Of a stretch of DNA of 64,000 bases, positions 1 through 64,000 are shown one piece after another. The stretch is taken from positions 31,712-95,711 of IMG/VR virus record IMGVR_UViG_3300030328_001039; one strand, written 5' to 3'. Under the pieces are notes generated by a model. It had not been told where the DNA came from and did not search any database. It saw only the letters and a list, made by a program, of their open reading frames with translations. The DNA is from a virus. A program made the translations under genes and the position numbers. The first letter of the stretch is position 1. Each line of letters starts with the position of its first letter.

Positions 1-874
1 CTGAATTGTTTACCTCTGCGTAAGCAGTATCGTTTACAGCCGTAGCCACGCCTTCTACAATAACTCGATTTGATATGTTCTCAACTGGGTTGTTGATAGC
101 AGGGCCAACACGAGCGTTAGCGTCTATGAATCTACTCTTTTCTTCAAATTGGAATGGAACATAAAGCAAGTTACCAAACCTGTCAAAGTGAATAACCCTA
201 CCGTCATGGCGACTAATAAATCGCATAGCATCTACAAGTGTTATGCCGTGGAAATCTACACCAAGGAAACTACTACTGTGAAGCCTTCTATCTACCTCAG
301 AGTTGCTTGGACTCATAGGTAGTGCTATGTTCACGGATGTAAGAGAGTCAGCAATATCTTTACTAATGCGTAATGCCAAGTCTGTAGTTCTTAAACCAGC
401 ATCAATAGACTGTCCAAAGTGTGCTTGTCTACCTACAAATCCAAGCGACTCTAGTGTTTTACCCTTGGTGTTTCTAACAGCGAATGTAGTACCAGTGCCG
501 CTAGAAATTACTGAAGATGTTCGTAGTCTCTCATGCTCAGCATCTTTACCATAAAGCAGCACTGGTTTGTTTTTGTCAGTGTCGCTGGTGATTGATGAAT
601 CTAAGTAAACAATTGCTCCCTCGTAGTTTCTACCATGCGTACCTGTATGTTTTAGAATTACAGAATCTTGCAGTTCGGTCAAGGTGTAAGTATGCGGGGT
701 GGCGATACCATAGTTAGCAGTCTTGCGCTGCCTCACTGTGACTTTCTTCTCCAAGTTTCTCTGTGGGGTATACTCACCAAGATGCAGAGCATTATCCACA
801 AACTTTGGTTTACGAACCGCTTTCATTACAGCATCTGTATCTGCTGTCGCTCGCTTGTCCTTGAGTAAACCCAT
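1..874 (-). CDS. Tail-tip/baseplate hub-like protein (partial, runs off the left edge; not in the ORF track)
   Basis: ATG at 874 overlaps the stop of the giant ORF (TGATG). Manual translation is open to base 2: MGLLKDKRATADTD...LVDAMRFISRHDGRVIHFDRFGNLLYVPF...NRVIVEG. The 'A-x-x-x-I...DGxxIxFDxxGxL' and 'NRVIVxG' patterns resemble phage hub proteins. It is the last gene of the tail block. Confidence 0.7.
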   Translation of the reverse strand, partial: MGLLKDKRATADTDAVMKAVRKPKFVDNALHLGEYTPQRNLEKKVTVRQRKTANYGIATPHTYTLTELQDSVILKHTGTHGRNYEGAIVYLDSSITSDTDKNKPVLLYGKDAEHERLRTSSVISSGTGTTFAVRNTKGKTLESLGFVGRQAHFGQSIDAGLRTTDLALRISKDIADSLTSVNIALPMSPSNSEVDRRLHSSSFLGVDFHGITLVDAMRFISRHDGRVIHFDRFGNLLYVPFQFEEKSRFIDANARVGPAINNPVENISNRVIVEGVATAVNDTAYAEVNNS

Positions 875-3800
875 CACGCATCACCACTGTGGTCTGATGT
901 GTTGAACGATACATCTTCTTTATGCCCTTTACTATGCAGCGATTGACTGAACCTTGATTTAACAGTGTAGTCCTTACCTTGTCCTGTTCTTCTAGGAGCA
1001 TCGCTCTTGAAATGCTGTAGGGTATTTTCACTTATGACAAGTCTAGTAACGCTACTCTTTAATGTCGTTTTGTCAAAGCCAGTAACCCCCGTACCCGGCA
1101 ACTTCGGGCCTTTTGACACCGGCAGAGTGTCACTGCTAGACTCAACTAAGTACACTGGTTGGTACGGGGCTGATGTGTTAGGGTTAGTAGCACGCATGTA
1201 TGACCCACTGCTCGCTCTACCGCTTGGTGTTGAGTAGGTAAACAACCCATACTTACCACCAGCAGTGGCGGTAAATGCAGTGCTACCATTTTGTTTACTG
1301 CCGCTGTGTAGAGCCAATGCTGGTCTAAATACTGCTATGTGTTGATTGTCAAGTAATCGAATAGGTCTGAGCATAAACTGCACAGCATCATCAGTCATGT
1401 TTGTTGGGTTTGCTATCGAACTTGTTGTTTGGTATGGATTGCTTGTTTTATTACCACTCATACCGCTGCGCCCCCATCCTGTATCATCGAATGGACTGGC
1501 GAAACTACGAGCCTCCAAGATGTAAGTTCCACCCATTGATTTGAAGTTAGAAGTATGACTAAATCTCATTACACCACCATGAGGTTGAGCAGCAAACGAT
1601 AGCGTAGTCAAGTCATAGTGACCCAGCGTTTGAGAGCCTGACTGCATACCACCCTGTAGCACAACTCTTTGTCCTACACCTCTGTTAGTGTGTAGGCTAT
1701 GTGCCTCTGAGTTAATGGCTACCATGTTGCTATTACTGCCAGTCAAAGATTCTATTGTATCACCGTCTATACCAATTCTTGGAGAAGAGCGAGAAATAGC
1801 ATCTTTGTGTACTGATGTACCACTGATTGATTCTACCTTGTCGCTCACTGTTGCTTCAGGTTTTAACAAACCATCCTCGTCTACCTCTAGTCTACTACTG
1901 ATACCTCTTACAATTTCACTTGCTTGCAGTACATCGTTTCTTGGGCGAATTAGACCTTCACCAAATGTAGGTTCTGCTGTGTTACCTGATAATACTATAC
2001 CTGAGTTTTCGTAGACAGCACTGAGTTCTACCAATCTATCTTCGTTAAACTGAGTTGGGAATCGCACACCACGACCATTACCCATATCTCCTACTCGCAT
2101 AGCGTTTGTAGGAGCAAATACATCGACTAAGGTAGTGTCTGTATTATTGTTACCAGTGTTCTTTCTACCACCGAATCTAGGAATAGTGACTGTAGGTGAT
2201 GACAATACATTACCGTTAGTGAAATTGACAATACCCTTCAAGTCAAAGATAGGCTTACCGTTATTCCAAACTCGCTCAAATGGTGTACGACCATTGGCTC
2301 TATCATATTCGTATGCGTCTCCAGCATCCCAAGATGGGTTAATACCGAAACTACGAACTGGGAATCTTCGTACATCTTCACCACGAGTATTGCCCCACCA
2401 ATCAATCAGATAATACGATACGGCATCTTTGTAATACAACTTCCCCATACCAGCGGAATCGCCCCACCAATCTCTTAGTACAGTGCTCGCATTTCTTATG
2501 GTACGAATAGCACAACCAAATCCTCTTGTCATTCTACGCCCCTCGCTGTAACGAACTTGCCATTCGTACTTGTCAGCGTTCAACATACCCGCTGCTGTAG
2601 TGCTACGCTCGATAATACCAACATAGGTTGTTGGTAAGTTAGTATTGCTTTGTGTTGTATCTCCACCAGCGTAAAGCCACCCGTTGCTTGTTATGGCTTC
2701 GTATTCTACCAGTGGCCCTGCTTTGTAGCCTACTGCAAAGTTACTTGCTCCTGAGTGAGTGGCTTGCTCTTGGTATGCACGCATACCATAATGACCCCAT
2801 TGAGGTCTATTCCAAGCCTGTCTTAACCCAAAGCGATAACCAAACGGATAGGTACGAAGAGTGCTTAACGAACCAATGCTTACACCGCTAGAAACCGCAT
2901 AAGTACCAGCATCGTCATCATCCTCCCAATGTGTACCGGCAGCATGTGCATAACTTTGCGGTAAATGCCATGCTGCTGCTGACATAGCGTAGCCATCCAA
3001 TCGACTAACTAATGCTCCACCACGACTACCGCAAGGCCAAAAGTTCGTCAGCATAGCAGTTGGCCCGCCTTGAGATGAAATACCAGTCATACTGTGTATG
3101 TTTGCAGCGGTATCAATTGACCCATCGCCGCCTACATACACAGTATCTCCAGTTACCAAGTTACTGCTTTCAAATATCTTGGTGTAAAGTGTAATGTTAG
3201 CACTACTAACAGTGTTTACTCTACCAAGAACTCTACCCTTTGCGAATAGCACATCATTTGAAGATACACCACTAACAGTTGTGGTCATTGTTATCACTGT
3301 AACAGTAGTGGTAGTAATAGTATGAACAGTTCCAGCGAGTGGTTGAGGGGGCTTTGGTGTTTTCATTTGTAGAGAGAATGGGCCATGACTTGCGGTGTAA
3401 TTAACATCCTGATAGTGTATTGTCTCAAAATGCTGTGGCATACTGTTGTATGCTGCATTGTTTACTGCTCTATCCGTTGTGTGATTTACACCGTTTGTAA
3501 TCCATGTTCTACTTGCATCGGAATAGAAAGTATGAGGGCGACCCAAATTAGGACTCCAAGCACATAGGTATGCATCGGTTAGGAAAAGACTGTTTGTATC
3601 TCTTGTACCACTTAGTAACTGTCCTAGATTCTTTGTCATTACACTTTCACTATCTATCTTGAGAATATCATTAACAGATTTTGTAGAGTACGGTTTGCTT
3701 AATGTCAGTTTAGTACCACTCGTTAATGTAACACCTGTAGGTAGATGGAATATATCAGGCTCATTCATAGTACCTGAACTGTGTGTTGTACCTTGCCTTC

Positions 3801-6800
3801 TTGTGTAAGTAAATGATACAGTTTCTCCCGTATCAGGGTCAATATACTGTAATTTTTGACCATAATACGGTATCTCAGGGAATAGTGAACAGTCATCAAC
3901 TTGTATAGTAGTAGAAGAACTATGATTTCCTACTACTTTACAAGTAGGAGTAAGACTGACATTCTCCATTATCTTTGAGTAAATATCAGGGTATATGCTA
4001 GGATAACCAGCCAGTGTCAATTGAGCACCTATTGCTCCATAACTCGCACGACAGAACTGATAGTAATTGTCGATACGATACAAGGCGAGATGCCTGAAAC
4101 CAACAGCAGATGCATCAGATGGAGTGCCTTGGTGCATGATACTCCACCACGGAATGTTAGTTGTAAATCCGGGTGTAGCGTCTTTGAAAGAAACTTCAGA
4201 TGTAGTAGGGTGATATGGGTGACCTCTACGAGTAAAGTGAGGACTTTCGCTACCTTGAACTCCAAGTGGATTATAAAGCAGCATCGGAGGGATGTTGGTA
4301 AACTGGCTACCGTGGTCAGGGTCGTGGTCTAGTATGACCTCATTCAAGAATATCTCACAGCCTCTTACATCAGCCAATGTAGCCTCGGACAATATTAGTG
4401 TCACACCACCAATATTAGCAGAGTTAGTTAGTGTGGCGTGTCGCTCTTCATCGTACTTTATTCCTATTACAAGAGCAACTTGCTGACTTGTGAGACTCGA
4501 TAATTCTGTACCAGCAGTTGGTAAGCCTGTAGAGTCAGCATTGTTACGATGGAATCCTGTGATTTGTTGTGAGCGCAAGTTTGGTTGGATGACAATTTGA
4601 TACGCCCCAACTTCAGCAGGGTCAGGGAAATGATTGGCTTGAGTATAATTACCCCCAGCCTCAAGCACAATAGAGTGTCCTCCGGCCTTATTCATATCTC
4701 CAGCAGTGCCTTTTGATGCTAGTATACCGTAACCGTCATACTTGATTTTTGTCTCAAACATTAGGGTAAATGCACCACCGTGAATGTCACTCGGCCCTGA
4801 TGGGTTGGTAGTAAGTGAACCTACTCTTAATGCTGGGTTAAGAGGGAATATTCTCTCTTCAACTGCTGTGGGTATTGATGTTTGATTATTTGTTGTACCA
4901 TCTATTTCAACTAAGTTTTCAGCCAATGAAGTGTAATCTTCGTCACCTAGAGCAGCAAGCCTATCTGAGTTTGCCTTGTCATACAAACCTGCATACGAAG
5001 GATGCGCCCAATGACCCGGCATCATAGGCATAGTAGCATTGACGAAGTGATGACCCATACGAGGAATAGGCATTGGAGTTAGTTGTGGTTTGCTGTATCT
5101 TGAATGAATAGTGGTTTGAGAGTCACCATCAAAGTATAGAGTGTGAGCCATGTCGGGACTGTTACCACTTACTTCTGCGTGGTCACGCAATCTTCTTGCT
5201 GCGAATATACGAGTGCTACCCGCTGGGATATAGTAAGAAGGAGTAATCGTCAATGTTGTTGTAGCAGGTGGGTTATCAGCAAGGAATTGGTCAAAGTCAA
5301 TATCTCCTACCACGCCTTTGAACAAATTAACCTCACCACCAGTTCCGATAGAAGTATACGACACAACAACACTTTCACCCGCTGGATTTGCGATGCGAAG
5401 GAATCTACGGTCACCAGCCACCTCTTTTGTTCCAAATCCAGCATCGAATATAGAAGGAGTAATAGTAGCACTAGCAGTTAGAATAGGACTGGCGAAACTA
5501 CTGACCGTCAAATCTTGATTTACCACACCAGCAGCATGAGTGTAAGTTACTGGGAACTTTTCAGTGTGGCTGTGACCCATCTTAGTGATGTGGAAATACA
5601 GTGCTCTGTCTTGCTGCTCGTAAGAACTGCGTAGTGAGTTATTGCGTGTCGCCTCTACCCATCCATCACGAGTAGACTCAGGGAAGTTTTCTCCTTGCGA
5701 TATGTGTTCCCATCCTACTTCGTTCATAGTTGGCCCTTTTCTCGGCGCCTTCACTACATTGTCAAACAAATGACCAATATGAGAAGCACCCAAATCAGGA
5801 TGAATCATACCACCGTCACCAACGGTTTCAGTTTGGTACGCTTGGATTGGGTCAAAGCCACTACGGACAAGGATATTTCCGGGTATAGATTCAGGGTCGG
5901 GTAACTGAATCTCAAAGTTAGGAGCGATACCGCTGTTGGCTGGAACTGGCTGTAAACCACTTGCTAGTCTAGTCGATGTTGGTTTATACGCTCTGATAAT
6001 AATACCTAAAGGAGAGCCGCCTTCTAGTGTGTGTACCTGTCCTGTATCATCAACAACGGTAATATCTTCAAATTGTATTTCTTCATTTGGTATCTCAAGT
6101 ATACCACCAAGAGCAATAGGGTGCTCTTTTGCTAATGTAGGGTGTGCTATCTCTTGTGCCTGTAGAACTGGCATCATGGCTGAGTTTGTTGTCTCAAAAG
6201 AAAATCGAATGTTACCATACAACTTCTCTCCCATTTGATGAGCAGTTCCGGCAGCATCACCTACTACTGCATTTTTAACACGAGTAATCCACGGAACTGC
6301 TCCTAAACCACGAGCATTTGATGCTGGCATAGTAACTGTACCACCATCCATTCGTTTCCACACAATATGTTCTGTGCTGAAGTTTTTGTGAGGTGTGCGT
6401 TTAAGCACATCGTAAGCGTTTACATCACCAGCCCAAAATACTTCAGATTGATTAGTACCTACATTATGAACCATGTTAGCAGAAGGATTTGTATTCGCTG
6501 TAATAAAATCAGTAGCAAGATTTCTTTCCGCTATATCTCCTTCGTGATTTATAATACCTACATTTTTGTCAATATCGAAGAATAAATCGCCTGTTTCAGC
6601 AAAGCAAGGCTCTGCGTTTGACAATGAAGTATCAGCAGATATACTACCATGTAGGTAGAACTGAGCATCGAAAGGTGCGTTATCCAAAGCACTTGTTGCT
6701 GTATAATCAGCAATTGTAGGCGGTGCTGTGGCATCAACAATCAAAGCCTCAACATTTGGCCCAGCGTTTGCTGGAGCGATAAATCTGTCAGCGTTATGGA

Positions 6801-9800
6801 ATCTCTCATCCCATTGAGTAGTACCACCGGCCAAAAGATAATCACCAGTAGCAGTGTATGAATCTCTATCTTTCCTCGCTACTAAACTAAGTTCACCCTC
6901 ATGTGCTACTACTAACAACGCACGAGCGTAAGTACCTTGAGGGTGAACCAACTCTTTCTGTAACTCAGGCATAGTTCGCATCACTGGTGGGTTGTTGAAC
7001 TGAGCACCGTCAGCCCAGCCTACGACATATGAGCCGAATGCCACTGGGTCATCTACAGAGAAACTTACTTGGTCTGCTTCTGTATCACCGTCACTTGGGA
7101 AATTGTCAAGACTGCGACCCGGTATATCGGTAGGAGGCATACTTTCAGGCGAGTTAGGTAGAGGAGTGGTATGTGGTAAATGTCCTAGTATAGTCGCACA
7201 AGATGATGCGCCACCATATGGTGAGAACCCAAGCATAGAATGCCAAGCACCTAGACCAGCAGAATAACCACCGTCTACTGGTAAAGTGTTGAGATAAGAG
7301 TACCTTTCACCATGCCACCCAACAGCACCAACTGGTTTTGTTCTATCTATTGCATCAACGATACCGCTAAAGTGAACTGCTCCTATTCCTTTCTGAAGGT
7401 ATCTTTCAAAGTCAGCAGAGTTGTCTACACCAAGAGTTGAACTCTTTGACCATATCCATATTTTTGTACCAGTAGTAGGGGCAGGGTGAGGTAGACTTAC
7501 TCCTCCTACATTTGAACCATTTTGAGTATTAAACGGGGTAGTGGTGTTAGCATAAATACGCCAAGCCTCACCATCTTCAAACGCTTTCAAACCTGTGATT
7601 TTATTGTTAGATAAAAAGAATCTACAGAATAAATCGCTACCGTTTCTATAGGTAGCACGACTGTGATAACAAGCCCATGCTGCCGTTTTTACACTAGACG
7701 ATACAACACCGCCATAATCAGTATCTGCTTCAGTACGCAACCAACCCGAAGTAGGTATACGATTAACAATAGATTGAGTAGCAGTATCACTAGCATTGGT
7801 ATAACCCGTTATTTGTAAATCAATGAAACAGTCACCTGCTTTGAGATTTGATGCTAATGATGCCGTATTACCCAGTGTGTTGTGTGTATGCGTAATGGTT
7901 ACACCGCTGTTTGATGCATTAGGGTTAGGAGATACAGTAATACTAGAACCAGTAAAACTGACAACAACGGTGTTGGCTTGTAACCCAGTACCAGTTACAG
8001 TTTGCCCCGCTTGCATATTAGGAGGGAATGTACCAGTTACAGGAATTAATGGGTCATTGTTAGTGATATTTCCAGTAAATGTAGATGTAGTCAAAATACT
8101 TCTAGTCATAGCCTGTCCGCTAACTACATTGTTTGAATAACCTAATCCCGCAACCTGAGCATGTGGGGTCACACCACCCGCCCCTCCGCCGTAAACACTT
8201 GATGGTATAGCGGTAGACTCAGCCGCAATCCAACCATAGCGGTCTTGTTTAGTAGAGTTACCCATAGATGGCATGAATGTTCCACCTATTGCCTTCAAAG
8301 CACCTTTACCGGGGAATGTATTGATTGCTCCTCCGAGTAAACATGCTAACTCTTCTCCATTTTGACAACGGGTAGCATCTACTACAATGTATTCGTGGTC
8401 TACATCACCTTGGACTAATGTTTCCGCTGCAAAAGCAGGTGAACCTGAGTTGTCATTTGAGTAAAGCATCCTTGTAGCCAAAGTCCCTGCTACTCTAAAC
8501 GCAGTTTTGTTAATTTGAGTTGTAGTGGTTTGGGCTGGAACTCTAGCGTCATCTGCTTCTCTTGGTGGATTCATGGTAATTTGATTATCCATCCACGAGC
8601 CACCGGGATGGTTACCATTATCCATATGCCAACACAAATCAGCATTTTTAACCATACCATGACCATAAAACATAGCGTGTCTACTTGGTTGAGCCACAGA
8701 GTATGCTCGTGCAACATTATCGGTAAAGTTACCAAAACTGTTGTAATGCTTAAACGCAGCAGCGGTAAATGAACTACCATAGTTTCTACCACTTTCGGGT
8801 CGCTCCCTCAAAAATACAGTATCAGGAATACCAAGTGATGATTCCCAATTAAACACTTGGCGGTAGTGGTAACTGTGCTTGAGTAATTGAGTAGCAGCAC
8901 GCTCAGGCATATAATCGCCATCTGAATTATGAATGTGATTTGGTAAGAAGGCACGACCACCAACCCCGCTTGACATATTTGGTACTTTTGACCAGCCATT
9001 ACCAGTGCTAATAGCCGAACCGGGGTGTGGCTCAAAAGTATTATTTGGAGTGGCAGACTCTTGTGTTAATGGGAATGCTTGACCCGGCCCAAATATAATG
9101 AAAGTTGTTTTATTTTCTGTTCCATCTCTATGGTCTTGATACCTCGCAGTCGGGTGTGCAAAGCGTAATACCATAGGAGAAGGAACTTGCATATGCACGC
9201 CAGCAGTATATGGAGCAGCATTGGGGTGAATGTTACTTGGGGTATGCGAGCCTCGTTTTAGGTCTTGAGAAAGAATACTATCTTTGTTGTAAACTGGTGG
9301 GTTAATACTACCACGATGTTGCTTTAACAACGCAGTTGCTGGGAAAAATGCCATGATAGCGTTACAGTCAATTGTAGAGAAAGATGAAAGAATCTCATTG
9401 GCATTTTGAATGCCCGATGAACCAGTCGGCCCATTTGCATACGGATGTGTATTATGCTCCGAATAGTCATTTTGAGTACCATCATTTATGTCAATAGTAG
9501 CCCCACTAAACCCACCGCCAAAGAATAGAGGAACATAGTTATCAGGGCTATCACGAGCACCTGTAAAACGAATAATTGGTACAGAATGTACGCTACCAAG
9601 AGAGCGTTTACCAGCAAACAAAAATGCCCTTCTAGTGTCATTGTATTTCTGTATAACAATAGTACCACTTGGATTCGATGAAGGCCAATCCTCACTTCTC
9701 AAGTTCGCATCACTAATTGCCTTGAATGTACTTTCAGCAGCGGCTAATGTTGTTCCTCGGCTTTCAGCAATTGCTGTGTGTTTGTTGTAACTTATTGGGG

Positions 9801-12800
9801 TTTGAGTACCAAAAGAGTCTACTCTTGTTAAGTCATTTGATGAACCATTGAAAACATGATTTACATTGGATTCTTCGCCCGATGGTTTAGCAAAATGCCA
9901 CATAGCATTGTCACTATGTAGAGTTATAGCCGCACCTGCGTGGCCTATAGCACTCATCTTTAGCGTTGGATTGTCAAGATTTGGTAGAATTAAGTCACCA
10001 CTGGATTCAATGAAGTTCTCTCCTATCAAGTTTTTACGCCATGTGTTAGTATCAATTGGGTTGTTTTGTGAGTCTACTATATTTGGAGTGGGTGTGTTAG
10101 AGTTATGGCCTCTACCGCTTGTTGTAATTTGTAAAACACTTGATGGTATATACCCACAGTTTACGCTACGCCCACTATCTATCAAATCATTAGTTACTGG
10201 TCTATCCCCAGTGCCTCCTATAGACACTCCTTCATCGTCAAGTTTCAAACTCTCAACTTCACCATATTCAATATGACTGGCTCTAATACCTGTATCTTGG
10301 GATAGACTTGCTGTAAAGAAGTTAGATATGGGTTCAATGTCATTTTTCGTATTGTAAGCCTTAATTTTAATTGACTCTTCAGTGATACCCCACTCAGCAA
10401 ATGTTCTACCGTCAGCGGCGTACATTTCTGTGCAATCAAAGAAATGCCCTTTTTGTTTGTTAGGGTTATCTAAGTTGATAGCAAAAGCAGTTACAGCAGC
10501 CATTAATTCATCTGTTATCAGTGTAGTCCAATTAGCAACTGGTGTGATAAGTGCTGATGTAGATTCAGTTGTTTCGCCTACAACATAATCACCAGCCTCA
10601 AAGACCGGAGCACTGATAGTAGACGAAGAGTGATGTTTATGCCTTGAAACATATGTATCACCGACAACACCGTGGAAAACATGAGTGCCAGTTTTATCAT
10701 TCCTTGTTCGATGAGTATAGGAGTACATATTACCCCAGTTACCGTTGATGGATTCTATTAGTGTGAATTGAGCGTTAGTACCTCCTATACCACTTACGCT
10801 GATTGTATCTCCGTTAATGTAACCACCTTCACCAAGGGATGTAATAGTAACACTTGTGACTGCATTACTACCATTTGTATTGATACTCAAAGTCATTCCA
10901 CTACCACTACCGCCTACTCCTATAGCATCTGCATTTGTTTGACCTGCTGTATAACCTGAACCACCAGCGGTTATAGTGGCTGCACCCATGTGATTGAATG
11001 GGTCTGACAAATGTATGACACCATCTTCAGCAGGGAATCCCATATAGCCTAAAATATCGTGATGGTCACAAGCGTCATATGGAGCATAGGGGGTGACAGT
11101 AATTGTTTGATTCGCCACACTGTAAACTACATTTGCGTTGTAAGAAGCATTTGGAGCAGGTGCTCCTCTCCAATAGTTACCTCTCCAACTTGCTAAATTA
11201 GCGTTATCAGGTATAGCAGGGAATCTACCAGTTGGGTCACTTATACCATGCATATGTTTTCCAATTGTAAAGCCGCCTTGAGAGCAGTCTTTGTGATTGA
11301 AATAGATAGCAATTTCATTATCCAAAGTTTTTGGTAAAGTTGTATTATCTAAAGCAAAATTGTCACCCATATTTTTGTAAATGTAACGCAGTCCGTGACT
11401 TACTCCTCTATGGTCTTGAAGGCGTAGCCCATAGAGATTGGTGTCTCCTATGTTTTCAGGGAATGTATCAGGTGTAGGTACATGACCTGTGTATGTAGAA
11501 GCCGGGTCTGTGTTACTTACTGTTGTTAGTAAGCCATAATCGTTAGCAAATCTATTATCTCCCTTTCTACCGAATCCCCACTTACCCGCATCAGGAGCAA
11601 AGCCCGGAATACCAGCCGCTACAAGACCACCAAAGTTTATTCTTGCTACGGCATTAGTACCCACTCTCAATCCTTCAGTAAATGATGTGTTGAATCCTTC
11701 TACTTCAAGAGATTCAGTGTTGAGTGTATTATGGTTTTGACCGCTACCGCTATGCGCTGATACGGCACGCAATCTTGGTGTTGTAGTTTCATCGTGATTG
11801 TTAGAAAACTCCCCTTTTGGTGCTACTGCTTGCATTGATTCATCGGGTTGCGTATACTGTCGTAGAGAAGTAATAGGAGCAAAAGGTCTGCCGTGTTTAT
11901 TTAGCGGCATCGGTGCTGGGTGCATATTTTCTCCACTTATTTCATCAGGCATACACCAAAATGTTCTGAATCTACCTCCGTGGCCTATCATAAACTCAGG
12001 TCTGTAAGGTAATTGCCCCTTACTATTGTCGAGCCATACACAGAAATTACGGCCAGTAGCACCCGGTACAGTGCTGTGAATAATTATTGAAAATCCTTCT
12101 TCGCTACCATCTATATTTTTAACAACCCTACCAAGGTGAGCACGAATGTAACCCATGTGAGTTCCTTTATCGTGAGACTCAAACGCCTTGTCCTCATCCC
12201 ACCATACAGCGGGGTCGTGAGTAGAACCAGTTGTAGCAAAGTCAGCCTCACCAGCAACTTTTACGGGATATTGTTTGTTGTTATTATCGCTGTGGGTGCG
12301 CCCTTTTTTAGCAGCAGCCTGATTTATCATACGAACTACTTCAGTCGCTGCTGCTTCGACATTAGTAATACCATCCTTAACGGCAACCTCTCCTAAATCA
12401 ATAGTCATCCTTCTTGTGAAATCCATTTGAGTCCACTGAGGCAAGTGTTGTAGTCTTGTTTCATTCATGTTAGATAAATCAAGAGCCTCAGACCTAATGC
12501 CCTTTAATGCAAGGAATGCTGGGATTACACGAGTTCCATCCGGTGTATCGAAGAGAGTAGATGTTTCATCGTTAGTATTGTTAATGTTTAATGTAAAACT
12601 ACCTTTGCCATCACCAGCCACAAAAGGCGGTGTTGCTGTAGGTAAGTCATTGACCCTTCTATCAGCGATAAAAATTGTATCTCCATCTTTGTATAGACTG
12701 TTACCATGCCTTCTTACTGTGGCTGTAGCCACTGCTCCACTTGATATTACAACATCTACAGTCATTCCTTTTCCTTTACCATCAGATGTTGTTCTTACAT

Positions 12801-15800
12801 TAAAGAAAGTACCATTGTTGTAAGTAGACCCACCTGCTTTCAAAGTCAATGTTTTTCCTTTCTTTATTCGATGCTGCATTAAAGCCTTGACTAAAATATC
12901 ATTTGATGAAAATAATTTTCTTGTCTTTTTATGCTCTTTATTTGCATGGTATATTGTAACTGCTGCATTATTTGTTCTTGATGCAATACTATCACCAAGA
13001 GCACGCTCTTTTGCTAATGGCCCACCAGTGTGGAAACCTGTATGTATGAAATGACCGTGGGCTTTACCATAAATCATACTCTGAGTCATGGTAGTTAATG
13101 TGTTAATCAAAGATGTACCTGTGTGTGTGAATACTTTGAAAACAGCATTGTTATTTCCACCAGTGACTCTTATTTTTGATTCAAAGCCCCCACCACCGAC
13201 TCTTGAAGTTAAATAGCCGCTACCGGGAGTATTAACAGCAATAGTAGTAATTTGACCGGATGTTGTAGTAATATCTACAGTTAATCCAGTACCTCCAGCG
13301 TTTATAGCAGTTGTAGCCACATTAGTAGTTGTACCTGATGGGTAACCAGTACCATTTTGTCTGTTAAATGATGATTGCCCTTGCACTGGTTCTATTCTTG
13401 AAACAATACCTTTTACTGGTTCTAGCATTTCACTTGCCATATTGTTAGCAATATTATGAGCATAAGCACTTTCCATAAAATTAGAATGCTGATACTCTCT
13501 GATGTATTTATTTTGAGAAGGATAACCATTAGCAACATCTACTTGGGTAATAAATGGATTTTGACTGCCACCATTGTACTTGATAGAATAATAACTTAAA
13601 TCAACTTCATCAGTTCCATCGGCTACATTCTGAGAAGTAGACAATCTTTCAAAGCCAATTTCAGCAGCCTTCGGAGATGTTTGAACTTGCATATGTATGT
13701 CTTGGAATGCTATGAACTCACGGTCATGCGCTACATCGTATAACAATACACGAGCGTGTCCTTCTGTTGCTAAGTACGGGTCAAGATAAGCAATTGTTGG
13801 TGGGTTACTAATACCAAGGTTAGTGTAATTTAACTCAATTGTTTTATTCACATGCTGAACAAAATTACGAGCAGTATCAATACAACTGTCTCCAATCAAG
13901 AAGTTTTCAAGTGGTATAGAATCACGAGGCTCAGCCGCCATTAAACCTAAACCACCGTTGAAGCCTTTCCAAACAAGTGCTTCATTTAGCACACCACGAC
14001 TCTTAGCAAACATCCCTTGAACAGCATGGGGATTATTGTAAGTCATATTCATCCATATTGTATCTCCCCTACGCAAACCACCTTGGGCGTAAGGAAATAG
14101 CCAAGTTCTGTTTAGACAAGCCTCTTCATCATTTACCATCATTGAATGACAACCAGTTCTAAGGTAGACAAACTCTGTAGCAGAAAGAGCCGCTGCTCCT
14201 AACATAGCGGTTAGGCTGGTTTTGTTAGCAGTAGGTACTGCTGCTTTAAGATGAACTATCCCAGCAGTCTGAGGAATAGTAACTGGATTACCCAAAATTA
14301 TACTCTCATTTATGTAATCAACTTGTCCTAGTATTGTTACTTTAACTACTTCTCCATCCTTATGATGCTCAGCATAAAGCCAGTCCTCATGTTGGACATT
14401 TAGATTAAAAGTGTTTGATTGAAGTATTTCGCTCTTTTGTATGCTTAGTGTAATTTGGTCATCACCACCAATTAACGCACTAATTTGCCAAGGTGCTGAA
14501 TAATGAACTGGTCTACCAGTATGTGACATGTTTACTGTATTATCCAATAATGTGTTGTACTTGTCACTTGAAAAGAAAACATCATATCCATATTTAGTAA
14601 GGGTGGCGACTTCTCCCTTCAAAGTGTCGTTGTCAAGATAAGATGGAATTGAATTGTTTTCCTTTGTCATTACTATAATACTTGAGAGTGTATCAAGAGA
14701 ATCAGTAGGAGTTGTACCACTGGTAACCAGCGTGCTTTTGTTTTTGTTACCTTCTCCAAAGTAAACAAATGTATTAGTGCCAATTTCTAAACTATAGTGT
14801 GCTTGACCCATTTCCCATTTATAATCAGCGTTTATAGCATTAGGTTGCCTTTCAATATTCGGGAACTTATCTACATCTTCTTGACTCATAATAAGATGAG
14901 CGAATCCAGTATAAACAGACCCGTTCATAATAGGCTCTACACTCAGAATAGTTCCCGCTGCACGCTTAGATTGAATCTTTGCTGCGTGAGGATTTGATAG
15001 TGGCCCTGCTTTGAACTCTACTGCACTTACATACTGGCGTAAACCATAGTCAATATTGCCGCCTTGTGTTTTTGCACTAGCAGCATCGTAGTAATATTCA
15101 CTTCTATTTTCAAAGTCAGCAGCGGCATTAAGAGCATCACCTTTGAGTGGGACTAAGACTTCTGAATCGTATATATTCCCTATGAGTAAAGGTAAACCTA
15201 CCACTGCTTCACCTACAAATGTTTCAGATACATACGAATCTTCTTTTACAATTTCTATGTAACCATCTGTTGCTGGGTTATTAGAATATATAGCCCATGC
15301 GCCTGATGGTAAAAATACTCTACGGTAGAGCAGTACATCATCTACATTGAAATATTTATCAGATGATGTGTCACCTGCTGGGTACATTTTAGGATTAGTC
15401 ACATAGATTCGATAAGTAGAAGTAAGTATCTCAAAATTAGTAATGTTAGACTGATTATTTCTCTCATTACTAAGTATGCTCTTTGCGAATGCTCCGTATG
15501 CACTTCTATCAGAAGGAGGCATATCTTGGTATCTACGACCAACTGGAGATGGATTCCATGTATGCGCTGTCATAGTAGGGTCAATATGTAGTTTCAAAGA
15601 GTTGTCAGGGCTTGGATAACTGTTACGGAATCTATCTACAAAGAATTGCCCTCTAAACAAAGGAATCTCTACTAGCGCACGAGTAGAAGCAAATTGAGTT
15701 CCAAGTTGATAGTCATGCGATATATTATCCATAGATTGGAACATTCTGTCATTTACAGTCGTACCATCTGACTGCAAGTTTTCGACAAAGAAATGCCCGT

Positions 15801-18800
15801 CTCCCATAATAATTTCACCAAGCGGGAAATCTTGAGACTGAGTACCTGTTAAAGCCCCAGCATCTTTACGCAATCCACTACCAACTACCCAGTCTTGGAA
15901 TGTAGCAACTGCGTTACCATTTGGTAAAAGGAATCTTCGTGTACTAACAGTAGAATCATCAAACAAAAAGCAAGACCCGTTCTTACTCTGATACTCTGCA
16001 TTTGCTCCGTTCTTCAAATATATTCTCCCAACTTTAGGGAATGGGTATGTACCCCAACTTGCTAAATCAGGCGACTCATTGTTCAGAGGAGATACTTCTA
16101 TGAACTGAGTTTCGTTACTTGAACTCAAATCAACTCTTACTTTAGTAGCAAGACAAGAGAAACCTCTTCTGCTACTGTAAGGTAAATGTGCTAGTGTGCT
16201 TCTGTCAAACGATGGCTTTGTGTCATACGCCCCTTGACCCACTCCTCCTAGTGTTACACTCACAACTGGTGCGTTAGGGTCTATCTCTTTGACAACATGA
16301 GAGTCAGGACTACCTGAGCCTAACTCATTGATACTACGAGTCGCTGCTACATCAGAAAGACCTACACAGTTTACCACTGTGAAACGCCCTTCATCGCCTT
16401 CTATCTGCTCAACACCACGCAATTTTGAGCGACCCATAAGGAACATTACAACGGCTATGTTACTAGAGTCAGGTCTATCCCCTGTTGAGTAAATGTACTG
16501 TAATTGATTAGTTCTAGTTCTATCAGATGGCTGAATAAAGAAGCGATGTGTAACTCCAACTAGAGTTGTAATTTCTACATTGTCAATAATGTCAAACATC
16601 TCATGTATGGCAGAGGCAGAAGAAGTTACACCAATATCAAATTGACCAGCACTTGGGCTACCGTGAACAGTATGAGGAGTCATACGATTGAACTCAGATG
16701 TAATCTCTAAAGCGTCAGCGTTTTGCACTCTTTCAATAAGTATGCGATGGAAAACAGAGTCGTGCTGAGCCTTTGTTGTATGAGACGCAGTAAGACTTTG
16801 AGGAGTAGTATTACCATTAGTGGTTGTTGCTGTAAAATTAGCAGGTGTGAGTCTCTCGTCTAATTCAACATCAGCCTCAAATCCTTCGCTATTATCCCCA
16901 ACTAGAGAATGAGAGAAATTAATAGAGCCTAAGTTTCCTTCTTTTGATTTACCAACATCAATGTAGCCACCGGGGGAGTAAAGTGTAGCAGTTCCAGCAG
17001 CAACATCTGTGGCTATGTCATCGTAAACATATACCCCACTTGCTACTTCATAATTTGAAGCAGGTACAGTTTTTTCGACCATTAACATTGGTGCGGTTTT
17101 ACTCATTGATGCGCCTGTAAAATCAATTGCGTTGTAGTGTACTTCTACATATGGTGCTAAGCCACGAGAAGCAAGAGTGGGTACATGTAAAAGAGCAATA
17201 CGGCTATTTCTTGAAGGGTGTAGATGGAACTTACGAACATTACTATCAACATTATCTAAGTCTGACGGAACTGGCCCTTTCAAAACAAACGGTAGTGGGT
17301 TAAAGTTACGAGCACCAGTCTTAGAACCACCAATTGCTATCAAAGTTCTATTAGCCCCTGCTAGACCATTTGATACTATTTCGTGCGGAGCACTTGAGTT
17401 CACAACTGTCTTGATTTCAAACGCTGCTGTGTCTTTGTAATAATCAACTTGAGAATTAATAGGGAACATTTTGTCAATGCCTTTTGTAGCAGCATCGTAC
17501 ATCAGCGTAAGAATGTCTGAATTACCAGCCTGTTGGTCTAGGTTTTCCTCGTTAGCACGAGGCATCATTCTAAGATATGAATGTCCTTCAATATGATTTA
17601 GAATATGGCGACCTGAATGACCTATCTGAAAACTTTCGTCTAAATCTGTAGGCCATGCTACAGCAAATGGATTATCAGTATCAACAGCGGTTGTAGACAT
17701 ACGGCTTGAATATGCCATAGCGTGTTGCTCATACTCACCTTCATCAATCAACATTTGACCTGCTCTATCAATCAACTGAGTAGCAAGGTGCGGTGGTTGA
17801 TACGGGCGACCTGTACCATTTTCAATTAAACAATCTGCTGAAATAACAACAAACGAGTTTGCTCCATTAGCAGAAGTGTGAGTAGAGTGAAGAATAGGTC
17901 GCAATCCATTGGTGTTTGTTGTATTTTTGAAATCTAAATGAACGCTTGATACCAATAATTCGCCTGATGAGATATTGATACGGTGCAGTCGCACACGCTC
18001 AGGTGGTTTGCCGTTTGGCTTCTTTGAGTTTTGATTTATCGAGCCGGGATTAATGAGAAGATTGTAAGGAACATGAGGCACAAGATGATTAGTAGTCGTA
18101 CCGGGAGTGCTGTATCTGTCAATAACAGAATAGTCACCAGTTGAGTATGGGGAGATTGTGAAATCAACATAAGTGTCTGTAATTGTTTTACCAGTCAAAG
18201 CATTAGCCAAAGACTGAGCATCAGCAGTGGGTATGGTGATAGCAGTGAGGTCATTTTCAGTAACCCCTGAGTCACTGTATGTAGAATCTATACTGCTAAT
18301 AGTGTAAACAGTATCTAGCGGTGAGATAGGCTCTTCAAATCTAAATAATGATATGGTTCTGTCACTTACCATTGAAGGATTACGAGTTATCATTTCGTTA
18401 CTAAATGAAGAAGAGACATGAATACCCTCAATTACACCTCTAAACTCACCGCCCTTTCCTCCAATGTAAACATGAGAGTTTTTACTCTTCAAAGCACTAC
18501 CAATAGGAATATTTTGATTGGCAACTAAATCACCATTTACATAGATTTCAGCGTTACTTTGATTAATACACGCAACGATATGGTATAACGGTCTTTGATT
18601 TCTGCTTAACGATGTTGCTTTATCTTTACCACTATCAAAACGATTGTATGAATCATCTAAACCACCAAATGTTGTAACTGGGTAAACTTGACCATCGTAG
18701 CCGTTTGTTTCAGGTTGAGCACTACGGAGTAAAACTTTGAAATCACCAATAGAAGAAGATGTAAGATTGGCTTCAAACTCAATTGGGCCGGGTGTATCGA

Positions 18801-19080
18801 CAGTACCCATGCTTAGCCTAAACTGACCGTCTTTCATCAGAATAACACCACCGCAGTCCGGTACAACCCATGCTTCAATAGCAAGTCCACTGCCTAACGC
18901 ATCAGCAATCATACCTCGCCCTGATGAATGAGATACGATTTCTTCAGAACTTCTTCTAGTGATGGCTGTCTCTTTATCGTAATCTTGCCCTAACTTGCTA
19001 AAATTACCTTGAGGGATAATCACGCTGTCGCTTACTCCGTCAAAAAATAAAGCGTGATTAGATTGAAGCATAATTGGCAT
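874..19080 (-). CDS. Giant 6068-aa virion tail/adhesion protein with N-terminal LamG/ConA-like domain
   Basis: 18.2-kb uninterrupted ORF with an AGGTGA RBS at about 19085-19090. The N-terminus has a LamG pattern (IEAWV...YHIVA...IYVNG...IGG...FRGVI). The protein is T/S/G-rich with repeated GSGY beta motifs and lies downstream of the tape measure gene. Confidence 0.8.
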   Translation of the reverse strand: MPIMLQSNHALFFDGVSDSVIIPQGNFSKLGQDYDKETAITRRSSEEIVSHSSGRGMIADALGSGLAIEAWVVPDCGGVILMKDGQFRLSMGTVDTPGPIEFEANLTSSSIGDFKVLLRSAQPETNGYDGQVYPVTTFGGLDDSYNRFDSGKDKATSLSRNQRPLYHIVACINQSNAEIYVNGDLVANQNIPIGSALKSKNSHVYIGGKGGEFRGVIEGIHVSSSFSNEMITRNPSMVSDRTISLFRFEEPISPLDTVYTISSIDSTYSDSGVTENDLTAITIPTADAQSLANALTGKTITDTYVDFTISPYSTGDYSVIDRYSTPGTTTNHLVPHVPYNLLINPGSINQNSKKPNGKPPERVRLHRINISSGELLVSSVHLDFKNTTNTNGLRPILHSTHTSANGANSFVVISADCLIENGTGRPYQPPHLATQLIDRAGQMLIDEGEYEQHAMAYSSRMSTTAVDTDNPFAVAWPTDLDESFQIGHSGRHILNHIEGHSYLRMMPRANEENLDQQAGNSDILTLMYDAATKGIDKMFPINSQVDYYKDTAAFEIKTVVNSSAPHEIVSNGLAGANRTLIAIGGSKTGARNFNPLPFVLKGPVPSDLDNVDSNVRKFHLHPSRNSRIALLHVPTLASRGLAPYVEVHYNAIDFTGASMSKTAPMLMVEKTVPASNYEVASGVYVYDDIATDVAAGTATLYSPGGYIDVGKSKEGNLGSINFSHSLVGDNSEGFEADVELDERLTPANFTATTTNGNTTPQSLTASHTTKAQHDSVFHRILIERVQNADALEITSEFNRMTPHTVHGSPSAGQFDIGVTSSASAIHEMFDIIDNVEITTLVGVTHRFFIQPSDRTRTNQLQYIYSTGDRPDSSNIAVVMFLMGRSKLRGVEQIEGDEGRFTVVNCVGLSDVAATRSINELGSGSPDSHVVKEIDPNAPVVSVTLGGVGQGAYDTKPSFDRSTLAHLPYSSRRGFSCLATKVRVDLSSSNETQFIEVSPLNNESPDLASWGTYPFPKVGRIYLKNGANAEYQSKNGSCFLFDDSTVSTRRFLLPNGNAVATFQDWVVGSGLRKDAGALTGTQSQDFPLGEIIMGDGHFFVENLQSDGTTVNDRMFQSMDNISHDYQLGTQFASTRALVEIPLFRGQFFVDRFRNSYPSPDNSLKLHIDPTMTAHTWNPSPVGRRYQDMPPSDRSAYGAFAKSILSNERNNQSNITNFEILTSTYRIYVTNPKMYPAGDTSSDKYFNVDDVLLYRRVFLPSGAWAIYSNNPATDGYIEIVKEDSYVSETFVGEAVVGLPLLIGNIYDSEVLVPLKGDALNAAADFENRSEYYYDAASAKTQGGNIDYGLRQYVSAVEFKAGPLSNPHAAKIQSKRAAGTILSVEPIMNGSVYTGFAHLIMSQEDVDKFPNIERQPNAINADYKWEMGQAHYSLEIGTNTFVYFGEGNKNKSTLVTSGTTPTDSLDTLSSIIVMTKENNSIPSYLDNDTLKGEVATLTKYGYDVFFSSDKYNTLLDNTVNMSHTGRPVHYSAPWQISALIGGDDQITLSIQKSEILQSNTFNLNVQHEDWLYAEHHKDGEVVKVTILGQVDYINESIILGNPVTIPQTAGIVHLKAAVPTANKTSLTAMLGAAALSATEFVYLRTGCHSMMVNDEEACLNRTWLFPYAQGGLRRGDTIWMNMTYNNPHAVQGMFAKSRGVLNEALVWKGFNGGLGLMAAEPRDSIPLENFLIGDSCIDTARNFVQHVNKTIELNYTNLGISNPPTIAYLDPYLATEGHARVLLYDVAHDREFIAFQDIHMQVQTSPKAAEIGFERLSTSQNVADGTDEVDLSYYSIKYNGGSQNPFITQVDVANGYPSQNKYIREYQHSNFMESAYAHNIANNMASEMLEPVKGIVSRIEPVQGQSSFNRQNGTGYPSGTTTNVATTAINAGGTGLTVDITTTSGQITTIAVNTPGSGYLTSRVGGGGFESKIRVTGGNNNAVFKVFTHTGTSLINTLTTMTQSMIYGKAHGHFIHTGFHTGGPLAKERALGDSIASRTNNAAVTIYHANKEHKKTRKLFSSNDILVKALMQHRIKKGKTLTLKAGGSTYNNGTFFNVRTTSDGKGKGMTVDVVISSGAVATATVRRHGNSLYKDGDTIFIADRRVNDLPTATPPFVAGDGKGSFTLNINNTNDETSTLFDTPDGTRVIPAFLALKGIRSEALDLSNMNETRLQHLPQWTQMDFTRRMTIDLGEVAVKDGITNVEAAATEVVRMINQAAAKKGRTHSDNNNKQYPVKVAGEADFATTGSTHDPAVWWDEDKAFESHDKGTHMGYIRAHLGRVVKNIDGSEEGFSIIIHSTVPGATGRNFCVWLDNSKGQLPYRPEFMIGHGGRFRTFWCMPDEISGENMHPAPMPLNKHGRPFAPITSLRQYTQPDESMQAVAPKGEFSNNHDETTTPRLRAVSAHSGSGQNHNTLNTESLEVEGFNTSFTEGLRVGTNAVARINFGGLVAAGIPGFAPDAGKWGFGRKGDNRFANDYGLLTTVSNTDPASTYTGHVPTPDTFPENIGDTNLYGLRLQDHRGVSHGLRYIYKNMGDNFALDNTTLPKTLDNEIAIYFNHKDCSQGGFTIGKHMHGISDPTGRFPAIPDNANLASWRGNYWRGAPAPNASYNANVVYSVANQTITVTPYAPYDACDHHDILGYMGFPAEDGVIHLSDPFNHMGAATITAGGSGYTAGQTNADAIGVGGSGSGMTLSINTNGSNAVTSVTITSLGEGGYINGDTISVSGIGGTNAQFTLIESINGNWGNMYSYTHRTRNDKTGTHVFHGVVGDTYVSRHKHHSSSTISAPVFEAGDYVVGETTESTSALITPVANWTTLITDELMAAVTAFAINLDNPNKQKGHFFDCTEMYAADGRTFAEWGITEESIKIKAYNTKNDIEPISNFFTASLSQDTGIRASHIEYGEVESLKLDDEGVSIGGTGDRPVTNDLIDSGRSVNCGYIPSSVLQITTSGRGHNSNTPTPNIVDSQNNPIDTNTWRKNLIGENFIESSGDLILPNLDNPTLKMSAIGHAGAAITLHSDNAMWHFAKPSGEESNVNHVFNGSSNDLTRVDSFGTQTPISYNKHTAIAESRGTTLAAAESTFKAISDANLRSEDWPSSNPSGTIVIQKYNDTRRAFLFAGKRSLGSVHSVPIIRFTGARDSPDNYVPLFFGGGFSGATIDINDGTQNDYSEHNTHPYANGPTGSSGIQNANEILSSFSTIDCNAIMAFFPATALLKQHRGSINPPVYNKDSILSQDLKRGSHTPSNIHPNAAPYTAGVHMQVPSPMVLRFAHPTARYQDHRDGTENKTTFIIFGPGQAFPLTQESATPNNTFEPHPGSAISTGNGWSKVPNMSSGVGGRAFLPNHIHNSDGDYMPERAATQLLKHSYHYRQVFNWESSLGIPDTVFLRERPESGRNYGSSFTAAAFKHYNSFGNFTDNVARAYSVAQPSRHAMFYGHGMVKNADLCWHMDNGNHPGGSWMDNQITMNPPREADDARVPAQTTTTQINKTAFRVAGTLATRMLYSNDNSGSPAFAAETLVQGDVDHEYIVVDATRCQNGEELACLLGGAINTFPGKGALKAIGGTFMPSMGNSTKQDRYGWIAAESTAIPSSVYGGGAGGVTPHAQVAGLGYSNNVVSGQAMTRSILTTSTFTGNITNNDPLIPVTGTFPPNMQAGQTVTGTGLQANTVVVSFTGSSITVSPNPNASNSGVTITHTHNTLGNTASLASNLKAGDCFIDLQITGYTNASDTATQSIVNRIPTSGWLRTEADTDYGGVVSSSVKTAAWACYHSRATYRNGSDLFCRFFLSNNKITGLKAFEDGEAWRIYANTTTPFNTQNGSNVGGVSLPHPAPTTGTKIWIWSKSSTLGVDNSADFERYLQKGIGAVHFSGIVDAIDRTKPVGAVGWHGERYSYLNTLPVDGGYSAGLGAWHSMLGFSPYGGASSCATILGHLPHTTPLPNSPESMPPTDIPGRSLDNFPSDGDTEADQVSFSVDDPVAFGSYVVGWADGAQFNNPPVMRTMPELQKELVHPQGTYARALLVVAHEGELSLVARKDRDSYTATGDYLLAGGTTQWDERFHNADRFIAPANAGPNVEALIVDATAPPTIADYTATSALDNAPFDAQFYLHGSISADTSLSNAEPCFAETGDLFFDIDKNVGIINHEGDIAERNLATDFITANTNPSANMVHNVGTNQSEVFWAGDVNAYDVLKRTPHKNFSTEHIVWKRMDGGTVTMPASNARGLGAVPWITRVKNAVVGDAAGTAHQMGEKLYGNIRFSFETTNSAMMPVLQAQEIAHPTLAKEHPIALGGILEIPNEEIQFEDITVVDDTGQVHTLEGGSPLGIIIRAYKPTSTRLASGLQPVPANSGIAPNFEIQLPDPESIPGNILVRSGFDPIQAYQTETVGDGGMIHPDLGASHIGHLFDNVVKAPRKGPTMNEVGWEHISQGENFPESTRDGWVEATRNNSLRSSYEQQDRALYFHITKMGHSHTEKFPVTYTHAAGVVNQDLTVSSFASPILTASATITPSIFDAGFGTKEVAGDRRFLRIANPAGESVVVSYTSIGTGGEVNLFKGVVGDIDFDQFLADNPPATTTLTITPSYYIPAGSTRIFAARRLRDHAEVSGNSPDMAHTLYFDGDSQTTIHSRYSKPQLTPMPIPRMGHHFVNATMPMMPGHWAHPSYAGLYDKANSDRLAALGDEDYTSLAENLVEIDGTTNNQTSIPTAVEERIFPLNPALRVGSLTTNPSGPSDIHGGAFTLMFETKIKYDGYGILASKGTAGDMNKAGGHSIVLEAGGNYTQANHFPDPAEVGAYQIVIQPNLRSQQITGFHRNNADSTGLPTAGTELSSLTSQQVALVIGIKYDEERHATLTNSANIGGVTLILSEATLADVRGCEIFLNEVILDHDPDHGSQFTNIPPMLLYNPLGVQGSESPHFTRRGHPYHPTTSEVSFKDATPGFTTNIPWWSIMHQGTPSDASAVGFRHLALYRIDNYYQFCRASYGAIGAQLTLAGYPSIYPDIYSKIMENVSLTPTCKVVGNHSSSTTIQVDDCSLFPEIPYYGQKLQYIDPDTGETVSFTYTRRQGTTHSSGTMNEPDIFHLPTGVTLTSGTKLTLSKPYSTKSVNDILKIDSESVMTKNLGQLLSGTRDTNSLFLTDAYLCAWSPNLGRPHTFYSDASRTWITNGVNHTTDRAVNNAAYNSMPQHFETIHYQDVNYTASHGPFSLQMKTPKPPQPLAGTVHTITTTTVTVITMTTTVSGVSSNDVLFAKGRVLGRVNTVSSANITLYTKIFESSNLVTGDTVYVGGDGSIDTAANIHSMTGISSQGGPTAMLTNFWPCGSRGGALVSRLDGYAMSAAAWHLPQSYAHAAGTHWEDDDDAGTYAVSSGVSIGSLSTLRTYPFGYRFGLRQAWNRPQWGHYGMRAYQEQATHSGASNFAVGYKAGPLVEYEAITSNGWLYAGGDTTQSNTNLPTTYVGIIERSTTAAGMLNADKYEWQVRYSEGRRMTRGFGCAIRTIRNASTVLRDWWGDSAGMGKLYYKDAVSYYLIDWWGNTRGEDVRRFPVRSFGINPSWDAGDAYEYDRANGRTPFERVWNNGKPIFDLKGIVNFTNGNVLSSPTVTIPRFGGRKNTGNNNTDTTLVDVFAPTNAMRVGDMGNGRGVRFPTQFNEDRLVELSAVYENSGIVLSGNTAEPTFGEGLIRPRNDVLQASEIVRGISSRLEVDEDGLLKPEATVSDKVESISGTSVHKDAISRSSPRIGIDGDTIESLTGSNSNMVAINSEAHSLHTNRGVGQRVVLQGGMQSGSQTLGHYDLTTLSFAAQPHGGVMRFSHTSNFKSMGGTYILEARSFASPFDDTGWGRSGMSGNKTSNPYQTTSSIANPTNMTDDAVQFMLRPIRLLDNQHIAVFRPALALHSGSKQNGSTAFTATAGGKYGLFTYSTPSGRASSGSYMRATNPNTSAPYQPVYLVESSSDTLPVSKGPKLPGTGVTGFDKTTLKSSVTRLVISENTLQHFKSDAPRRTGQGKDYTVKSRFSQSLHSKGHKEDVSFNTSDHSGDA

Positions 19081-19089
19081 TTTATCACC

Positions 19090-20331
19090 TCAAATAATCA
19101 TGTCAATCGGAGCAAAGACCATTTGGAATGTATAGTGTTGCTCACCAGCATTGTACCCAACATCAAACTTCTGTATTGTACCTTGAATGCCAGTGGTTTC
19201 ATCTGTTGTACTAAAATCTACATTTGCTGACTTTGTATTACCCGATGCTATTTTTTCATTTGTATCTACAAAAAGACCAGTCTGAATCATAAAGTTACGA
19301 ACACTATATTTTTTACCACCATCGGCAGTAATCATTGAGTTGTAAGGTATTTGTAAACCAATAGGATAATCGCCGTTAAATAAACCATCAAAGGCTAAAA
19401 CACCACCTGCTACAATACCAGCGGCTAAACCAACACCGCCAGTTGCCACACCAACTGCTAAGCCAGCAACTAAAGCAGCAGTGCCTCTGTCTGTATTGTG
19501 TAAGATACCATACAAGTCTTGCACTTTATCTCCAGCCGATTTATTGTTCAAATCAGTTGCGCTTGAACCTCCACTGAATGGTCGATGATATGGTGCATAG
19601 TTGTCAGCATCTACGAACCATTTCACGCTATCATTAACTAACATCGCACCATTAACGCCTTGTGTAAGTGTAAGTTTTGAACTACCAGCAGCAGGTGCAA
19701 ACTCAGATGTTGATACAGAGCCAGTGATTGTTGAGTTTAGATGACTTGCTCCTAATGCTGTAACGACAGAAGCAGCGATATGTGCTGGTGTTGTTGATGA
19801 AGAATGAGTGTATACTTTTGTACCGGATGGAGAATTAGTGTCTGTTACGACATTTGAAACACCGGGGTTTGAAAAGTTCTTACTGTTGTCAGGCACAAAA
19901 TGAATAGTCTCTGTTGTAGTGACGCTGCTATCAGCAGATTGCTTTTCCTTTAACTCCAGTTTTTCTAAATTATTAAAAAAAACTGAGTTTGCTATTTGTA
20001 CGAACTTACCAACGCTAGTAGTTTCTGCTTGATTAACTGCAAAATCAATTACACTGGTAGCAGCGGTGGCAGATGATGAGCGTCTGTTTACATCATCGTC
20101 TGTAAAAATACCCTCAATAACAATTGTAGAATTAACCATGTTCAAATCAATACCTATTCTTGACCCTCCAAATAATGGTATAGGCATTCCACCAACTTTA
20201 CGCTCTACACTGAGAGCAATAGAGAGTGCTTGGAGTTCCATAGGAGGGAACGGTTTGTCACCAATACCTATTTTGTGACCTATTCCTCCGTCAAAATGGA
20301 GGCGAATAGGTGTACCATATCCGTCACTCAT
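19090..20331 (-). CDS. Putative distal tail/tail-tip protein with glycine-zipper hydrophobic insert
   Basis: Immediately follows the tape measure gene (ATGA overlap). It has beta-rich N- and C-termini (IVIEGIF; GTIQKFDVGYNAGE...YTFQMVF) typical of the position. Confidence 0.55.
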   Translation of the reverse strand: MSDGYGTPIRLHFDGGIGHKIGIGDKPFPPMELQALSIALSVERKVGGMPIPLFGGSRIGIDLNMVNSTIVIEGIFTDDDVNRRSSSATAATSVIDFAVNQAETTSVGKFVQIANSVFFNNLEKLELKEKQSADSSVTTTETIHFVPDNSKNFSNPGVSNVVTDTNSPSGTKVYTHSSSTTPAHIAASVVTALGASHLNSTITGSVSTSEFAPAAGSSKLTLTQGVNGAMLVNDSVKWFVDADNYAPYHRPFSGGSSATDLNNKSAGDKVQDLYGILHNTDRGTAALVAGLAVGVATGGVGLAAGIVAGGVLAFDGLFNGDYPIGLQIPYNSMITADGGKKYSVRNFMIQTGLFVDTNEKIASGNTKSANVDFSTTDETTGIQGTIQKFDVGYNAGEQHYTFQMVFAPIDMII

Positions 20332-21644
20332 CTACCCGACCTCATTGTTGAGCCACCGCTTGCACGAGCAATCTCTTGTTGGATGGCATTACTCATTTTT
20401 CTTGCGAACTCACGCTTGTCAGTTCTGTCTGTCATGCCTGATGGATTGATTGTAATATTGTAGGTATTACCGCCCCCTGTTCCAGTACCACCGTTAATTT
20501 CAACTGGTATAGAACGGTTACCTGAAAGCGGAACTACAGCCTCAGTGCCGTGTAACATTACCGGGTAACCCGACTCAGGCCCAGTCGCTATACCACCTTC
20601 AGCGAATCCCATCATTTCTAAACCCGCATCAACAATTTTACCACCATATTCCCACACCTTTTCGATTGCTTTGAGAATTGGTTTTATTGTATCATATAAT
20701 ATATCTAGTGCTAACGCAAAAGCCTCAAGTACAGGTGAAAAGATATTTTCCCAAGTCCATTCAAATGCTGACACTACAGCATCCCAAACAACTTTTAGAT
20801 TTTCCATACCCTCTACTATACCCGGCCCTGCTGCCTCCCATAGAGCACCAAGAGTGTTATCCCAAGCCATTTTCATACCGCTTGTGAATACATTCCAATA
20901 TATTCCGAGAACCTCAAAACCAGCCTTCATTGGCGGGCCGACTAGATTCCAAAGTGGTACAACTATAGCATCCCAAATCTTTTTCATACCATCTGCGAGT
21001 AAATCCCACCCTTCACCGATAGCACTTATACCAGTCATCATTGGTGTGCCGACTAGATTCCACAAAGGAACTGTGATGTTATTCCAAGCCAAGGCCATAC
21101 CAGCCATGATTGTGTCCCAAAGTAAACCAATCGCAGTTAAGCCAGCCGTGATAGGAATACCCACTAAGTTCCAAAGAGGCACAATCAAATTATCCCATAA
21201 TAATTTCATTCCTTTAACAAGACCATCCCATAAGATACCTATTACAACAAGACCGCCTTCAATAACTGGGCCAACTAGACTCCATAACGGTACTATTATT
21301 TCTTGCCACATTAAGTCCATTCCTACCATGAGAATATCCCATGCTATCTTTAATGCATCAAACGCAAGGCCAAGCGTGTCCATTATGAACTGCCCTATTG
21401 TCATTATAATAGGCTCAGAGAACTCCCAAAGTGCTTGGAAAATTGGCATGATATGTTCATTAAACCAATCTTTGACAACTTGAAACTTCTCTTTTATGAA
21501 TGTAACAGCACCAGCAAAAGCACCAGTTATTGCTGCAATTGCACTACCAAATATACCACCAAGAGCACCAAAGATACCTGAGACTACACCTGCACCGCTT
21601 GACAACCCACTAAGGGCTACGGTTAGGCCAGCCAGTGCTACCAT
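20328..21644 (-). CDS. Tail tape measure protein
   Basis: Amphipathic helical sequence with periodic Trp (37-aa repeat) and a C-terminal FAEGG...G.EAVVPL...ITIN motif characteristic of TMP C-termini. Follows the chaperone pair. Confidence 0.85.
   Translation of the reverse strand: MVALAGLTVALSGLSSGAGVVSGIFGALGGIFGSAIAAITGAFAGAVTFIKEKFQVVKDWFNEHIMPIFQALWEFSEPIIMTIGQFIMDTLGLAFDALKIAWDILMVGMDLMWQEIIVPLWSLVGPVIEGGLVVIGILWDGLVKGMKLLWDNLIVPLWNLVGIPITAGLTAIGLLWDTIMAGMALAWNNITVPLWNLVGTPMMTGISAIGEGWDLLADGMKKIWDAIVVPLWNLVGPPMKAGFEVLGIYWNVFTSGMKMAWDNTLGALWEAAGPGIVEGMENLKVVWDAVVSAFEWTWENIFSPVLEAFALALDILYDTIKPILKAIEKVWEYGGKIVDAGLEMMGFAEGGIATGPESGYPVMLHGTEAVVPLSGNRSIPVEINGGTGTGGGNTYNITINPSGMTDRTDKREFARKMSNAIQQEIARASGGSTMRSGR
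20838..21284 (-). repeat. 111-bp (37-aa) degenerate tandem repeat in the tape measure gene
   Basis: The Trp codon of LW(N/S/E)LVG recurs at 21282, 21171, 21060, 20949 and 20838, an exact 111-bp spacing. Confidence 0.85.
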
Positions 21645-21922
21645 CAGAAGTCCTCCCTATTTAGGAAATCATAGTCAAGAGACACTGTTTCTCGACTGCC
21701 ATTTTTCGCTGACTGCGATGCTCTTTTGTTTGCTTTCTCCTCTTCTTCACGAGCAATTGTCGCCCAAGTATAGGATTGATAGAATTGCTGTGGAGTCATC
21801 TCATGTACCTCTTTTATTGAAATTGTATAATGCTTTGCTACAATGTATGCTTTCATCTCAAGAGAGAGTTCTAAATCGGCAGGTGTCTCTATGACTTTGC
21901 GACTCAGGAAATCCCGAATCAC
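21644..21922 (-). CDS. Tail assembly chaperone, downstream (gpT-like) part
   Basis: Small ORF between the chaperone and TMP, in the -1 frame relative to the upstream ORF. Contains an 'EVHEMTPQQF' motif like gpT-type proteins. Confidence 0.7.
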   Translation of the reverse strand: MIRDFLSRKVIETPADLELSLEMKAYIVAKHYTISIKEVHEMTPQQFYQSYTWATIAREEEEKANKRASQSAKNGSRETVSLDYDFLNREDF

Positions 21923-22308
21923 TTCTTCCCGCCTTTGGTAAACCCCCCTGCCATCATTTCACCCAGTTCGTTAGGACTTGGTAGGAGTGCAGATATTTGT
22001 TCACCAATGTGACCCTTGAGTTTCAATAAGTCATCATTTGACATGGCTGGGTTAGTTCGCACTACCCAGTTTGAAAAAGCGTATTTGTAAAAGCCTTCTA
22101 GGTTTAGAGACATTTGACCATCTTTACCGATGTTAAACATTTCTTGTGCAGCCTTTTGAATGTCGAAGAAAGAAACATCACGCACCCAAACCTCCATGAT
22201 AATATCAGGATTATCGGGGTCTACGCTAATTTCGTGTTTCTGTTCATCATGCCGTCTCATCAAAAGATTCTTGTTTGCTACTACTGTTTTCGTCATCTGT
22301 CTCACCAT
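21919..22308 (-). CDS. Tail assembly chaperone (gpG-like); start may be 22296
   Basis: Position between the tail tube and TMP. Ends in a G-run (GCA GGG GGG TTT). A GGTGA RBS precedes the ATG at 22296. Confidence 0.7.
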   Translation of the reverse strand: MVRQMTKTVVANKNLLMRRHDEQKHEISVDPDNPDIIMEVWVRDVSFFDIQKAAQEMFNIGKDGQMSLNLEGFYKYAFSNWVVRTNPAMSNDDLLKLKGHIGEQISALLPSPNELGEMMAGGFTKGGKK

Positions 22309-22813
22309 TGGTCACAGCCGCTTCAGCGGGGGTGTCCGACTCAACTTCAGCAGCCGCTTCAGCGGGGGCTTCAGTCTCAGTCGTGGACTCGGATATGCCT
22401 TCATCGTCACGCTTCAAGCGTAGAGCGATTTCGGCTTTTGTGCCGTAGACAGGTAGCCCACGGTCTTTGCATAGTGCCTGAAGTTCCTTGAGGGTCATAG
22501 CGTCATAGGTCAGGTCTGTTGGAAAATCTTCGCTATCACCAATCTCTTCAGGTGTAGCCAATTCTGATGTTGCTTCATATACTTCTTCTGTTGGCTCTTC
22601 AGCAATATCTTGCTCATCCACTGTAGGTAAAAGTGCAGTAACTGCATCTTCAATAAGTTCTACTGAGCGCATTTTACCAGCAGAAATAATGTCATCCCTA
22701 GAATATGCATCGGCTGGGAGGTCAGGGAGATTAAGTTGCATAGCGTACCAAAAAGCGTACTCTTCGTGAGACAGTTCTCCGTATTTTTTTGCTCGTTGTG
22801 CTGGTGTTACCAT
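22247..22813 (-). CDS. Acidic protein with SAP (HeH) DNA-binding domain
   Basis: YDAMTLKELQALCKDRGLPVYGTKAEIALRL matches the SAP consensus. GAGGTGA RBS upstream. Confidence 0.8.
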   Translation of the reverse strand: MVTPAQRAKKYGELSHEEYAFWYAMQLNLPDLPADAYSRDDIISAGKMRSVELIEDAVTALLPTVDEQDIAEEPTEEVYEATSELATPEEIGDSEDFPTDLTYDAMTLKELQALCKDRGLPVYGTKAEIALRLKRDDEGISESTTETEAPAEAAAEVESDTPAEAAVTNGETDDENSSSKQESFDETA

Positions 22814-22824
22814 GTTAAATCACC

Positions 22825-24834
22825 TCAAGAATGTAGTATCGTGTCTCTTGAAACAACACGCAAAGCCTTTGGTAAAATCTTCAAAGGTGCTTTGATTACG
22901 CCCTTATCTTCAGGAATTGGTAGTGGCGCTTCTGTGATGTAGAAGTCATCCACTATAATGTCAATCTGCTCACGAGGAGTGGTAGACCCCGGTTTTGTAA
23001 AGGATAAGCGAATCATATTATCAGAACTTGATGGGTGGTCTACTGCCCTTCGCATCTTATGATAGAATACTGGGTCATCTACAATAATCTCACAGTCCAT
23101 GCTGTACTCAGTTTTACCCTCAATAGCAAGTGAAGCGTTACGAGAGCCACCGAATGGGATTTGGTCAGTAACACTGTCGGATGTAGCAGCACCGTTGATG
23201 GTGTAGAATTGCTGCACTCCAGTGTTACCAGTAATAGTGAATGAAACAACTTGACCTATGTTTACTCCAGCAATTACAACTGTTCCGTTGTAGAACATGT
23301 ATGGCTTTTGTGTACCCTTCTCAATACCAGCCTCTTTTCTCTTCGCAAGAGTAGATGCAGTCTCTTCAAACATACGATGAGTTTTGTATCGGTCACCTTT
23401 TGTACCAGTTGAGTAATTAGATACAGCAGTGGTTTCAAGACGACCAGTATCTGTGTAGCATAGTGCTGAATCAAAGTTTACGCTAAGTCGAAGAGCAGCA
23501 TCTGTATCAGCAGTCATAGAGAAATCTTTGACCTTGCACCCCTTAAACACACGAGTGAGTTGCTTAGGGTCTGTTGTTCCTCCGTCTGTAACATCAGCAT
23601 CAGCACCCTCTACATCTCTTCTACGAATGCTTACCTCCATAGCAAAGGATGGTACGCTATCACGAGAATAAAGCAAACGACTGATAGGGAATGTAAGAGC
23701 ACCTGTTGATGCACGATGAGGGCTACCAGTATTGGTTGCTCCTCCTCCTTCTTGATAGCGAATGATACGCACTTGACAACCATCAGCGTGACCGTAACAA
23801 AGACCATCATCTAGGAAAATAGTAGTACCATTAATAGCAGCGATTCTACGAATCTCATTCTTTTGAGTGGTGTCAAAGAAGTCATCTCCTTCAATATTCA
23901 CCGCACCAAAAGCAGCACCAGTCGCTGTTGTGCCTTCACGGTGAGTTATAATATCCTCTACTGTTGTGTCGATGATAAGAATGTAATCACCTGCTTGAGC
24001 ACCCGAAGTACCACCAAGAGGATTTGACGGGGCGGTAAACTCAAGCGCACCGTCTACTGTAATCAGAGACTGTCCTTTTTCGACAGCACCGTTTAGAGCA
24101 CGAGTAGCACTCATAAGTGAATTATACAGACCCGCAGCAGCACCGTTTGCCATGTAAGATATAGACTCCATACCTAAGCAATAATACAACCATCGTGGAT
24201 TGTGTAGATTGACTTCAAATGACCCACCTTCGTTTAGGAAACGACCCGGTACTTGCACCGCAGTATCACGGCCAAGTCCTACAATGTGGTAACGCTTGAG
24301 GTCTACTTTTGTTTCAGGTAGAGTAACAGTAGCAGCAAGACCGAGGAACTGGTCAGTAAGCACACGCTCACTACTAGAGGCCGCTGTAATATTCCATCCA
24401 GTCATATTTGCATCAAAGGTTGGTGTGCCAAAAGAGTTGATGATGAGTACATCGTTTGTGTTAGAATTACCAATTCCTGATTTCAAAGCAGGTGTAACGG
24501 TTAATTCCGTTCCATTTGAAGAGTGATTTTTGTGCTCTAATACAGTGTAAGTGCGACCAGTATCGTGAGAATCGTCTGCCGTGAAGTTTGCCTTACCAAT
24601 AATAGAGATTTTACAACCAACAAGCATACCAACTGGGTATCGTAAAAGCCCCCCAGTACAAGGTAAAGCAGAGCCACCGCCTGAAAATCCAATAACACTG
24701 GTGTTTGAATTAGCATCTGTGGACACATGTTTGAACAAAAACGATGAGCCAAATCCATTGTGTTTTAGTTCTAATGCTGTTTCGTGACCGAATGAGACTT
24801 CGGTTAAATCCCCTTTGTATACTGTAGATGGCAT
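22825..24834 (-). CDS. Major tail (tube) protein with inserted domains
   Basis: Position upstream of the chaperones. Tail-tube-like motifs (GGSFEVNL...WLYYCLG; RVFKGCKVKDFSMT...LSVNF; VVSFTITGN...EGKTEYSMDCEI). Confidence 0.7.
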   Translation of the reverse strand: MPSTVYKGDLTEVSFGHETALELKHNGFGSSFLFKHVSTDANSNTSVIGFSGGGSALPCTGGLLRYPVGMLVGCKISIIGKANFTADDSHDTGRTYTVLEHKNHSSNGTELTVTPALKSGIGNSNTNDVLIINSFGTPTFDANMTGWNITAASSSERVLTDQFLGLAATVTLPETKVDLKRYHIVGLGRDTAVQVPGRFLNEGGSFEVNLHNPRWLYYCLGMESISYMANGAAAGLYNSLMSATRALNGAVEKGQSLITVDGALEFTAPSNPLGGTSGAQAGDYILIIDTTVEDIITHREGTTATGAAFGAVNIEGDDFFDTTQKNEIRRIAAINGTTIFLDDGLCYGHADGCQVRIIRYQEGGGATNTGSPHRASTGALTFPISRLLYSRDSVPSFAMEVSIRRRDVEGADADVTDGGTTDPKQLTRVFKGCKVKDFSMTADTDAALRLSVNFDSALCYTDTGRLETTAVSNYSTGTKGDRYKTHRMFEETASTLAKRKEAGIEKGTQKPYMFYNGTVVIAGVNIGQVVSFTITGNTGVQQFYTINGAATSDSVTDQIPFGGSRNASLAIEGKTEYSMDCEIIVDDPVFYHKMRRAVDHPSSSDNMIRLSFTKPGSTTPREQIDIIVDDFYITEAPLPIPEDKGVIKAPLKILPKALRVVSRDTILHS

Positions 24835-24845
24835 GTCGGCTCAAC

Positions 24846-25292
24846 TCAAGGCACTAACTCCGCAAAGATAACTACTTCTATCTGAAAGGTCATACGAAAT
24901 AAAACCTTTGACCTATCAGATAAATCGGTACGGGTCTTGTAAACCATGCGGTCAAAGTTTATACCGTCACCTTTTCTTACGGAGTGAATCAATCTTCTAA
25001 TCTCATTCTCCATCAACTGAAGATGCTTTCTACCCTTTGATGTACGGGCATCAACTGTTATGTTGAGACGAGTGGTAACGAAGTCATACAGCAACTCAGG
25101 TGCTTCTTCGTTGTGTGCTGTTTCGTAGCACAGAATATAGTCGTGGCGAGATAAATCAAGCCTCTTTCCACGCTCAGGAACAAGGGTAGCAATATCGGCT
25201 ATGACTGGTTTGATGTTGCTAGTGTTAGCACGATTCCAGTCATTAAGAGTGCTAATAACCATATCAAGAGACTCAGTAAATGTAGCAACCAT
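24846..25292 (-). CDS. Putative tail terminator/neck protein
   Basis: 148-aa alpha/beta protein directly upstream of the tail tube gene, with a GTGA RBS. Confidence 0.55.
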   Translation of the reverse strand: MVATFTESLDMVISTLNDWNRANTSNIKPVIADIATLVPERGKRLDLSRHDYILCYETAHNEEAPELLYDFVTTRLNITVDARTSKGRKHLQLMENEIRRLIHSVRKGDGINFDRMVYKTRTDLSDRSKVLFRMTFQIEVVIFAELVP

Positions 25293-25296
25293 ATTA

Positions 25297-25632
25297 TCAC
25301 TCCGCCTTCATTTTCTTGTACGCCTTCTTATCAGGCAGCAACAAACCACCCTTAAACACCAACTTTCTCTCAATTAGCATTGGTGATTCACGGAGCATAC
25401 GCTTATCGGCCTCTTTTAATGCAGCATCAATCTCAGACTGAGATGCTGCTTGGTTACCTTTTTTGTAACCATCATCAGTTTTTCTAATGCTATACATGCC
25501 TAATTCCTGTGCTTCTACCTTTTTACGGTAATTCTCAGGTCTTTGAGTAATAACCATTCGTAGTTCCTCTTGGTATTTTGGGTCTGACATTTCAATAGTC
25601 AGCATTTCCAAAAACTCATCTTGAGGCTTCAT
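25297..25632 (-). CDS. Hypothetical protein (neck region)
   Basis: Tightly packed co-oriented ORF with no recognisable motif. Confidence 0.6.
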   Translation of the reverse strand: MKPQDEFLEMLTIEMSDPKYQEELRMVITQRPENYRKKVEAQELGMYSIRKTDDGYKKGNQAASQSEIDAALKEADKRMLRESPMLIERKLVFKGGLLLPDKKAYKKMKAE

Positions 25633-25638
25633 ACGGCA

Positions 25639-27201
25639 TCACTCAAACACAACAATTTCAATATATCGGGCTAAGATAGCATCAACTTCAGCCCGTAGCA
25701 ACTGAATCTTTGAAGTCAAATCTACATTCTGAGTTCCTTCAGGAATCAATACACTTCTGTCGTCTGACATTAAAACATCAATCGCCACCATCTTTGTAGC
25801 AGCCTCTTCAATGGCTTTCTCTAAGTATCGCTCACCATAAATGTATGAGCACTTGATAGCATTCCATTCAAAGAAAGGATAGGAGTTGTTGAAGTAGATA
25901 ATACCCATCTCATAGTCAGCCCACCAATCTCTTAGACGGGCGTTATCACCACTTGCTGAGCCACCTTGTAGGTCGATGGTAAAAGTGTGCTGAATGATTT
26001 CCCCACTAAGGTCACCGAGAGGACTACCTACAACAATAACGCATCCTGTAAATGATGTAGCGGTTTTACCAGTATATCTGAACACAGTGTCACCTTTTAC
26101 ACAGACACCAGCATGTGAAAAAGAATTGGTATCATCTACATTGACAGTAGTAGATACGATACTGGTAATAGTTGCTGTATGCTTAGTGGTTTGTTTGAGT
26201 TGAATATTGCTGTCAGTGGTAACAATAGAACAAGTTTCACCACCTTTACCAGCACGCATACTGGTGACCTTTATTTTACCAGTACCGTAATCAGCATTTG
26301 CTGTAGCGAGGAACTCATTATCGACATTGATGTTGCTTGAAGAACCTTCTAATTTGTATGCTGGTGAAAACTCCACTGCTGCTTTATTTACTCTGTCCTC
26401 TTTATTGATAAGGTCAGCAAGATTTTGTGCAGTTGTAGCAGGGTCAAAGTCAGCACGCCATTGATTAGTACCAGTGCCGATAGTCAATGTAGCAGCCGAG
26501 CCGTTACCTGTAGACATGATGATAGAGCCTGAAAGTGCTCTTACATCGTCAGGTATGTGAATACGAGCCTCAGCACTACAGATTTCTCGATAGTCGTCTC
26601 CCTGCCATAATTCAAGACGAAGAATCTGTTGCACATTTCTAAACAGTAGAGGAGCAGTACCGACATAATCTGTATAGTATCTTCTCCTGTATGGCTTGTA
26701 TGTATCGAAGTTAATGTACTCGGCACTCACAAGATATGGTCGCCAAGCGTTGTGTGTAAGATTGTCAATTTTATCCTGAGCCTCTTTGATACGAGCCTCT
26801 ACAACTGACCTTTTCATACCACGAGTTTTACCATTGGTAAACGATGCTGTGTTTTGAACATAGGTATTGTCAGCAGCCTGATAATCAGAAGCGGTGATTG
26901 TAGTATCAAAATTAAGTTCAACCCCATTTGCACTTGTGCTTATGGTTGTAATTACTCTCTCAATACCTAGTGGGTCAGCATCGGAGTAAATGAGTATAGT
27001 GTCATCTTTTTGAAATCCCACAGTCCTGTAATCAGCACCAGTGACGAAAACGGTATTAGTAGTGCTATCTGCGCTAACAAGTACCGCATCTTGAGGGCCA
27101 ATTGAGAGGAAATCAGCAACTTTCTGTGCAGTAGTATAGACAATTGCCGTAGGGTCAAGTGGTCGTGTTTCAGCCTCACCGGGATTAAAAATTATTGGCA
27201 T
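25639..27201 (-). CDS. Head-tail adaptor/connector protein with large insertions
   Basis: N-terminal YTTAQKVADFL, central EAQDKIDNLT and C-terminal 'CSYIYG...AIEEAATKMVA' resemble SPP1 gp15/HK97 gp6-type adaptors. Lies after the capsid genes. Confidence 0.65.
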   Translation of the reverse strand: MPIIFNPGEAETRPLDPTAIVYTTAQKVADFLSIGPQDAVLVSADSTTNTVFVTGADYRTVGFQKDDTILIYSDADPLGIERVITTISTSANGVELNFDTTITASDYQAADNTYVQNTASFTNGKTRGMKRSVVEARIKEAQDKIDNLTHNAWRPYLVSAEYINFDTYKPYRRRYYTDYVGTAPLLFRNVQQILRLELWQGDDYREICSAEARIHIPDDVRALSGSIIMSTGNGSAATLTIGTGTNQWRADFDPATTAQNLADLINKEDRVNKAAVEFSPAYKLEGSSSNINVDNEFLATANADYGTGKIKVTSMRAGKGGETCSIVTTDSNIQLKQTTKHTATITSIVSTTVNVDDTNSFSHAGVCVKGDTVFRYTGKTATSFTGCVIVVGSPLGDLSGEIIQHTFTIDLQGGSASGDNARLRDWWADYEMGIIYFNNSYPFFEWNAIKCSYIYGERYLEKAIEEAATKMVAIDVLMSDDRSVLIPEGTQNVDLTSKIQLLRAEVDAILARYIEIVVFE

Positions 27202-27305
27202 TTCTTATCCCCCGTTACAAAACACTTCTTGGTTTTAGCCTCGGTTTTATCAACCTGCTTTGATTTAGCATCAAACCATTCATCAAGGAGTTTACAACGG
27301 GTCAT
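27192..27305 (-). CDS. Small hypothetical protein (37 aa; not in ORF track)
   Basis: ATGA overlap with the upstream stop. Translates as MTRCKLLDEWFDAKSKQVDKTEAKTKKCFVTGDKKCQ and fills the gap exactly. Confidence 0.5.
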   Translation of the reverse strand: MTRCKLLDEWFDAKSKQVDKTEAKTKKCFVTGDKKCQ

Positions 27306-27601
27306 GCTCTTGCCTCCTCATCAACAGAAGCAAGGTTGTATTCCATAGGTTTACTGCAACTACCGCAGTTTTCTCGCCATAGGAAATGAAGCATACCACA
27401 GTGTTGGCAGCGAGTGCCTGAGCCAATGTTTAGAACATCACTGGCCTCAAGATTACGCTTACGCTGTGTTTGAGTTACACCCTTTAGCGGGTTTTCCTCA
27501 TCAATGACTTTACCAAGTAGAGTTTGTGCGTCAGAACGAATGCCTTGCTTTTGAAAACGCTCAATATCCGTTAGGTCAATTGATTGCTCTTTCAGTGACA
27601 T
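27302..27601 (-). CDS. Zn-ribbon protein
   Basis: CQHC-x10-CGSC. GAGGAG RBS. Confidence 0.7.
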   Translation of the reverse strand: MSLKEQSIDLTDIERFQKQGIRSDAQTLLGKVIDEENPLKGVTQTQRKRNLEASDVLNIGSGTRCQHCGMLHFLWRENCGSCSKPMEYNLASVDEEARA

Positions 27602-27616
27602 ACATACTCCTCACGC

Positions 27617-27790
27617 TCAACTGGTGGTGACAAATATGTAAATGTTGCCAAGAATATGATGCGGGTCGCAAGATACACATGTGTTAGAAGCAATAGCGGT
27701 GCTGATTGCAGTCGCTATAGCAGTCCTTGCTGTATCGTCATTGAAATCCTTTGGCGGATAAGGGCCAAGGATTGTCACGGTCTTTGCCAA
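27617..27790 (-). CDS. Small hypothetical virion protein (57 aa, TTG start; not in ORF track)
   Basis: GAGGTG RBS 7-8 nt before the TTG. Translates as MAKTVTILGPYPPKDFNDDTARTAIATAISTAIASNTCVSCDPHHILGNIYIFVTTS and fills the gap. Confidence 0.6.
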   Translation of the reverse strand: MAKTVTILGPYPPKDFNDDTARTAIATAISTAIASNTCVSCDPHHILGNIYIFVTTS

Positions 27791-27801
27791 TTACAGCCAC
27801 C

Positions 27802-28119
27802 TCAAGAGCGTCTGCCAATTACAAAGAAAGTACCAGCATTAGTGGTTTGACCTGTTAGCGGCGGCTCAATAGTAATTGTAGTACCATCAAAGGTTGCTAT
27901 GTCCTCTGATGCACCTACAACTGCTGCGTATGAAGAGCCACCTGTAATATCTACATCTTGGTGCTTCAATACTTGTGCTGCGCTAAAGTTTACAATTATT
28001 GCATCAATTTCAGCCAGCATATCACCTAATGTAATAGATGTTTCACCTGCATCAAATGAGCCTGTTATAATCATTCTGTCTCCCATGTAAGTCGGTCTTG
28101 GGTCAATTGTTACTGCCAT
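27802..28119 (-). CDS. Putative capsid decoration/minor structural protein
   Basis: Small beta-rich protein starting MAVT in the post-MCP cluster. GGAGATGA RBS. Confidence 0.5.
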   Translation of the reverse strand: MAVTIDPRPTYMGDRMIITGSFDAGETSITLGDMLAEIDAIIVNFSAAQVLKHQDVDITGGSSYAAVVGASEDIATFDGTTITIEPPLTGQTTNAGTFFVIGRRS

Positions 28120-28121
28120 AT

Positions 28122-28496
28122 TTATTCATCTCCAGTTGTTTCTTCTTCTGCACTCTCTTCTATAAGTGCTTCTGTCTCCTCAGCACCGTCAGGACTCATA
28201 ACAGTCTCGACAAGTTGTAGGAGAGTAGTTTTAGTTGCATAGCCTTTTGGCTTAATATCATACTTTGCGAGCCATGCTGCTATATCAGCACGACTCCATC
28301 CAGCATCAGGAATATCATCACTACCTGACTCTACAGATTCATAGCCTTCTACGATAAAATCGTCACTAAGTCTATGCCCCCACTTATCAAGCCACGCTGT
28401 TGTGACTTCAATGGGTCTACCCCTTACAAAGTCGGGATAAGAAGCGTCTATATTTCTTGTAGTCCAAGAACGCCCCATGTAGGTTACTGTAGGCAT
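28122..28496 (-). CDS. HeH/LEM-like domain protein (start corrected to MPTVTY)
   Basis: GAGGTGA RBS before the ATG at 28496. WSRADIAAWLAKYDIKPKGYATKTTLLQLV fits the HeH/LEM pattern common after MCP genes. Confidence 0.65.
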   Translation of the reverse strand: MPTVTYMGRSWTTRNIDASYPDFVRGRPIEVTTAWLDKWGHRLSDDFIVEGYESVESGSDDIPDAGWSRADIAAWLAKYDIKPKGYATKTTLLQLVETVMSPDGAEETEALIEESAEEETTGDE

Positions 28497-28506
28497 GAGG
28501 TTCACC

Positions 28507-28908
28507 TCAAGCCACGATAGCCATGAATCCAACTGTAGTATCAATGGTTGCTTCTGCGGTAAATGTGATTGTACCACCGCTTGCTACTGCTGTCAAAGAC
28601 TTACCAGCCGCACCGCTACCACCAATGATAACGGATTGAACAATACTTGCATCTCCTCCAACTGTGAATACATTTGCATTTTGAACCAAAGTGCATTCTC
28701 CAACAATGAGTTTCAATCCAGCAACTGCATTTGTAGTGTTAGTGTTCTTTGCTTGGAATCCAGCAAGAGCACCCGGATAAGAGTCAGCCGCTGCTCCACC
28801 ATCGAGCCATGCTGTACTGTCATTCGGGCTACCTGCGTAAAGGTCTAGTTCAGTCTTGACGGTCATTACTCCACCACTGCCTGTTGTTCTTTCAAAAGTT
28901 ACTGCCAT
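28507..28908 (-). CDS. Putative capsid decoration/cement protein
   Basis: Directly downstream of MCP, G/A/T-rich, and shares its translation-initiation region with MCP. Confidence 0.55.
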   Translation of the reverse strand: MAVTFERTTGSGGVMTVKTELDLYAGSPNDSTAWLDGGAAADSYPGALAGFQAKNTNTTNAVAGLKLIVGECTLVQNANVFTVGGDASIVQSVIIGGSGAAGKSLTAVASGGTITFTAEATIDTTVGFMAIVA

Positions 28909-28942
28909 ATTTTTTCATCTCCTATATTTTTTTTTATTATCC

Positions 28943-30118
28943 TCACTTCAAGTCACGGATGCTTGCCTGTGCTCCGAAGAAAGTAGTCCAAACTTCACCC
29001 ATTGTGCGGTAAAGTCCTTCCTGTCCTAGTCTGTTGATAGCGAATGGGTCGCCAGTTTCGATACCGGACTCAAAGTATTGAGTAGGGATTGCTGTGCTAA
29101 AGTACATGTAGTCAGTGTCTAAGAGGTACATTCTGCTTAGGCCATCTGTCTTTACAACATCCTTGGATGGAATGATAGGTACACCATTGTAGGTTGCTAC
29201 AATGAAACCTGCTTCGATACCGGGTACACCCTTAACACCGTTGTAGGTTGGAGTAACTCTCTTCTCTTCCATGAACCTTTGCTGAGCCTGTAGCAATTGC
29301 TGTAGTCTCATTAGAGTGTCATATCCAGTTAGGATAACCTTTGGATTACCACCACGCTCCCAAACTTGCTGGAAGATTGTGTCAAGGTGGTCTAATGATA
29401 GAACACGCTTGTTACTTGCTGTAGTATCTGCTGCACAGTTTACTTCTGCACTAGCCCAAGCATTGTCTCTGCGGTCAATGCTGTAAATGTCAAGGTCACC
29501 GTCATCAGCGTGGTTGTTGCTGGATGTGGTTTTCAAGGTAGTTGCTGAACCTGCTCCGTTGCTTGCTTCAGCAGCGGTGATTCTGTCAAGTGATTCAAAG
29601 TTGTTACCTGCTGCTGTAGAACAGTCAGTCAAGAGCATCTTGTTTACCATTTCAGCGTGGTGCTTACCCATTTCTTCTTTGAGAACTGAGCGCATGTCGC
29701 CAAGGCCGTCATCCTTGTCAGCAAGGAATACTGCAACTTCGCTTACATCGAAAGAGTGAGCGATTGTCTTTGGCTTTGCTGCTACATGTTGGAAAGTAGG
29801 CTTAACAGTTTCAGGTAGTGTACCGTTTTCTGCGATTCCACCGTGTACTGCTCCGCTGTTAGGCTTCTCAGTGATGACTCTCCATCCACTGCGCTCCCAC
29901 GGCTTCTTTGGTAGAATTGAAAATGCGTTGAACTCTTGGTTCAACTGTGACCAAACTTTGCGACCATAGATTGCTTGGTATGTTCCAGCGGTGGTGCTTA
30001 GCATTGGTGCGTCTGCTTTGAGAAGTTCACTACCAGTGTAAGTGTAACCCATTGAGTTACCTGCTCCGTAGTAGTATCTTTCCATGTCTGTTACTGTGCG
30101 TACATAATTTCGTGCCAT
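28943..30118 (-). CDS. Major capsid protein (HK97 fold)
   Basis: Follows protease-scaffold. About 391 aa with GGIAENG.LPET, a backbone helix (EMGKHHAEMVNKMLL) and 'TYNGVPIIPS' P-domain features. Start set at MARNY by the AGGAGATGA RBS (track start 30127). Confidence 0.9.
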   Translation of the reverse strand: MARNYVRTVTDMERYYYGAGNSMGYTYTGSELLKADAPMLSTTAGTYQAIYGRKVWSQLNQEFNAFSILPKKPWERSGWRVITEKPNSGAVHGGIAENGTLPETVKPTFQHVAAKPKTIAHSFDVSEVAVFLADKDDGLGDMRSVLKEEMGKHHAEMVNKMLLTDCSTAAGNNFESLDRITAAEASNGAGSATTLKTTSSNNHADDGDLDIYSIDRRDNAWASAEVNCAADTTASNKRVLSLDHLDTIFQQVWERGGNPKVILTGYDTLMRLQQLLQAQQRFMEEKRVTPTYNGVKGVPGIEAGFIVATYNGVPIIPSKDVVKTDGLSRMYLLDTDYMYFSTAIPTQYFESGIETGDPFAINRLGQEGLYRTMGEVWTTFFGAQASIRDLK

Positions 30119-30153
30119 ATTTTTCATCTCCTATTTTTTTTATTTTGTGAGCC

Positions 30154-31542
30154 TTATTCGCCTCGGTATAGCCCTCCAGCCAATTGGTGAACTTCTTCCC
30201 AAGTCATGTTAGCCAAGTCTTGTGTGCTTGGTACATCAATAGTTGGTGAAGCAGACTTAGCGATTAATTCGCCTCCGCCATTAGATAGAGTGTCGATTCT
30301 CTCGTTGAGTGCTCCTAGAGCCTTCATTACCTCGTCAAGAGGAGCACGAGCGTCAAAGTTTGCAGCCTGAGCCTTTGCGATTTCTGCTTGAGATTCTTGT
30401 GCGAAGCGACCTTCAAAGTTTGCTTCAAGAGACTTGCGGAACTCTTCTTCTTGCTTTGCTGCTTTGAATACGCCATATGCTTCTTCAATGCGGTGAGAAT
30501 CAATGTTGTGACCTGTGACAAAGGCAGACTTTTCAAGACTGCCACCGCCACTTAGTCCAGCACGCTTGATAGCGTTAGTAGATGGGTTGCCTCCTTCTTG
30601 AGCACGACCCTTAACTTGTCCAGCAAAGTAATCAGCGCCATCGCCAATTGCTTCAGGAGTAGAACCGAGGTTTGCTTTTGCGACTCCATCAAAGTGAGAG
30701 CGAGCAGCACCAGTATCTACACCAGCGGATTTCAAAGTGTTCTCCATCCAATCTAGGTATTCAGAAGTGATAACATCTGAAAACTCAGATTTCATCTTGT
30801 CATCTTTCTTGTCGTCTTTCTCTTCATCTTTCTTCTCGTCTTTATCCATGTACTTCGCCTTCATTTTCTCGTCTTTCTCATCGTCAGAAGATTCTTCTTT
30901 CTTCTTCTTTTGAGCGTCTTTTAATGCTTGAGGTAGTTCTCCTTTCTCCATAGAGTCAAGTCTGCCTTCTAGTCGTGTTAGTACATCGTTCATTTGTTCC
31001 ATTACTTCATCAGTCATTTTGTTCACCTTGTTTTTATCTTCTTTTAGTATGTTGAATGTGGCTTCGGGGTTAATTCCTTTTTCGCATATTGTGATTTCGT
31101 GTAATTCTAGTTTTGATATTTCTTGATATGAGCCGTGGGATTTATCGCTTTTGTTTACTCGCTTGAATGCCTGTCCTCCGATGCTGAATCCCGTTAGGTT
31201 TCCTTTTCGGATTTCGCTTGCTACTTCTCGTGCCTTCTCAATGTCGTTTCTTAATTGTACTACAACAAACATTCCAGCATCGTCTACTTCGCTTTTCCAC
31301 AACCTCCCTTGATTATCTGTATAATTTGAAATTACTTCTCCTACTTGTATGTTTGAATGTGCTAGTTGGACATTTCTGTATTTTGGGTCGGACATAAACT
31401 TCTTGAAAGCGTCTTTCAATGCTGACCTTGTGATTAAATCCCCTTGTTTGTCTACGAGTTCAACTGAAGCATACCCTGCCACAATGAGGTCATTGACCCC
31501 CTTGAGGAGTTCGATACCATTCCTCCGCTGACTTCGCAACAC
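30154..31542 (-). CDS. Prohead (maturation) protease fused to scaffold
   Basis: HK97-type protease motifs IVAGYAS..VDKQGD, LAH (His), GFSIGG (Ser) and LHEITI, followed by a charged coiled-coil scaffold region. Confidence 0.9.
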   Translation of the reverse strand: MLRSQRRNGIELLKGVNDLIVAGYASVELVDKQGDLITRSALKDAFKKFMSDPKYRNVQLAHSNIQVGEVISNYTDNQGRLWKSEVDDAGMFVVVQLRNDIEKAREVASEIRKGNLTGFSIGGQAFKRVNKSDKSHGSYQEISKLELHEITICEKGINPEATFNILKEDKNKVNKMTDEVMEQMNDVLTRLEGRLDSMEKGELPQALKDAQKKKKEESSDDEKDEKMKAKYMDKDEKKDEEKDDKKDDKMKSEFSDVITSEYLDWMENTLKSAGVDTGAARSHFDGVAKANLGSTPEAIGDGADYFAGQVKGRAQEGGNPSTNAIKRAGLSGGGSLEKSAFVTGHNIDSHRIEEAYGVFKAAKQEEEFRKSLEANFEGRFAQESQAEIAKAQAANFDARAPLDEVMKALGALNERIDTLSNGGGELIAKSASPTIDVPSTQDLANMTWEEVHQLAGGLYRGE

Positions 31543-31586
31543 ACTAATTCACTCTCTGTTTGTTTACCTATATGAATAAAGCGGCA

Positions 31587-34500
31587 TCACTCTTCTTCAC
31601 CATACTTATTGAAATCGCTGTGCTGCTTGCCCTTTTTCCTCTTTTTGCGTTTGTTACGCAAATGGTCGTATTCTTCTTCGGAATCCTCTGTAGGTCGCTC
31701 TATCATATCCCAATCAGGCAGACTTTCTTCACTTGTCAGTGAAGTTGGCCCTCTAGGAGATTCAGTACCGTCTCCAACATTAATACCTAATCCTTGAGCA
31801 CCTACTCTACCTGACATTTTTTCTTTTTGTATAGTATCAATTCGCTCTGTAAGGTCATTAATACGAGTAATTGTTTTGAGCATTTTCTTCATATTCGGCT
31901 TGATGATATTCATTTCATCATCAGCATCAATGATACCAGCAGAGTTTTTCTCACTCTCCTTTCTATCTTTTTTTGAATGCATTGAATGGTAGTCCTTCTC
32001 AGGAATAATTTCTTCAACTATGCTTTCTTCTTTTTTATTGATACCTTTCATCATCAATGAAACAGCCTGATTCCATAGCGGTCTAACGCTTTCTGCTAGT
32101 TGTAGAGAGTAATCAGACTGGGCTAAAGCGCCCATAACTGACTGTGGAGAGTGCGCCCAATTTCCAGTATGACTGGATTCTGACTTGTAAATTACCTCGT
32201 CTAACCCATCAAAAACGATGGATATTTGGTTTTCTTTGAGGGTTATATCGTAAGGAACATGGATAATAGGATGAGATTTAGCCAAAAGAGATAATGTTTC
32301 AAGACTTGCTGGACTTTCAGAATCAGCCTCTCCTACTATCTTTGAAGAAGTTACATCATAGATTGTTTTATCATTTCGCTTCCGCTTTTTAACACCTGAT
32401 ACAGATATTGATACAGTGTCTCCTTCTTTGAATGGCTTAGGGCTTTTGATAGTACCAACATCAAGATACTGCTTACCTTCGTAATCAACTCCTCTATTAC
32501 CAAATCCTTCGGAGTCAAGTGGCCCTGCTCCTAAACGATAGGTGTATGGACTTTTACCTCTTACATCTAAGATAATGAAACTGACATTCTTATTTTTACG
32601 AAGTAAAAACCACTTAGGGTGTCTACGCTCACCACGCATATATGTCGATTTAGCATCACGGAGTAATAGTTGCTTATGCTCTTCTTGTAGATTTTCTACT
32701 GTAGATTCCAAACCACCATCTTCTGTGATTCGTGTATCATGTGGAGCAGGTACTAAGATATGTTCGTGACTATCGAACTGCCCTCTTAGAATCTTGAGCC
32801 TTTCTCTAACTGTCATGTCTGAAACATTTGTATCATCATAGTCAATCAAATCTATGATGTGTATGCAGTCTTTCATTCTAACAGCATCTACGATGTAGTT
32901 CTTTTCAGTTAAGGCTTTCAGACTTTTCTTATCTTCTCCACTTAATGGAACAGCATCGTTATTTTCATCATAAGCAGTAAAGCGACTACCCTTTCTCATA
33001 ATTATCATACGCTTTCCATCATAGAACGCAGATACAACCCAGTCACCGCTGAATCCTCTTAACGCTTCAAAATCTTTCAAACTAAAGATACGATGCATCG
33101 GTAAAATAGGTGGAGGGCGTGATTTATCAGCCTTTAACAAAGCATCAGGGTTCATCAAAACCATTAGTGTTTCAGATGGGTCGCTTGTTGAAATGTAACC
33201 CGGTTCAATATTTGGAGGCAGACCGAGAATGTTGGGTCTATTCATATTTGTAGTAGCAACAGGAACTTGATAGCCTGATGATAATACTTGTTTTACAGGT
33301 TCTTGACCATGCACAGAAGTCATCAATGATTCGCTAATACTGTGTAGATATTCAGGTTGAGTATTATTCCCAACCATGATTGTTTTGTTACCGGGGAACT
33401 CAGCGCCAACTGATGGCTCTAACAAATATCCACTATCCATAGCACCTGACGCAAACATATCTTGAACTGAAACTCCATTACCACTGGTTGCTGAATGAAT
33501 TGGGAACATACCAAAATTGGCAGTTCTAACTGTAGTAGATGGTGCTACAACCTTATCCATTGTTTGTGCTATTGTTGGGTCGAACACAAAAAGGTCGTGA
33601 ACTGCGCTTTTAGCATTATTAATGGGTTCATTCATATGCCCTTTAAGACTACCAATAGCGTTCATTTTTTTACCATAGTTACCATCACGATGACTTAGTT
33701 TTACCCGACTTAAACCATGTAACTGAAGTTGATTTTGTTGATTAGGTCTGAATAAAGGCTCTAACTGAGATAGACTCTTACCGTACTTTTCTCTAAAAAC
33801 TCCAGCAAACTTTCTATCAGCCTTATGTCTTTCAGTAGGTTGCTCCTTTGCTGAAGGTCGTGTGTTAATATGCTCTCTCAAAATTGACTCGATTGCCCCG
33901 TGATGGTCGTCAGTAGTAAACATAAAGTTAGGCTTTTCGCCTACAAAACTCATACCTGAACCTAGTAAATCACCATGACTTAGGACTTTCACAGGAGCAT
34001 CCATTCCCTCAAGTAACCTATCAATCATGTTATTATGTGCTTTATCATTAGGTAAATTGAGTAGAGAGCGAACTTTTTCTTTAGAGAAGGTGGGTAGGAT
34101 TTCTTTACCAACAGCACCTAATACAGATGCTATAGTATGATGAGGAGACACAACTTCATCTCCACTAGACATTAATTCACTAGCACTTTTTTGCTCTTTC
34201 ATAATTTCCCCATAACCATATGATTCTAAACCATGAACTGAATTAGGTAGACGCATTAAAGCAATATTTGCATCTTTGAATAATCGGGATGTATTTGCTA
34301 TGAACTTATCAGGGAACTCAGGATTAAAAGCATCAGGGTCTGCTTTTTCATACTCAGGTTTCATTTTTATCGCCATATCTACAATAGCGTCTAAGTCAGC
34401 CTCTTGCTTTTTTTGAGCATGATTTGAAACATGTTCAAATATATTTTTCTCATCTTTTGTAGCAACAGCGTAAATATCATCTATCTCAGCCTCTATTTCG

Positions 34501-37067
34501 TGAAGCCTCAAGTTGGCTCGTGCAAACTCATCACTGCCTTCTTCAAAGTCCATTATTGAGTTGCTAATCCCATCATACTCGTCATTTAGGTCTGCTACTG
34601 CACTCTTCTGACCAGCGGTAAGAGATTCTATACCACCAGTTTTCTTTTTCTTATGTCTTTGAAAAATCTTGAAAGTCTCTCTATTTTTTTCATTGTGACT
34701 AAGTTTTGCTCCAGCAGGGAGGTTGTCTTTAGTAAGCCACCTGTTCTTTTTCATTGGGTCGTGAGGAGGATGAAGCCTACCACCTGATGTAGCATTACGA
34801 TGTGTATGTAGTGCATTAGTATCACTTTGAGTTGTAGCAAGTGCTTTACCACCTATAGCATTAATCGCATTTGTAGTAAAATGGTTATCCCCATCTTTAT
34901 GAATATTCCAAGCAGGGCCATTGAAGTATATTCTTCTTTCATCATCTGTCATGTAACGAATACTATTAGCATAACCACCACTCAAAGAAGTTGCTTGACG
35001 AAAAGGCATATTCTTTGGATTTCTAGGCGAGCCATGAATGTGAGATGAAGAATCCCATAGTGAAATTATACCATGTGAACCAGCGTGCTCTCTTGATTCT
35101 CTTGAAAACAAAGAAGGGAGGTATCTGCCCCAAAGACCGCTAGTTTTGGGATTGGGAATAAACTGGTCGCCATCTATTTTACCAATAACAGAAAATCCAT
35201 CACTGTCTTTTGGTAAAGAGTCATGTATCATTTCTAAATAATGAAGTACATTTCTACCCATACCACCTTGATGATGAAAGTCCTCAGCAAAGTGAGCACC
35301 AAGACCTATGATGTTATTTTCATCATCAGTAAGATAATGCTCTCTTTCGTCTACTGGAATATCAGTAATATCATACCCATTAGACCCACCGGAATGAAAC
35401 CAATCGTGATTACGAATTGATTTTTGATTAGCGTTTGTTTTGGAAAAATACTTCGCCTTGTTTAGAACCTCTTTGATTTTAGTAGGAGATACCAGTGCTC
35501 CTTCAAATCCAAGTAAAAGAGGATGACTTTCCATTTCGGTCATATCTTCATTATAACCCATAAGATTTAGCATAGTTCTAATATCTAAATGATTTTGCTC
35601 TGACTCATCAAGAATCTTTAGTTCTTCAAGTATACCTTGACCGTGATGAAGTGGGTGTTTTTTTGAGCCAGCATTAATTTTAGCACCCTGCCTCATACCC
35701 TTTACTGGTAGTTGCATTAATTGATTTTCTTCATCTTCCTCAAATAAAAAATCATTACGATGTTCATTGAGGTACTCATTGTATTCTTCTAATAAATTGT
35801 CATAAACACTCGTTGTAGATTTGCTATCAACATCAAAGGGTATACTTTTCAACGCTTGCATCAATGCTTGATTAGTAAATCTTACTTCACCATCGGGTAT
35901 GTCATCAACTGTTTCATAATGTTTTTTGACATTCGCACCATGCATATGTTGTGGTCGCATGTAGTGGTCAAACTCACCAGTAAATCGCTGAGCAAGATTT
36001 CTCTTGATACGACCAGTGCTTATGGTAAACCCATTTCCTAAGTCTATAGTCTGAACATCGTGTGCGTCAGTGCCTTTATCGTGAATGTGATTAATCACTT
36101 TTTGCCTTTCTACTGGAGACAAAAACTCTAGTCCATAGAGATAGCCCTCATAACCAAGTGCTTCTCTAAGAGCAGATGCCTCAAGTTCAGATTCACTTTT
36201 ACCGCTGTAAAGATGGTCGTGAATCTCTTGCTCTGTCATTCCTTCTTTTGGGTCATACATTTCATCGTGATATTGGTCACTCTCCCACCTATCAGCAGCA
36301 TCTTCAAAATGCATTAATTGTAAAGCGTGCTCATGTTCAATAGGCATTGGATATTTGTCTATCATTTCTTTGACAAGAGATGGATTTTCACTTTTCCATT
36401 TTTCAAAATCACGCATATACAAATCGTGAGCGTAAACTCCCTTTAGTGGCCCTAAGAAGGCTTGATGGTCTACATCTTTACCAGCCTCCATGTCGTATTT
36501 TTTATTACCAGTTATAGAGGGATTATTTTGTTTAAGTTCGTAATTTTCTTTACCCTTTTCGGTTTCTCTATATCTCTCAGATAAACTAGGCACTCCGGGT
36601 TTAGATGGTAAATAGAATCTTCTTAATTTTTCAATCATTTTCGACCTATTAGTAATAGTATTCTTTTGTCGTAAGGGATGATGATTTTTGTGATGAGGAT
36701 GAGACTCAGCATAATGTTGGCCTTGAGCGAAATTAGCAACAGGGAATGACGATGCTAAGTCCATCAAACTACGCTCTTGCATTCTGTTTTGCCAAGGATG
36801 CTCACCTAGTTTCATTTCTGCCCCTCTTAAAAAACTAAACTCACCAGTTTGTTTTTTGTCAAAACGATGCCGTCTTTGTTTTGCTTTGAGTATTGAGTTG
36901 CAGATTTGGTCAGATGGTGTCTCTTCTATTTTTACACCATATCTTTCTAAGTTCATCTTAGCAAAATAATAATCTCCAATGGCATTACTAATGTCGATAC
37001 CATCGACTATAGATTTGAGAAGTTCGTTACGACTTCTATAATACCAATCTGATGGCGTTTCAATCAA
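31587..37067 (-). CDS. 1826-aa head-region protein with C-terminal ATP-dependent DNA ligase-like (apparently inactive) domain
   Basis: The C-terminal third shows the ligase motif order YDGKR, IVDA, HIIDLI, RERLKIL, STYMRGER..KW and an OB-fold. The motif-I Lys is replaced by Phe. Confidence 0.75.
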   Translation of the reverse strand: MIETPSDWYYRSRNELLKSIVDGIDISNAIGDYYFAKMNLERYGVKIEETPSDQICNSILKAKQRRHRFDKKQTGEFSFLRGAEMKLGEHPWQNRMQERSLMDLASSFPVANFAQGQHYAESHPHHKNHHPLRQKNTITNRSKMIEKLRRFYLPSKPGVPSLSERYRETEKGKENYELKQNNPSITGNKKYDMEAGKDVDHQAFLGPLKGVYAHDLYMRDFEKWKSENPSLVKEMIDKYPMPIEHEHALQLMHFEDAADRWESDQYHDEMYDPKEGMTEQEIHDHLYSGKSESELEASALREALGYEGYLYGLEFLSPVERQKVINHIHDKGTDAHDVQTIDLGNGFTISTGRIKRNLAQRFTGEFDHYMRPQHMHGANVKKHYETVDDIPDGEVRFTNQALMQALKSIPFDVDSKSTTSVYDNLLEEYNEYLNEHRNDFLFEEDEENQLMQLPVKGMRQGAKINAGSKKHPLHHGQGILEELKILDESEQNHLDIRTMLNLMGYNEDMTEMESHPLLLGFEGALVSPTKIKEVLNKAKYFSKTNANQKSIRNHDWFHSGGSNGYDITDIPVDEREHYLTDDENNIIGLGAHFAEDFHHQGGMGRNVLHYLEMIHDSLPKDSDGFSVIGKIDGDQFIPNPKTSGLWGRYLPSLFSRESREHAGSHGIISLWDSSSHIHGSPRNPKNMPFRQATSLSGGYANSIRYMTDDERRIYFNGPAWNIHKDGDNHFTTNAINAIGGKALATTQSDTNALHTHRNATSGGRLHPPHDPMKKNRWLTKDNLPAGAKLSHNEKNRETFKIFQRHKKKKTGGIESLTAGQKSAVADLNDEYDGISNSIMDFEEGSDEFARANLRLHEIEAEIDDIYAVATKDEKNIFEHVSNHAQKKQEADLDAIVDMAIKMKPEYEKADPDAFNPEFPDKFIANTSRLFKDANIALMRLPNSVHGLESYGYGEIMKEQKSASELMSSGDEVVSPHHTIASVLGAVGKEILPTFSKEKVRSLLNLPNDKAHNNMIDRLLEGMDAPVKVLSHGDLLGSGMSFVGEKPNFMFTTDDHHGAIESILREHINTRPSAKEQPTERHKADRKFAGVFREKYGKSLSQLEPLFRPNQQNQLQLHGLSRVKLSHRDGNYGKKMNAIGSLKGHMNEPINNAKSAVHDLFVFDPTIAQTMDKVVAPSTTVRTANFGMFPIHSATSGNGVSVQDMFASGAMDSGYLLEPSVGAEFPGNKTIMVGNNTQPEYLHSISESLMTSVHGQEPVKQVLSSGYQVPVATTNMNRPNILGLPPNIEPGYISTSDPSETLMVLMNPDALLKADKSRPPPILPMHRIFSLKDFEALRGFSGDWVVSAFYDGKRMIIMRKGSRFTAYDENNDAVPLSGEDKKSLKALTEKNYIVDAVRMKDCIHIIDLIDYDDTNVSDMTVRERLKILRGQFDSHEHILVPAPHDTRITEDGGLESTVENLQEEHKQLLLRDAKSTYMRGERRHPKWFLLRKNKNVSFIILDVRGKSPYTYRLGAGPLDSEGFGNRGVDYEGKQYLDVGTIKSPKPFKEGDTVSISVSGVKKRKRNDKTIYDVTSSKIVGEADSESPASLETLSLLAKSHPIIHVPYDITLKENQISIVFDGLDEVIYKSESSHTGNWAHSPQSVMGALAQSDYSLQLAESVRPLWNQAVSLMMKGINKKEESIVEEIIPEKDYHSMHSKKDRKESEKNSAGIIDADDEMNIIKPNMKKMLKTITRINDLTERIDTIQKEKMSGRVGAQGLGINVGDGTESPRGPTSLTSEESLPDWDMIERPTEDSEEEYDHLRNKRKKRKKGKQHSDFNKYGEEE

Positions 37068-37079
37068 TCAAAGCCCCCC

Positions 37080-37922
37080 TCAATAGGGGTTGTTGCTCAA
37101 AACCCCGTTGTTATCAAGACGACTTACTCCGCCACCTTCATGTGGGTTTAACATAGCGGCCAATCTGTCAAGACTAACTTGTACTGATGTAGCACCTTTG
37201 TTGGTAACATCTTCAGCATTATATGGATATTGATTTGTAGTATAGTAGGCATTTCTTGTTTGACCACCAGTTTCAGACATAAACATAACACCTTGAGGTG
37301 TTGAATCGTAAGCCGTAGTAAATCCGGGTTGGCTACCTGCTTCTACAGATTTAGCAACTTCTTTTGGCGGGTTTCTCTGTTCAGGAGACATTCTCTTAGG
37401 ACTCTCTTCTCCCGGCCTTCTGAATACTTTCACTCCACGACCACGCTCGCCACGCTTTTGGTCACGAGATTTACCTTCACTCAATGGTAAAGTAACACCT
37501 GTGGTTTCAGGAGGGGAGTCACTTCCTTCTAATTCAGATGGAGTATTCCCTCCCATTCTTTGCCTCAATCTCTCATATGCCATAGGAGATGTTCTAGTTT
37601 GAGAGTCCGGCATAATACCTGCGTTTTCTCTTTGAGCATCAGCGATTGTGAATGTATCACCTTTCTTCTTTTCATCTTTTGCGCCCTTACCATCAGCGGC
37701 AAACTTAGGAACTTTCTTACCTTCGTGCTCGACCATATCAAGCCCTTTCTCCATTTTACACATAGAGCAACCCTCGTTTTGACAAGAAGGGCATGTTGGT
37801 GTAGGCTCGTTAATTTTTCGATTGTTTTGCTTTACAAGCGTGTCTATACGCTCAGAAAGATATTGTGCTTTGTTCATTAAGTCAAACGCTTCTCGGCTTA
37901 TTGGGGATGGTATCGGCTTCAT
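37080..37922 (-). CDS. Hypothetical head-associated protein (start corrected to MKPIPS)
   Basis: ATGA overlap and GAGGTGA RBS. Contains CPSC..CSMC and a low-complexity K/E/P-rich body. Confidence 0.65.
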   Translation of the reverse strand: MKPIPSPISREAFDLMNKAQYLSERIDTLVKQNNRKINEPTPTCPSCQNEGCSMCKMEKGLDMVEHEGKKVPKFAADGKGAKDEKKKGDTFTIADAQRENAGIMPDSQTRTSPMAYERLRQRMGGNTPSELEGSDSPPETTGVTLPLSEGKSRDQKRGERGRGVKVFRRPGEESPKRMSPEQRNPPKEVAKSVEAGSQPGFTTAYDSTPQGVMFMSETGGQTRNAYYTTNQYPYNAEDVTNKGATSVQVSLDRLAAMLNPHEGGGVSRLDNNGVLSNNPY

Positions 37923-38266
37923 TGTGTCACCTCTGTTGATTTTGCTTGTTCGGCCATTTCGTGAATCTCTTCCCAAGACATTAAGTGAATCTCATTATTT
38001 GTATATTCGTTTTGGCTTTTCAAGAGAGCAGAGTCATCGTTTGTACCAACTCCAATGTCACCTCTAAATGCATCTGTTTCAACATCTTGACTCAAAGGAG
38101 TCATGGTTGCTACAAACCCTGCCTTTCTAAGCATAGAAATAGGATTTTGTAAAGCCTGTTTAAGTTGTATGTTTTCTGATTTCAAAACTTGAAGGTCACT
38201 ATCCATTGACTCCATTTTTGTTACCAATGCATTCATCAAACGCTCAGCGACAGATTCTTCAGCCAT
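37919..38266 (-). CDS. Coiled-coil protein with scaffold-like C-terminus
   Basis: N-terminal coiled coil. The C-terminal MSWEEIHEMA matches the scaffold C-terminus MTWEEVHQLA. Confidence 0.7.
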   Translation of the reverse strand: MAEESVAERLMNALVTKMESMDSDLQVLKSENIQLKQALQNPISMLRKAGFVATMTPLSQDVETDAFRGDIGVGTNDDSALLKSQNEYTNNEIHLMSWEEIHEMAEQAKSTEVTQ

Positions 38267-38275
38267 TTAATCACC

Positions 38276-38623
38276 TTATTGAGAATAACGACCAAAAGTA
38301 CCAGTATGTTTCTTAAATCCTCGACCTACACGACCTGAAATAATTGTTCCCGGTAGTATGTCGCTTCTTTGTGCGAGATTAAATCTAGCACCACTTTCAT
38401 TCATCTTCATTAGAGTTGATTCACCCGGTTGAACAACTGCAACTTCTTTTTGCGATTTCTTGATAGCCGAATGAATATCATCATTCAAAAATCCAGCAAA
38501 CTTTAGGATTTCATTAAGATGTTGCTGAGCAGCAAACGGGTCACTGCTCTCTAATGCTTTGTTAAATGCATCTGTGTGAACAGTTAGTTTTCTAGCCATA
38601 GGATTCATTTTTAGTAAGTCCAT
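38276..38623 (-). CDS. Hypothetical protein
   Basis: Co-oriented, GAGGCGA RBS, begins MDLLK. Confidence 0.65.
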   Translation of the reverse strand: MDLLKMNPMARKLTVHTDAFNKALESSDPFAAQQHLNEILKFAGFLNDDIHSAIKKSQKEVAVVQPGESTLMKMNESGARFNLAQRSDILPGTIISGRVGRGFKKHTGTFGRYSQ

Positions 38624-38668
38624 AGTCTCGCCTCTACTGTACTCGTAGCAATACCACCCTAAATAGCC

Positions 38669-40465
38669 TTACTGTCCTCTAAGCCTCCGACTGGCTTGTA
38701 GTCTTTGTGAGTTTTGCTGCGGAAGAGTAGGTGGTAACCCTCTTTGCTGAACACTACTTACTGGAGCACCTGCTCCCGGTGTTGCTCTTTGTTGAGGTCT
38801 TGCTGGAGAGCGTGGAGTCCGAATACCCATACCTTCACCACCCGGTTGAGACGGTGGCATAACTGGTGGCATACCTCGTCTACCCTGCATCATTTGAGGA
38901 GGCATTCTACCACCTTGCATCATTTGAGGAGGCATTCTACCACCTTGCATCATTTGAGGAGGCATTCCTCCGGGTGGCATTCCTCCTCCGGGCGGCATAC
39001 CGCCCTGTGGCATTCCACCTGCTTGTTGTTGAGCAGCCTGTTGCTCTTCTTGCTTTCGATATGTGAATCGAATATCACGCTCTCCCTCCTCCATTAGTTC
39101 AGGTTTGTAACCAAGCATAGCCATGCGCTGAGCAAGATTAACCTCCATCTCATCTCTTCGCAATCTAGTGATTTCATCTTCTTCTTCGTTTGGATAGAGC
39201 GTTAGTTTCCAATCAGTAACATCTAACTCTTTGAGCATACGAGGGAATAAGACTTCAGTATACACTTTCTGACCGTATTCTACTGCACGATTAGTAACAA
39301 GAATCTGTAGACCTTCATTATTCAAACCACCAGCCTTACCATTGTCAATCATAAAGATTGAAGATACACCATAGAAAGCAGCAATACGATTTCTAATTTC
39401 ATCACGCACAGCGATGTATTGCATTTCTTCAAGGGTGTCCATGAACTTAATCCAATTTACACCACCACGACCCGATGCTGACTCGATACCAACTTTTGGA
39501 ATATAGTGAGGGTCACGCTCCATTTTTTCATCAACGCCTTTCCAAAAAGACTTCATTGACTCAAGATTATCTGTGGTCACACTCACTATACCTTTTGGAA
39601 TCCTACGCTTTTGATAGGCTGTATAGATGTAATTATCCATAGCAGTCAGTGTCATGGCTTGTCGCCAAAGAGTGTTTACTGGAGCACGACCATACAATTT
39701 ACCGGGATTATACTTTGATATGTGAAGCACTTCACCTTTCATAAAGTATTGATTCTTACCCGACCCAGCCATATTGACATAGTGAGCATCGACTAAACGA
39801 GCACCACATGTTTGACATTTAGGTTCTTGACCGGGATAAGCAACTTGGTCACGATGAATACGGCAAATCTTGTAACGCCCTCCACGGACTCCACGCTTGT
39901 CAGCGATGATTCGCATAAAGATAGGGTCACCACGAATTAACTCTTTGATTCTGTAAAACTGCACTTCTCCAGTCTTTTCATCGACATAATACTCTTTAAT
40001 CATCAAAACGAATGCATCATCTACAATATTCAAATCACGCTCAACTTCATGCAATACTTGCATGAAACTTTGCTCCATAGAGTTCTGTTGTTGTAGCAAC
40101 CACTTAGCATAGACTACCTGCTCAGGGTCAGGGTCACGAACTTGTCCACCACAGGAGTTACATTCAGTAACTTCATGTTGGAACTCTTCTTCACATTCAA
40201 TACACTTCTTACGGAACTTTTTCTCCCAAAAGTAACCTCTACGAAATATCTCTTGACCAAGTTTTGTTATGACAGTTCTGAGAATAAGATTTTCATTTGA
40301 CACAGCATAAAGTGCTGGAAGAGTGATACCTTGTGCTAATACTGGCTCTTGTATACCAGTAGTATACAATGGCATCTGAGGTTGAGGTGTAGTCCTTCTT
40401 CTGAAAGGACTCGCTAATGTAGAAAGGAAGCGACTGACAATACCTTCTTTTTCTTCAGCCATCAT
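38669..40465 (-). CDS. Portal protein
   Basis: Portal motifs (RDLNIVDDAFV, GEVLHI...LYGRAP, IPKGIV, IRNRIAAFYGV) in the expected position between TerL and protease. Confidence 0.9.
   Translation of the reverse strand: MMAEEKEGIVSRFLSTLASPFRRRTTPQPQMPLYTTGIQEPVLAQGITLPALYAVSNENLILRTVITKLGQEIFRRGYFWEKKFRKKCIECEEEFQHEVTECNSCGGQVRDPDPEQVVYAKWLLQQQNSMEQSFMQVLHEVERDLNIVDDAFVLMIKEYYVDEKTGEVQFYRIKELIRGDPIFMRIIADKRGVRGGRYKICRIHRDQVAYPGQEPKCQTCGARLVDAHYVNMAGSGKNQYFMKGEVLHISKYNPGKLYGRAPVNTLWRQAMTLTAMDNYIYTAYQKRRIPKGIVSVTTDNLESMKSFWKGVDEKMERDPHYIPKVGIESASGRGGVNWIKFMDTLEEMQYIAVRDEIRNRIAAFYGVSSIFMIDNGKAGGLNNEGLQILVTNRAVEYGQKVYTEVLFPRMLKELDVTDWKLTLYPNEEEDEITRLRRDEMEVNLAQRMAMLGYKPELMEEGERDIRFTYRKQEEQQAAQQQAGGMPQGGMPPGGGMPPGGMPPQMMQGGRMPPQMMQGGRMPPQMMQGRRGMPPVMPPSQPGGEGMGIRTPRSPARPQQRATPGAGAPVSSVQQRGLPPTLPQQNSQRLQASRRLRGQ
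38886..38967 (-). repeat. Perfect 30-bp tandem repeat (about 2.7 copies) encoding GGRMPPQMMQ in the portal tail
   Basis: tgcatcatttgaggaggcattctaccacct at 38886 and 38916, with a partial copy at 38946. Confidence 0.95.
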
Positions 40466-41694
40466 AGACCCTCCCTATATTTCCCAATTGCGTCAGCATC
40501 AATACCCCAACCATCTAACAAAGCACGAGATTTTTTCCTATCGTCTTTCCAATTCTCATACCTTACTAATCGCTTGAGTTCTTCTTTACGAGTTTTATCT
40601 TTTTCATCAAGATAGGCTAAAACAGCCTTTGCTTGAACAGACTTCATCTTGAGGTGGGGAGACACCCCATCAAGTAACTTTCGTAAATCAGCCTTAGAAT
40701 AAAATTGTAATCGGTGCTGACTTCTTTGTGAATCTTTGTAGACCTTGTTATCTACTGATAATACACCACAGTCAAGTGTCTTGAATAAATCTTCACAGTG
40801 TACTTTTCCTCTATCACCAGTAGCAATCATACCAGCACGAGGTTCACCACGCTCAGTAATAGTGATGTAACCATCAGCGTCAATGAACCCAGCACTGTAA
40901 GACCATACATCTTTCATAACTAAACCATCGCTAGAAATTACAACATATGTGCCTCTTACTGCTCCCTTGACAATATCTACATTTTCTCCATACATATTCA
41001 TAAGAGTCGTAAGTTTTCTATCGGTCTGAGATTTCTTTAACATCCCAGCATCAGAAAAGTTACTGCGTATAGTAGTGACTTTCATTGGCCCTTTTCGCAT
41101 TAATTCTTCAGCAGCATAATGCAAGAAATCTTGCTCGGCTTTAGTTAGTTTATCAACAGGCTGTAGAGTAGTAGTCCACATTTTACGGGCTGTGCTTCTA
41201 TCTTTCATAGCACCAGCCCAAGCCTGTTGCTCTTCGACCCCCCAAACATCTTCATGCTCATCTAGCATTTTCAAAGTTGTTTCAGCGTTATCCCACATCA
41301 TACAGGCTCTCTCAAGATTAACACAGCGAGATTCGCCAAACTTTCTCAGACTCTTGAGTTTACGGTCACTAAGTCCAAGTTGTTTAATGGTATTCTCATA
41401 ACCATCGCTCCAAGATAGATTTTGAATCGTCATATCTGTCTCAAGCGATTTTATCATTCTAATATCATTAATGAAGTTATCAATCTCACTCCGATTGTCT
41501 TTGTTACCTCTTCTTGCTTTTCGTAGACGCTTTACAAGTGTCTCAGCATTACAACCAAGTGTTGCTTCAAACCAACCATCTCCATTTGGAGCAAAGCGAT
41601 GTTGCTTCTTAATTGGTATAACCTCTCCATCGGAAACAGGGGTAAACGAAACGACCTCCCCGAAGTCATCTTCAATCAATGCCGACCCCCACAT
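40462..41694 (-). CDS. LAGLIDADG endonuclease-domain protein
   Basis: YSAGFIDADGYITI followed by typical beta-strand/helix features (LDCGVL...HRLQF...VSPHLKMKSVQA). Long helical N-terminal extension. Confidence 0.8.
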   Translation of the reverse strand: MWGSALIEDDFGEVVSFTPVSDGEVIPIKKQHRFAPNGDGWFEATLGCNAETLVKRLRKARRGNKDNRSEIDNFINDIRMIKSLETDMTIQNLSWSDGYENTIKQLGLSDRKLKSLRKFGESRCVNLERACMMWDNAETTLKMLDEHEDVWGVEEQQAWAGAMKDRSTARKMWTTTLQPVDKLTKAEQDFLHYAAEELMRKGPMKVTTIRSNFSDAGMLKKSQTDRKLTTLMNMYGENVDIVKGAVRGTYVVISSDGLVMKDVWSYSAGFIDADGYITITERGEPRAGMIATGDRGKVHCEDLFKTLDCGVLSVDNKVYKDSQRSQHRLQFYSKADLRKLLDGVSPHLKMKSVQAKAVLAYLDEKDKTRKEELKRLVRYENWKDDRKKSRALLDGWGIDADAIGKYREGL

Positions 41695-41718
41695 AATTTG
41701 ACCTCCCTATTGACCTAT

Positions 41719-42633
41719 TTACCATTTGCTACTCACAGGATTTTTACTGAAGAGTTCCTCAAGCCTATTTTTTACTCGCAATCGAATTGGAGTGCGAGGC
41801 TCAACTTGTTTAGGAGAATAGATTTGAGCAATCTGATTTAACTCAAAAATATCGAGTCCAGTTTCATATTCATTCTTGTGTAAAAAGCGTACCATGTCGT
41901 TTGTTGAAAGATTACTACCGCTATCCGGTATGAAAGGGCAACCACCTAAGCCACCAATGCTTGTGTCAAACTGGGTAATACCCCAGTCCAAAGCACTTTG
42001 GATATTTGGGAACATATTGTCCTTCTTGTCAGCCTTGTGATGGAGGTGTAATGCTATTTCAGAATCAATGTGTCTTGATAATTCAAGAGTTCGATGAATA
42101 AGAGAAGGATGTGCTTTACCTATGGTGTCACATAATACAACAGTGTCACCCATATGTTGTGCTGCTTGCATGGCTTCTAACAATTTATGCTCGTCTACTT
42201 TTTCATTAGGAGCACCAAAAGCGCATGAAATGTAAGCCCTGACATTTTTTGGGTCTGTCTCCTGTAGCATAGAGTCAAGTTCTGCGATTATATCATCCAT
42301 GCTTTTTCCTAAGTTTGCTTTGTTAAAGAACTCAGATGCAGAAAAGAATACATTGATTTTTTCAGCACCAACGGCCAATGCTCTATCCATTCCTTTTTGA
42401 TTTGGTACAAGAGTAGCAAAATTACCAATGTCTTGAGTTGCAGTAAATACTTCTTCTGCATCAGCCATATTAGGTACAAGTTTAGGATGCACAAAAGATG
42501 TAATTTCCATTTCCTTTAGACCAGCGTGGTAAAGACGATTTACCAAATCAATTTTATCAGAAGTAGGAGTAAACTCTTCGATGTTTTGTAGACCGTCACG
42601 AGGGCCAACTTCGTAGAGTTTTACATCACTCAT
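41719..42633 (-). CDS. hmgL: Hydroxymethylglutaryl-CoA lyase (DRE-TIM metallolyase)
   Basis: EVGPRDGLQN, SFVHPKLVPNMAD, LVPNQKG, LCDTIG, ALHLH and GGLGGCPF..GNL-like motifs are all present. Start set at MSDVKLYE. Confidence 0.9.
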   Translation of the reverse strand: MSDVKLYEVGPRDGLQNIEEFTPTSDKIDLVNRLYHAGLKEMEITSFVHPKLVPNMADAEEVFTATQDIGNFATLVPNQKGMDRALAVGAEKINVFFSASEFFNKANLGKSMDDIIAELDSMLQETDPKNVRAYISCAFGAPNEKVDEHKLLEAMQAAQHMGDTVVLCDTIGKAHPSLIHRTLELSRHIDSEIALHLHHKADKKDNMFPNIQSALDWGITQFDTSIGGLGGCPFIPDSGSNLSTNDMVRFLHKNEYETGLDIFELNQIAQIYSPKQVEPRTPIRLRVKNRLEELFSKNPVSSKW

Positions 42634-42898
42634 TTCTTTCCCACCCCTCTTCTGTTTGAGTGTAACCTGCTGTTGAGCGAGCATCCATTCTATTTGTTAG
42701 CCATGCCATAAAATGACCAACAGCAGCACCACCAAGCCCTGCTAAAAGACCTGTTTGGAGAACTTCAGGTGGGATTGGTAGAGCCTTCTTTTTTGTATCA
42801 GGGTCGGCGGCATGAGTAGGGTCTTTGTCACCTTTTTTACCAACTGAAATGATTAGTACCATTCCGTGTTTCTTTCCGCCTACTTTGCTTTCTTTCAT
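42626..42898 (-). CDS. Small protein with Gly-rich hydrophobic segment
   Basis: ATGA overlap with the terL stop. Contains the LLAGLGGAAVGHFMAWL segment. Confidence 0.55.
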   Translation of the reverse strand: MKESKVGGKKHGMVLIISVGKKGDKDPTHAADPDTKKKALPIPPEVLQTGLLAGLGGAAVGHFMAWLTNRMDARSTAGYTQTEEGWERNE

Positions 42899-44379
42899 GG
42901 TATCATCCATCCATTATTTGGTCTGCCTGTGATAATGTTATCAAGACCGGGTAATATGTCATCAAGCAAGACAATAGAGCCTTTGAACTCTTTTGTACCC
43001 CAGTTTGCTAGAGCAAGAGACATAGCCAAGTCATCGTGTACTCCTACGCTCTCTAGTCTACCGTTTTTCTGCATTCCAAATCTGTTCAATTCCTCTTCTA
43101 ACTTATGTGTAAATTGTCTACTTTTTTCGTTACCGTATGGTGTCTTGATTTGCCCCTGTTCAAAAGCCATGAGTAGGGACATGAAGAGGCTTTCCTTTCT
43201 TGTCTTGGTTGTCATAAAGGTTCTGATAGGAATATCTTCACGCATTTCTTTGAGTTCCATAGCGAACATACGCTGAAAGTTGTTACCTTCAAGTTCAATT
43301 AAATCAGGTTGGAATCTTTGATTCAATAGAATAATCTGACGCTTCTGCGCTACAGAACTCATACCACGCTCATGCACTATGCCAACGATTTGTTTGACAT
43401 TATCATCAGGTGGAGTACGCAATACAGTCATAGCAGTAAAGTCAGCATTCTTATCAGATGCAATCGCTGTGTCCCAGCCGATGAAGTGCTGACCAAACAA
43501 GCCCATACTATTCCCATCTTCGTCATATTCATGTTCAGCATGGTCGAGTAGGACTAGATTTTTGTCACGAGCCTTCTCAAGAATAGTCATTGGGAACATA
43601 CTCGCAACATCGTGGATTGGTTCGCAAAGATATTCACGAGTGAATTGAATCGCTGGCATGGATAATCGTCTTTGTGCCAATGCATCGAGACTCCAACGCT
43701 CAGGCCAAAGTGGTTCACCTTCTCGATTGATAGCGGGGTATGTCTCCACTTGGAATGTCTCTTTCTTTTCAAGTTCAGCGTACAAATCGTTGTAACTAAA
43801 CGGAGTTCCTACCATCATCATTTTTCCTGTGTGGTGGAGAACTGGTAATAGAACACCATAGAACCAGTCGGCTGCACGCTGTAGTTCACTACCAGTCGTA
43901 CCCCATAGAATATCGTCACATACTACAACATCAGGGTGGAAACCACGAGTACCTCCACCAACCGATTTCGCCATAATACGACTACCGTTAGTGAACTCAA
44001 AGTAGGTCTTTCGCCACGGTATACCACCGGGCTTTAGATGATGTAGACAAGGAGCACCATCTATGTTGTTACGAATAAAGCGCATATGCTCCAGTGTCTG
44101 TTCAAGAGAGTGACTGAATACCATAACATGCGTTTTGGGATTGAATGCTGCTAACCAAAGAGCATATGACATAAAGAATACAGATTTACCGTGGTCACGA
44201 GACGCTTTGACACAGTAATATCGGTTGTCTTTCAAACCTTCATCCCACTGAGCGTGGTGGTCAGCGTAGTCAAATCCTAGCACTGTTTCAAAAAAATACT
44301 TGAAAGAACGCTTAGACATATTAATGTCCATCTCAACAAGAAGTTCTTTCATTTGTGCTTCTTCATCACGCTTGCTCAT
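42895..44379 (-). CDS. terL: Terminase large subunit
   Basis: Walker A ASRDHGKS, Walker B VVVCDD, coupling motif VGTP, RNase H-like nuclease IGWDTA...HDDLAMSLALA. Confidence 0.95.
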   Translation of the reverse strand: MSKRDEEAQMKELLVEMDINMSKRSFKYFFETVLGFDYADHHAQWDEGLKDNRYYCVKASRDHGKSVFFMSYALWLAAFNPKTHVMVFSHSLEQTLEHMRFIRNNIDGAPCLHHLKPGGIPWRKTYFEFTNGSRIMAKSVGGGTRGFHPDVVVCDDILWGTTGSELQRAADWFYGVLLPVLHHTGKMMMVGTPFSYNDLYAELEKKETFQVETYPAINREGEPLWPERWSLDALAQRRLSMPAIQFTREYLCEPIHDVASMFPMTILEKARDKNLVLLDHAEHEYDEDGNSMGLFGQHFIGWDTAIASDKNADFTAMTVLRTPPDDNVKQIVGIVHERGMSSVAQKRQIILLNQRFQPDLIELEGNNFQRMFAMELKEMREDIPIRTFMTTKTRKESLFMSLLMAFEQGQIKTPYGNEKSRQFTHKLEEELNRFGMQKNGRLESVGVHDDLAMSLALANWGTKEFKGSIVLLDDILPGLDNIITGRPNNGWMIP

Positions 44380-45707
44380 CAGACCACCCCGATAAGTTGC
44401 ATAGGATTGAAAGATTTCTTCTTTGTCATAGATTTACCCGCCATTGATTCTTCAGTATCAGTTTTTTTAGCAGCATCTGTTTGCTCTTTGATGTGCTCAC
44501 CTGCTTCAGTATCTTTAACCCCTACAGTATTATCACCGATTACATTACCAACATCTTCAGGAGTAGGCTCAGTAGACTCAGTTGTAGGTGGAGCAACTTT
44601 GACATTTCTCGCTTGTTGGGCGGCTACTTCTGGTCGTGGGGTTGCTCCAACATCAAGACCGGGTGACCCTCCATCTATAGCGACCATTCCATCTTTTCTT
44701 TCTACTTGCTGAGGCATACCCATATCGTCTATATCTGCGGCTACAGTATTAACGCTCGTGTCACGACCTATATTTTCATTGACTCTTTGTTTAGCCCCTC
44801 CTTGCGACCTTGCTCTCGCACCGGGGTTGCTAGCACGAGCACCAAACTGAACTGGTAAACCGTGTTTATCAGTAGTCATAATTTTTTTCGGCCCTGCGTA
44901 ATATTCTGTCATTTGCTGTTCATCGTGAGTAGGAGTAGGGCTTGCTAAATTATGATTAAACTCAGTTTGTCGTAAATGTCGTTTGTCGTATGGTAGAACA
45001 CCAACAGACTTACCAGCCACTTTTGCTGCTGCTCCACCAAGACCTTCACCCAAAGGTTTCTGCATTGTATCAGAAGTAAATTGACCAGTCTGATATGCAC
45101 CAAGACCACCTGAAAGTGCATCTTGACCAGTAGCACCAGCATTAGCGAGCGAGACTAAGCCTGAGAGAACACCAACTCCTCTTGCTAATCCTCTACCAAA
45201 CCTGTCACCAAGTTCACCAGCCTTTGCTCCTCTTTCAAACGCTACTTGAGCAGCAGATTTACCAGTGTCTGCTCCTCCTCCTTTTTCCTCTGATACATAC
45301 CTCATTGGGTTTAATTTACCCCTTTGATAACCTCCTTCTATTTCTCCAGTAACAGGATTTGTAGTAGGAATAGCACGACTCTGACCCTCTTTCAGTTTTC
45401 TTTGATTCATTTGATTAATGGATTGAGCACCATATTTGTCACCAAGGTGCGAACCAAGTTCGTTACCTGTTTGTACCATTTCCCCTTTTTCATTTTGTTT
45501 TGTTTCCATAACTGGTGTTGCTTGATAAGCACCAGTTACTGGGTGTTGTGATAGACCAGCCATACCTTGAGGATTTACACCGGGAAACTGTTGTGGCTGT
45601 GCTTCTTGAGATTGAGAGCCAATCATCATCATAGGCGTTATTTGAGCACCCCCCATTGGCATACCCATTTGCATAGACGATTGCTTACGAACTAAGATGC
45701 TACCCAT
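44379..45707 (-). CDS. Low-complexity G/Q/M-rich protein, possible internal/ejection protein
   Basis: Gly-rich amphipathic segment (GLARGVGVLSGLVSLANAG) and an N-terminal SILVRK motif. Confidence 0.6.
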   Translation of the reverse strand: MGSILVRKQSSMQMGMPMGGAQITPMMMIGSQSQEAQPQQFPGVNPQGMAGLSQHPVTGAYQATPVMETKQNEKGEMVQTGNELGSHLGDKYGAQSINQMNQRKLKEGQSRAIPTTNPVTGEIEGGYQRGKLNPMRYVSEEKGGGADTGKSAAQVAFERGAKAGELGDRFGRGLARGVGVLSGLVSLANAGATGQDALSGGLGAYQTGQFTSDTMQKPLGEGLGGAAAKVAGKSVGVLPYDKRHLRQTEFNHNLASPTPTHDEQQMTEYYAGPKKIMTTDKHGLPVQFGARASNPGARARSQGGAKQRVNENIGRDTSVNTVAADIDDMGMPQQVERKDGMVAIDGGSPGLDVGATPRPEVAAQQARNVKVAPPTTESTEPTPEDVGNVIGDNTVGVKDTEAGEHIKEQTDAAKKTDTEESMAGKSMTKKKSFNPMQLIGVV

Positions 45708-48043
45708 CAGACACCACCTACACTTACTTTGACTACCTTAACGACATCAGTAGAAACATTGAGTCGCTTTGCGATTCTCTCCCAGTCACCAGTGGCATAC
45801 GCAATTGAGCGAATATCAACTGGCGTTAGGTCTACACTCTTGGCAAGATGATGAACACCTGATAGGTCTGCAACATTGATTGGTCGAACCAGTGCGTGTT
45901 TCATAATCTTAGAATCAGCACGAGCATCATCCATCTGCATATCCTCCATAGCCTTCATCACTCTATCCATAGGTGAGAGTTCTTGTGATTGTGATTTCAT
46001 GTATTGGGTGAGCAAACGCTGTCGTGGGTCGCCCATTGTTTGTTGATACATTTGCTCTTGAGGGGATAGTTGCATACCTTGTCCTTGAGGTACTCTTGCG
46101 CCAGCCGCTTGTATAATTCTACGGAGAGATGCTGGTTCAGCCACGCCAACATGCCTTCGTGCTGCTACTAACTCAGGGCTTTGCGGTGTAAATGTTGGTG
46201 CTCCCCTTGGGGGTACTGACGGGGTTGAAGCAGCCGCTGGGGGAGCAGCAGCGGCTGGAGGTGGAGATGGGGCGGCAGCAGCAGGTCTTGGTGCTGCTGG
46301 AGCAGAAGGAGGTCTTTCTGTTGCTGGAGCAGTTCTTGAAGTGCTCATACTAGGAGCAAGAGATACATCATTGTAGAATGGAACATGAGCAGGTAGTCTT
46401 TCAACTAATTCATCAGGGTATGTCATGTAACGAGAAGATAGACCACCAGTTGGGAGAGTATCAGGTAATTGTCTACGAGTTTGATGACCAAATGCTTCAC
46501 TTACCAAATCAGCCAAAGCCTCAGTTGCCTGTCTGCGTTGTTCAACAGTTTCGTAACTCTGAAGATTTAATCCCAATCCTTGAATTACGCCAGCGTCAAT
46601 GTTACCTTCGGCATCTCTTGGCATATAGGCTCGTAATGCGCTATCGTGTTCATCATGAGTACCACTCAACATAGCCTTAGCATAGAACTCAGCAGCGTTC
46701 TTATGTGTTCCCAATCCTTGTGTAGTTTTTTGACCATCAAGAGTTTCTAGGTGTTTACCCGGAATAGCGTGTGAGTTTATCGCATCGAATCCAACATCAT
46801 GGTCTTTTCCAAATGCTTGAAGAATATGGTCAAACGCTCTTTTTCCTATACCGGGCTTTGCTGCTGACCCACTGTTAATACGACCAAACAACATATTGAA
46901 TGCTGGAGTTCTTGATAGTTCTTTTAGCATACCTTCAGTAAGAGTTGGTGTCCTCAATACTGTTCTAAGGTTCATCATAGTGTATCTAGGTTTTCCCGTA
47001 GTTCCCGGTGTAGTATTAATTGGAACATCAACATCAGGCACCTTATTAGGGTCAATGACTTTTAACGCCTCAGCGATATGGATTCTAGCACTATCAATAC
47101 CATTACTTAACCCAGTTTGCTGTCGATTACTCATCATGTGCATAAAGTCAGGAGTGTGATTCATAATCTCCCAAGACCGGATTCCAGTATGGGCTGCATC
47201 GTGAACGACACCGGGAGGAGCATTAGTAATGTGGAGACTTGGTAACATATACCCTTCAGAGGTCTGCATAATTTTATCCCCACCTCTACCACGAATACGA
47301 TTACCACGAGGGTGTAAATCCTTAATGTCAATATGAGGATTGTCAATAAACTCAGCACCGACTAAATCTTTCAGCCCAAGTTTTTCTAGTAGTATCTTTT
47401 GTAAATTATGATTGTAAGGAACAGCATATGATTCAATCATAGCACCTACTTTTTCGTTACGGTTTTGACGATTAGTATATGCTGTAATGTAGTCACCACT
47501 TTGAGACACATGAGCACGAGTTGTAGGTTTACGACCACCATAGCCAGCAACACGAATCTTTCGATGTTTTATATCATCAACATCAGGAATATTATGATAC
47601 CCGCTTTTATCTTCATGTTCTGCATTTGTCATATCAATTGCTGTTTGAACAAGATTTTGCGGAGTAAGAACTCCTAACTCCGGGTCATTTTGACCTAGCA
47701 ATCCATTTTTCTCTAATGATTCACCTACAGCATGGAGTACACCATCAATACCGTGGTGATGTGACTCTCCGTTCTCATCTAGGTATACCATCTCACCATG
47801 TTTACCTGTAGCAAACTTACCGGGAATTAACTCACCCATACCGAAGTGTCCTGACGGGTGATGCTTTGCTGCACCATGATGTGCAAAAGCGGGTACATCG
47901 GGAGTATTAGGGTCAGGATGGAATGCTTCGGGAGGAGGAGCAGTCTTTAGATACGGCTCAAGTCGCCCTGTTTCGGGATTAGTGTAGTAACCGTAAACAC
48001 CGTCACCCTTGCGAATAATGGATTTGCGAACTAAGATACTCAA
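45707..48043 (-). CDS. Hypothetical 778-aa protein with Pro/Ala linker and C-terminal HTH-like segment
   Basis: Long ORF with N-terminal SILVRKS and C-terminal WERIAKRLNVSTDVV. Confidence 0.7.
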   Translation of the reverse strand: MSILVRKSIIRKGDGVYGYYTNPETGRLEPYLKTAPPPEAFHPDPNTPDVPAFAHHGAAKHHPSGHFGMGELIPGKFATGKHGEMVYLDENGESHHHGIDGVLHAVGESLEKNGLLGQNDPELGVLTPQNLVQTAIDMTNAEHEDKSGYHNIPDVDDIKHRKIRVAGYGGRKPTTRAHVSQSGDYITAYTNRQNRNEKVGAMIESYAVPYNHNLQKILLEKLGLKDLVGAEFIDNPHIDIKDLHPRGNRIRGRGGDKIMQTSEGYMLPSLHITNAPPGVVHDAAHTGIRSWEIMNHTPDFMHMMSNRQQTGLSNGIDSARIHIAEALKVIDPNKVPDVDVPINTTPGTTGKPRYTMMNLRTVLRTPTLTEGMLKELSRTPAFNMLFGRINSGSAAKPGIGKRAFDHILQAFGKDHDVGFDAINSHAIPGKHLETLDGQKTTQGLGTHKNAAEFYAKAMLSGTHDEHDSALRAYMPRDAEGNIDAGVIQGLGLNLQSYETVEQRRQATEALADLVSEAFGHQTRRQLPDTLPTGGLSSRYMTYPDELVERLPAHVPFYNDVSLAPSMSTSRTAPATERPPSAPAAPRPAAAAPSPPPAAAAPPAAASTPSVPPRGAPTFTPQSPELVAARRHVGVAEPASLRRIIQAAGARVPQGQGMQLSPQEQMYQQTMGDPRQRLLTQYMKSQSQELSPMDRVMKAMEDMQMDDARADSKIMKHALVRPINVADLSGVHHLAKSVDLTPVDIRSIAYATGDWERIAKRLNVSTDVVKVVKVSVGGV

Positions 48044-50883
48044 ACTCGCCCACTCCCTCTACCTACAAGAGCACCGGGGTCAAGCCCAAAATCTCGTGGC
48101 TCATTGTTTGCATCCTCTGTACCACCTTGGTTTCGATTTGTTTGTTTGGGATTATTGGCTGGGTAGTTGGGTAAAGTGCTCGCAGCACCAGCGGTGTCAG
48201 GTTCACCCTTACCTTTCTTTTTACTATCCTTGTCTTTCTTTTCACGCATCAATTCACGAATCTCTTTGAGAGCAATTCGCATCAATGCTGCTTGATATGC
48301 ATTCGCTTTGAGAATATCACTGTGCTGAGGAGTGTCCTCGCTCATTGTTATCATACCCGGCATCTTAGGTCGGACTAAGTGAGGCATCTTCATCTTAGGT
48401 GGTTGAATACTTGGAGCACGAACTGCATGTAGTCGTGGTCTTGGGACACGAGGATATTGTAGAGTGTTTGTCAAACGACCACCACCAGTTTGACCTGATA
48501 TGAATGAGCGTTGGCTATGTCTCATGTGTGGTGTGTATACTGTTCTTACACCGCCCAAGAGTTTACGAGCATCTTGTGAAGCAAGATAAGGTCTGTATTT
48601 TTGAGGGTCTTTAGATGGAGGTTGTTTACTAGCAAGACCTCGGTGTGAAAACTCAACGGAAAGGTGTGGCCTCATTAGCCCAGTTTTACGCCCCATCGGT
48701 AGATTACGACTGATATTTTTAGAGCGTCTTGATGAAATATTCCGAGGGTCGCCACCGCCCTTTGGTTTCTCAAACTGACCAGTAGATGGTCGCCACTTAG
48801 CATAACCCTCTTTCTTGCGTCTACGGGCTACACTACGCTTAGATTCTGATTTTTGGAGGTTTTGTTGTGAAGGATGTTCGCCTCTCGCCATATCAGTTTC
48901 TAAGTATTGGTCATAAACATCTCCTGTTATTTCGTGATACCTCCCACATTTAGGGCAAAATATGTCTACCAATTCTTTAGGGTTATCTTCAGGGCCACGA
49001 TAATGTGCTTCATAACTTCCATCGCATTCTTCTTCAGTATTGTCACAACGAGAACTTGGCCCTTTAGCGGAATAACCAACTGGTATCTGTTTCAACAAAG
49101 ACCAAGCAAAGTCCATAGGACTACTTTTTTTCACACGAGGGTCAGGGACTAATTGACCATTAACAAACGCCATTCCGGGTACTGGTGAATCTTGAATATC
49201 AGGTTCAGGTTCAGGTTCAGGTTCAGTGAATGGGCCGGGTGGTAGCATCTGAGAGGAGTACAATTGTCGATTATAAACAGTTTGAGGGTTCAGTTTAATT
49301 TTTCTAGCGACCTCTCTTAAATCAGCAATTTTATTTTTCTCATCCACAGTAGTGGGTAGTAGAGGTGTTTTATCATCATCCATTTCAGCCCTGTGTCTCA
49401 TCATTTCAGGATGGCTGCTATGTGCATATCGTAGCCATTCAGGAATACCCGCTGCTACATTTCTTTCTGCTCTATCCTCCGCATCTCGTCTTATTTTATG
49501 TGACAAACCTTGCCTCATGTGACCTCCTGAATGTCCTGAAGAAGCCCTTTTTCTATCAATATAACGCTGTGCTTCAATATCAGGATGGTGGTAATCTAAG
49601 GCTTCAGCCTCAGACATTTTGAGTAGTTGCCAAGCCAAGTCCATAGGCTCACCTGCTAGTTTATTTTGCCAATCATCATCAGGTTGCTCTTGCATCTGCG
49701 GCCCTAATAAATTACCAAGATAGTTTGCATGGGTATAGAGTGCGGCAAGATTACCTGCTATATGGGCCATAGGGTGTGCGTTACCTAATTCTTGGGTCAT
49801 CATAGCGTTTTTATGTTGGTCTACTAACCAACTTGGTAATTCATGCCCTCGCCCATCTAAGGTTTCGCTTAAATAAATCAATGAGTTTCTATGTTCCATT
49901 AAAGAGTCCATAGATTCTTGCGCTCCCCAAATATGCCGGTCATTATGCATCTGATTCATCATATCGGGGTCACCATGTATATGATTATCAAATCCTAACC
50001 CCTCCATCATACCCATATCTACCATATTGCTAATCGTAGGCATATCAAAGCCCATTATTTGTTTAAGCCATGTCTCTTTAGGTGTTTTTGATATATCATC
50101 AAAATTAATACGATGGCCTTCTTCCTCTTCCTTTAGTAATTGATAAGCCAAGTCCATAGGCTCACCTGCTAGTTTTTGACTAGAAAGGAAATCCGCAATA
50201 CTTTGTTTAAGTTCCTCTTCTTCTCTCTCTTTGTCAGTAACCGCTGGTTCAGGTTTTTCATAGAAGCCGGGAGATTCTCTAAGTTCTTCAATTTCATCTT
50301 GTAGTTCTTCACCCGCTTCGTTATGCATTATTTCTTTTTCAAACTCAGGGTCAAGATTTTGGCGAGGGTCACGAGGATTACCATCATAGTCATAGTAAAA
50401 CTCTTCATCGTAGAGGTCATCGTCATCGTCATCGTCATCGTATTTCAATAACCGCCAAGCCAAATCCATAGGCTCAGACATCTGAATCATTTGACCCCCA
50501 GCAGCACCCGGCCCTTTTGCTCCCATAGCAAGACTTGTTAGGAATCCACCAGCACCGCTTGGCATAGTTTGGTCTGATGGATTATCAGTAGAACCACGAG
50601 GCTTGAACTTCTCTTCTTCTTCGTCTACATCTTCTGTAGGTTTTTCGCCCTCAAGACCAAGATGATGTGAACGGACTTTGATATGACGGATTTTCTTATC
50701 TTCTTTTTCCTCTCGTTCTCGCTTGGCTTGTTTTTTGTCTCTGCGTCTTTCCTTGCTTTTAGCATCTTCAATACCGCTTGGTGGCCTTTCATCTTCGTGA
50801 TTAGCCCTAAACATTTCAGAGGACTCTGAGCGAGGGTTGTATATCCTCGTATCAGAGGTTCGGCCTTGCATACCCTCCGTCAT
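48040..50883 (-). CDS. Modular polyprotein-like protein with four (E/S)PMDxAW/YxLLK motifs
   Basis: Motifs at 50443-50475, 50131-50163, 49618-49650 and 49090-49122 separate compositionally distinct modules (acidic, His/Met-rich, Zn-finger, basic). Confidence 0.8.
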   Translation of the reverse strand: MTEGMQGRTSDTRIYNPRSESSEMFRANHEDERPPSGIEDAKSKERRRDKKQAKREREEKEDKKIRHIKVRSHHLGLEGEKPTEDVDEEEEKFKPRGSTDNPSDQTMPSGAGGFLTSLAMGAKGPGAAGGQMIQMSEPMDLAWRLLKYDDDDDDDDLYDEEFYYDYDGNPRDPRQNLDPEFEKEIMHNEAGEELQDEIEELRESPGFYEKPEPAVTDKEREEEELKQSIADFLSSQKLAGEPMDLAYQLLKEEEEGHRINFDDISKTPKETWLKQIMGFDMPTISNMVDMGMMEGLGFDNHIHGDPDMMNQMHNDRHIWGAQESMDSLMEHRNSLIYLSETLDGRGHELPSWLVDQHKNAMMTQELGNAHPMAHIAGNLAALYTHANYLGNLLGPQMQEQPDDDWQNKLAGEPMDLAWQLLKMSEAEALDYHHPDIEAQRYIDRKRASSGHSGGHMRQGLSHKIRRDAEDRAERNVAAGIPEWLRYAHSSHPEMMRHRAEMDDDKTPLLPTTVDEKNKIADLREVARKIKLNPQTVYNRQLYSSQMLPPGPFTEPEPEPEPDIQDSPVPGMAFVNGQLVPDPRVKKSSPMDFAWSLLKQIPVGYSAKGPSSRCDNTEEECDGSYEAHYRGPEDNPKELVDIFCPKCGRYHEITGDVYDQYLETDMARGEHPSQQNLQKSESKRSVARRRKKEGYAKWRPSTGQFEKPKGGGDPRNISSRRSKNISRNLPMGRKTGLMRPHLSVEFSHRGLASKQPPSKDPQKYRPYLASQDARKLLGGVRTVYTPHMRHSQRSFISGQTGGGRLTNTLQYPRVPRPRLHAVRAPSIQPPKMKMPHLVRPKMPGMITMSEDTPQHSDILKANAYQAALMRIALKEIRELMREKKDKDSKKKGKGEPDTAGAASTLPNYPANNPKQTNRNQGGTEDANNEPRDFGLDPGALVGRGSGRV

Positions 50884-51281
50884 GTATTATCCCCCATGAT
50901 ATGGTATTCAAAACACTGTCGCAACTTTTCGCTTATTTTTCTATAGAATGACATTATTCTCGGACTATCTTGAAACGCCGAAGTCATGTTTTCCATCGTA
51001 TATTCAAACTCCTCAAGCAAGCGAGGTATAAGATTGTAAGCAGGGAAAAATGTAGTAGGGTTATCATCTTCAAATACGGTTTCAAAAGACTTTGCTAACA
51101 ACTTGAATAAATCAGGTGGTGTGATATTTAGTTCACCATAGTGCTCAAATCTTTCTATGACGCAGCGACAAAAATCAAGATACATCGGTACATGACTTTC
51201 AAAAATAACCAATTCACTATCTACCATTGAATAACCCGGATGGGTCATCTGCAACAAATCAGGCACTGGAACTGGCATCAA
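50880..51281 (-). CDS. Hypothetical protein
   Basis: 4-nt start/stop overlaps with both neighbours. Confidence 0.65.
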   Translation of the reverse strand: MMPVPVPDLLQMTHPGYSMVDSELVIFESHVPMYLDFCRCVIERFEHYGELNITPPDLFKLLAKSFETVFEDDNPTTFFPAYNLIPRLLEEFEYTMENMTSAFQDSPRIMSFYRKISEKLRQCFEYHIMGDNT

Positions 51282-51961
51282 TTCATATCACCTGCGTGCT
51301 CTAATAGTTGTTTACGAACTCTAGCCCAAGATTCAGGACTCTCTTTTCCAAGTTCAAGTTTGAGAATGTTAATTGTGTTGTTAATTTGGTTGTTTTCAGT
51401 TGTAGGACTCCATTGTTCATTCATCTTCAATAAGTCCTTTATTGATTCTCTGACTTCTTTGTGTAGAGAAACTGCGTCTCTAACAAAACCATCTTCATGC
51501 ACGCTACCCTCATTTAGTAACTCAGTTAGTTTAACATTAAGTAATTCAACATTTGACCTAAGCGCATTGATTTCTTCTCCCACCACTAATGTAATTTCAG
51601 CGGCTGCGCTTCTTTGAACTAAAGGTTGAAAGTGATGTTTCATATGATGGTAGACTGATGACTCAGCAATTTCAAGTTCCTCAGCAATAGCCTCGGATTC
51701 AGAGCCATCTTCAAAAAATCTACGCTCAAAATCAGCCCTTTCGGGGTGAGCGCATACTTTGCATTGAGGGTTAGAAGCCATATGATATTGACCCATGTGA
51801 TTACGGAAATGACGGTCAGTTGTGTTGAGCCGCCAGCCCATATCTTTGTCAAGTTGTTTAGGTGATATTTCACCATCAAGCAGACCCTTTTCTAAATCGG
51901 CACGACTAGGATGTTGGCACAAAGGGCAAGACCTTTTTGTGATACCACCACCCTCCGCCAT
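51278..51961 (-). CDS. Tandem Zn-finger/HTH protein, candidate terminase small subunit
   Basis: Two copies of CxxCxHP-x~30-HxxxH enclosing HTH-like helices, then a coiled-coil. Located upstream of terL. Confidence 0.55.
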   Translation of the reverse strand: MAEGGGITKRSCPLCQHPSRADLEKGLLDGEISPKQLDKDMGWRLNTTDRHFRNHMGQYHMASNPQCKVCAHPERADFERRFFEDGSESEAIAEELEIAESSVYHHMKHHFQPLVQRSAAAEITLVVGEEINALRSNVELLNVKLTELLNEGSVHEDGFVRDAVSLHKEVRESIKDLLKMNEQWSPTTENNQINNTINILKLELGKESPESWARVRKQLLEHAGDMN

Positions 51962-52021
51962 GACACGCTTAAAGCAGCATTACCCATAATGCTTTTTCTC
52001 CTGAACCTTTTCGGAGGTATT

Positions 52022-52306
52022 ATGCTGCCACCTTACGAGAGAGTACCGAAACAGCCTCTCAAAAAGCGTGGTAAAGATTTACTTAATGCTTCAAAAGATG
52101 CACTGAAAGGTCGTAGAGTCTCAAAAGAAGAATACATGGAGAGGCTTGATGAGTGTTATCAATGCCCTTACATGCAAAAAAGAATGGGTACTTGCCGACT
52201 GTGCAATTGTGTAATGAAAATTAAGGCACTTGCACCCTCAGTTGGCTGTCCTATAGACAAGTGGTTACCGAGTAATTCGGGAGTAGAGAGTAGTCAGGAA
52301 AACTAA
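52022..52306 (+). CDS. Cys-rich small protein (CxxC...CxxCxC...CPxxKW), DUF6171-like
   Basis: GGAGGT RBS at 52014-52019 before the ATG at 52022. The conserved Cys pattern is common in marine viruses. It is the only convincing plus-strand gene. Confidence 0.75.
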   Translation: MLPPYERVPKQPLKKRGKDLLNASKDALKGRRVSKEEYMERLDECYQCPYMQKRMGTCRLCNCVMKIKALAPSVGCPIDKWLPSNSGVESSQEN

Positions 52307-52516
52307 TCCTCCAAAGATACCCACTACAAATACACTAACATCTCCGCTGCTCATTGAATCTCCCTTGAAAACTAAGATAGATGCACAAGCGATAATGATT
52401 GAAATAAACTGAACCATTATCATTTCTACAATGATGTTTCTGCTTGGAGCAAATATAGTGCTACTTGCTTGACTTATTCTCATGCTGTAATCAGACATAC
52501 TACCTGCTTGAACCAT
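52265..52516 (-). CDS. Small two-TM membrane protein
   Basis: Two hydrophobic helices (IIVEMIMVQFISIIIACASILVF; VSVFVVGIFGGLVFLTTLY). AGGTGA RBS. Confidence 0.75.
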   Translation of the reverse strand: MVQAGSMSDYSMRISQASSTIFAPSRNIIVEMIMVQFISIIIACASILVFKGDSMSSGDVSVFVVGIFGGLVFLTTLYSRITR

Positions 52517-52525
52517 TTTATCACC

Positions 52526-53188
52526 TTAATTTCTTGGTAGTCCTATGAGTCCACGAGCGACACTACCAATTCCGCCACCGACTTTGTTCATCATTCCTTC
52601 ATCTTGTAAAGCAGCACCAAGAGCATTACCCATTAGAGACTGTTGAGCCATATTGAAAATCTGTTGTCTTTGCATTTCAGCATCTTGGAACTTTTGATTA
52701 CTTGTAGCCACCATGTTGTTAAGAATCATACTAACATTTTCTATGCTAAGTGTCTGTAAGTCAGAAGGTAAAGTAGAGGGGTCAAGTTTCATACCGCCTT
52801 CTTCTTCATCAATAACAAATGTAGCATTCTTTAGAATGTTAAGCAAACTTAGGCTTGTAGTAGCAGCAATCAAATCTATTAAAGTCCCAAGCCCTCCGTC
52901 TTTGATAAAACGATGAATTGGATTTTGAGATTGTAGTAAAGCACCCATCAACTCCATTTCGCTTGGAGGAGTGAATTGTTGTTGTTGATACATTTGTTGC
53001 TGTTGCTGATTCATCCCAGCCCCATTCATCAAACCAGCCATTAATCCTTGATTTTGCTGTTGCTGCATAGGTTGTGCTCCAAGAGTAAAGTTGCTTTGTG
53101 GTTGCTGCATTCCGTAGTTTATCCCTCCGCCAGTTGCTGAAAGATTCAACCCACCAGTTTGCTGTTGTTGATTACCAAGACCTAACAT
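52526..53188 (-). CDS. Gln/Gly/Met-rich protein
   Basis: Q-rich low-complexity N-terminus and amphipathic C-terminus. Confidence 0.7.
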   Translation of the reverse strand: MLGLGNQQQQTGGLNLSATGGGINYGMQQPQSNFTLGAQPMQQQQNQGLMAGLMNGAGMNQQQQQMYQQQQFTPPSEMELMGALLQSQNPIHRFIKDGGLGTLIDLIAATTSLSLLNILKNATFVIDEEEGGMKLDPSTLPSDLQTLSIENVSMILNNMVATSNQKFQDAEMQRQQIFNMAQQSLMGNALGAALQDEGMMNKVGGGIGSVARGLIGLPRN

Positions 53189-53192
53189 CGTA

Positions 53193-54131
53193 TCATGCCT
53201 CTCCAGTAACTAATCCACCATCAAGGTTCTGTTGTATTTTGCCATTTTCAGTATTAAGTAATTCTTGAAATGCTTGTGTCGGCATATTCATTTGTTGTAG
53301 TTCCATTTGGAATATACGCAAGTCGAATACAACCATCGTTACATCGTTTTGACCAGTTGCTGGATTTGCATAATGTAGTATATTGATACCTTTTGTTTTA
53401 CCTGCATCTCTTTCTAGTTCAGCAAAGAAAGGCTCATACTTTTGCAGCATAGCAGGTGTTGGGTCACTTTTCTTCACAGATGAAATAGGAACGGTAACAA
53501 TTGATACTCCTCTCTTTACTTTATCACGAAGGCGGCTTGGATTCATCTCATTTTGCTTATCCTCTTCAGCCTCCCACTTTACCAAAAGATGGTAGAGATG
53601 CATATGCTCAGGGCAATATGTTCCTTTGAGTTTACGACCACTGGTTACCTTATCCTGAGCGATGAAGGCTTCAGGCTGGCCTGTAACTGGATTTTGCCAA
53701 TACATTTCCCATAAAGAGCGACCAGTTTCTTCGTCACTAATTTTCATGTAGAGATTGTCATGTTGAATTAAATTAGCACAGTTACAACCGTCTACAACAC
53801 ATGTGCCAGTATCTTTTGCGTATCTGTATTTTCTACCAAACAACCATCTCATAGGATTGAATGCTGAATGCTTTGCTGGTTGAAGTAATTTGTAGGCTTG
53901 CTTGATGTCTTTACGGCGAGCCTTTCTTGGGTCAGGATGACGACTTGGATAAAAATTAACTTTGGGAACTTCAATATTTCCCGATGCTGCTGCTGCCGCT
54001 TGCATACCTTGTTGAGCCATCAACATTTCTTGTAGAGCAGCCTGAGTAAGTTGGTCGTTACCTTGCATAGCCAAAGTTGCTAATTGTGCTTCGTTAAGAT
54101 TCTGTTGTTGATTTCTACTGAAGTTCATCAT
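53193..54131 (-). CDS. Protein with Q-rich N-terminus and Cys/His (CxxxxC...CxxH) Zn-binding motif
   Basis: CVVDGCNC...YCPEH. ATGA overlap with the upstream gene. Confidence 0.7.
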   Translation of the reverse strand: MMNFSRNQQQNLNEAQLATLAMQGNDQLTQAALQEMLMAQQGMQAAAAASGNIEVPKVNFYPSRHPDPRKARRKDIKQAYKLLQPAKHSAFNPMRWLFGRKYRYAKDTGTCVVDGCNCANLIQHDNLYMKISDEETGRSLWEMYWQNPVTGQPEAFIAQDKVTSGRKLKGTYCPEHMHLYHLLVKWEAEEDKQNEMNPSRLRDKVKRGVSIVTVPISSVKKSDPTPAMLQKYEPFFAELERDAGKTKGINILHYANPATGQNDVTMVVFDLRIFQMELQQMNMPTQAFQELLNTENGKIQQNLDGGLVTGEA

Positions 54132-54325
54132 CCTATCACAACCTGTTCAGGCGTAGGGGTCATTACTACAACAATTTGTCCCTCTTGAACTACAAACCTC
54201 CAATGAACATCATCACCAGCATTTAACCCAAAATGCTCAACTATCCACATAGGAACTGTGGTTCTAAGACTACGGCTACCACCGCCAGTAGATACCAATG
54301 TTGTTGAAGAGTTCTTACCTGACAT
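54128..54325 (-). CDS. AbrB/MazE/SpoVT-family DNA-binding protein
   Basis: SLRTTVPMWIVEHFGLNAGDDVHW fits the AbrB swapped-hairpin consensus. GGTGAGG RBS before the ATG at 54325. Confidence 0.8.
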   Translation of the reverse strand: MSGKNSSTTLVSTGGGSRSLRTTVPMWIVEHFGLNAGDDVHWRFVVQEGQIVVVMTPTPEQVVIG

Positions 54326-54380
54326 ATCCTCACCGAAAGAGTTGTTATTCAAAAGGCTACCTATGGGGTCATTTTTTGGG

Positions 54381-55103
54381 TCACGAGGTCAAAAGACTCA
54401 CCATTGTCTTTTCTACATTCCATCCTATTCTTGTTGCCATGAATGACCTTCTAGTAGGAATACCTGCTTTTTGTAAACGAATTAAATCATCTCTAAACGG
54501 GTCAAATATCTTATGTTCGCCTATTCTCCCATCGTGCCAAAGTTTTGAAGCAGTCTCATCAAAAAATCGGTCAGCCTTGTTAGCGACTAACATAATGACT
54601 TTTGGATGGTATTTTCTACCTTTTAATCTCGACCAAAATGAACGATAGCGATAGTTTCTATTGATAAGAGAATCTACAAGATAACGGAAACCTGCAATTT
54701 GTTGTAAACCTTCATCTCCTCCTTTGAATGCTCTATCGTCAAAAATGTAGATAATTGCTTCTACACCACGAGTAACCATATCTTCAATCCAAAGATTCCA
54801 AAAACGCTCTTGCCCTCCTATATCAGCAGAATATACAACTCGCTTTTCACCTTGCCAAGATACTCTTTTTCTTGTCGGCTTTGGCATTTTGTACTTACCA
54901 ATTTTTAGTATACGAGAATGAATGGTTCTTTCATCTTCAGGTATTTCCTCCATTTCACCCGGAGTTGTGAGGTAACGGTCAAGCGTAGTTTTACCAACCA
55001 TAGGTGCTCCATAGACACCGACCTTTCTTGGTTTGTAAGAATTATAGAGATTCTGACCCCACATCGCTGCGCCTACTAAGGCTGTGCCACCTGCATCTAC
55101 CAT
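54381..55103 (-). CDS. Small Ras-superfamily (Arf/Rab-like) GTPase
   Basis: G1 GAPMVGKT, G2 candidate (ERT), G3 DIGGQERF and G4 ANKAD are intact, with a G5-like MAT and an N-terminal amphipathic segment. Confidence 0.9.
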   Translation of the reverse strand: MVDAGGTALVGAAMWGQNLYNSYKPRKVGVYGAPMVGKTTLDRYLTTPGEMEEIPEDERTIHSRILKIGKYKMPKPTRKRVSWQGEKRVVYSADIGGQERFWNLWIEDMVTRGVEAIIYIFDDRAFKGGDEGLQQIAGFRYLVDSLINRNYRYRSFWSRLKGRKYHPKVIMLVANKADRFFDETASKLWHDGRIGEHKIFDPFRDDLIRLQKAGIPTRRSFMATRIGWNVEKTMVSLLTS

Positions 55104-55109
55104 AGAACA

Positions 55110-55367
55110 TCAATCCCACCATTTTAGCCAAATAACAAGTTGCTCTAACTTATTAACAGTCCACTCTACAGTATTTTCATAAACACTGAAACTGTTATTA
55201 TGAAACTCAATACCACTGATAACTAAGGCTGTGATAAGGGATGCAAGAACAGTTTTTATCCAACCCCATGTTCTTTCGTAGGCATTATCCACAGTGTTGG
55301 CTATGTGAATAGCACGAAGGGTACTCTCAGTTGCATCGTCAGAAGGTGTACGAAAGATTCGACCCAT
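55110..55367 (-). CDS. Small membrane protein
   Basis: TM segment WGWIKTVLASLITALVISGIEF and an aromatic C-terminus. GTGAGGA RBS. Confidence 0.7.
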   Translation of the reverse strand: MGRIFRTPSDDATESTLRAIHIANTVDNAYERTWGWIKTVLASLITALVISGIEFHNNSFSVYENTVEWTVNKLEQLVIWLKWWD

Positions 55368-55376
55368 TCATATTCC

Positions 55377-55994
55377 TCACTCTTTCTTTTGATACCTTTT
55401 GTCAGGAGTGCCGTCTTTCTTCAGTGGTACTTCTTCATCTATACCAAGAGTAAGTGGTTGTCGGATTTTTGCCTCGTGAGTGGGAATACGACTACTATCA
55501 AAGACTGAAGAACCTCCGCCCCTATTATCAAATGAGCCAATCATAGATGGTGAGCCACCTGTTACTCCCCAACTTGGGGGCATCTGACCGGGGTTTTCCT
55601 CCATCCAGCGAAGTTCACGCTCAAGTTGCGCTTCTTGCATTCGCATTTCCATTTCAGCCCTACGGTTATCAAACTGTTGCTGCATCACACGGTATTGGTG
55701 GCTTCTTTGTTTCTCAATGTTACCATGCCGTACTTTTTCTTGTAGATTTTGCTCAAAGAACATTTTGAAAAAGTAGTAAGCAATACCTTGCATAAAGAAA
55801 GCACCCATAGCATAGGTGAATCCATTTACCCAAACGCTGTCTTGACGCAACCAAACCTCTGCATCAAAGATACCGATTGCTACTCCAACAAGTGTGCTTT
55901 GGGCTAAAATCAATCCCATTAGCCTAATTTCTGCTTCGTGATGGTCAGTTGAATCCATAGTGTCCACTGGTATGTCCACTCCGGGGGTCACCAT
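55377..55994 (-). CDS. Two-TM membrane protein with coiled coil
   Basis: Two hydrophobic helices, then a Q/E/R coiled coil. The C-terminal LKKDGTPDKRY is a short basic motif. Confidence 0.75.
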   Translation of the reverse strand: MVTPGVDIPVDTMDSTDHHEAEIRLMGLILAQSTLVGVAIGIFDAEVWLRQDSVWVNGFTYAMGAFFMQGIAYYFFKMFFEQNLQEKVRHGNIEKQRSHQYRVMQQQFDNRRAEMEMRMQEAQLERELRWMEENPGQMPPSWGVTGGSPSMIGSFDNRGGGSSVFDSSRIPTHEAKIRQPLTLGIDEEVPLKKDGTPDKRYQKKE

Positions 55995-56010
55995 AAAGGT
56001 TGCTGGGGCT

Positions 56011-56096
56011 GTTGTCCGAGTTGTCCGTTGTATTGTTTATACATTTTACAAGAATATATTATTTGTCTATATCAGACATTAGACAAGTCGGACAAC
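56011..56096. promoter_or_regulatory. AT-rich intergenic promoter region bracketed by 15-bp inverted repeat
   Basis: gttgtccgagttgtc (56011-56025) vs gacaagtcggacaac (56082-56096), 14/15 complementary, with an AT-rich core. Confidence 0.6.
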
Positions 56097-57983
56097 TTAG
56101 AATGGATAAGGGTGCGTCAATTCTTTTCTATCTTCGCCACCCTCTTCTTGTTTGTAGTCATCTAACGATGTAAGAAGAGCCTGTGCTATCTTTTTGTCTT
56201 GCTCATCCATTGGCCCATTCATAAGATTTCTTAACAATTCTAAATCGCCTTTGAGTCCTTTTGTTAGAGGGCGTTTTGTACCTTTCTCTCGGAAATGTCG
56301 TGCTCGGTTATCGTGCTCATCTTCTACTGTCAATTTACCACCTTCGGTATGGGAAATGTCACGGTGAGAGTGGTCACCGTACATACCACGCTTTCGTCTT
56401 TCTCTATTCAACTCTTCTCGGTATTTGATTCGCTCAGGCGATGACTCATACTTTGTGTCATATTCTTTTTTATGACGCTTTGCTTCAGGAGACTTACGCT
56501 CTTTACGAACTACACCAATATCTGTCATACTAACACCACTTTTTTTGACTTTTTCGGGATAGTGGTAAAGGAATACAGGCACTGATGTATCACCATGCCC
56601 CATTTGTCTTAGAGCCTCCATACGATGACCACCATCTTGTTCTCCAGTAAACTCATTATTTCGGAAATATAAAGAAGGCATACCGATTGGTTTTCCTTCT
56701 TTAATACCCTCCATAATACGGTCTATATTTTCACGACTGCCCCCCCACGGAGAAAACTTCATTCCATCCCATCTATATTTTGCTTCTTTACCGGGTATGG
56801 GCGGTGCTGTGAATAATCCTCTATCTACTCCACCTTCTTTTTCAGCAAGGGCTTGAATAACATCAAAGTATTCATTAGGAGTCATTTGACCAATTTGGGT
56901 CTTACTATTTAGGTCACCGCCACCCATACCTTCACCGTCAAAATCTGTAAAATACGGTTGAGTGCCAATAGTAGGTTCAGGATAATTATGAGGATGAATC
57001 CATTTTTCATTGTAACCCATACGGACACCGGGAATGTCAGTGTCTATTATAGGCATTTTGAGTAATCGCATAGCAATTTCCATTGGTTCACTTCGTACAA
57101 TAGCAGGGTGTCTACTTGCTAAATCTTGTGCTACTTGTTCGCCTGACATGAAAGACGGGTAAAAATCAGGACTTGGTGTATGACCGACTTGCGCTCTTAT
57201 TGCACCGTATTCATCCCAGTTTGTAAAATCTTGAGGAGTAGGATTGTTACCGGCTAATATCTGCTCTCTAAATGCTTCAGACAAAGGTACTTTTTGTGCT
57301 TCGTGCATAGCCTCATGCGTAGCAGTTTGTCCCATGTGGTCTATGAGTTTACGCTCTTGTGTTTCTTCATCATCACCCAATTGACCTAAACCTAATCTTC
57401 GCCCGTATTCGCTAAGGTTAATTCCCCTAAAGGGCATATCTTTGCTTTGACCCCCCCAAGCAGATTGCATGTTCCATGACATAGGTGAAATCATACTACC
57501 CATCTCTTGATGACCTCCTGTTGCTGCACGAGTTTTCGCATCTGCAATCATTATAGGTTCGTCTATTGTTGGGTCTAAAGCCCATTCATGCCCTTCTTTT
57601 CTTGCTTGTTGTAGTCCTTTTGGGTCTGTGTCACCAAAATAAAAAGATGCTTTGAGTAATCGCATAGCAATTTCCATTGGCTCGCCTGTCATTATATCTT
57701 GAAACTCAGGAGTAAACTTTGTTTCATTTCTAAACATTGATTGCTGGCTAAGTGGGTGCTCATCAGGTAGAGGGAAATAATCTTGGTCACGCTCTCTTAT
57801 CTTTGACTCCCGTATAAGTTCATCGAGCACATTACTTAGTTGTTCACCATTAATAGGTAAAGATAACATACTTCTAGGAATGTGTTTATCTAATAACCTC
57901 ATCGTTTTATCCGAATTAGGATTCAACATTTCTGATAAATCTTGCATAGGTATCATAGCAAAAGGGCGAGCCTCTTCAGGCAT
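56097..57983 (-). CDS. Modular protein: two EPMEIAMRLLK motifs, HExxH module, ParB/Srx-like module, HNH-like basic module
   Basis: Motifs at 57651-57683 and 57057-57089, HEAMH at 57303-57317, DGGHRMEAL at about 56610-56636. Confidence 0.8.
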   Translation of the reverse strand: MPEEARPFAMIPMQDLSEMLNPNSDKTMRLLDKHIPRSMLSLPINGEQLSNVLDELIRESKIRERDQDYFPLPDEHPLSQQSMFRNETKFTPEFQDIMTGEPMEIAMRLLKASFYFGDTDPKGLQQARKEGHEWALDPTIDEPIMIADAKTRAATGGHQEMGSMISPMSWNMQSAWGGQSKDMPFRGINLSEYGRRLGLGQLGDDEETQERKLIDHMGQTATHEAMHEAQKVPLSEAFREQILAGNNPTPQDFTNWDEYGAIRAQVGHTPSPDFYPSFMSGEQVAQDLASRHPAIVRSEPMEIAMRLLKMPIIDTDIPGVRMGYNEKWIHPHNYPEPTIGTQPYFTDFDGEGMGGGDLNSKTQIGQMTPNEYFDVIQALAEKEGGVDRGLFTAPPIPGKEAKYRWDGMKFSPWGGSRENIDRIMEGIKEGKPIGMPSLYFRNNEFTGEQDGGHRMEALRQMGHGDTSVPVFLYHYPEKVKKSGVSMTDIGVVRKERKSPEAKRHKKEYDTKYESSPERIKYREELNRERRKRGMYGDHSHRDISHTEGGKLTVEDEHDNRARHFREKGTKRPLTKGLKGDLELLRNLMNGPMDEQDKKIAQALLTSLDDYKQEEGGEDRKELTHPYPF

Positions 57984-57984
57984 T

Positions 57985-60720
57985 TTACATCACACCTATT
58001 GATTTTGGGAAATTATAATCATTCAAAACTAGAGCCGAATTGTTTCTACTTGCTTCTGTTGCTTGTTGCATAAAGTCATCAGCCCAAGTAGCACCATCTC
58101 TCATTGGTGAGCCAAATATTTGTTTTTCTCGCTCATTGTCTCCTATTTTGCGAGTGTAAGTACCCGGTGCTGTTTCGGTTTCACGCAAAGGTCTGTTTAC
58201 CAATTCTCTAATATGGTCATAGTCCGTAATAGGTTGCATACCTTGTTTGTCAAAGATTCTAGGCCATGCTCCACTGACTTCTATGTAATGACCCGGTATC
58301 TGCATATGCTCCGTCATATGGTCTACAGTGGCACGCTTTGCTGCTGTTTGTCCATCATGTGCTGTTATGGAGGCTTTGAATCCCTGCTCTTGTTGAGAAA
58401 ATACTCTTGCTGCGTCTACATATGGGTCTTGGTCATTGTCAATCATATCATACCGAGCGTGCTTGCCTTCATTTTTCAAATCATTACCATCGCTGTATTT
58501 ATCGTGACCACCCACTGGTTTGTAAGCGATATTCATAGCATTCGCTACTTCATCATATAATTGAGGTCGTGCATCCATCCCCTCTTTTGGTAAACTCACC
58601 CATGAATCTTTGATACCAAAATACTCATTGAAGTTTCTCGGAGAAGGTGCGTGCATATCTGTTTGACTTTCCCATTTCAACAACTGCATAGCAATCTCCA
58701 TTGGTTCGCTTGCTACTTTACGAGCACCACCTCTCTTGTCACGGAGCGTTTCATCCATATCAAGCCCAAGTTCTTCAGCCTTCTCTCTAACTTTACGCAT
58801 GGCTATTTCTGCTGGTACTCTTTCTTCACTAAAAGCCTCAAAGCCTTCGCCTTCAGGAGATGTGAATTGTCCAGTGAGTGCTCGGAATCCAGCATCACCA
58901 ATTGTTGTATTCCAATCACGATTGTATTCTGACTCTTGTATAGGTAGACCAATCTCTTCCATCAATTTTCTTTGATTACCTAAAGCACGAGTTTCCCAAT
59001 CTATCGCTCTTAGCATTTCACGAGGAGTTCTTTGTCCTAATTTACCAAGCCTACGACCCTCTCCCCATTCTGCGTTCAAATCTTCAAGACCTTGTGCGTG
59101 CCCAAGTTCATGCAGTTTTCTCCAATTATCAGTGAATGGTTTGTTAGCGCCAAATGAAGTCGCTGCAACTCCGGGGTCAAAAATAGCAAGATGACCTGTA
59201 TTGTAGTTCTTCTTATCTAAATCGGGATTAGGGTATTCACCACCGAAGTAATATGGTTCGTAACCATAACTTGCTAACAACTCATTTACTTGAGGTGACA
59301 TTTCTGCTAATTCAGATGAGTAAGGTTGTACTGGTTTATCCACCATATCAAGATTCTGTTTACCATAGTGCCTCATAACATCCCAAAAGCGTGGGTCATT
59401 TCTTGGAGCGTGCTGTCCGCTAACATCAATCGCTTCTTTCAACAACTGAAAGGCGATGTCCATTGGTTCACTGGCTAACTTCTTCCATTGTGAAGGGTCA
59501 ATAGCGTGCGCTCTAAATCCTAATTCACTTCCCGGCTCGCCATAATTAAGTCCTTCAACCATAGAGGCTCTATCGTGCCATGTGTCCAGTAAATCACCGG
59601 GGTCAATCCCCTGCGCTATCGCATAATCAAATAATTCATTTGTTTTGGTTTTAAGGTGTTCATCAGCCTCATCGTTCCATAGTTGCTCGTGAGGGGCAAG
59701 TTCCATTTGATTCTCATAATCTATTTGTTCTTTCAACAACTGATAAGCGATGCCCATTGGTTCACTGCGAGTGAAGTATTTCTTAGGGTCAGCATCAGGT
59801 GTATCTAGTGATAATCCTTCAAATGTACCCTCTCTTGTAAATGGATGAACTCTCCTTTGTATTCCTTGACTAGCGTTAGGGGGCGTTAATTTAGTCGGTA
59901 ATTGAATTGGCCCACCGCCCGGTGGCTGAGTAAATGGTACTTTTTCTTTCAGACCCATTGGTACATTTTCTGTATTCTCAGCCATGTTGGGGTCTGCTTG
60001 TCGCCCCTTGATTCTTTTCGCTCTTTCTCTTAGTGCCTCGACATAATCTTCTTGAGGCATTTTGAACTTACGAGGGTCGGGAACTTCATCATCTTCTTCT
60101 TTGAGTAACCGCCAAGCGAGGTTCATTGGTTCACCAGTTTGTACCGATGCACCACGGCGAGCCATTTCCATAGCACGCTGCTCTTGCGCTTGTTTTCTCT
60201 GAGCATTTTGTGCTTGCATTTGTCCGGCTAACTGCATACCGACTTTTTTGTAATCAGTTTTGTTACCACCAGCACCACTTGGCTCTTCAGGTTCAGGTAT
60301 TTCAGCCGCTGGTTCAGCAGCAGGTGATTCAGGTAAAGGTACGCTGTCTGTTCCATCACTTGCTTTGGGTAAACTCGGCTTAGGTGCAGCAGACTCCACT
60401 GCTTCAGCAGCACTAGCCATGCCTTCAGCAGCACCTGCTGCCTCTGTTGCAGCACCGCCACCTTTGACACCGACTTTCGCTTTGATGTTCTTCAGTCCAC
60501 CGCCGAGAGCGACCTTCAATCCTGTGCCTAGTTTACCTAAACCAGTTTTCATAGCACCTCTAACGCCCTGCGTGGCTACTGCATTAGCAGCACCTTGAGC
60601 GCCTACACGAGTAAGAAGTCCTACTAATGGTGCCCACTTTTCAATATCATCAAAATTGAAAAACTTATGAATGTCATCGGGAGAATCCCACGGCACAAAG
60701 TCGTAGTTTTCACTCGGCAT
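57985..60720 (-). CDS. Modular protein with four EPMxxAxxLLK motifs and an HExxH module
   Basis: Motifs at 60100-60132, 59731-59763, 59437-59469 and 58675-58707. HELGH at 59098-59112. Confidence 0.8.
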   Translation of the reverse strand: MPSENYDFVPWDSPDDIHKFFNFDDIEKWAPLVGLLTRVGAQGAANAVATQGVRGAMKTGLGKLGTGLKVALGGGLKNIKAKVGVKGGGAATEAAGAAEGMASAAEAVESAAPKPSLPKASDGTDSVPLPESPAAEPAAEIPEPEEPSGAGGNKTDYKKVGMQLAGQMQAQNAQRKQAQEQRAMEMARRGASVQTGEPMNLAWRLLKEEDDEVPDPRKFKMPQEDYVEALRERAKRIKGRQADPNMAENTENVPMGLKEKVPFTQPPGGGPIQLPTKLTPPNASQGIQRRVHPFTREGTFEGLSLDTPDADPKKYFTRSEPMGIAYQLLKEQIDYENQMELAPHEQLWNDEADEHLKTKTNELFDYAIAQGIDPGDLLDTWHDRASMVEGLNYGEPGSELGFRAHAIDPSQWKKLASEPMDIAFQLLKEAIDVSGQHAPRNDPRFWDVMRHYGKQNLDMVDKPVQPYSSELAEMSPQVNELLASYGYEPYYFGGEYPNPDLDKKNYNTGHLAIFDPGVAATSFGANKPFTDNWRKLHELGHAQGLEDLNAEWGEGRRLGKLGQRTPREMLRAIDWETRALGNQRKLMEEIGLPIQESEYNRDWNTTIGDAGFRALTGQFTSPEGEGFEAFSEERVPAEIAMRKVREKAEELGLDMDETLRDKRGGARKVASEPMEIAMQLLKWESQTDMHAPSPRNFNEYFGIKDSWVSLPKEGMDARPQLYDEVANAMNIAYKPVGGHDKYSDGNDLKNEGKHARYDMIDNDQDPYVDAARVFSQQEQGFKASITAHDGQTAAKRATVDHMTEHMQIPGHYIEVSGAWPRIFDKQGMQPITDYDHIRELVNRPLRETETAPGTYTRKIGDNEREKQIFGSPMRDGATWADDFMQQATEASRNNSALVLNDYNFPKSIGVM

Positions 60721-60780
60721 TATCTAATGCCAAAGCGTGGCTAGACAAAAGCATATCGCTTATCAAGCGACATCAAGAGT

Positions 60781-61629
60781 TTACTGAAGATTCTCGTAAT
60801 CTATACGAGGAGCAAACTGGTCACCGTATGCGCCTTGTGGTGCTGATGGTGCGCCATAGAACTCATAGCCTCTACTCGCAAATCGTCTATCCGCTTGCAG
60901 TTTAGGCTCACCTACCGCTGGCTGGCCTTGATGTAAGTATGCAGTTTTATTGTAAGGTGTTTGTCCTTTTATGTTTGAAAGACTTGGATTGCGGTCAGGC
61001 GGGGTATGAGTTTGTATTTGAGTGTTACCGGGATATGGGCCGGGTCGTGGTATACGAGTTACTTCAGCCCCCGGTGCTGCTTCTACACCCAATATACCTT
61101 CATGTGGGCGTCTTGTGTTTTCTTGAACATCCATTGTTTGAGGCCCACCAGTAGTTGTATCACCAGTTGGTTTCATTCTACCAAAAAACCCTGTTGGTTG
61201 CATTTCAGGAACTTGAGGGCGTTGAGCCATAGATGCGACTGATGGAGGCATATTGTATTCTGTTCCGTCTTGCATTCCAATTACATTCTTCTTGAGTGTA
61301 TTCCAAGCCTTCATCATTGGATGCTCAGGTGGTGCTCGACCACCAGCCATAGCACCCAAAGAGCCACCTTCGCCAATTGGCCCTCCATGTGCTAACATAG
61401 GTGAAGTGCGTGACTGAGCACTCATAATACGAGTTATATGTTCATACATGTCCTCAGCCGCTTGTCGCTTTGCTGGGTCAGGTGAGTTTTCATTGTCAAG
61501 AACAAACTGCCTCATCTGTTGTAGTTGTATCATTTCTTCGGCCTTACCTTTACGGAGCAGTGCGTCATATGTCATATCAAACATGTGTTCGTTTTTCAAT
61601 ATGTAAAAGGCTTCAGCGAATGCGCTCAT
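60781..61629 (-). CDS. Hypothetical protein with two degenerate tag motifs
   Basis: AFAEAFYILK at the N-terminus and PMMKAWNTLK internally. Confidence 0.7.
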   Translation of the reverse strand: MSAFAEAFYILKNEHMFDMTYDALLRKGKAEEMIQLQQMRQFVLDNENSPDPAKRQAAEDMYEHITRIMSAQSRTSPMLAHGGPIGEGGSLGAMAGGRAPPEHPMMKAWNTLKKNVIGMQDGTEYNMPPSVASMAQRPQVPEMQPTGFFGRMKPTGDTTTGGPQTMDVQENTRRPHEGILGVEAAPGAEVTRIPRPGPYPGNTQIQTHTPPDRNPSLSNIKGQTPYNKTAYLHQGQPAVGEPKLQADRRFASRGYEFYGAPSAPQGAYGDQFAPRIDYENLQ

Positions 61630-61671
61630 GTTTCATCCGATGATGTTGCTTGATAAAAGCCTAGTGGTCTT

Positions 61672-62790
61672 TCAAGTTCTGTTTAAGGAATCTAACATAA
61701 ATCTGTAACGCCTTGCGTGTTCATCATCACCAAACTCATACAAGCGTTTTTGCTCAGGGGGAGTATTCATCCATTGCAGAGCATTACCTGCTGCTCTATA
61801 ATTATCACGACCCTGACCAATTGCCATTTCTAATTGCTCTCTTTGAGTTGGGTTTGGTTCATATTCACCAAATGCAGAAGGGTTGTCAAGCAATTTTTGC
61901 TCGGCAGCATCCCAAGGCTTGAACTGCTCTTGGTCGTGATATAATTGAGTAAACGAGTCAAGTTGCATTGGGTCTACATCTTTGAAGTCTTGATACAGTT
62001 CCCTCGCTCTTCTTCTTCGTCTTAGGGCGTGCGTGTTACCGGGCTGTCTTGCATGTTCACCATAGTTTTCTGATGCAGGGCCTTTTTGACTCTGCCATAC
62101 CGGTTGAGCCGCTGAATGTAATGTTCGCCCAAAGTTTTCAATCTGCCTAAAGTTACCTACAAAGGGGTCAATTGCTACAAGTTTTCCGTCTTTGTAGCCT
62201 ACATTTTCATCATTTTGTATTATGTCGCCTAAATCTAACGCCAGTCCTAGTGGAGATTCAAGAACTGCCTCTCTATCAAGGGCTCTTAGGTCATTACCGA
62301 AAGCCCTTTTATGCTCTTTCCAATCTTCTAGTGATTCATGCATATTAAAAGGTTCAAGATAATCTCTGAAACTCATATCTACTTTCTCTTGCTCTGTTGG
62401 GAAAAAGCGAGGGTTATTTGTAGCAATAGGTCTTTCAGGGAGAATAGGATAACCAAGTGAAGCAAGTGCATTTATCATAGCCAATGAAGTTTTATCTTGT
62501 GCATAACCATAATTTTGAGGTATTTTTTCTACAGTCTTGTCACCAACTAACGCATATCGGTTCGCCCCATGACCTATTTTTCCCGACCTATCACCTCTCC
62601 AATCTCTTAGAATCTGTGGTAAATGTCGCTCTTCAACTTCGTCTCGCCCACCGTAGTCATCTTCTCCCCAATCATCCATTAGTATGGGTGTATACGCCCG
62701 GTCAAAATAAGTGCGTGGGTCATTTCTTGAAGGATGCAATTTAGGAGTGCGATTCTTTAGCACTTGGTAGGCTTTCTCAAAAGGTAACAC
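61672..62790 (-). CDS. Protein kinase-like fold protein with N-terminal degenerate tag (PFEKAYQVLK)
   Basis: IGHGANR (Gly loop), VEK (beta-3 Lys), D-IIQND-EN (catalytic loop) and VAIDP (DFG-equivalent). Confidence 0.55.
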   Translation of the reverse strand: MLPFEKAYQVLKNRTPKLHPSRNDPRTYFDRAYTPILMDDWGEDDYGGRDEVEERHLPQILRDWRGDRSGKIGHGANRYALVGDKTVEKIPQNYGYAQDKTSLAMINALASLGYPILPERPIATNNPRFFPTEQEKVDMSFRDYLEPFNMHESLEDWKEHKRAFGNDLRALDREAVLESPLGLALDLGDIIQNDENVGYKDGKLVAIDPFVGNFRQIENFGRTLHSAAQPVWQSQKGPASENYGEHARQPGNTHALRRRRRARELYQDFKDVDPMQLDSFTQLYHDQEQFKPWDAAEQKLLDNPSAFGEYEPNPTQREQLEMAIGQGRDNYRAAGNALQWMNTPPEQKRLYEFGDDEHARRYRFMLDSLNRT

Positions 62791-62796
62791 ATTAAA

Positions 62797-63735
62797 TCAG
62801 CCTCTTGGGTGAGAAAATCTATGACTGTGAGTACCATGTTTCATTCTTCCTTCTTTTACACCAAATGGGCTTCCCGGTGCAGCCCTGTTAGGGTTGTGAG
62901 AAATCTCTTCAGAGTTTTTGTTACCGAAGAATTGTCCACCGCTGTCATGCATTCTTCGGTTGAACTCCGGGCCTTGAGCGATGCTCATTCCAGCCTCACC
63001 GTATGCATCTTCAGGGAAACTACTAAATCGCTTTCTATCAGACTGTATTCTTGTATCAGCATCTCTACCCAAATCCAAGTTTAAGTTTGGTGACATACCG
63101 TAATGTTGGTGGTAGTCATCAGTTCTTCGCTGTAGCATACCAAGAATAGCAGGGTGAACAGTTCCCATTGAGCGAGCACCGTAGCGGTCAATCTCAGGTT
63201 TGTCATAATGGTCATCGTAACCATCTTCACCTGCGTTTTCACGAGGAGTGCGCTCTACGAACATTTGCTGCTCAGGTAGTGCTTTCAAAAACTCCCATGC
63301 CTTCTTCATAGGAATATGAAACTCGTCTGCTAGGTTTTGTATGTCACCTTCTTTGAGTCTACCCATTGGGTTACCACTAACAGTGACTGGTTTAATTGGC
63401 TGAGGTTGGTCTCCCATCTGTTCTTCTATGTAATCCATCATCTCAAGAGAAGGCTCAGGTGCTGGGCGTTCAGGCTCTATGGTAGGGTCAGGTAGACTGC
63501 TCATCCTTGGGCCACCCGGCCCACTGAATGGGAACTGTCCGGGGTTTAAGTTGCGTAGAGGTTGGCTTTCAGGCATAGGTAGTGGGTGTTCAACCTGACC
63601 ACCAAAGCGTGCCTTCATTCGCTGCATGTTATTGTAATGGCGCATTTGCTCCTCAGATAACCCCTCATCCATGTGGTGAGGCGAGGGCTGCAAAGCCTTC
63701 AAGAAGGAGAATGCGGTAGCAAAAGCGTCAGCCAT
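62797..63735 (-). CDS. Hypothetical protein with two degenerate tag motifs
   Basis: AFATAFSFLK at the N-terminus and PMKKAWEFLK internally. Confidence 0.7.
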   Translation of the reverse strand: MADAFATAFSFLKALQPSPHHMDEGLSEEQMRHYNNMQRMKARFGGQVEHPLPMPESQPLRNLNPGQFPFSGPGGPRMSSLPDPTIEPERPAPEPSLEMMDYIEEQMGDQPQPIKPVTVSGNPMGRLKEGDIQNLADEFHIPMKKAWEFLKALPEQQMFVERTPRENAGEDGYDDHYDKPEIDRYGARSMGTVHPAILGMLQRRTDDYHQHYGMSPNLNLDLGRDADTRIQSDRKRFSSFPEDAYGEAGMSIAQGPEFNRRMHDSGGQFFGNKNSEEISHNPNRAAPGSPFGVKEGRMKHGTHSHRFSHPRG

Positions 63736-63747
63736 GACTAGCCCGAT

Positions 63748-63967
63748 GCGTAACTAACCTATCAATAATCCGGTAATCAAAGGACTACGCAGGGGTCAAT
63801 TTTTTTTTGTAATTTTTTTTTGCTGGAGAGGTATGCGTGGTCATAAGAAGCGTAACTAGGGGGCGTAACTACATCCCTCCGGCTAAGGGGCGTAACTAGC
63901 CCTGCGTAACAAGGCACTGCAAGCCTGTTTCGGGTGGGCGCAGCCGCACGCTATTGGTTGGCGTAAC
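63748..63967. repeat. Cluster of six GCGTAAC direct repeats plus twin AAT9G tracts in non-coding DNA
   Basis: GCGTAAC at 63748, 63850, 63863, 63890, 63904 and 63961. AATTTTTTTTTG at 63798 and 63811. Confidence 0.85.
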
Positions 63968-64000
63968 AAGCCACTCATAGGCGAGCAGCACCACGCTGCG

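Follow-up and report, generated by a model that had tools for sequence, protein, structure and literature searches.

In phage T4, the internal proteins IPI-III are diverse proteins whose sole conserved part is a capsid-targeting sequence (CTS), which loads them into the scaffolding core (PMC3012670). The 30 N-terminal residues of phage P1 DarB direct a reporter to the capsid (PMC9024508). Polyvalent proteins, as set out by Iyer, Burroughs, Anand, de Souza and Aravind (2017), combine unrelated effector-type domains in one late-gene protein and are shuffled rapidly; their proteolytic release is also proposed there (PMC5512222).

The DNA analysed here is a stretch of 64,000 nucleotides (the window), in which six proteins carry copies of a short peptide motif. 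A sequence-only reading of this DNA had proposed that the motif docks cargo proteins into the procapsid, that the prohead protease cuts behind it and that its DNA doubles as a site of cassette exchange. Magroviruses are tailed viruses that infect archaea of marine group II. They rank with the most abundant archaeal viruses of the surface ocean (PMC5434244), and the majority of their proteins are unannotated.

The magrovirus tag resembles the T4 CTS in being a short peptide common to otherwise unrelated proteins and encoded with the head genes. The CTS ends in a gp21 site and is removed by gp21, and the tag ends in a predicted S78 site; the magrovirus protease belongs to the S78 family (HK97 type, PF04586) and not to the T4 gp21 family, and its predicted cut falls after Lys, whereas gp21 cuts after Glu. 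Unlike the CTS, the tag also occurs internally, with up to six copies per protein, and C-terminally, and the host is an archaeon. The tag has no known relation in sequence to the T4 CTS. Encapsulin cargo-loading peptides and microcompartment encapsulation peptides (helical in the latter) are likewise short, sit at the termini of diverse enzymes and direct these into a shell, which in encapsulins has the HK97 fold; unlike the tag, they are cellular, each cargo has a single terminal peptide, and no protease takes part. To our knowledge, no tag is common to all P1 Dar proteins. The Dar proteins resemble the tagged proteins in being large and multi-domain, and those of P1 are packaged in the head by way of an N-terminal signal (PMC9024508). 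The features shared with polyvalent proteins, for which 2-15 unrelated domains are the criterion, are many unrelated domains, shuffled architectures and a late-gene setting, and the tagged cargo repertoire resembles that of the polyvalent proteins and internal head proteins of phages (PMC5512222). Unlike polyvalent proteins, the magrovirus modules are divided by one conserved tag, which also heads stand-alone genes; keyword look-ups in PMC5512222 found no universal junction peptide.

The tag and its carrier proteins

The ten near-consensus and five degenerate copies that had been claimed were all found in place by translation of the minus strand. Strict copies ([ES]PMxxA[WYFM]xLLK) are carried by the 947-aa protein (48040-50883, minus strand; five modules) at 50443-50475, 50131-50163, 49618-49650 and 49090-49122, by the 628-aa protein (56097-57983, minus strand; three modules, with HEAMH in the middle one) at 57651-57683 and 57057-57089, and by the 911-aa protein (57985-60720, minus strand; five modules) at 60100-60132, 59731-59763, 59437-59469 and 58675-58707. 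Relatives of the 947-aa protein have one to three of its tags; for the 628-aa protein, 107 homologues were retrieved from the database, and 106 of them have one to six. The loose copies, also on the minus strand, were located in the 312-aa ORF (62797-63735), with AFATAFSFLK at the N-terminus (63697-63726) and PMKKAWEFLK internally (63283-63312); in the 372-aa ORF (61672-62790; no Pfam match), with PFEKAYQVLK at the N-terminus (62755-62784); and in the 282-aa ORF (60781-61629), with an N-terminal (61594-61623) and an internal copy (61291-61320). Three of the five lie at residues 3-4 of their ORFs.

Strict, mid and loose patterns gave no match in 50 shuffles of the window, and the full genome (95.7 kb) holds 15 copies in total, none of them beyond those in the window. 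By repeat search, a 33-nt unit was recovered nine times (67-97 % identity). Both 30-nt strings quoted earlier as duplicated are present in exactly two copies, one string at 49633/50146 and the other at 57057/57651, and the two tags of the 628-aa protein are identical at 32 of 33 nt. Among codon pairs of the ten strict copies, 145 synonymous and 134 non-synonymous differences were counted; the conserved object is therefore the peptide and not the DNA alone, and selection acts on the motif as a peptide.

The sequence EPM[DEN][ILMF]A[WYFM] is followed by xLLK in 94 of 96 contexts and by LLK in 234 of 242. Two forms of the tag were distinguished, an N-terminal one (M-x-[PA]-F-[DE]-x-A-W-x-[LVI]-L-K) and an internal or C-terminal one ([GS]-E-P-M-[DEN]-[ILM]-A-[WMFY]-[RQ]-L-L-K); the tag is predicted to form an amphipathic helix some 11-16 residues long. 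The segments behind the tags had been described as mutually unrelated. This held for most of them; partial exceptions were both halves of the 282-aa protein and two segments of the 947-aa protein, which share BLAST families. The tests support a portable junction or terminal tag rather than a structural repeat. A resemblance to the transactivation helix of p53 and to the MIM1 motif of ESCRT was dropped as an analogy only.

Spread of the tag and turnover of cassettes

In 58 IMG/VR loci and the window, 225 tag copies were counted: 76 N-terminal, 136 internal and 13 C-terminal, the last class being defined by a tag within 1-6 residues of the C-terminus. The 76 N-terminal tags sit on proteins of many BLAST families. 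The tag marks the magrovirus lineage, down to an MCP (major capsid protein) identity of at least about 71 %. Across 596 Gb of prokaryote genomes, 19 matches were obtained, against about 17 expected by chance by our own calculation; these were single and atypical, save for one contig of a magrovirus that had been assigned to a bacterial bin. Two distant relatives of 84 kb (G005 and G006) contain no tag. They have only the MCP, the protease domain and the portal in common with the tagged genomes, so receptor candidates were not narrowed by the comparison. In three genomes, all 41 tags share the strand of the structural genes (15 in G000, 14 in G004 and 12 in G003), five of those in G004 directly downstream of the MCP gene, and the tagged genes of the window lie upstream of TerL among late/virion genes; being encoded on the late strand is no proof of packaging. 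No mention of the motif strings was found in the literature searched, magrovirus papers included.

Between near-identical genomes, cassettes have been gained, lost or replaced, with breakpoints exactly in the tags. Modules 3-4 of the 911-aa protein are replaced in one relative (L013) and missing from another (L004), and the homologue of the 628-aa protein in L013 is without the middle (HEAMH) module and without one tag. ORFs contain up to seven segments, and module families recur in differing orders. The expectation that inter-tag modules vary across relatives while the tags are conserved was thus borne out by cassette turnover in near-identical genomes, and the location of the breakpoints fits the idea of tags as recombination junctions. 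The tag would serve as a junction for the insertion, deletion, swap, fusion and splitting of cassettes; it doubles in this role because it is the sole sequence common to the modules. Such turnover is a clear example, from nature, of domains being shuffled via a conserved linker.

The tagged module types include ParB/Srx-like, HExxH, NUDIX, HD, SLOG and GNAT domains, and several modules look like enzymes. Pfam and PHROGs searches with the six whole proteins, and Pfam searches with eight window modules, gave a single match, phrog_6437 (unknown function), to the 628-aa protein. Residues 306-478 of this protein (56550-57068, minus strand) form a predicted ParB/sulfiredoxin-like domain with a DGGHR motif. 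Structural comparison of the model (VIA) gave Z 6.5 to Osa (rmsd 3.5, 117 aligned) and Z 4.1-4.9 to sulfiredoxins, by which the ParB/Srx fold class is supported for the modelled domain. Elsewhere, this cargo is found as a stand-alone gene with an N-terminal tag, and in fusions it stands behind an internal tag. In tblastn searches of phages with the ParB-like part, only short matches to hypothetical proteins of cyanophages were obtained. The pairing of ParB/Srx-like and HExxH domains in the 628-aa protein recalls P1 DdrB, which combines a ParB-like domain with a zincin-like peptidase (PMC5512222); for any kinship to DdrB, the support from the Osa match extends to the ParB/Srx fold class only. 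Module 4 of the 911-aa protein (58708-59436, minus strand) is a HELGH (HExxH) domain predicted to be well folded (AF2 pLDDT 87), with the plasmid antirestriction protein ArdC as its best structural neighbour in a weak match (VIA Z 4.9, rmsd 8.6, 135 aligned). When the PDB was searched with Foldseek, neither the ParB/Srx-like nor the HELGH module model had a clear match.

Head proteins and the ending of the tag

The HK97 capsid protein is cut after Lys103, and in Herelleviridae capsid proteins are cleaved after Lys. Neither mature N-termini of halovirus MCPs nor details of the HK97 site were found in the literature searched. The HK97-fold MCP of the window (28943-30127, minus strand) has LLK (30017-30025) followed by ADAP at its predicted propeptide boundary. 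Across the family (121 diverse representatives, 31-56 % identity), a variable linker is succeeded by hydrophobic-x-K and then [AST]D[AD]P; the conservation of this site was drawn from the representative search, and the relatives found by the closest-homologue search were all at least 81 % identical. Among the close relatives examined, both the MCP and a 1826-aa protein have N-terminal regions that are conserved over their whole length, so LLK is not conspicuous there.

The neighbouring ORF (30154-31542, minus strand; PF04586, PF14550) encodes an S78 prohead protease (Peptidase_S78, PF04586, E = 2.9e-10) fused to a scaffold-like C-terminal part. It contains LLK followed by G (31501-31509) and IAK followed by S (30256-30264), the latter ahead of a conserved tail helix, MTWEEVHQLA. 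At the protease N-terminus, [LIV][LI]K[GAS] lies within a leader that otherwise varies; this LLK may be just the first strand of the protease fold. A coiled-coil-like protein of 115 aa (37919-38266, minus strand) has ALLK followed by S (38018-38026) and then the tail helix LMSWEEIHEMA, and in both the scaffold and the 115-aa protein, [IL]xK followed by S stands about 13-17 residues before the tail helix common to the two. The ending of the tag agrees with the head-protein pattern: hydrophobic-x-Lys also stands at the MCP boundary and ahead of the scaffold tails.

N-terminal tags are directly followed by A, G, S or T in 53 % of cases, the background being 26 % (p = 1e-6). For internal tags, the next residue is small in 27 %, against the same background of 26 %; Glu and Met are frequent there, which sets these tags apart from the head-protein sites. 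Complex prediction with the full MCP (128 alignment rows) and a tag segment of 40 residues (72 rows) had a score of 0.00, where the mark was 0.32; this gives no answer and counts neither for nor against binding.

Proposed capsid targeting and competing explanations

We give an even chance to the explanation that the tag is a capsid-targeting peptide in the manner of T4, ending in a candidate prohead-protease site. The tag helix would dock cargo to the scaffold or the inner shell face of the assembling procapsid, and its last three residues (hydrophobic-L-K) would present the S78 protease with the site that is predicted on the MCP and the scaffold tails. N-terminal tags would be clipped, as the CTS is in phage T4; at internal tags a cut may occur, by which modules would be freed and the tag left on the upstream fragment; C-terminal tags would remain as anchors. 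Docking, cleavage, packaging and delivery of the tagged proteins are all steps that we infer. The wider proposal, that one helical tag is a general packaging code (N-terminal, C-terminal or repeated) by which fast-changing enzymes are loaded into an HK97-type capsid and, through the S78 protease, released for delivery into the archaeal host, is plausible but falls somewhat below an even chance.

As first put forward, the scheme stood in its portable junction, its cassette turnover and the shared hydrophobic-x-Lys pattern, but not in a general release of modules: a cut after LLK at the 13 C-terminal tags would free nothing, which argues against a release role there, and the least supported step is the cutting of polyproteins at internal tags, because small residues are not enriched behind them. 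The strongly helical nature predicted for the tag also counts against cleavage, a helix not being an obvious protease substrate.

If the wider proposal is true, magroviruses would have the first capsid-targeting system of an archaeal virus, and the first whose tag doubles as a cassette-exchange junction; capsid-targeting peptides with protease release would have arisen independently in an archaeal HK97-type virus. A recognisable tag would flag a whole class of magrovirus proteins as candidate virion cargo, would help to explain the takeover of the uncultured Poseidoniales hosts and would be a ready candidate for putting foreign proteins into HK97-fold shells.

It is unlikely, though the best placed of the alternatives, that the tag docks, as a helix, to a hub outside the capsid, with no proteolysis involved. 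The hub might come from the host or be a viral factor of the cytoplasm, and it would bring together, stabilise or regulate many late proteins. The tag does resemble a helical short linear motif (hydrophobic residues at i, i+4 and i+7 plus an Asp-Arg pair), it is independent of position (N-terminal, internal or C-terminal), the residues behind its internal copies differ from those of head-protein sites, and no head protein emerged as its receptor. Such a hub would, however, leave the invariant hydrophobic-L-K ending to coincide with the conserved site pattern of MCP and scaffold; every tag lies on the structural strand, some adjoining the MCP gene, and the cargo repertoire is like that of known packaged proteins. 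The motif is present in cellular genomes at chance level only, and this absence argues against mimicry of a host motif.

The HEAMH and HELGH modules of two window proteins bring in zincin-like self-processing, in which the tags would be processing sites or handles for embedded HExxH modules, independently of the prohead protease. Autoprocessing of this kind is proposed by Iyer et al. for the polyvalent proteins of phages and plasmids (PMC5512222), and the C-terminal part of ArdC, the best neighbour of the HELGH module, is a polyvalent-protein peptidase. We consider this improbable: most tagged ORFs, many small N-terminally tagged proteins among them, are without an HExxH module, L013 keeps a tag though the HEAMH cassette is absent, and the ArdC match is weak, with none from Foldseek.

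Equally doubtful is a role of the tags as putative self-associating stickers, by which helices with acidic spacers would condense the cargo into a core for shell assembly, a receptor being optional. Proteins with as many as six tags, the maximum observed, would suit it, as would the acidic character of most spacers between tags (pI 4.1-6.5) and the related Trp-containing helix on the scaffold tails; the last module of the 947-aa protein is basic (pI 10.0, net charge +25). Against it, 132 of the 169 tagged ORFs in the loci have a single tag, and condensation overlaps with packaging and does not exclude it.

A DNA-level repeat, that is, a recombination or regulatory site with the peptide incidental, is disfavoured and most improbable despite the nine 33-nt units and the cassette breakpoints inside them, as identity between genes is only 67-82 %, yet frame and residues are kept through many synonymous changes and the same peptide is retained in hundreds of divergent proteins.

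Tag copies and the structural arm

The window is the right-hand 64 kb of a 95.7 kb genome and was recognised by ORF calling and profile searches as the structural arm of a tailed virus, encoded on the minus strand throughout. Profile searches identified the large terminase (42895–44379), the portal (38669–40465), an S78 prohead protease whose C-terminal extension is long (30154–31542), an HK97-type major capsid protein (MCP; 28943–30127) and a tape measure, all on the minus strand. An 1826-aa minus-strand protein between portal and protease (31587–37067) gave a weak, below cut-off ligase-like match to PF01068 (ATP-dependent ligase; E = 1.4e-4). Magroviruses, which are viruses of marine group II archaea, have as their published signature a ligase inside the structural module, a ~100-kb genome and halovirus-like head genes (PMC5434244). 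The distal end of the arm is occupied by a giant 6068-aa ORF (874–19080, minus), and its homologues in G003 and G004, two further tagged genomes, were 41–45% identical over the best 1,240–1,250-residue alignment. A 410-aa ORF between terminase and portal (40462–41694) resembles an HNH endonuclease (phrog_5046, E = 1.6e-8); the C-terminal 110 residues of the portal are low-complexity GGMPP and QMMQGGRMPP repeats, the length of which differs among relatives.

The sequence-only reading had listed ten strict copies ([ES]PMxxA[WYFM]xLLK) and five loose copies of an ~11-aa tag; all were recovered at their positions, in six minus-strand ORFs, and the whole genome holds only these 15. Both patterns gave zero matches in shuffled window sequence. 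Two 30-mers quoted as near-identical DNA copies do occur twice each. The tagged 947-aa gene adjoins that of a 778-aa protein (45707–48043), in the C-terminal part of which ...LSPMDRVMKAME... looks like a decayed tag with SPMD retained and A-W and LLK gone.

Forms and distribution of the tag

IMG/VR was searched with a degenerate DNA pattern for E-P-M-x-x-A-W-x-L-L-K, which matched 58 loci; a looser peptide pattern, applied to these loci and the window, brought the count to 225 copies. N-terminal copies (76) lie 1–6 residues past the start codon and have the consensus M-x-[PA]-F-[DE]-x-A-W-x-[LVI]-L-K. The 136 internal copies share with the 13 copies found 1–6 residues ahead of a stop codon the consensus [IKF]-x-[TAK]-[GS]-E-P-M-[DEN]-[ILM]-A-[WMFY]-[RQ]-L-L-K. 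With the ending left free in the pattern, xLLK came after the first half of the motif 94 times in 96 contexts, and LLK 234 times in 242. About one fifth of the internal tags, across all loci, also have a conserved [FW]-Q-[DNQ] element 7–8 residues before E-P-M, as in EFQDIMTGEPM and DWQNKLAGEPM.

A 5.8-billion-protein collection yielded 107 homologues of the 628-aa protein, and 106 of these have one to six tags. The same DNA pattern gave 19 matches in 596 Gb of prokaryotic genomes, against ~17 calculated for chance; these were single and atypical. The exception is a marine contig labelled as a Parvibaculum MAG (NZQM01000026.1, 16.4 kb), which carries five tags and window-like modules and is almost certainly a magrovirus fragment binned with bacteria. 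The MCPs of four tested tagged records were 75–84% identical to that of the window by genome search, and those of G003 and G004 were 71–73% identical when re-measured by tblastn. Two 84-kb records with an MCP ~47% identical have no tag anywhere, and have only MCP, protease domain and portal in common with the window. Absent from these two and present in closer relatives, the tag is thus an innovation of this magrovirus lineage. A full-text literature search with the motif strings found no paper, and no mention of the motif was found in the magrovirus papers examined, so that the finding appears to be unpublished.

Modules between the tags

Tagged ORFs were split at the tags and the pieces were clustered into 41 families, which recur in varied order and number. 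A ParB-like module is C-terminal in proteins that bear from one to four tags and is also found as a stand-alone gene (171–177 aa) with an N-terminal tag; a HELGH module shows the same behaviour. The proposal that inter-tag segments vary while tags stay constant was borne out by DNA comparison of near-identical genomes, which places breakpoints in the tags. Locus L013 has an MCP 98% identical to that of the window. In the 911-aa gene (57985–60720, minus), homology to L013 ends at 59724, just beyond tag 2, and restarts at 58704, within tag 4, with a different module between these points in L013; locus L004 has one tag in place of tags 2 to 4. The 628-aa gene (56097–57983, minus) is without 57090–57650 in L013, the sole tag of which aligns with both window tags. 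The 947-aa gene (48040–50883, minus) has one tag and two modules in five relatives; of the four tags in the window, two are present in L017 and three in L020, and in the window an 82-residue zinc-ribbon insert begins directly after tag 4. Methionine follows 13% of internal tags versus 4.3% background (p = 4e-5), an excess that fits repeated fusion of adjacent genes.

No match to Pfam was obtained for the window modules. Pfam searches of 147 tagged ORFs drawn from the loci gave NUDIX, HD, SLOG, GNAT, DprA-like and several DUF domains, a repertoire that resembles those of phage polyvalent proteins (PMC5512222) and of the head-packaged Dar proteins of P1 (PMC9024508). An AF2 model of the 628-aa protein was poor overall (pLDDT 61) but had both tags predicted helical, and residues 306–478 were modelled as a confident domain matching the ParB/sulfiredoxin class (Osa, Z 6.5, rmsd 3.5, 117 aligned; sulfiredoxins, Z 4.1–4.9; several ParB N-domains, Z 3–4). 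Residues 496–567 (56400–56620) form a basic ~75-residue module (phrog_6437; DUF5872 in relatives) with KSPEAKRHK...NRARHF; in most database homologues it is C-terminal and directly follows a tag, the core of which lies ~85 residues from the end, and in the window no tag precedes it.

Head genes and the role of the tag

All 15, 14 and 12 tags of three tagged genomes lie on the structural-gene strand. G004, a complete, more divergent magrovirus, has five tagged ORFs directly downstream of the MCP gene (G004:C1:30733–35164), where the window instead has head-completion genes that bear no tag. It is highly probable that the tag is portable, serves docking or processing and is under selection at the protein level, and head packaging is, on balance, the use that we favour for it; the chief rival is docking to a hub other than the capsid.

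The hydrophobic-x-K ending of the tag recurs in the MCP, the scaffold region of the protease ORF, a 115-aa protein and the protease. Relatives of the MCP (121; 31–56% identity) have a conserved N-terminal helix, a variable-length linker, hydrophobic-x-K, [AST]-D-[AD]-P and a conserved body, the window version being LLK37|ADAP. In the scaffold region of 65 relatives, a variable linker is followed by [IL]-x-K|[SA] and, ~15 residues on, by a conserved Trp-containing tail helix; the 115-aa protein (37919–38266) has ALLK|S and then an identical layout. The ends of the protease-scaffold (30178–30264) and of the 115-aa protein (37922–38026) read [IL]xK|S, a ~13–17-residue linker and a conserved tail helix hMSWEEVHxLA; this is probably a capsid-binding tail common to both proteins and cut off by the protease. 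In the protease, [LIV][LI]K[GAS] closes a variable leader, and could alternatively be the first strand of the protease fold. The positions in the head proteins are the expected cut points of a prohead protease; the HK97 MCP is cut after Lys103.

A, G, S or T follows 53% of N-terminal tags versus 26% background (p = 1e-6), and is not enriched after internal tags (27% versus 26%). Cleavage of N-terminal tags after LLK by the S78 protease is given an even chance, and cleavage of internal tags would be less likely. Self-processing at tags by HExxH modules is a further rival; the HELGH module was modelled with a good fold (pLDDT 87), and its structural neighbours are all weak, the first being the antirestriction protein ArdC (Z 4.9).

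Taken together, these observations fit a T4-style capsid-targeting peptide. T4 internal proteins have only a short targeting sequence in common, which directs their loading into the scaffolding core and is later removed (PMC3012670). Unlike that sequence, to which it is unrelated, the magrovirus tag is predicted to work with a different protease family and is found internally and at C-termini too; the C-terminal copies show that its role goes beyond that of a cleavage site. Less probably, tags might instead be self-associating stickers. A pure DNA repeat is the weakest reading: the 33-nt unit occurs nine times at 67–97% identity, but 145 codon pairs among the strict copies differ synonymously, which argues that selection acts on the peptide.

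Follow-up and report, generated by a model that had tools for sequence, protein, structure and literature searches.

A divergent, probably Arf-like small GTPase and its conserved gene cassette in magrovirus-type tailed viruses of archaea

The way in which the tailed viruses of archaea leave their hosts is unexplained (PMC10791045), and the presence of a small GTPase gene among genes for membrane proteins in such a virus raises the question of what this GTPase is, how firmly it is tied to its neighbours and what the whole set could do to the host cell. The window, that is, the whole stretch of 64,000 nucleotides that was analysed, is part of the 95.7-kb genome of a magrovirus-type tailed virus of archaea, in agreement with the preliminary description, which spoke of an archaeal virus. 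The host is not a haloarchaeon such as Haloferax, in which lysis tests had been suggested there, but belongs to Poseidoniales (Marine Group II), a single-cell genome of which holds a collinear relative. Among the archaeal viruses of the surface ocean, magroviruses are one of the most abundant groups (PMC5434244), and the searchable literature contains no paper that pairs them with a GTPase, nor any on this gene or its cassette.

The cassette and its conservation

The GTPase gene lies within a tight run of seven genes (55994-52265, minus strand) with the neighbours listed in the preliminary description, and the intergenic spacing goes from a 4-nt overlap up to a 28-nt gap (Table 1). The gap that precedes the first gene is, as read from its letters, a likely candidate for the promoter region; in 15 related loci it is AT-rich, measures approximately 80-130 nt and contains TATA-like runs, while the sequence itself is not conserved. 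The run stops at 52265, where a conserved gene of the opposite strand (51911-52306, +) converges.

Table 1. The cassette locus: features and their positions in the window.
Feature	Position	Strand	Basis or remark
AT-rich non-coding gap	55995..56096	-	before first cassette gene; sequence read
205-aa membrane protein	55377..55994	-	hydropathy: two hydrophobic segments (one strong, one aromatic) followed by a charged helical region
85-aa single-pass membrane protein	55110..55367	-	hydropathy: TM segment 35-55
240-aa small GTPase, divergent, probably Arf-like	54381..55103	-	ATG start; motifs, profile, model
74-aa SpoVT/AbrB-like (swapped-hairpin) protein	54128..54352	-	accessory cassette member
312-aa orphan, Gln-rich N-terminus and conserved Cys/His core	53193..54131	-	alignment
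220-aa Gln/Met/Gly-rich low-complexity protein	52526..53188	-	conserved central motif (..LDPSTLPS..LS.EN..)
83-aa two-pass membrane protein, basic C-terminus	52265..52516	-	hydropathy; last gene of the run

The two membrane proteins encoded upstream of the GTPase are widely kept. The 205-aa protein, which carries a C-terminal LKKDGTPDxRY motif and, in the alignment, invariant Q105, R111 and R112, occurs in 78 of 80 close loci, and a protein of the same architecture takes its position in the loci L083, L084 and L180. The gene of the 85-aa protein, which lies 6 nt ahead of the GTPase start, is present in all 80 loci, and a TM protein of 73-75 aa stands at the same place in L083, L084 and L180. 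Downstream, the 312-aa protein has five invariant residues (C111, C173, H176, H178 and H181, as C173-P-x-H-x-H-x-x-H) and 722 homologues, every one of them unnamed, including one in L180 (93.8% probability, hhalign); fold searches with it gave no match. The 220-aa Gln-rich protein is found in 80/80 loci, with counterparts of 30-33% identity in L083 and L084 and a weak match in L180. The 83-aa protein is likewise found in 80/80 loci and in L083 and L084, and was not seen at the L180 position.

The 74-aa protein is less constant. It scores 21.3 bits against PF04014, below the cut-off of 24.7, and a profile search of the PDB gave AbrB matches at just E 0.38; 12 of 13 orthologues match PF04014 at E <= 0.01 (best 4.1e-6). 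A tblastn search located its gene in 73 of these 80 loci, and L083, L084 and L180 have no AbrB-like counterpart at the corresponding cassette position.

The order of the cassette genes is the same in 80/80 close loci, and the cassette is kept in two distant lineages, so that its conservation together with the GTPase, which the preliminary description left to be checked, holds: in L083 and L084 it persists at 37-38% GTPase identity, and a third lineage (375 contigs, GTPase identity 34%) has it inside the head-gene module, with the major capsid gene 1.2 kb upstream. Five genes form the core that is deeply conserved across the three lineages, namely those of the 2-TM protein, the small TM protein, the GTPase and the two orphans, Cys/His and Gln-rich; of the seven genes described earlier, the AbrB-like gene and the last 2-TM gene fall outside that core. 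In one lineage the cassette, which is mobile, adjoins the capsid gene, and it is therefore inherited as a unit; that it also acts as one unit is highly probable.

A stand-alone GTPase close to the Arf family

The protein had been described as a stand-alone small GTPase of 240 aa with intact G1, G3 and G4, and this is confirmed: the motifs follow one another as GAPMVGKT (G1), DIGGQERFWNLW (G3) and NKAD (G4), and a G5-like motif is intact too (S-F-M-A-T-R, residues 220-225). An exhaustive search of representatives returned 74 clusters, the longest at most 277 aa, with virus-type relatives only and no fused form among them. Some copies bear the automatic JGI label 'GTPase SAR1 family protein'.

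All four motifs are conserved in 131 family members, G1 and NKxD being essentially invariant, and R59-T60-x-H62, in the long switch I, is found in 126-128 of them. The Gln of G3 is present in 122/131 relatives and is replaced by His (3), Asp (2), Glu (2) or Ala (1). This loss of the catalytic Gln in 8 of 131 relatives, as well as an insertion of 30 residues in switch I, might be taken as signs of a degenerate, inert protein with a purely structural function, but such a pseudo-GTPase is very improbable, given that the nucleotide-binding residues (GxxxxGKT, the D and G of G3, NKxD) are essentially invariant in hundreds of sequences, down to 32% identity, and that Sar1 normally has His in place of this Gln. 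The viral protein is very probably a functional GTPase.

The AlphaFold2 model (mean pLDDT 85.9) predicts a Ras-superfamily fold, with the six-stranded sheet and five helices of a small G domain. The preliminary description spoke of an Arf/Rab-like protein, and the Rab part of that label is weaker than the Arf part. The best match of the family profile is the Asgard protein GerdArfR1 (8OUN, E 1.8e-6), followed by Arl8A/B, with Rab33 and KRas lower, and in the VIA-align comparison of the model ranks 1-15 all belong to the Arf family, approximately 2 Z units above the Rabs. In switch II (D-I-G-G-Q-E-R-F-W-N-L-W), compared with the Arf pattern DxGGQxxxRxxW, the D, the GG, the Q and the last W are unchanged and Trp stands in the place of the Arf Arg; this last W (W105) is present in 129/131 relatives. 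The divergence is considerable: the GTPase reaches 10.5 bits against PF00025 (Arf), below the cut-off of 22.3, and among 14 diverse members 3 match Arf at E <= 0.1 and none attains any Pfam GTPase cut-off. Identity to the Arf family (Arf1, Arf6, Arl1 and Arl8; the ArfR proteins GerdArfR1, 8OUN/8OUM, and HodArfR1, 8OUK) is 16-22%, and the viral protein differs from it by approximately 55 extra residues in three insertions (in switch I, before beta5, and between G4 and G5), by the lack of the myristoylation Gly2 and of ArfGAP- or Sec7-type partners, and by being encoded in a tailed virus of a non-Asgard archaeon. On balance, the GTPase is likely to be Arf-like rather than a member of another Ras-superfamily branch.

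An N-terminal amphipathic segment had also been proposed. The model places a putative helix, at low pLDDT, over residues 4-23; it is hydrophobic and nearly uncharged, and it is followed by a basic K-P-R-K patch, both features being conserved across the GTPase family. Amphipathicity in this protein is weak (muH 0.23); divergent relatives give 0.3-0.48, and the same computation gives 0.40 for Arf1. This weak amphipathicity and the few relatives that lack the catalytic Gln count against a switch model.

A virus-specific family and its possible origins

The GTPase is a core gene of magroviruses and belongs to a virus-specific family. All of the relatives of at least 85 kb that were tested carry it (5/5), and two MCP-bearing records that lack it are 39% and 74% complete, the expected position of the gene lying beyond the contig end. 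Small GTPases were said to be unusual in tailed viruses, and a viral structure library does contain them from giant eukaryotic viruses only. The Rab, Ras and Ran genes of those viruses (for example the mimivirus Rab, 5XC5) closely copy those of their eukaryotic hosts, whereas the magrovirus GTPase is highly divergent and virus-specific, has a cassette of its own and finds no homologue in the host genomes searched.

A comparison within archaea is offered by a small GTPase of Haloferax, ArvA, which drives vesicle formation together with neighbouring genes, one of them for a Zn-ribbon protein (PMC10927574). ArvA/OapA of Haloferax volcanii, with ArvB and ArvC, resembles the viral system in its archaeal context, its N-terminal membrane helix and its operon, which also encodes small partners, one of them Zn-binding, and the N-terminal third of the two GTPases can be aligned, including an 'EIPxExR' stretch in switch I. 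The likeness stops after G3, which in ArvA is DTPG, with an EngA-type resemblance.

It could then be asked whether the viral gene is a recent capture of a host MglA-, ArvA- or Rup-type gene, without dedicated partners and with unrelated neighbours. Such a capture would be in keeping with the match between the viral family and the ArvA orthologues of the host phylum (hhalign 94%, E 1.2e-7), which covers just 75 columns at the N-terminus (P-loop through G3). The genomes of the host speak otherwise: among 101 Poseidoniales genomes the GTPase profile matches one, on a viral contig of 106 kb that also carries capsid and terminase genes, and no chromosomal homologue was found; the Arf and Roc Pfam models each match 0/61 Poseidoniales genomes, and OapB was found in 0/41. 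Neither the DTPG G3 nor the OapB linkage of ArvA is seen at the viral locus, where the cassette proteins gave no OapB (PF09846) or DUF2072 match. The virus-type relatives of the exhaustive search and the co-occurrence of the partners with the GTPase across three lineages are further points against a recent capture, which is largely refuted and retains only the slightest probability.

Possible action at the host membrane

The proposal put forward here, tentative and held at somewhat under even confidence, is that the GTPase is a real, very divergent Arf-like switch, nucleotide-dependent and acting at membranes, which magroviruses keep as a core gene for virion release. In the GTP state, the hydrophobic N-terminal helix and the basic patch would bind the cytoplasmic membrane of the host, where further anchoring may come from the two small membrane proteins whose genes directly precede that of the GTPase; once bound, it would recruit or organise two soluble orphans with genes further downstream, one with the Cys/His core and one rich in Gln. 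The cassette shares its strand with the structural genes, between large tagged-protein genes and upstream of the terminase, and is for this reason probably expressed late. As the most likely output, the host membrane would be remodelled or perforated in a controlled way, leading to virion release. That the protein binds and hydrolyses GTP, attaches to membranes and contacts its partners is inferred, as are the late timing and the egress output. Action of the cassette at the membrane is moderately probable; an output in egress or lysis, for which gene content and position are the basis, is possible, although doubtful. The more specific idea of a self-contained minimal machine of the Arf type (anchors, GTP switch, Cys/His regulator and Gln-rich scaffold), absent from all host genomes searched, that buds, coats or opens the membrane for release is unlikely.

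Among known families and folds, GAPs, GEFs, coats and holins included, none matches the cassette partners, and no cassette protein resembles any lytic enzyme. Phage holin cassettes share with the viral cassette the small membrane proteins alongside structural genes, which are late genes in tailed phages, and the 83-aa product of the last gene resembles a class II holin in size and topology only (2 TM, basic C-terminus); it matches no holin family in Pfam or PHROG. No endolysin was found, and none would be expected, the host having no murein wall; in turn, holin systems have no counterpart of the GTPase or of the two large soluble orphan proteins.

The same genomic position could instead point to assembly or morphogenesis, the cassette building a membrane-attached platform or condensate, with a Gln-rich scaffold, for capsid assembly or packaging, and its output not being egress. 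The location among structural genes, the proximity to the capsid gene in the third lineage and the long low-complexity Gln-rich regions in two partners are all in accord with this. To our knowledge, however, every tailed-virus head assembles without membranes; the cassette has no fixed position relative to the head genes; and tblastn found neither the GTPase nor the Cys/His protein in the related haloviruses HVTV-1 and HCTV-1/5, whose capsid protein has 33-35% identity to the magrovirus counterpart. An assembly role is therefore rather improbable. The position within the head-gene module in the third lineage fits such a role as well as it fits egress.

Exclusion is a frequent function of small membrane proteins whose genes lie among the structural genes of phages, and small GTPases are regulators of polarity or division in prokaryotes. 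A cassette devoid of anything like a lytic enzyme might alter the envelope, transport or division of the host, blocking further infection or division instead of releasing virions. This host take-over or superinfection exclusion has a low probability, since exclusion genes are usually accessory and variable and the cassette is a core set across three lineages; furthermore, PADLOC matched no known defence or exclusion family among its proteins.

The virus-specific core GTPase cassette, with its membrane proteins, is a testable and leading candidate for host exit or for membrane action. Neither magroviruses nor their hosts are in culture, but the cassette is still workable in vitro or in heterologous archaea. 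According to one preprint, reports of Arf-related GTPases in archaea concerned Asgard members and one korarchaeon (10.1101/2024.02.28.582541), and a Poseidoniales virus with a probably Arf-like family bears on the spread of membrane switches before eukaryotes and on their possible viral transfer. If true, the self-contained machine considered above would amount to a new egress principle for tailed viruses; Arf-like membrane GTPases would then operate beyond the Asgard-eukaryote lineage, and viruses would be possible carriers of them between archaea.

Layout of the cassette and its surroundings

The small GTPase is encoded by the third of seven co-directional genes that run from position 55994 to 52265, with spacing that goes from a 4-nt overlap up to a 28-nt gap. 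Its ORF carries the G1, G3 and G4 motifs, along with S-F-M-A-T-R, which resembles G5. The preliminary description, which placed a GTPase with an amphipathic N-terminal segment in a membrane-protein operon, was accurate as regards the seven genes and the G motifs; the N-terminal segment, hydrophobic and uncharged, is not clearly amphipathic, with an amphipathicity score (muH) of 0.23 here versus 0.3-0.48 in divergent relatives. A gap of approximately 100 nt, rich in AT, lies upstream of the first gene, and relatives keep such a gap but not its sequence; sigma-70 and terminator scans are uninformative for an archaeal virus. The run stops where a conserved gene of the opposite strand converges.

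Features of the window and of the related viral contig L084 (106,262 bp; G001:C2)
Feature	Position	Strand	Length	Description
Cassette gene 1		-	205 aa	two hydrophobic segments, charged helical tail
Cassette gene 2		-	85 aa	single-pass protein
Cassette gene 3	54381-55103	-	240 aa	GTPase
Cassette gene 4		-	74 aa	AbrB-like protein
Cassette gene 5		-	312 aa	Gln-rich, invariant Cys/His
Cassette gene 6		-	220 aa	Gln/Met/Gly-rich protein
Cassette gene 7		-	83 aa	two-pass protein
Convergent gene	51911-52306	+		small Cys-rich protein (CxxC...CxxC...C); sub-threshold DUF6171 match, E 1.2e-5
HTH protein, just downstream of cassette	51278-51961	-	227 aa	two C-x-x-C-x-H-P motifs; HTH_20 domain, E 1.7e-7
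Large flanking protein	48040-50883	-		repeated motif
Large flanking protein	56097-57983	-		repeated motif
Large flanking protein	57985-60720	-		repeated motif
Giant ORF	874-19080	-	6068 aa	single ORF, end of structural arm
HMGL-like gene	41719-42684	-		pyruvate carboxyltransferase / HMG-CoA lyase type, E 5e-28; between terminase and portal genes
Ligase-like gene	31587-37067	-	1826 aa	ATP-dependent DNA ligase domain below threshold (E 1.4e-4), around residues 1388-1486; between portal and prohead protease genes
L084 capsid	79.7-80.9 kb
L084 terminase	91.5-92.9 kb
L084 GTPase	102.1-102.8 kb

Both minus-strand neighbours overlap the convergent gene with their ends; this gene gives tblastn matches in about 55 related loci (27-100% identity), and probably has its true start near Met38. 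The HTH protein may act as a regulator or small terminase; it is retained by 80 of 80 related loci as well as by the distant lineages L083 and L084. The large proteins on either side of the cassette share a repeated motif of the type (G/S)EPM(D/E)(L/I)A(W/M/Y/F)xLLK, which is found in none of the seven cassette proteins. Within the morphogenesis module, the HMGL-like gene is a candidate auxiliary metabolic gene.

Conservation of the cassette and identity of the virus

The cassette is a conserved unit whose genes move together. All 80 close IMG/VR loci keep the same gene order, with GTPases 69-98% identical, and among them the GTPase is the best conserved cassette protein (median 75%), with the Cys/His protein next (68%). 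In the second lineage (L083 and L084; GTPase 37-38% identical) the order is two-TM protein, TM protein, GTPase, Cys/His protein, Gln-rich protein and two-TM protein, and AbrB is absent. A third lineage (GTPase 34%), with another 375 viral contigs, keeps the two-TM, TM, GTPase, Cys/His and Gln-rich proteins; its Cys/His protein aligns to the family profile (hhalign 93.8%), while its two-TM protein shows no significant sequence similarity to that of the window (hhalign E 0.045) and is therefore taken as a positional analogue only. The gene content of the three lineages thus defines a deeply conserved core of five genes, to which AbrB and the terminal two-TM gene are lineage-specific additions. 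The expectation that the cluster would be conserved together with the GTPase was borne out across all three lineages.

The third-lineage cassette shares a strand with the capsid gene and lies 1.2 kb downstream of it; that of the window lies approximately 25 kb upstream of the capsid gene. The GTPase is present in the five relatives of at least 85 kb that were tested (5/5), and in the two records that bear a major capsid protein gene and lack the GTPase (39% and 74% complete) its expected position falls past the end of the contig.

The partners resemble nothing described, the AbrB-like protein aside. The Cys/His protein has 722 homologues, equal to it in length and all unnamed; its AF2 model is poor (pLDDT 65), with no usable Atlas match and no Foldseek match at E <= 0.001. 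Nothing meaningful was found for the partners in PHROGs or for the cassette proteins in PADLOC, and the cassette region, the GTPase and the Cys/His protein have no DNA or protein match in the GenBank collection of phages and archaeal viruses. For the 74-aa gene, sequence comparison supports the AbrB-like assignment at the family level.

The window takes up bases 31712-95711 of its source, a 95.7-kb IMG/VR virus record judged to be approximately 90% complete. The minus strand holds all the large genes of the window, which encode, among other proteins, a large terminase of T4 type, a portal, a prohead protease and an SU10-type, HK97-like capsid protein. The genome also encodes a chaperonin, a gene common to many magroviruses. 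The capsid protein shares 33-35% identity with its counterparts in the haloarchaeal tailed viruses HVTV-1, HCTV-1 and HCTV-5 and has no bacterial phage match; it was by this pattern that magroviruses were originally identified (PMC5434244). A collinear relative, the 106-kb contig L084, belongs to a Poseidoniales single-cell genome (AG-422-I20), with capsid, terminase and GTPase 62%, 46% and 37% identical, and directly supports the host assignment. Taken together, the capsid affinities and this relative identify the virus as tailed, of magrovirus type and infecting Marine Group II archaea, not as a halovirus; the earlier proposal of an archaeal virus stands. Over its entire length L084 looks like a magrovirus genome, which places the virus-host link at the single-cell level. 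Two short contigs binned as alphaproteobacterial, from Maricaulis (L082) and Parvibaculum (L083) MAGs, carry the magrovirus cassette and are almost certainly mis-binned viral fragments.

Affinities and origin of the GTPase

Against Pfam the GTPase gives sub-threshold matches only (Roc, E 0.002; Arf, 10.5 bits), none of 14 diverse family members exceeds any Pfam cut-off, PHROGs has no family for it, and NCBIfam yields only a sub-threshold small_GTP match among the cassette proteins. A word-indexed search recovered 473 proteins of the family, a large number of them from Tara Oceans and nearly all 237-241 aa long; an exhaustive search of 1.8 billion representatives gave 74 clusters, every one of at most 277 aa, with full-length matches 32-57% identical to the query. 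By these searches the viral family is large and self-contained.

When the family profile was compared with all PDB sequences, the best match was the full-length Asgard protein GerdArfR1 (8OUN, E 1.8e-6; 10.1101/2024.02.28.582541), followed by Arl8A/B; Rab33 and KRas ranked below these. Proteins that resemble the GTPase in the viral structure library are limited to the copies of Rab, Ras and Ran carried by giant eukaryotic viruses. Unlike Arf, the predicted structure has a 30-residue insertion in switch I, with a conserved R-T-x-H in it, and two additional helices, one ahead of beta5 and one between G4 and G5. Profile and model thus suggest an Arf-like GTPase, which is not filed under Pfam Arf because its match stays below the threshold.

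Across 101 Poseidoniales genomes, the family profile matched only the viral contig of the single-cell genome, and the Pfam Arf and Roc models each matched in 0 of 61. ArvA, the euryarchaeal vesiculating GTPase, was considered as a relative through orthologues collected from beside its partner OapB. Their alignment with the viral family spans only the P-loop to G3 (hhalign 94%, 75 columns) and their G3 is DTPG, and OapB is encoded by 74 of the 151 genomes searched in the host's phylum versus 0 of 41 Poseidoniales; membership of the ArvA family was therefore rejected. Judging from the genomes sampled (G001-G101), the order Poseidoniales may lack the ArvAB vesiculation system as well as small GTPases of the Ras superfamily. 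A recent capture of a host MglA-type GTPase with no partners, the alternative raised in the preliminary description, is contradicted by the 101 Poseidoniales genomes searched, in which no chromosomal homologue was found, and by the mismatch with ArvA.

Proposed role and significance

Beyond sequence and fold, we infer throughout. The best-supported reading is that the GTPase would be a nucleotide-dependent membrane switch, acting at the host membrane together with the partners from its cassette, late in infection, and that the most likely output would be virion release. This is suggested by the Arf-like fold and N-terminal helix, the three membrane proteins of the run, the position of the cassette on the structural-gene strand, the searched host genomes, which gave no small GTPase of this kind, the precedent of ArvA, in which a GTPase drives vesiculation in a euryarchaeon (PMC10927574), and the fact that no egress route is known for tailed archaeal viruses (PMC10791045). 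The data would fit almost as well a cassette that serves as an assembly platform, or one devoted to host manipulation or exclusion.

The three main magrovirus papers do not mention the GTPase, nor do supplements of one of them, and no searchable paper pairs a magrovirus term with 'GTPase'. Described here is a virus-specific, apparently Arf-like GTPase family with its own set of partners.
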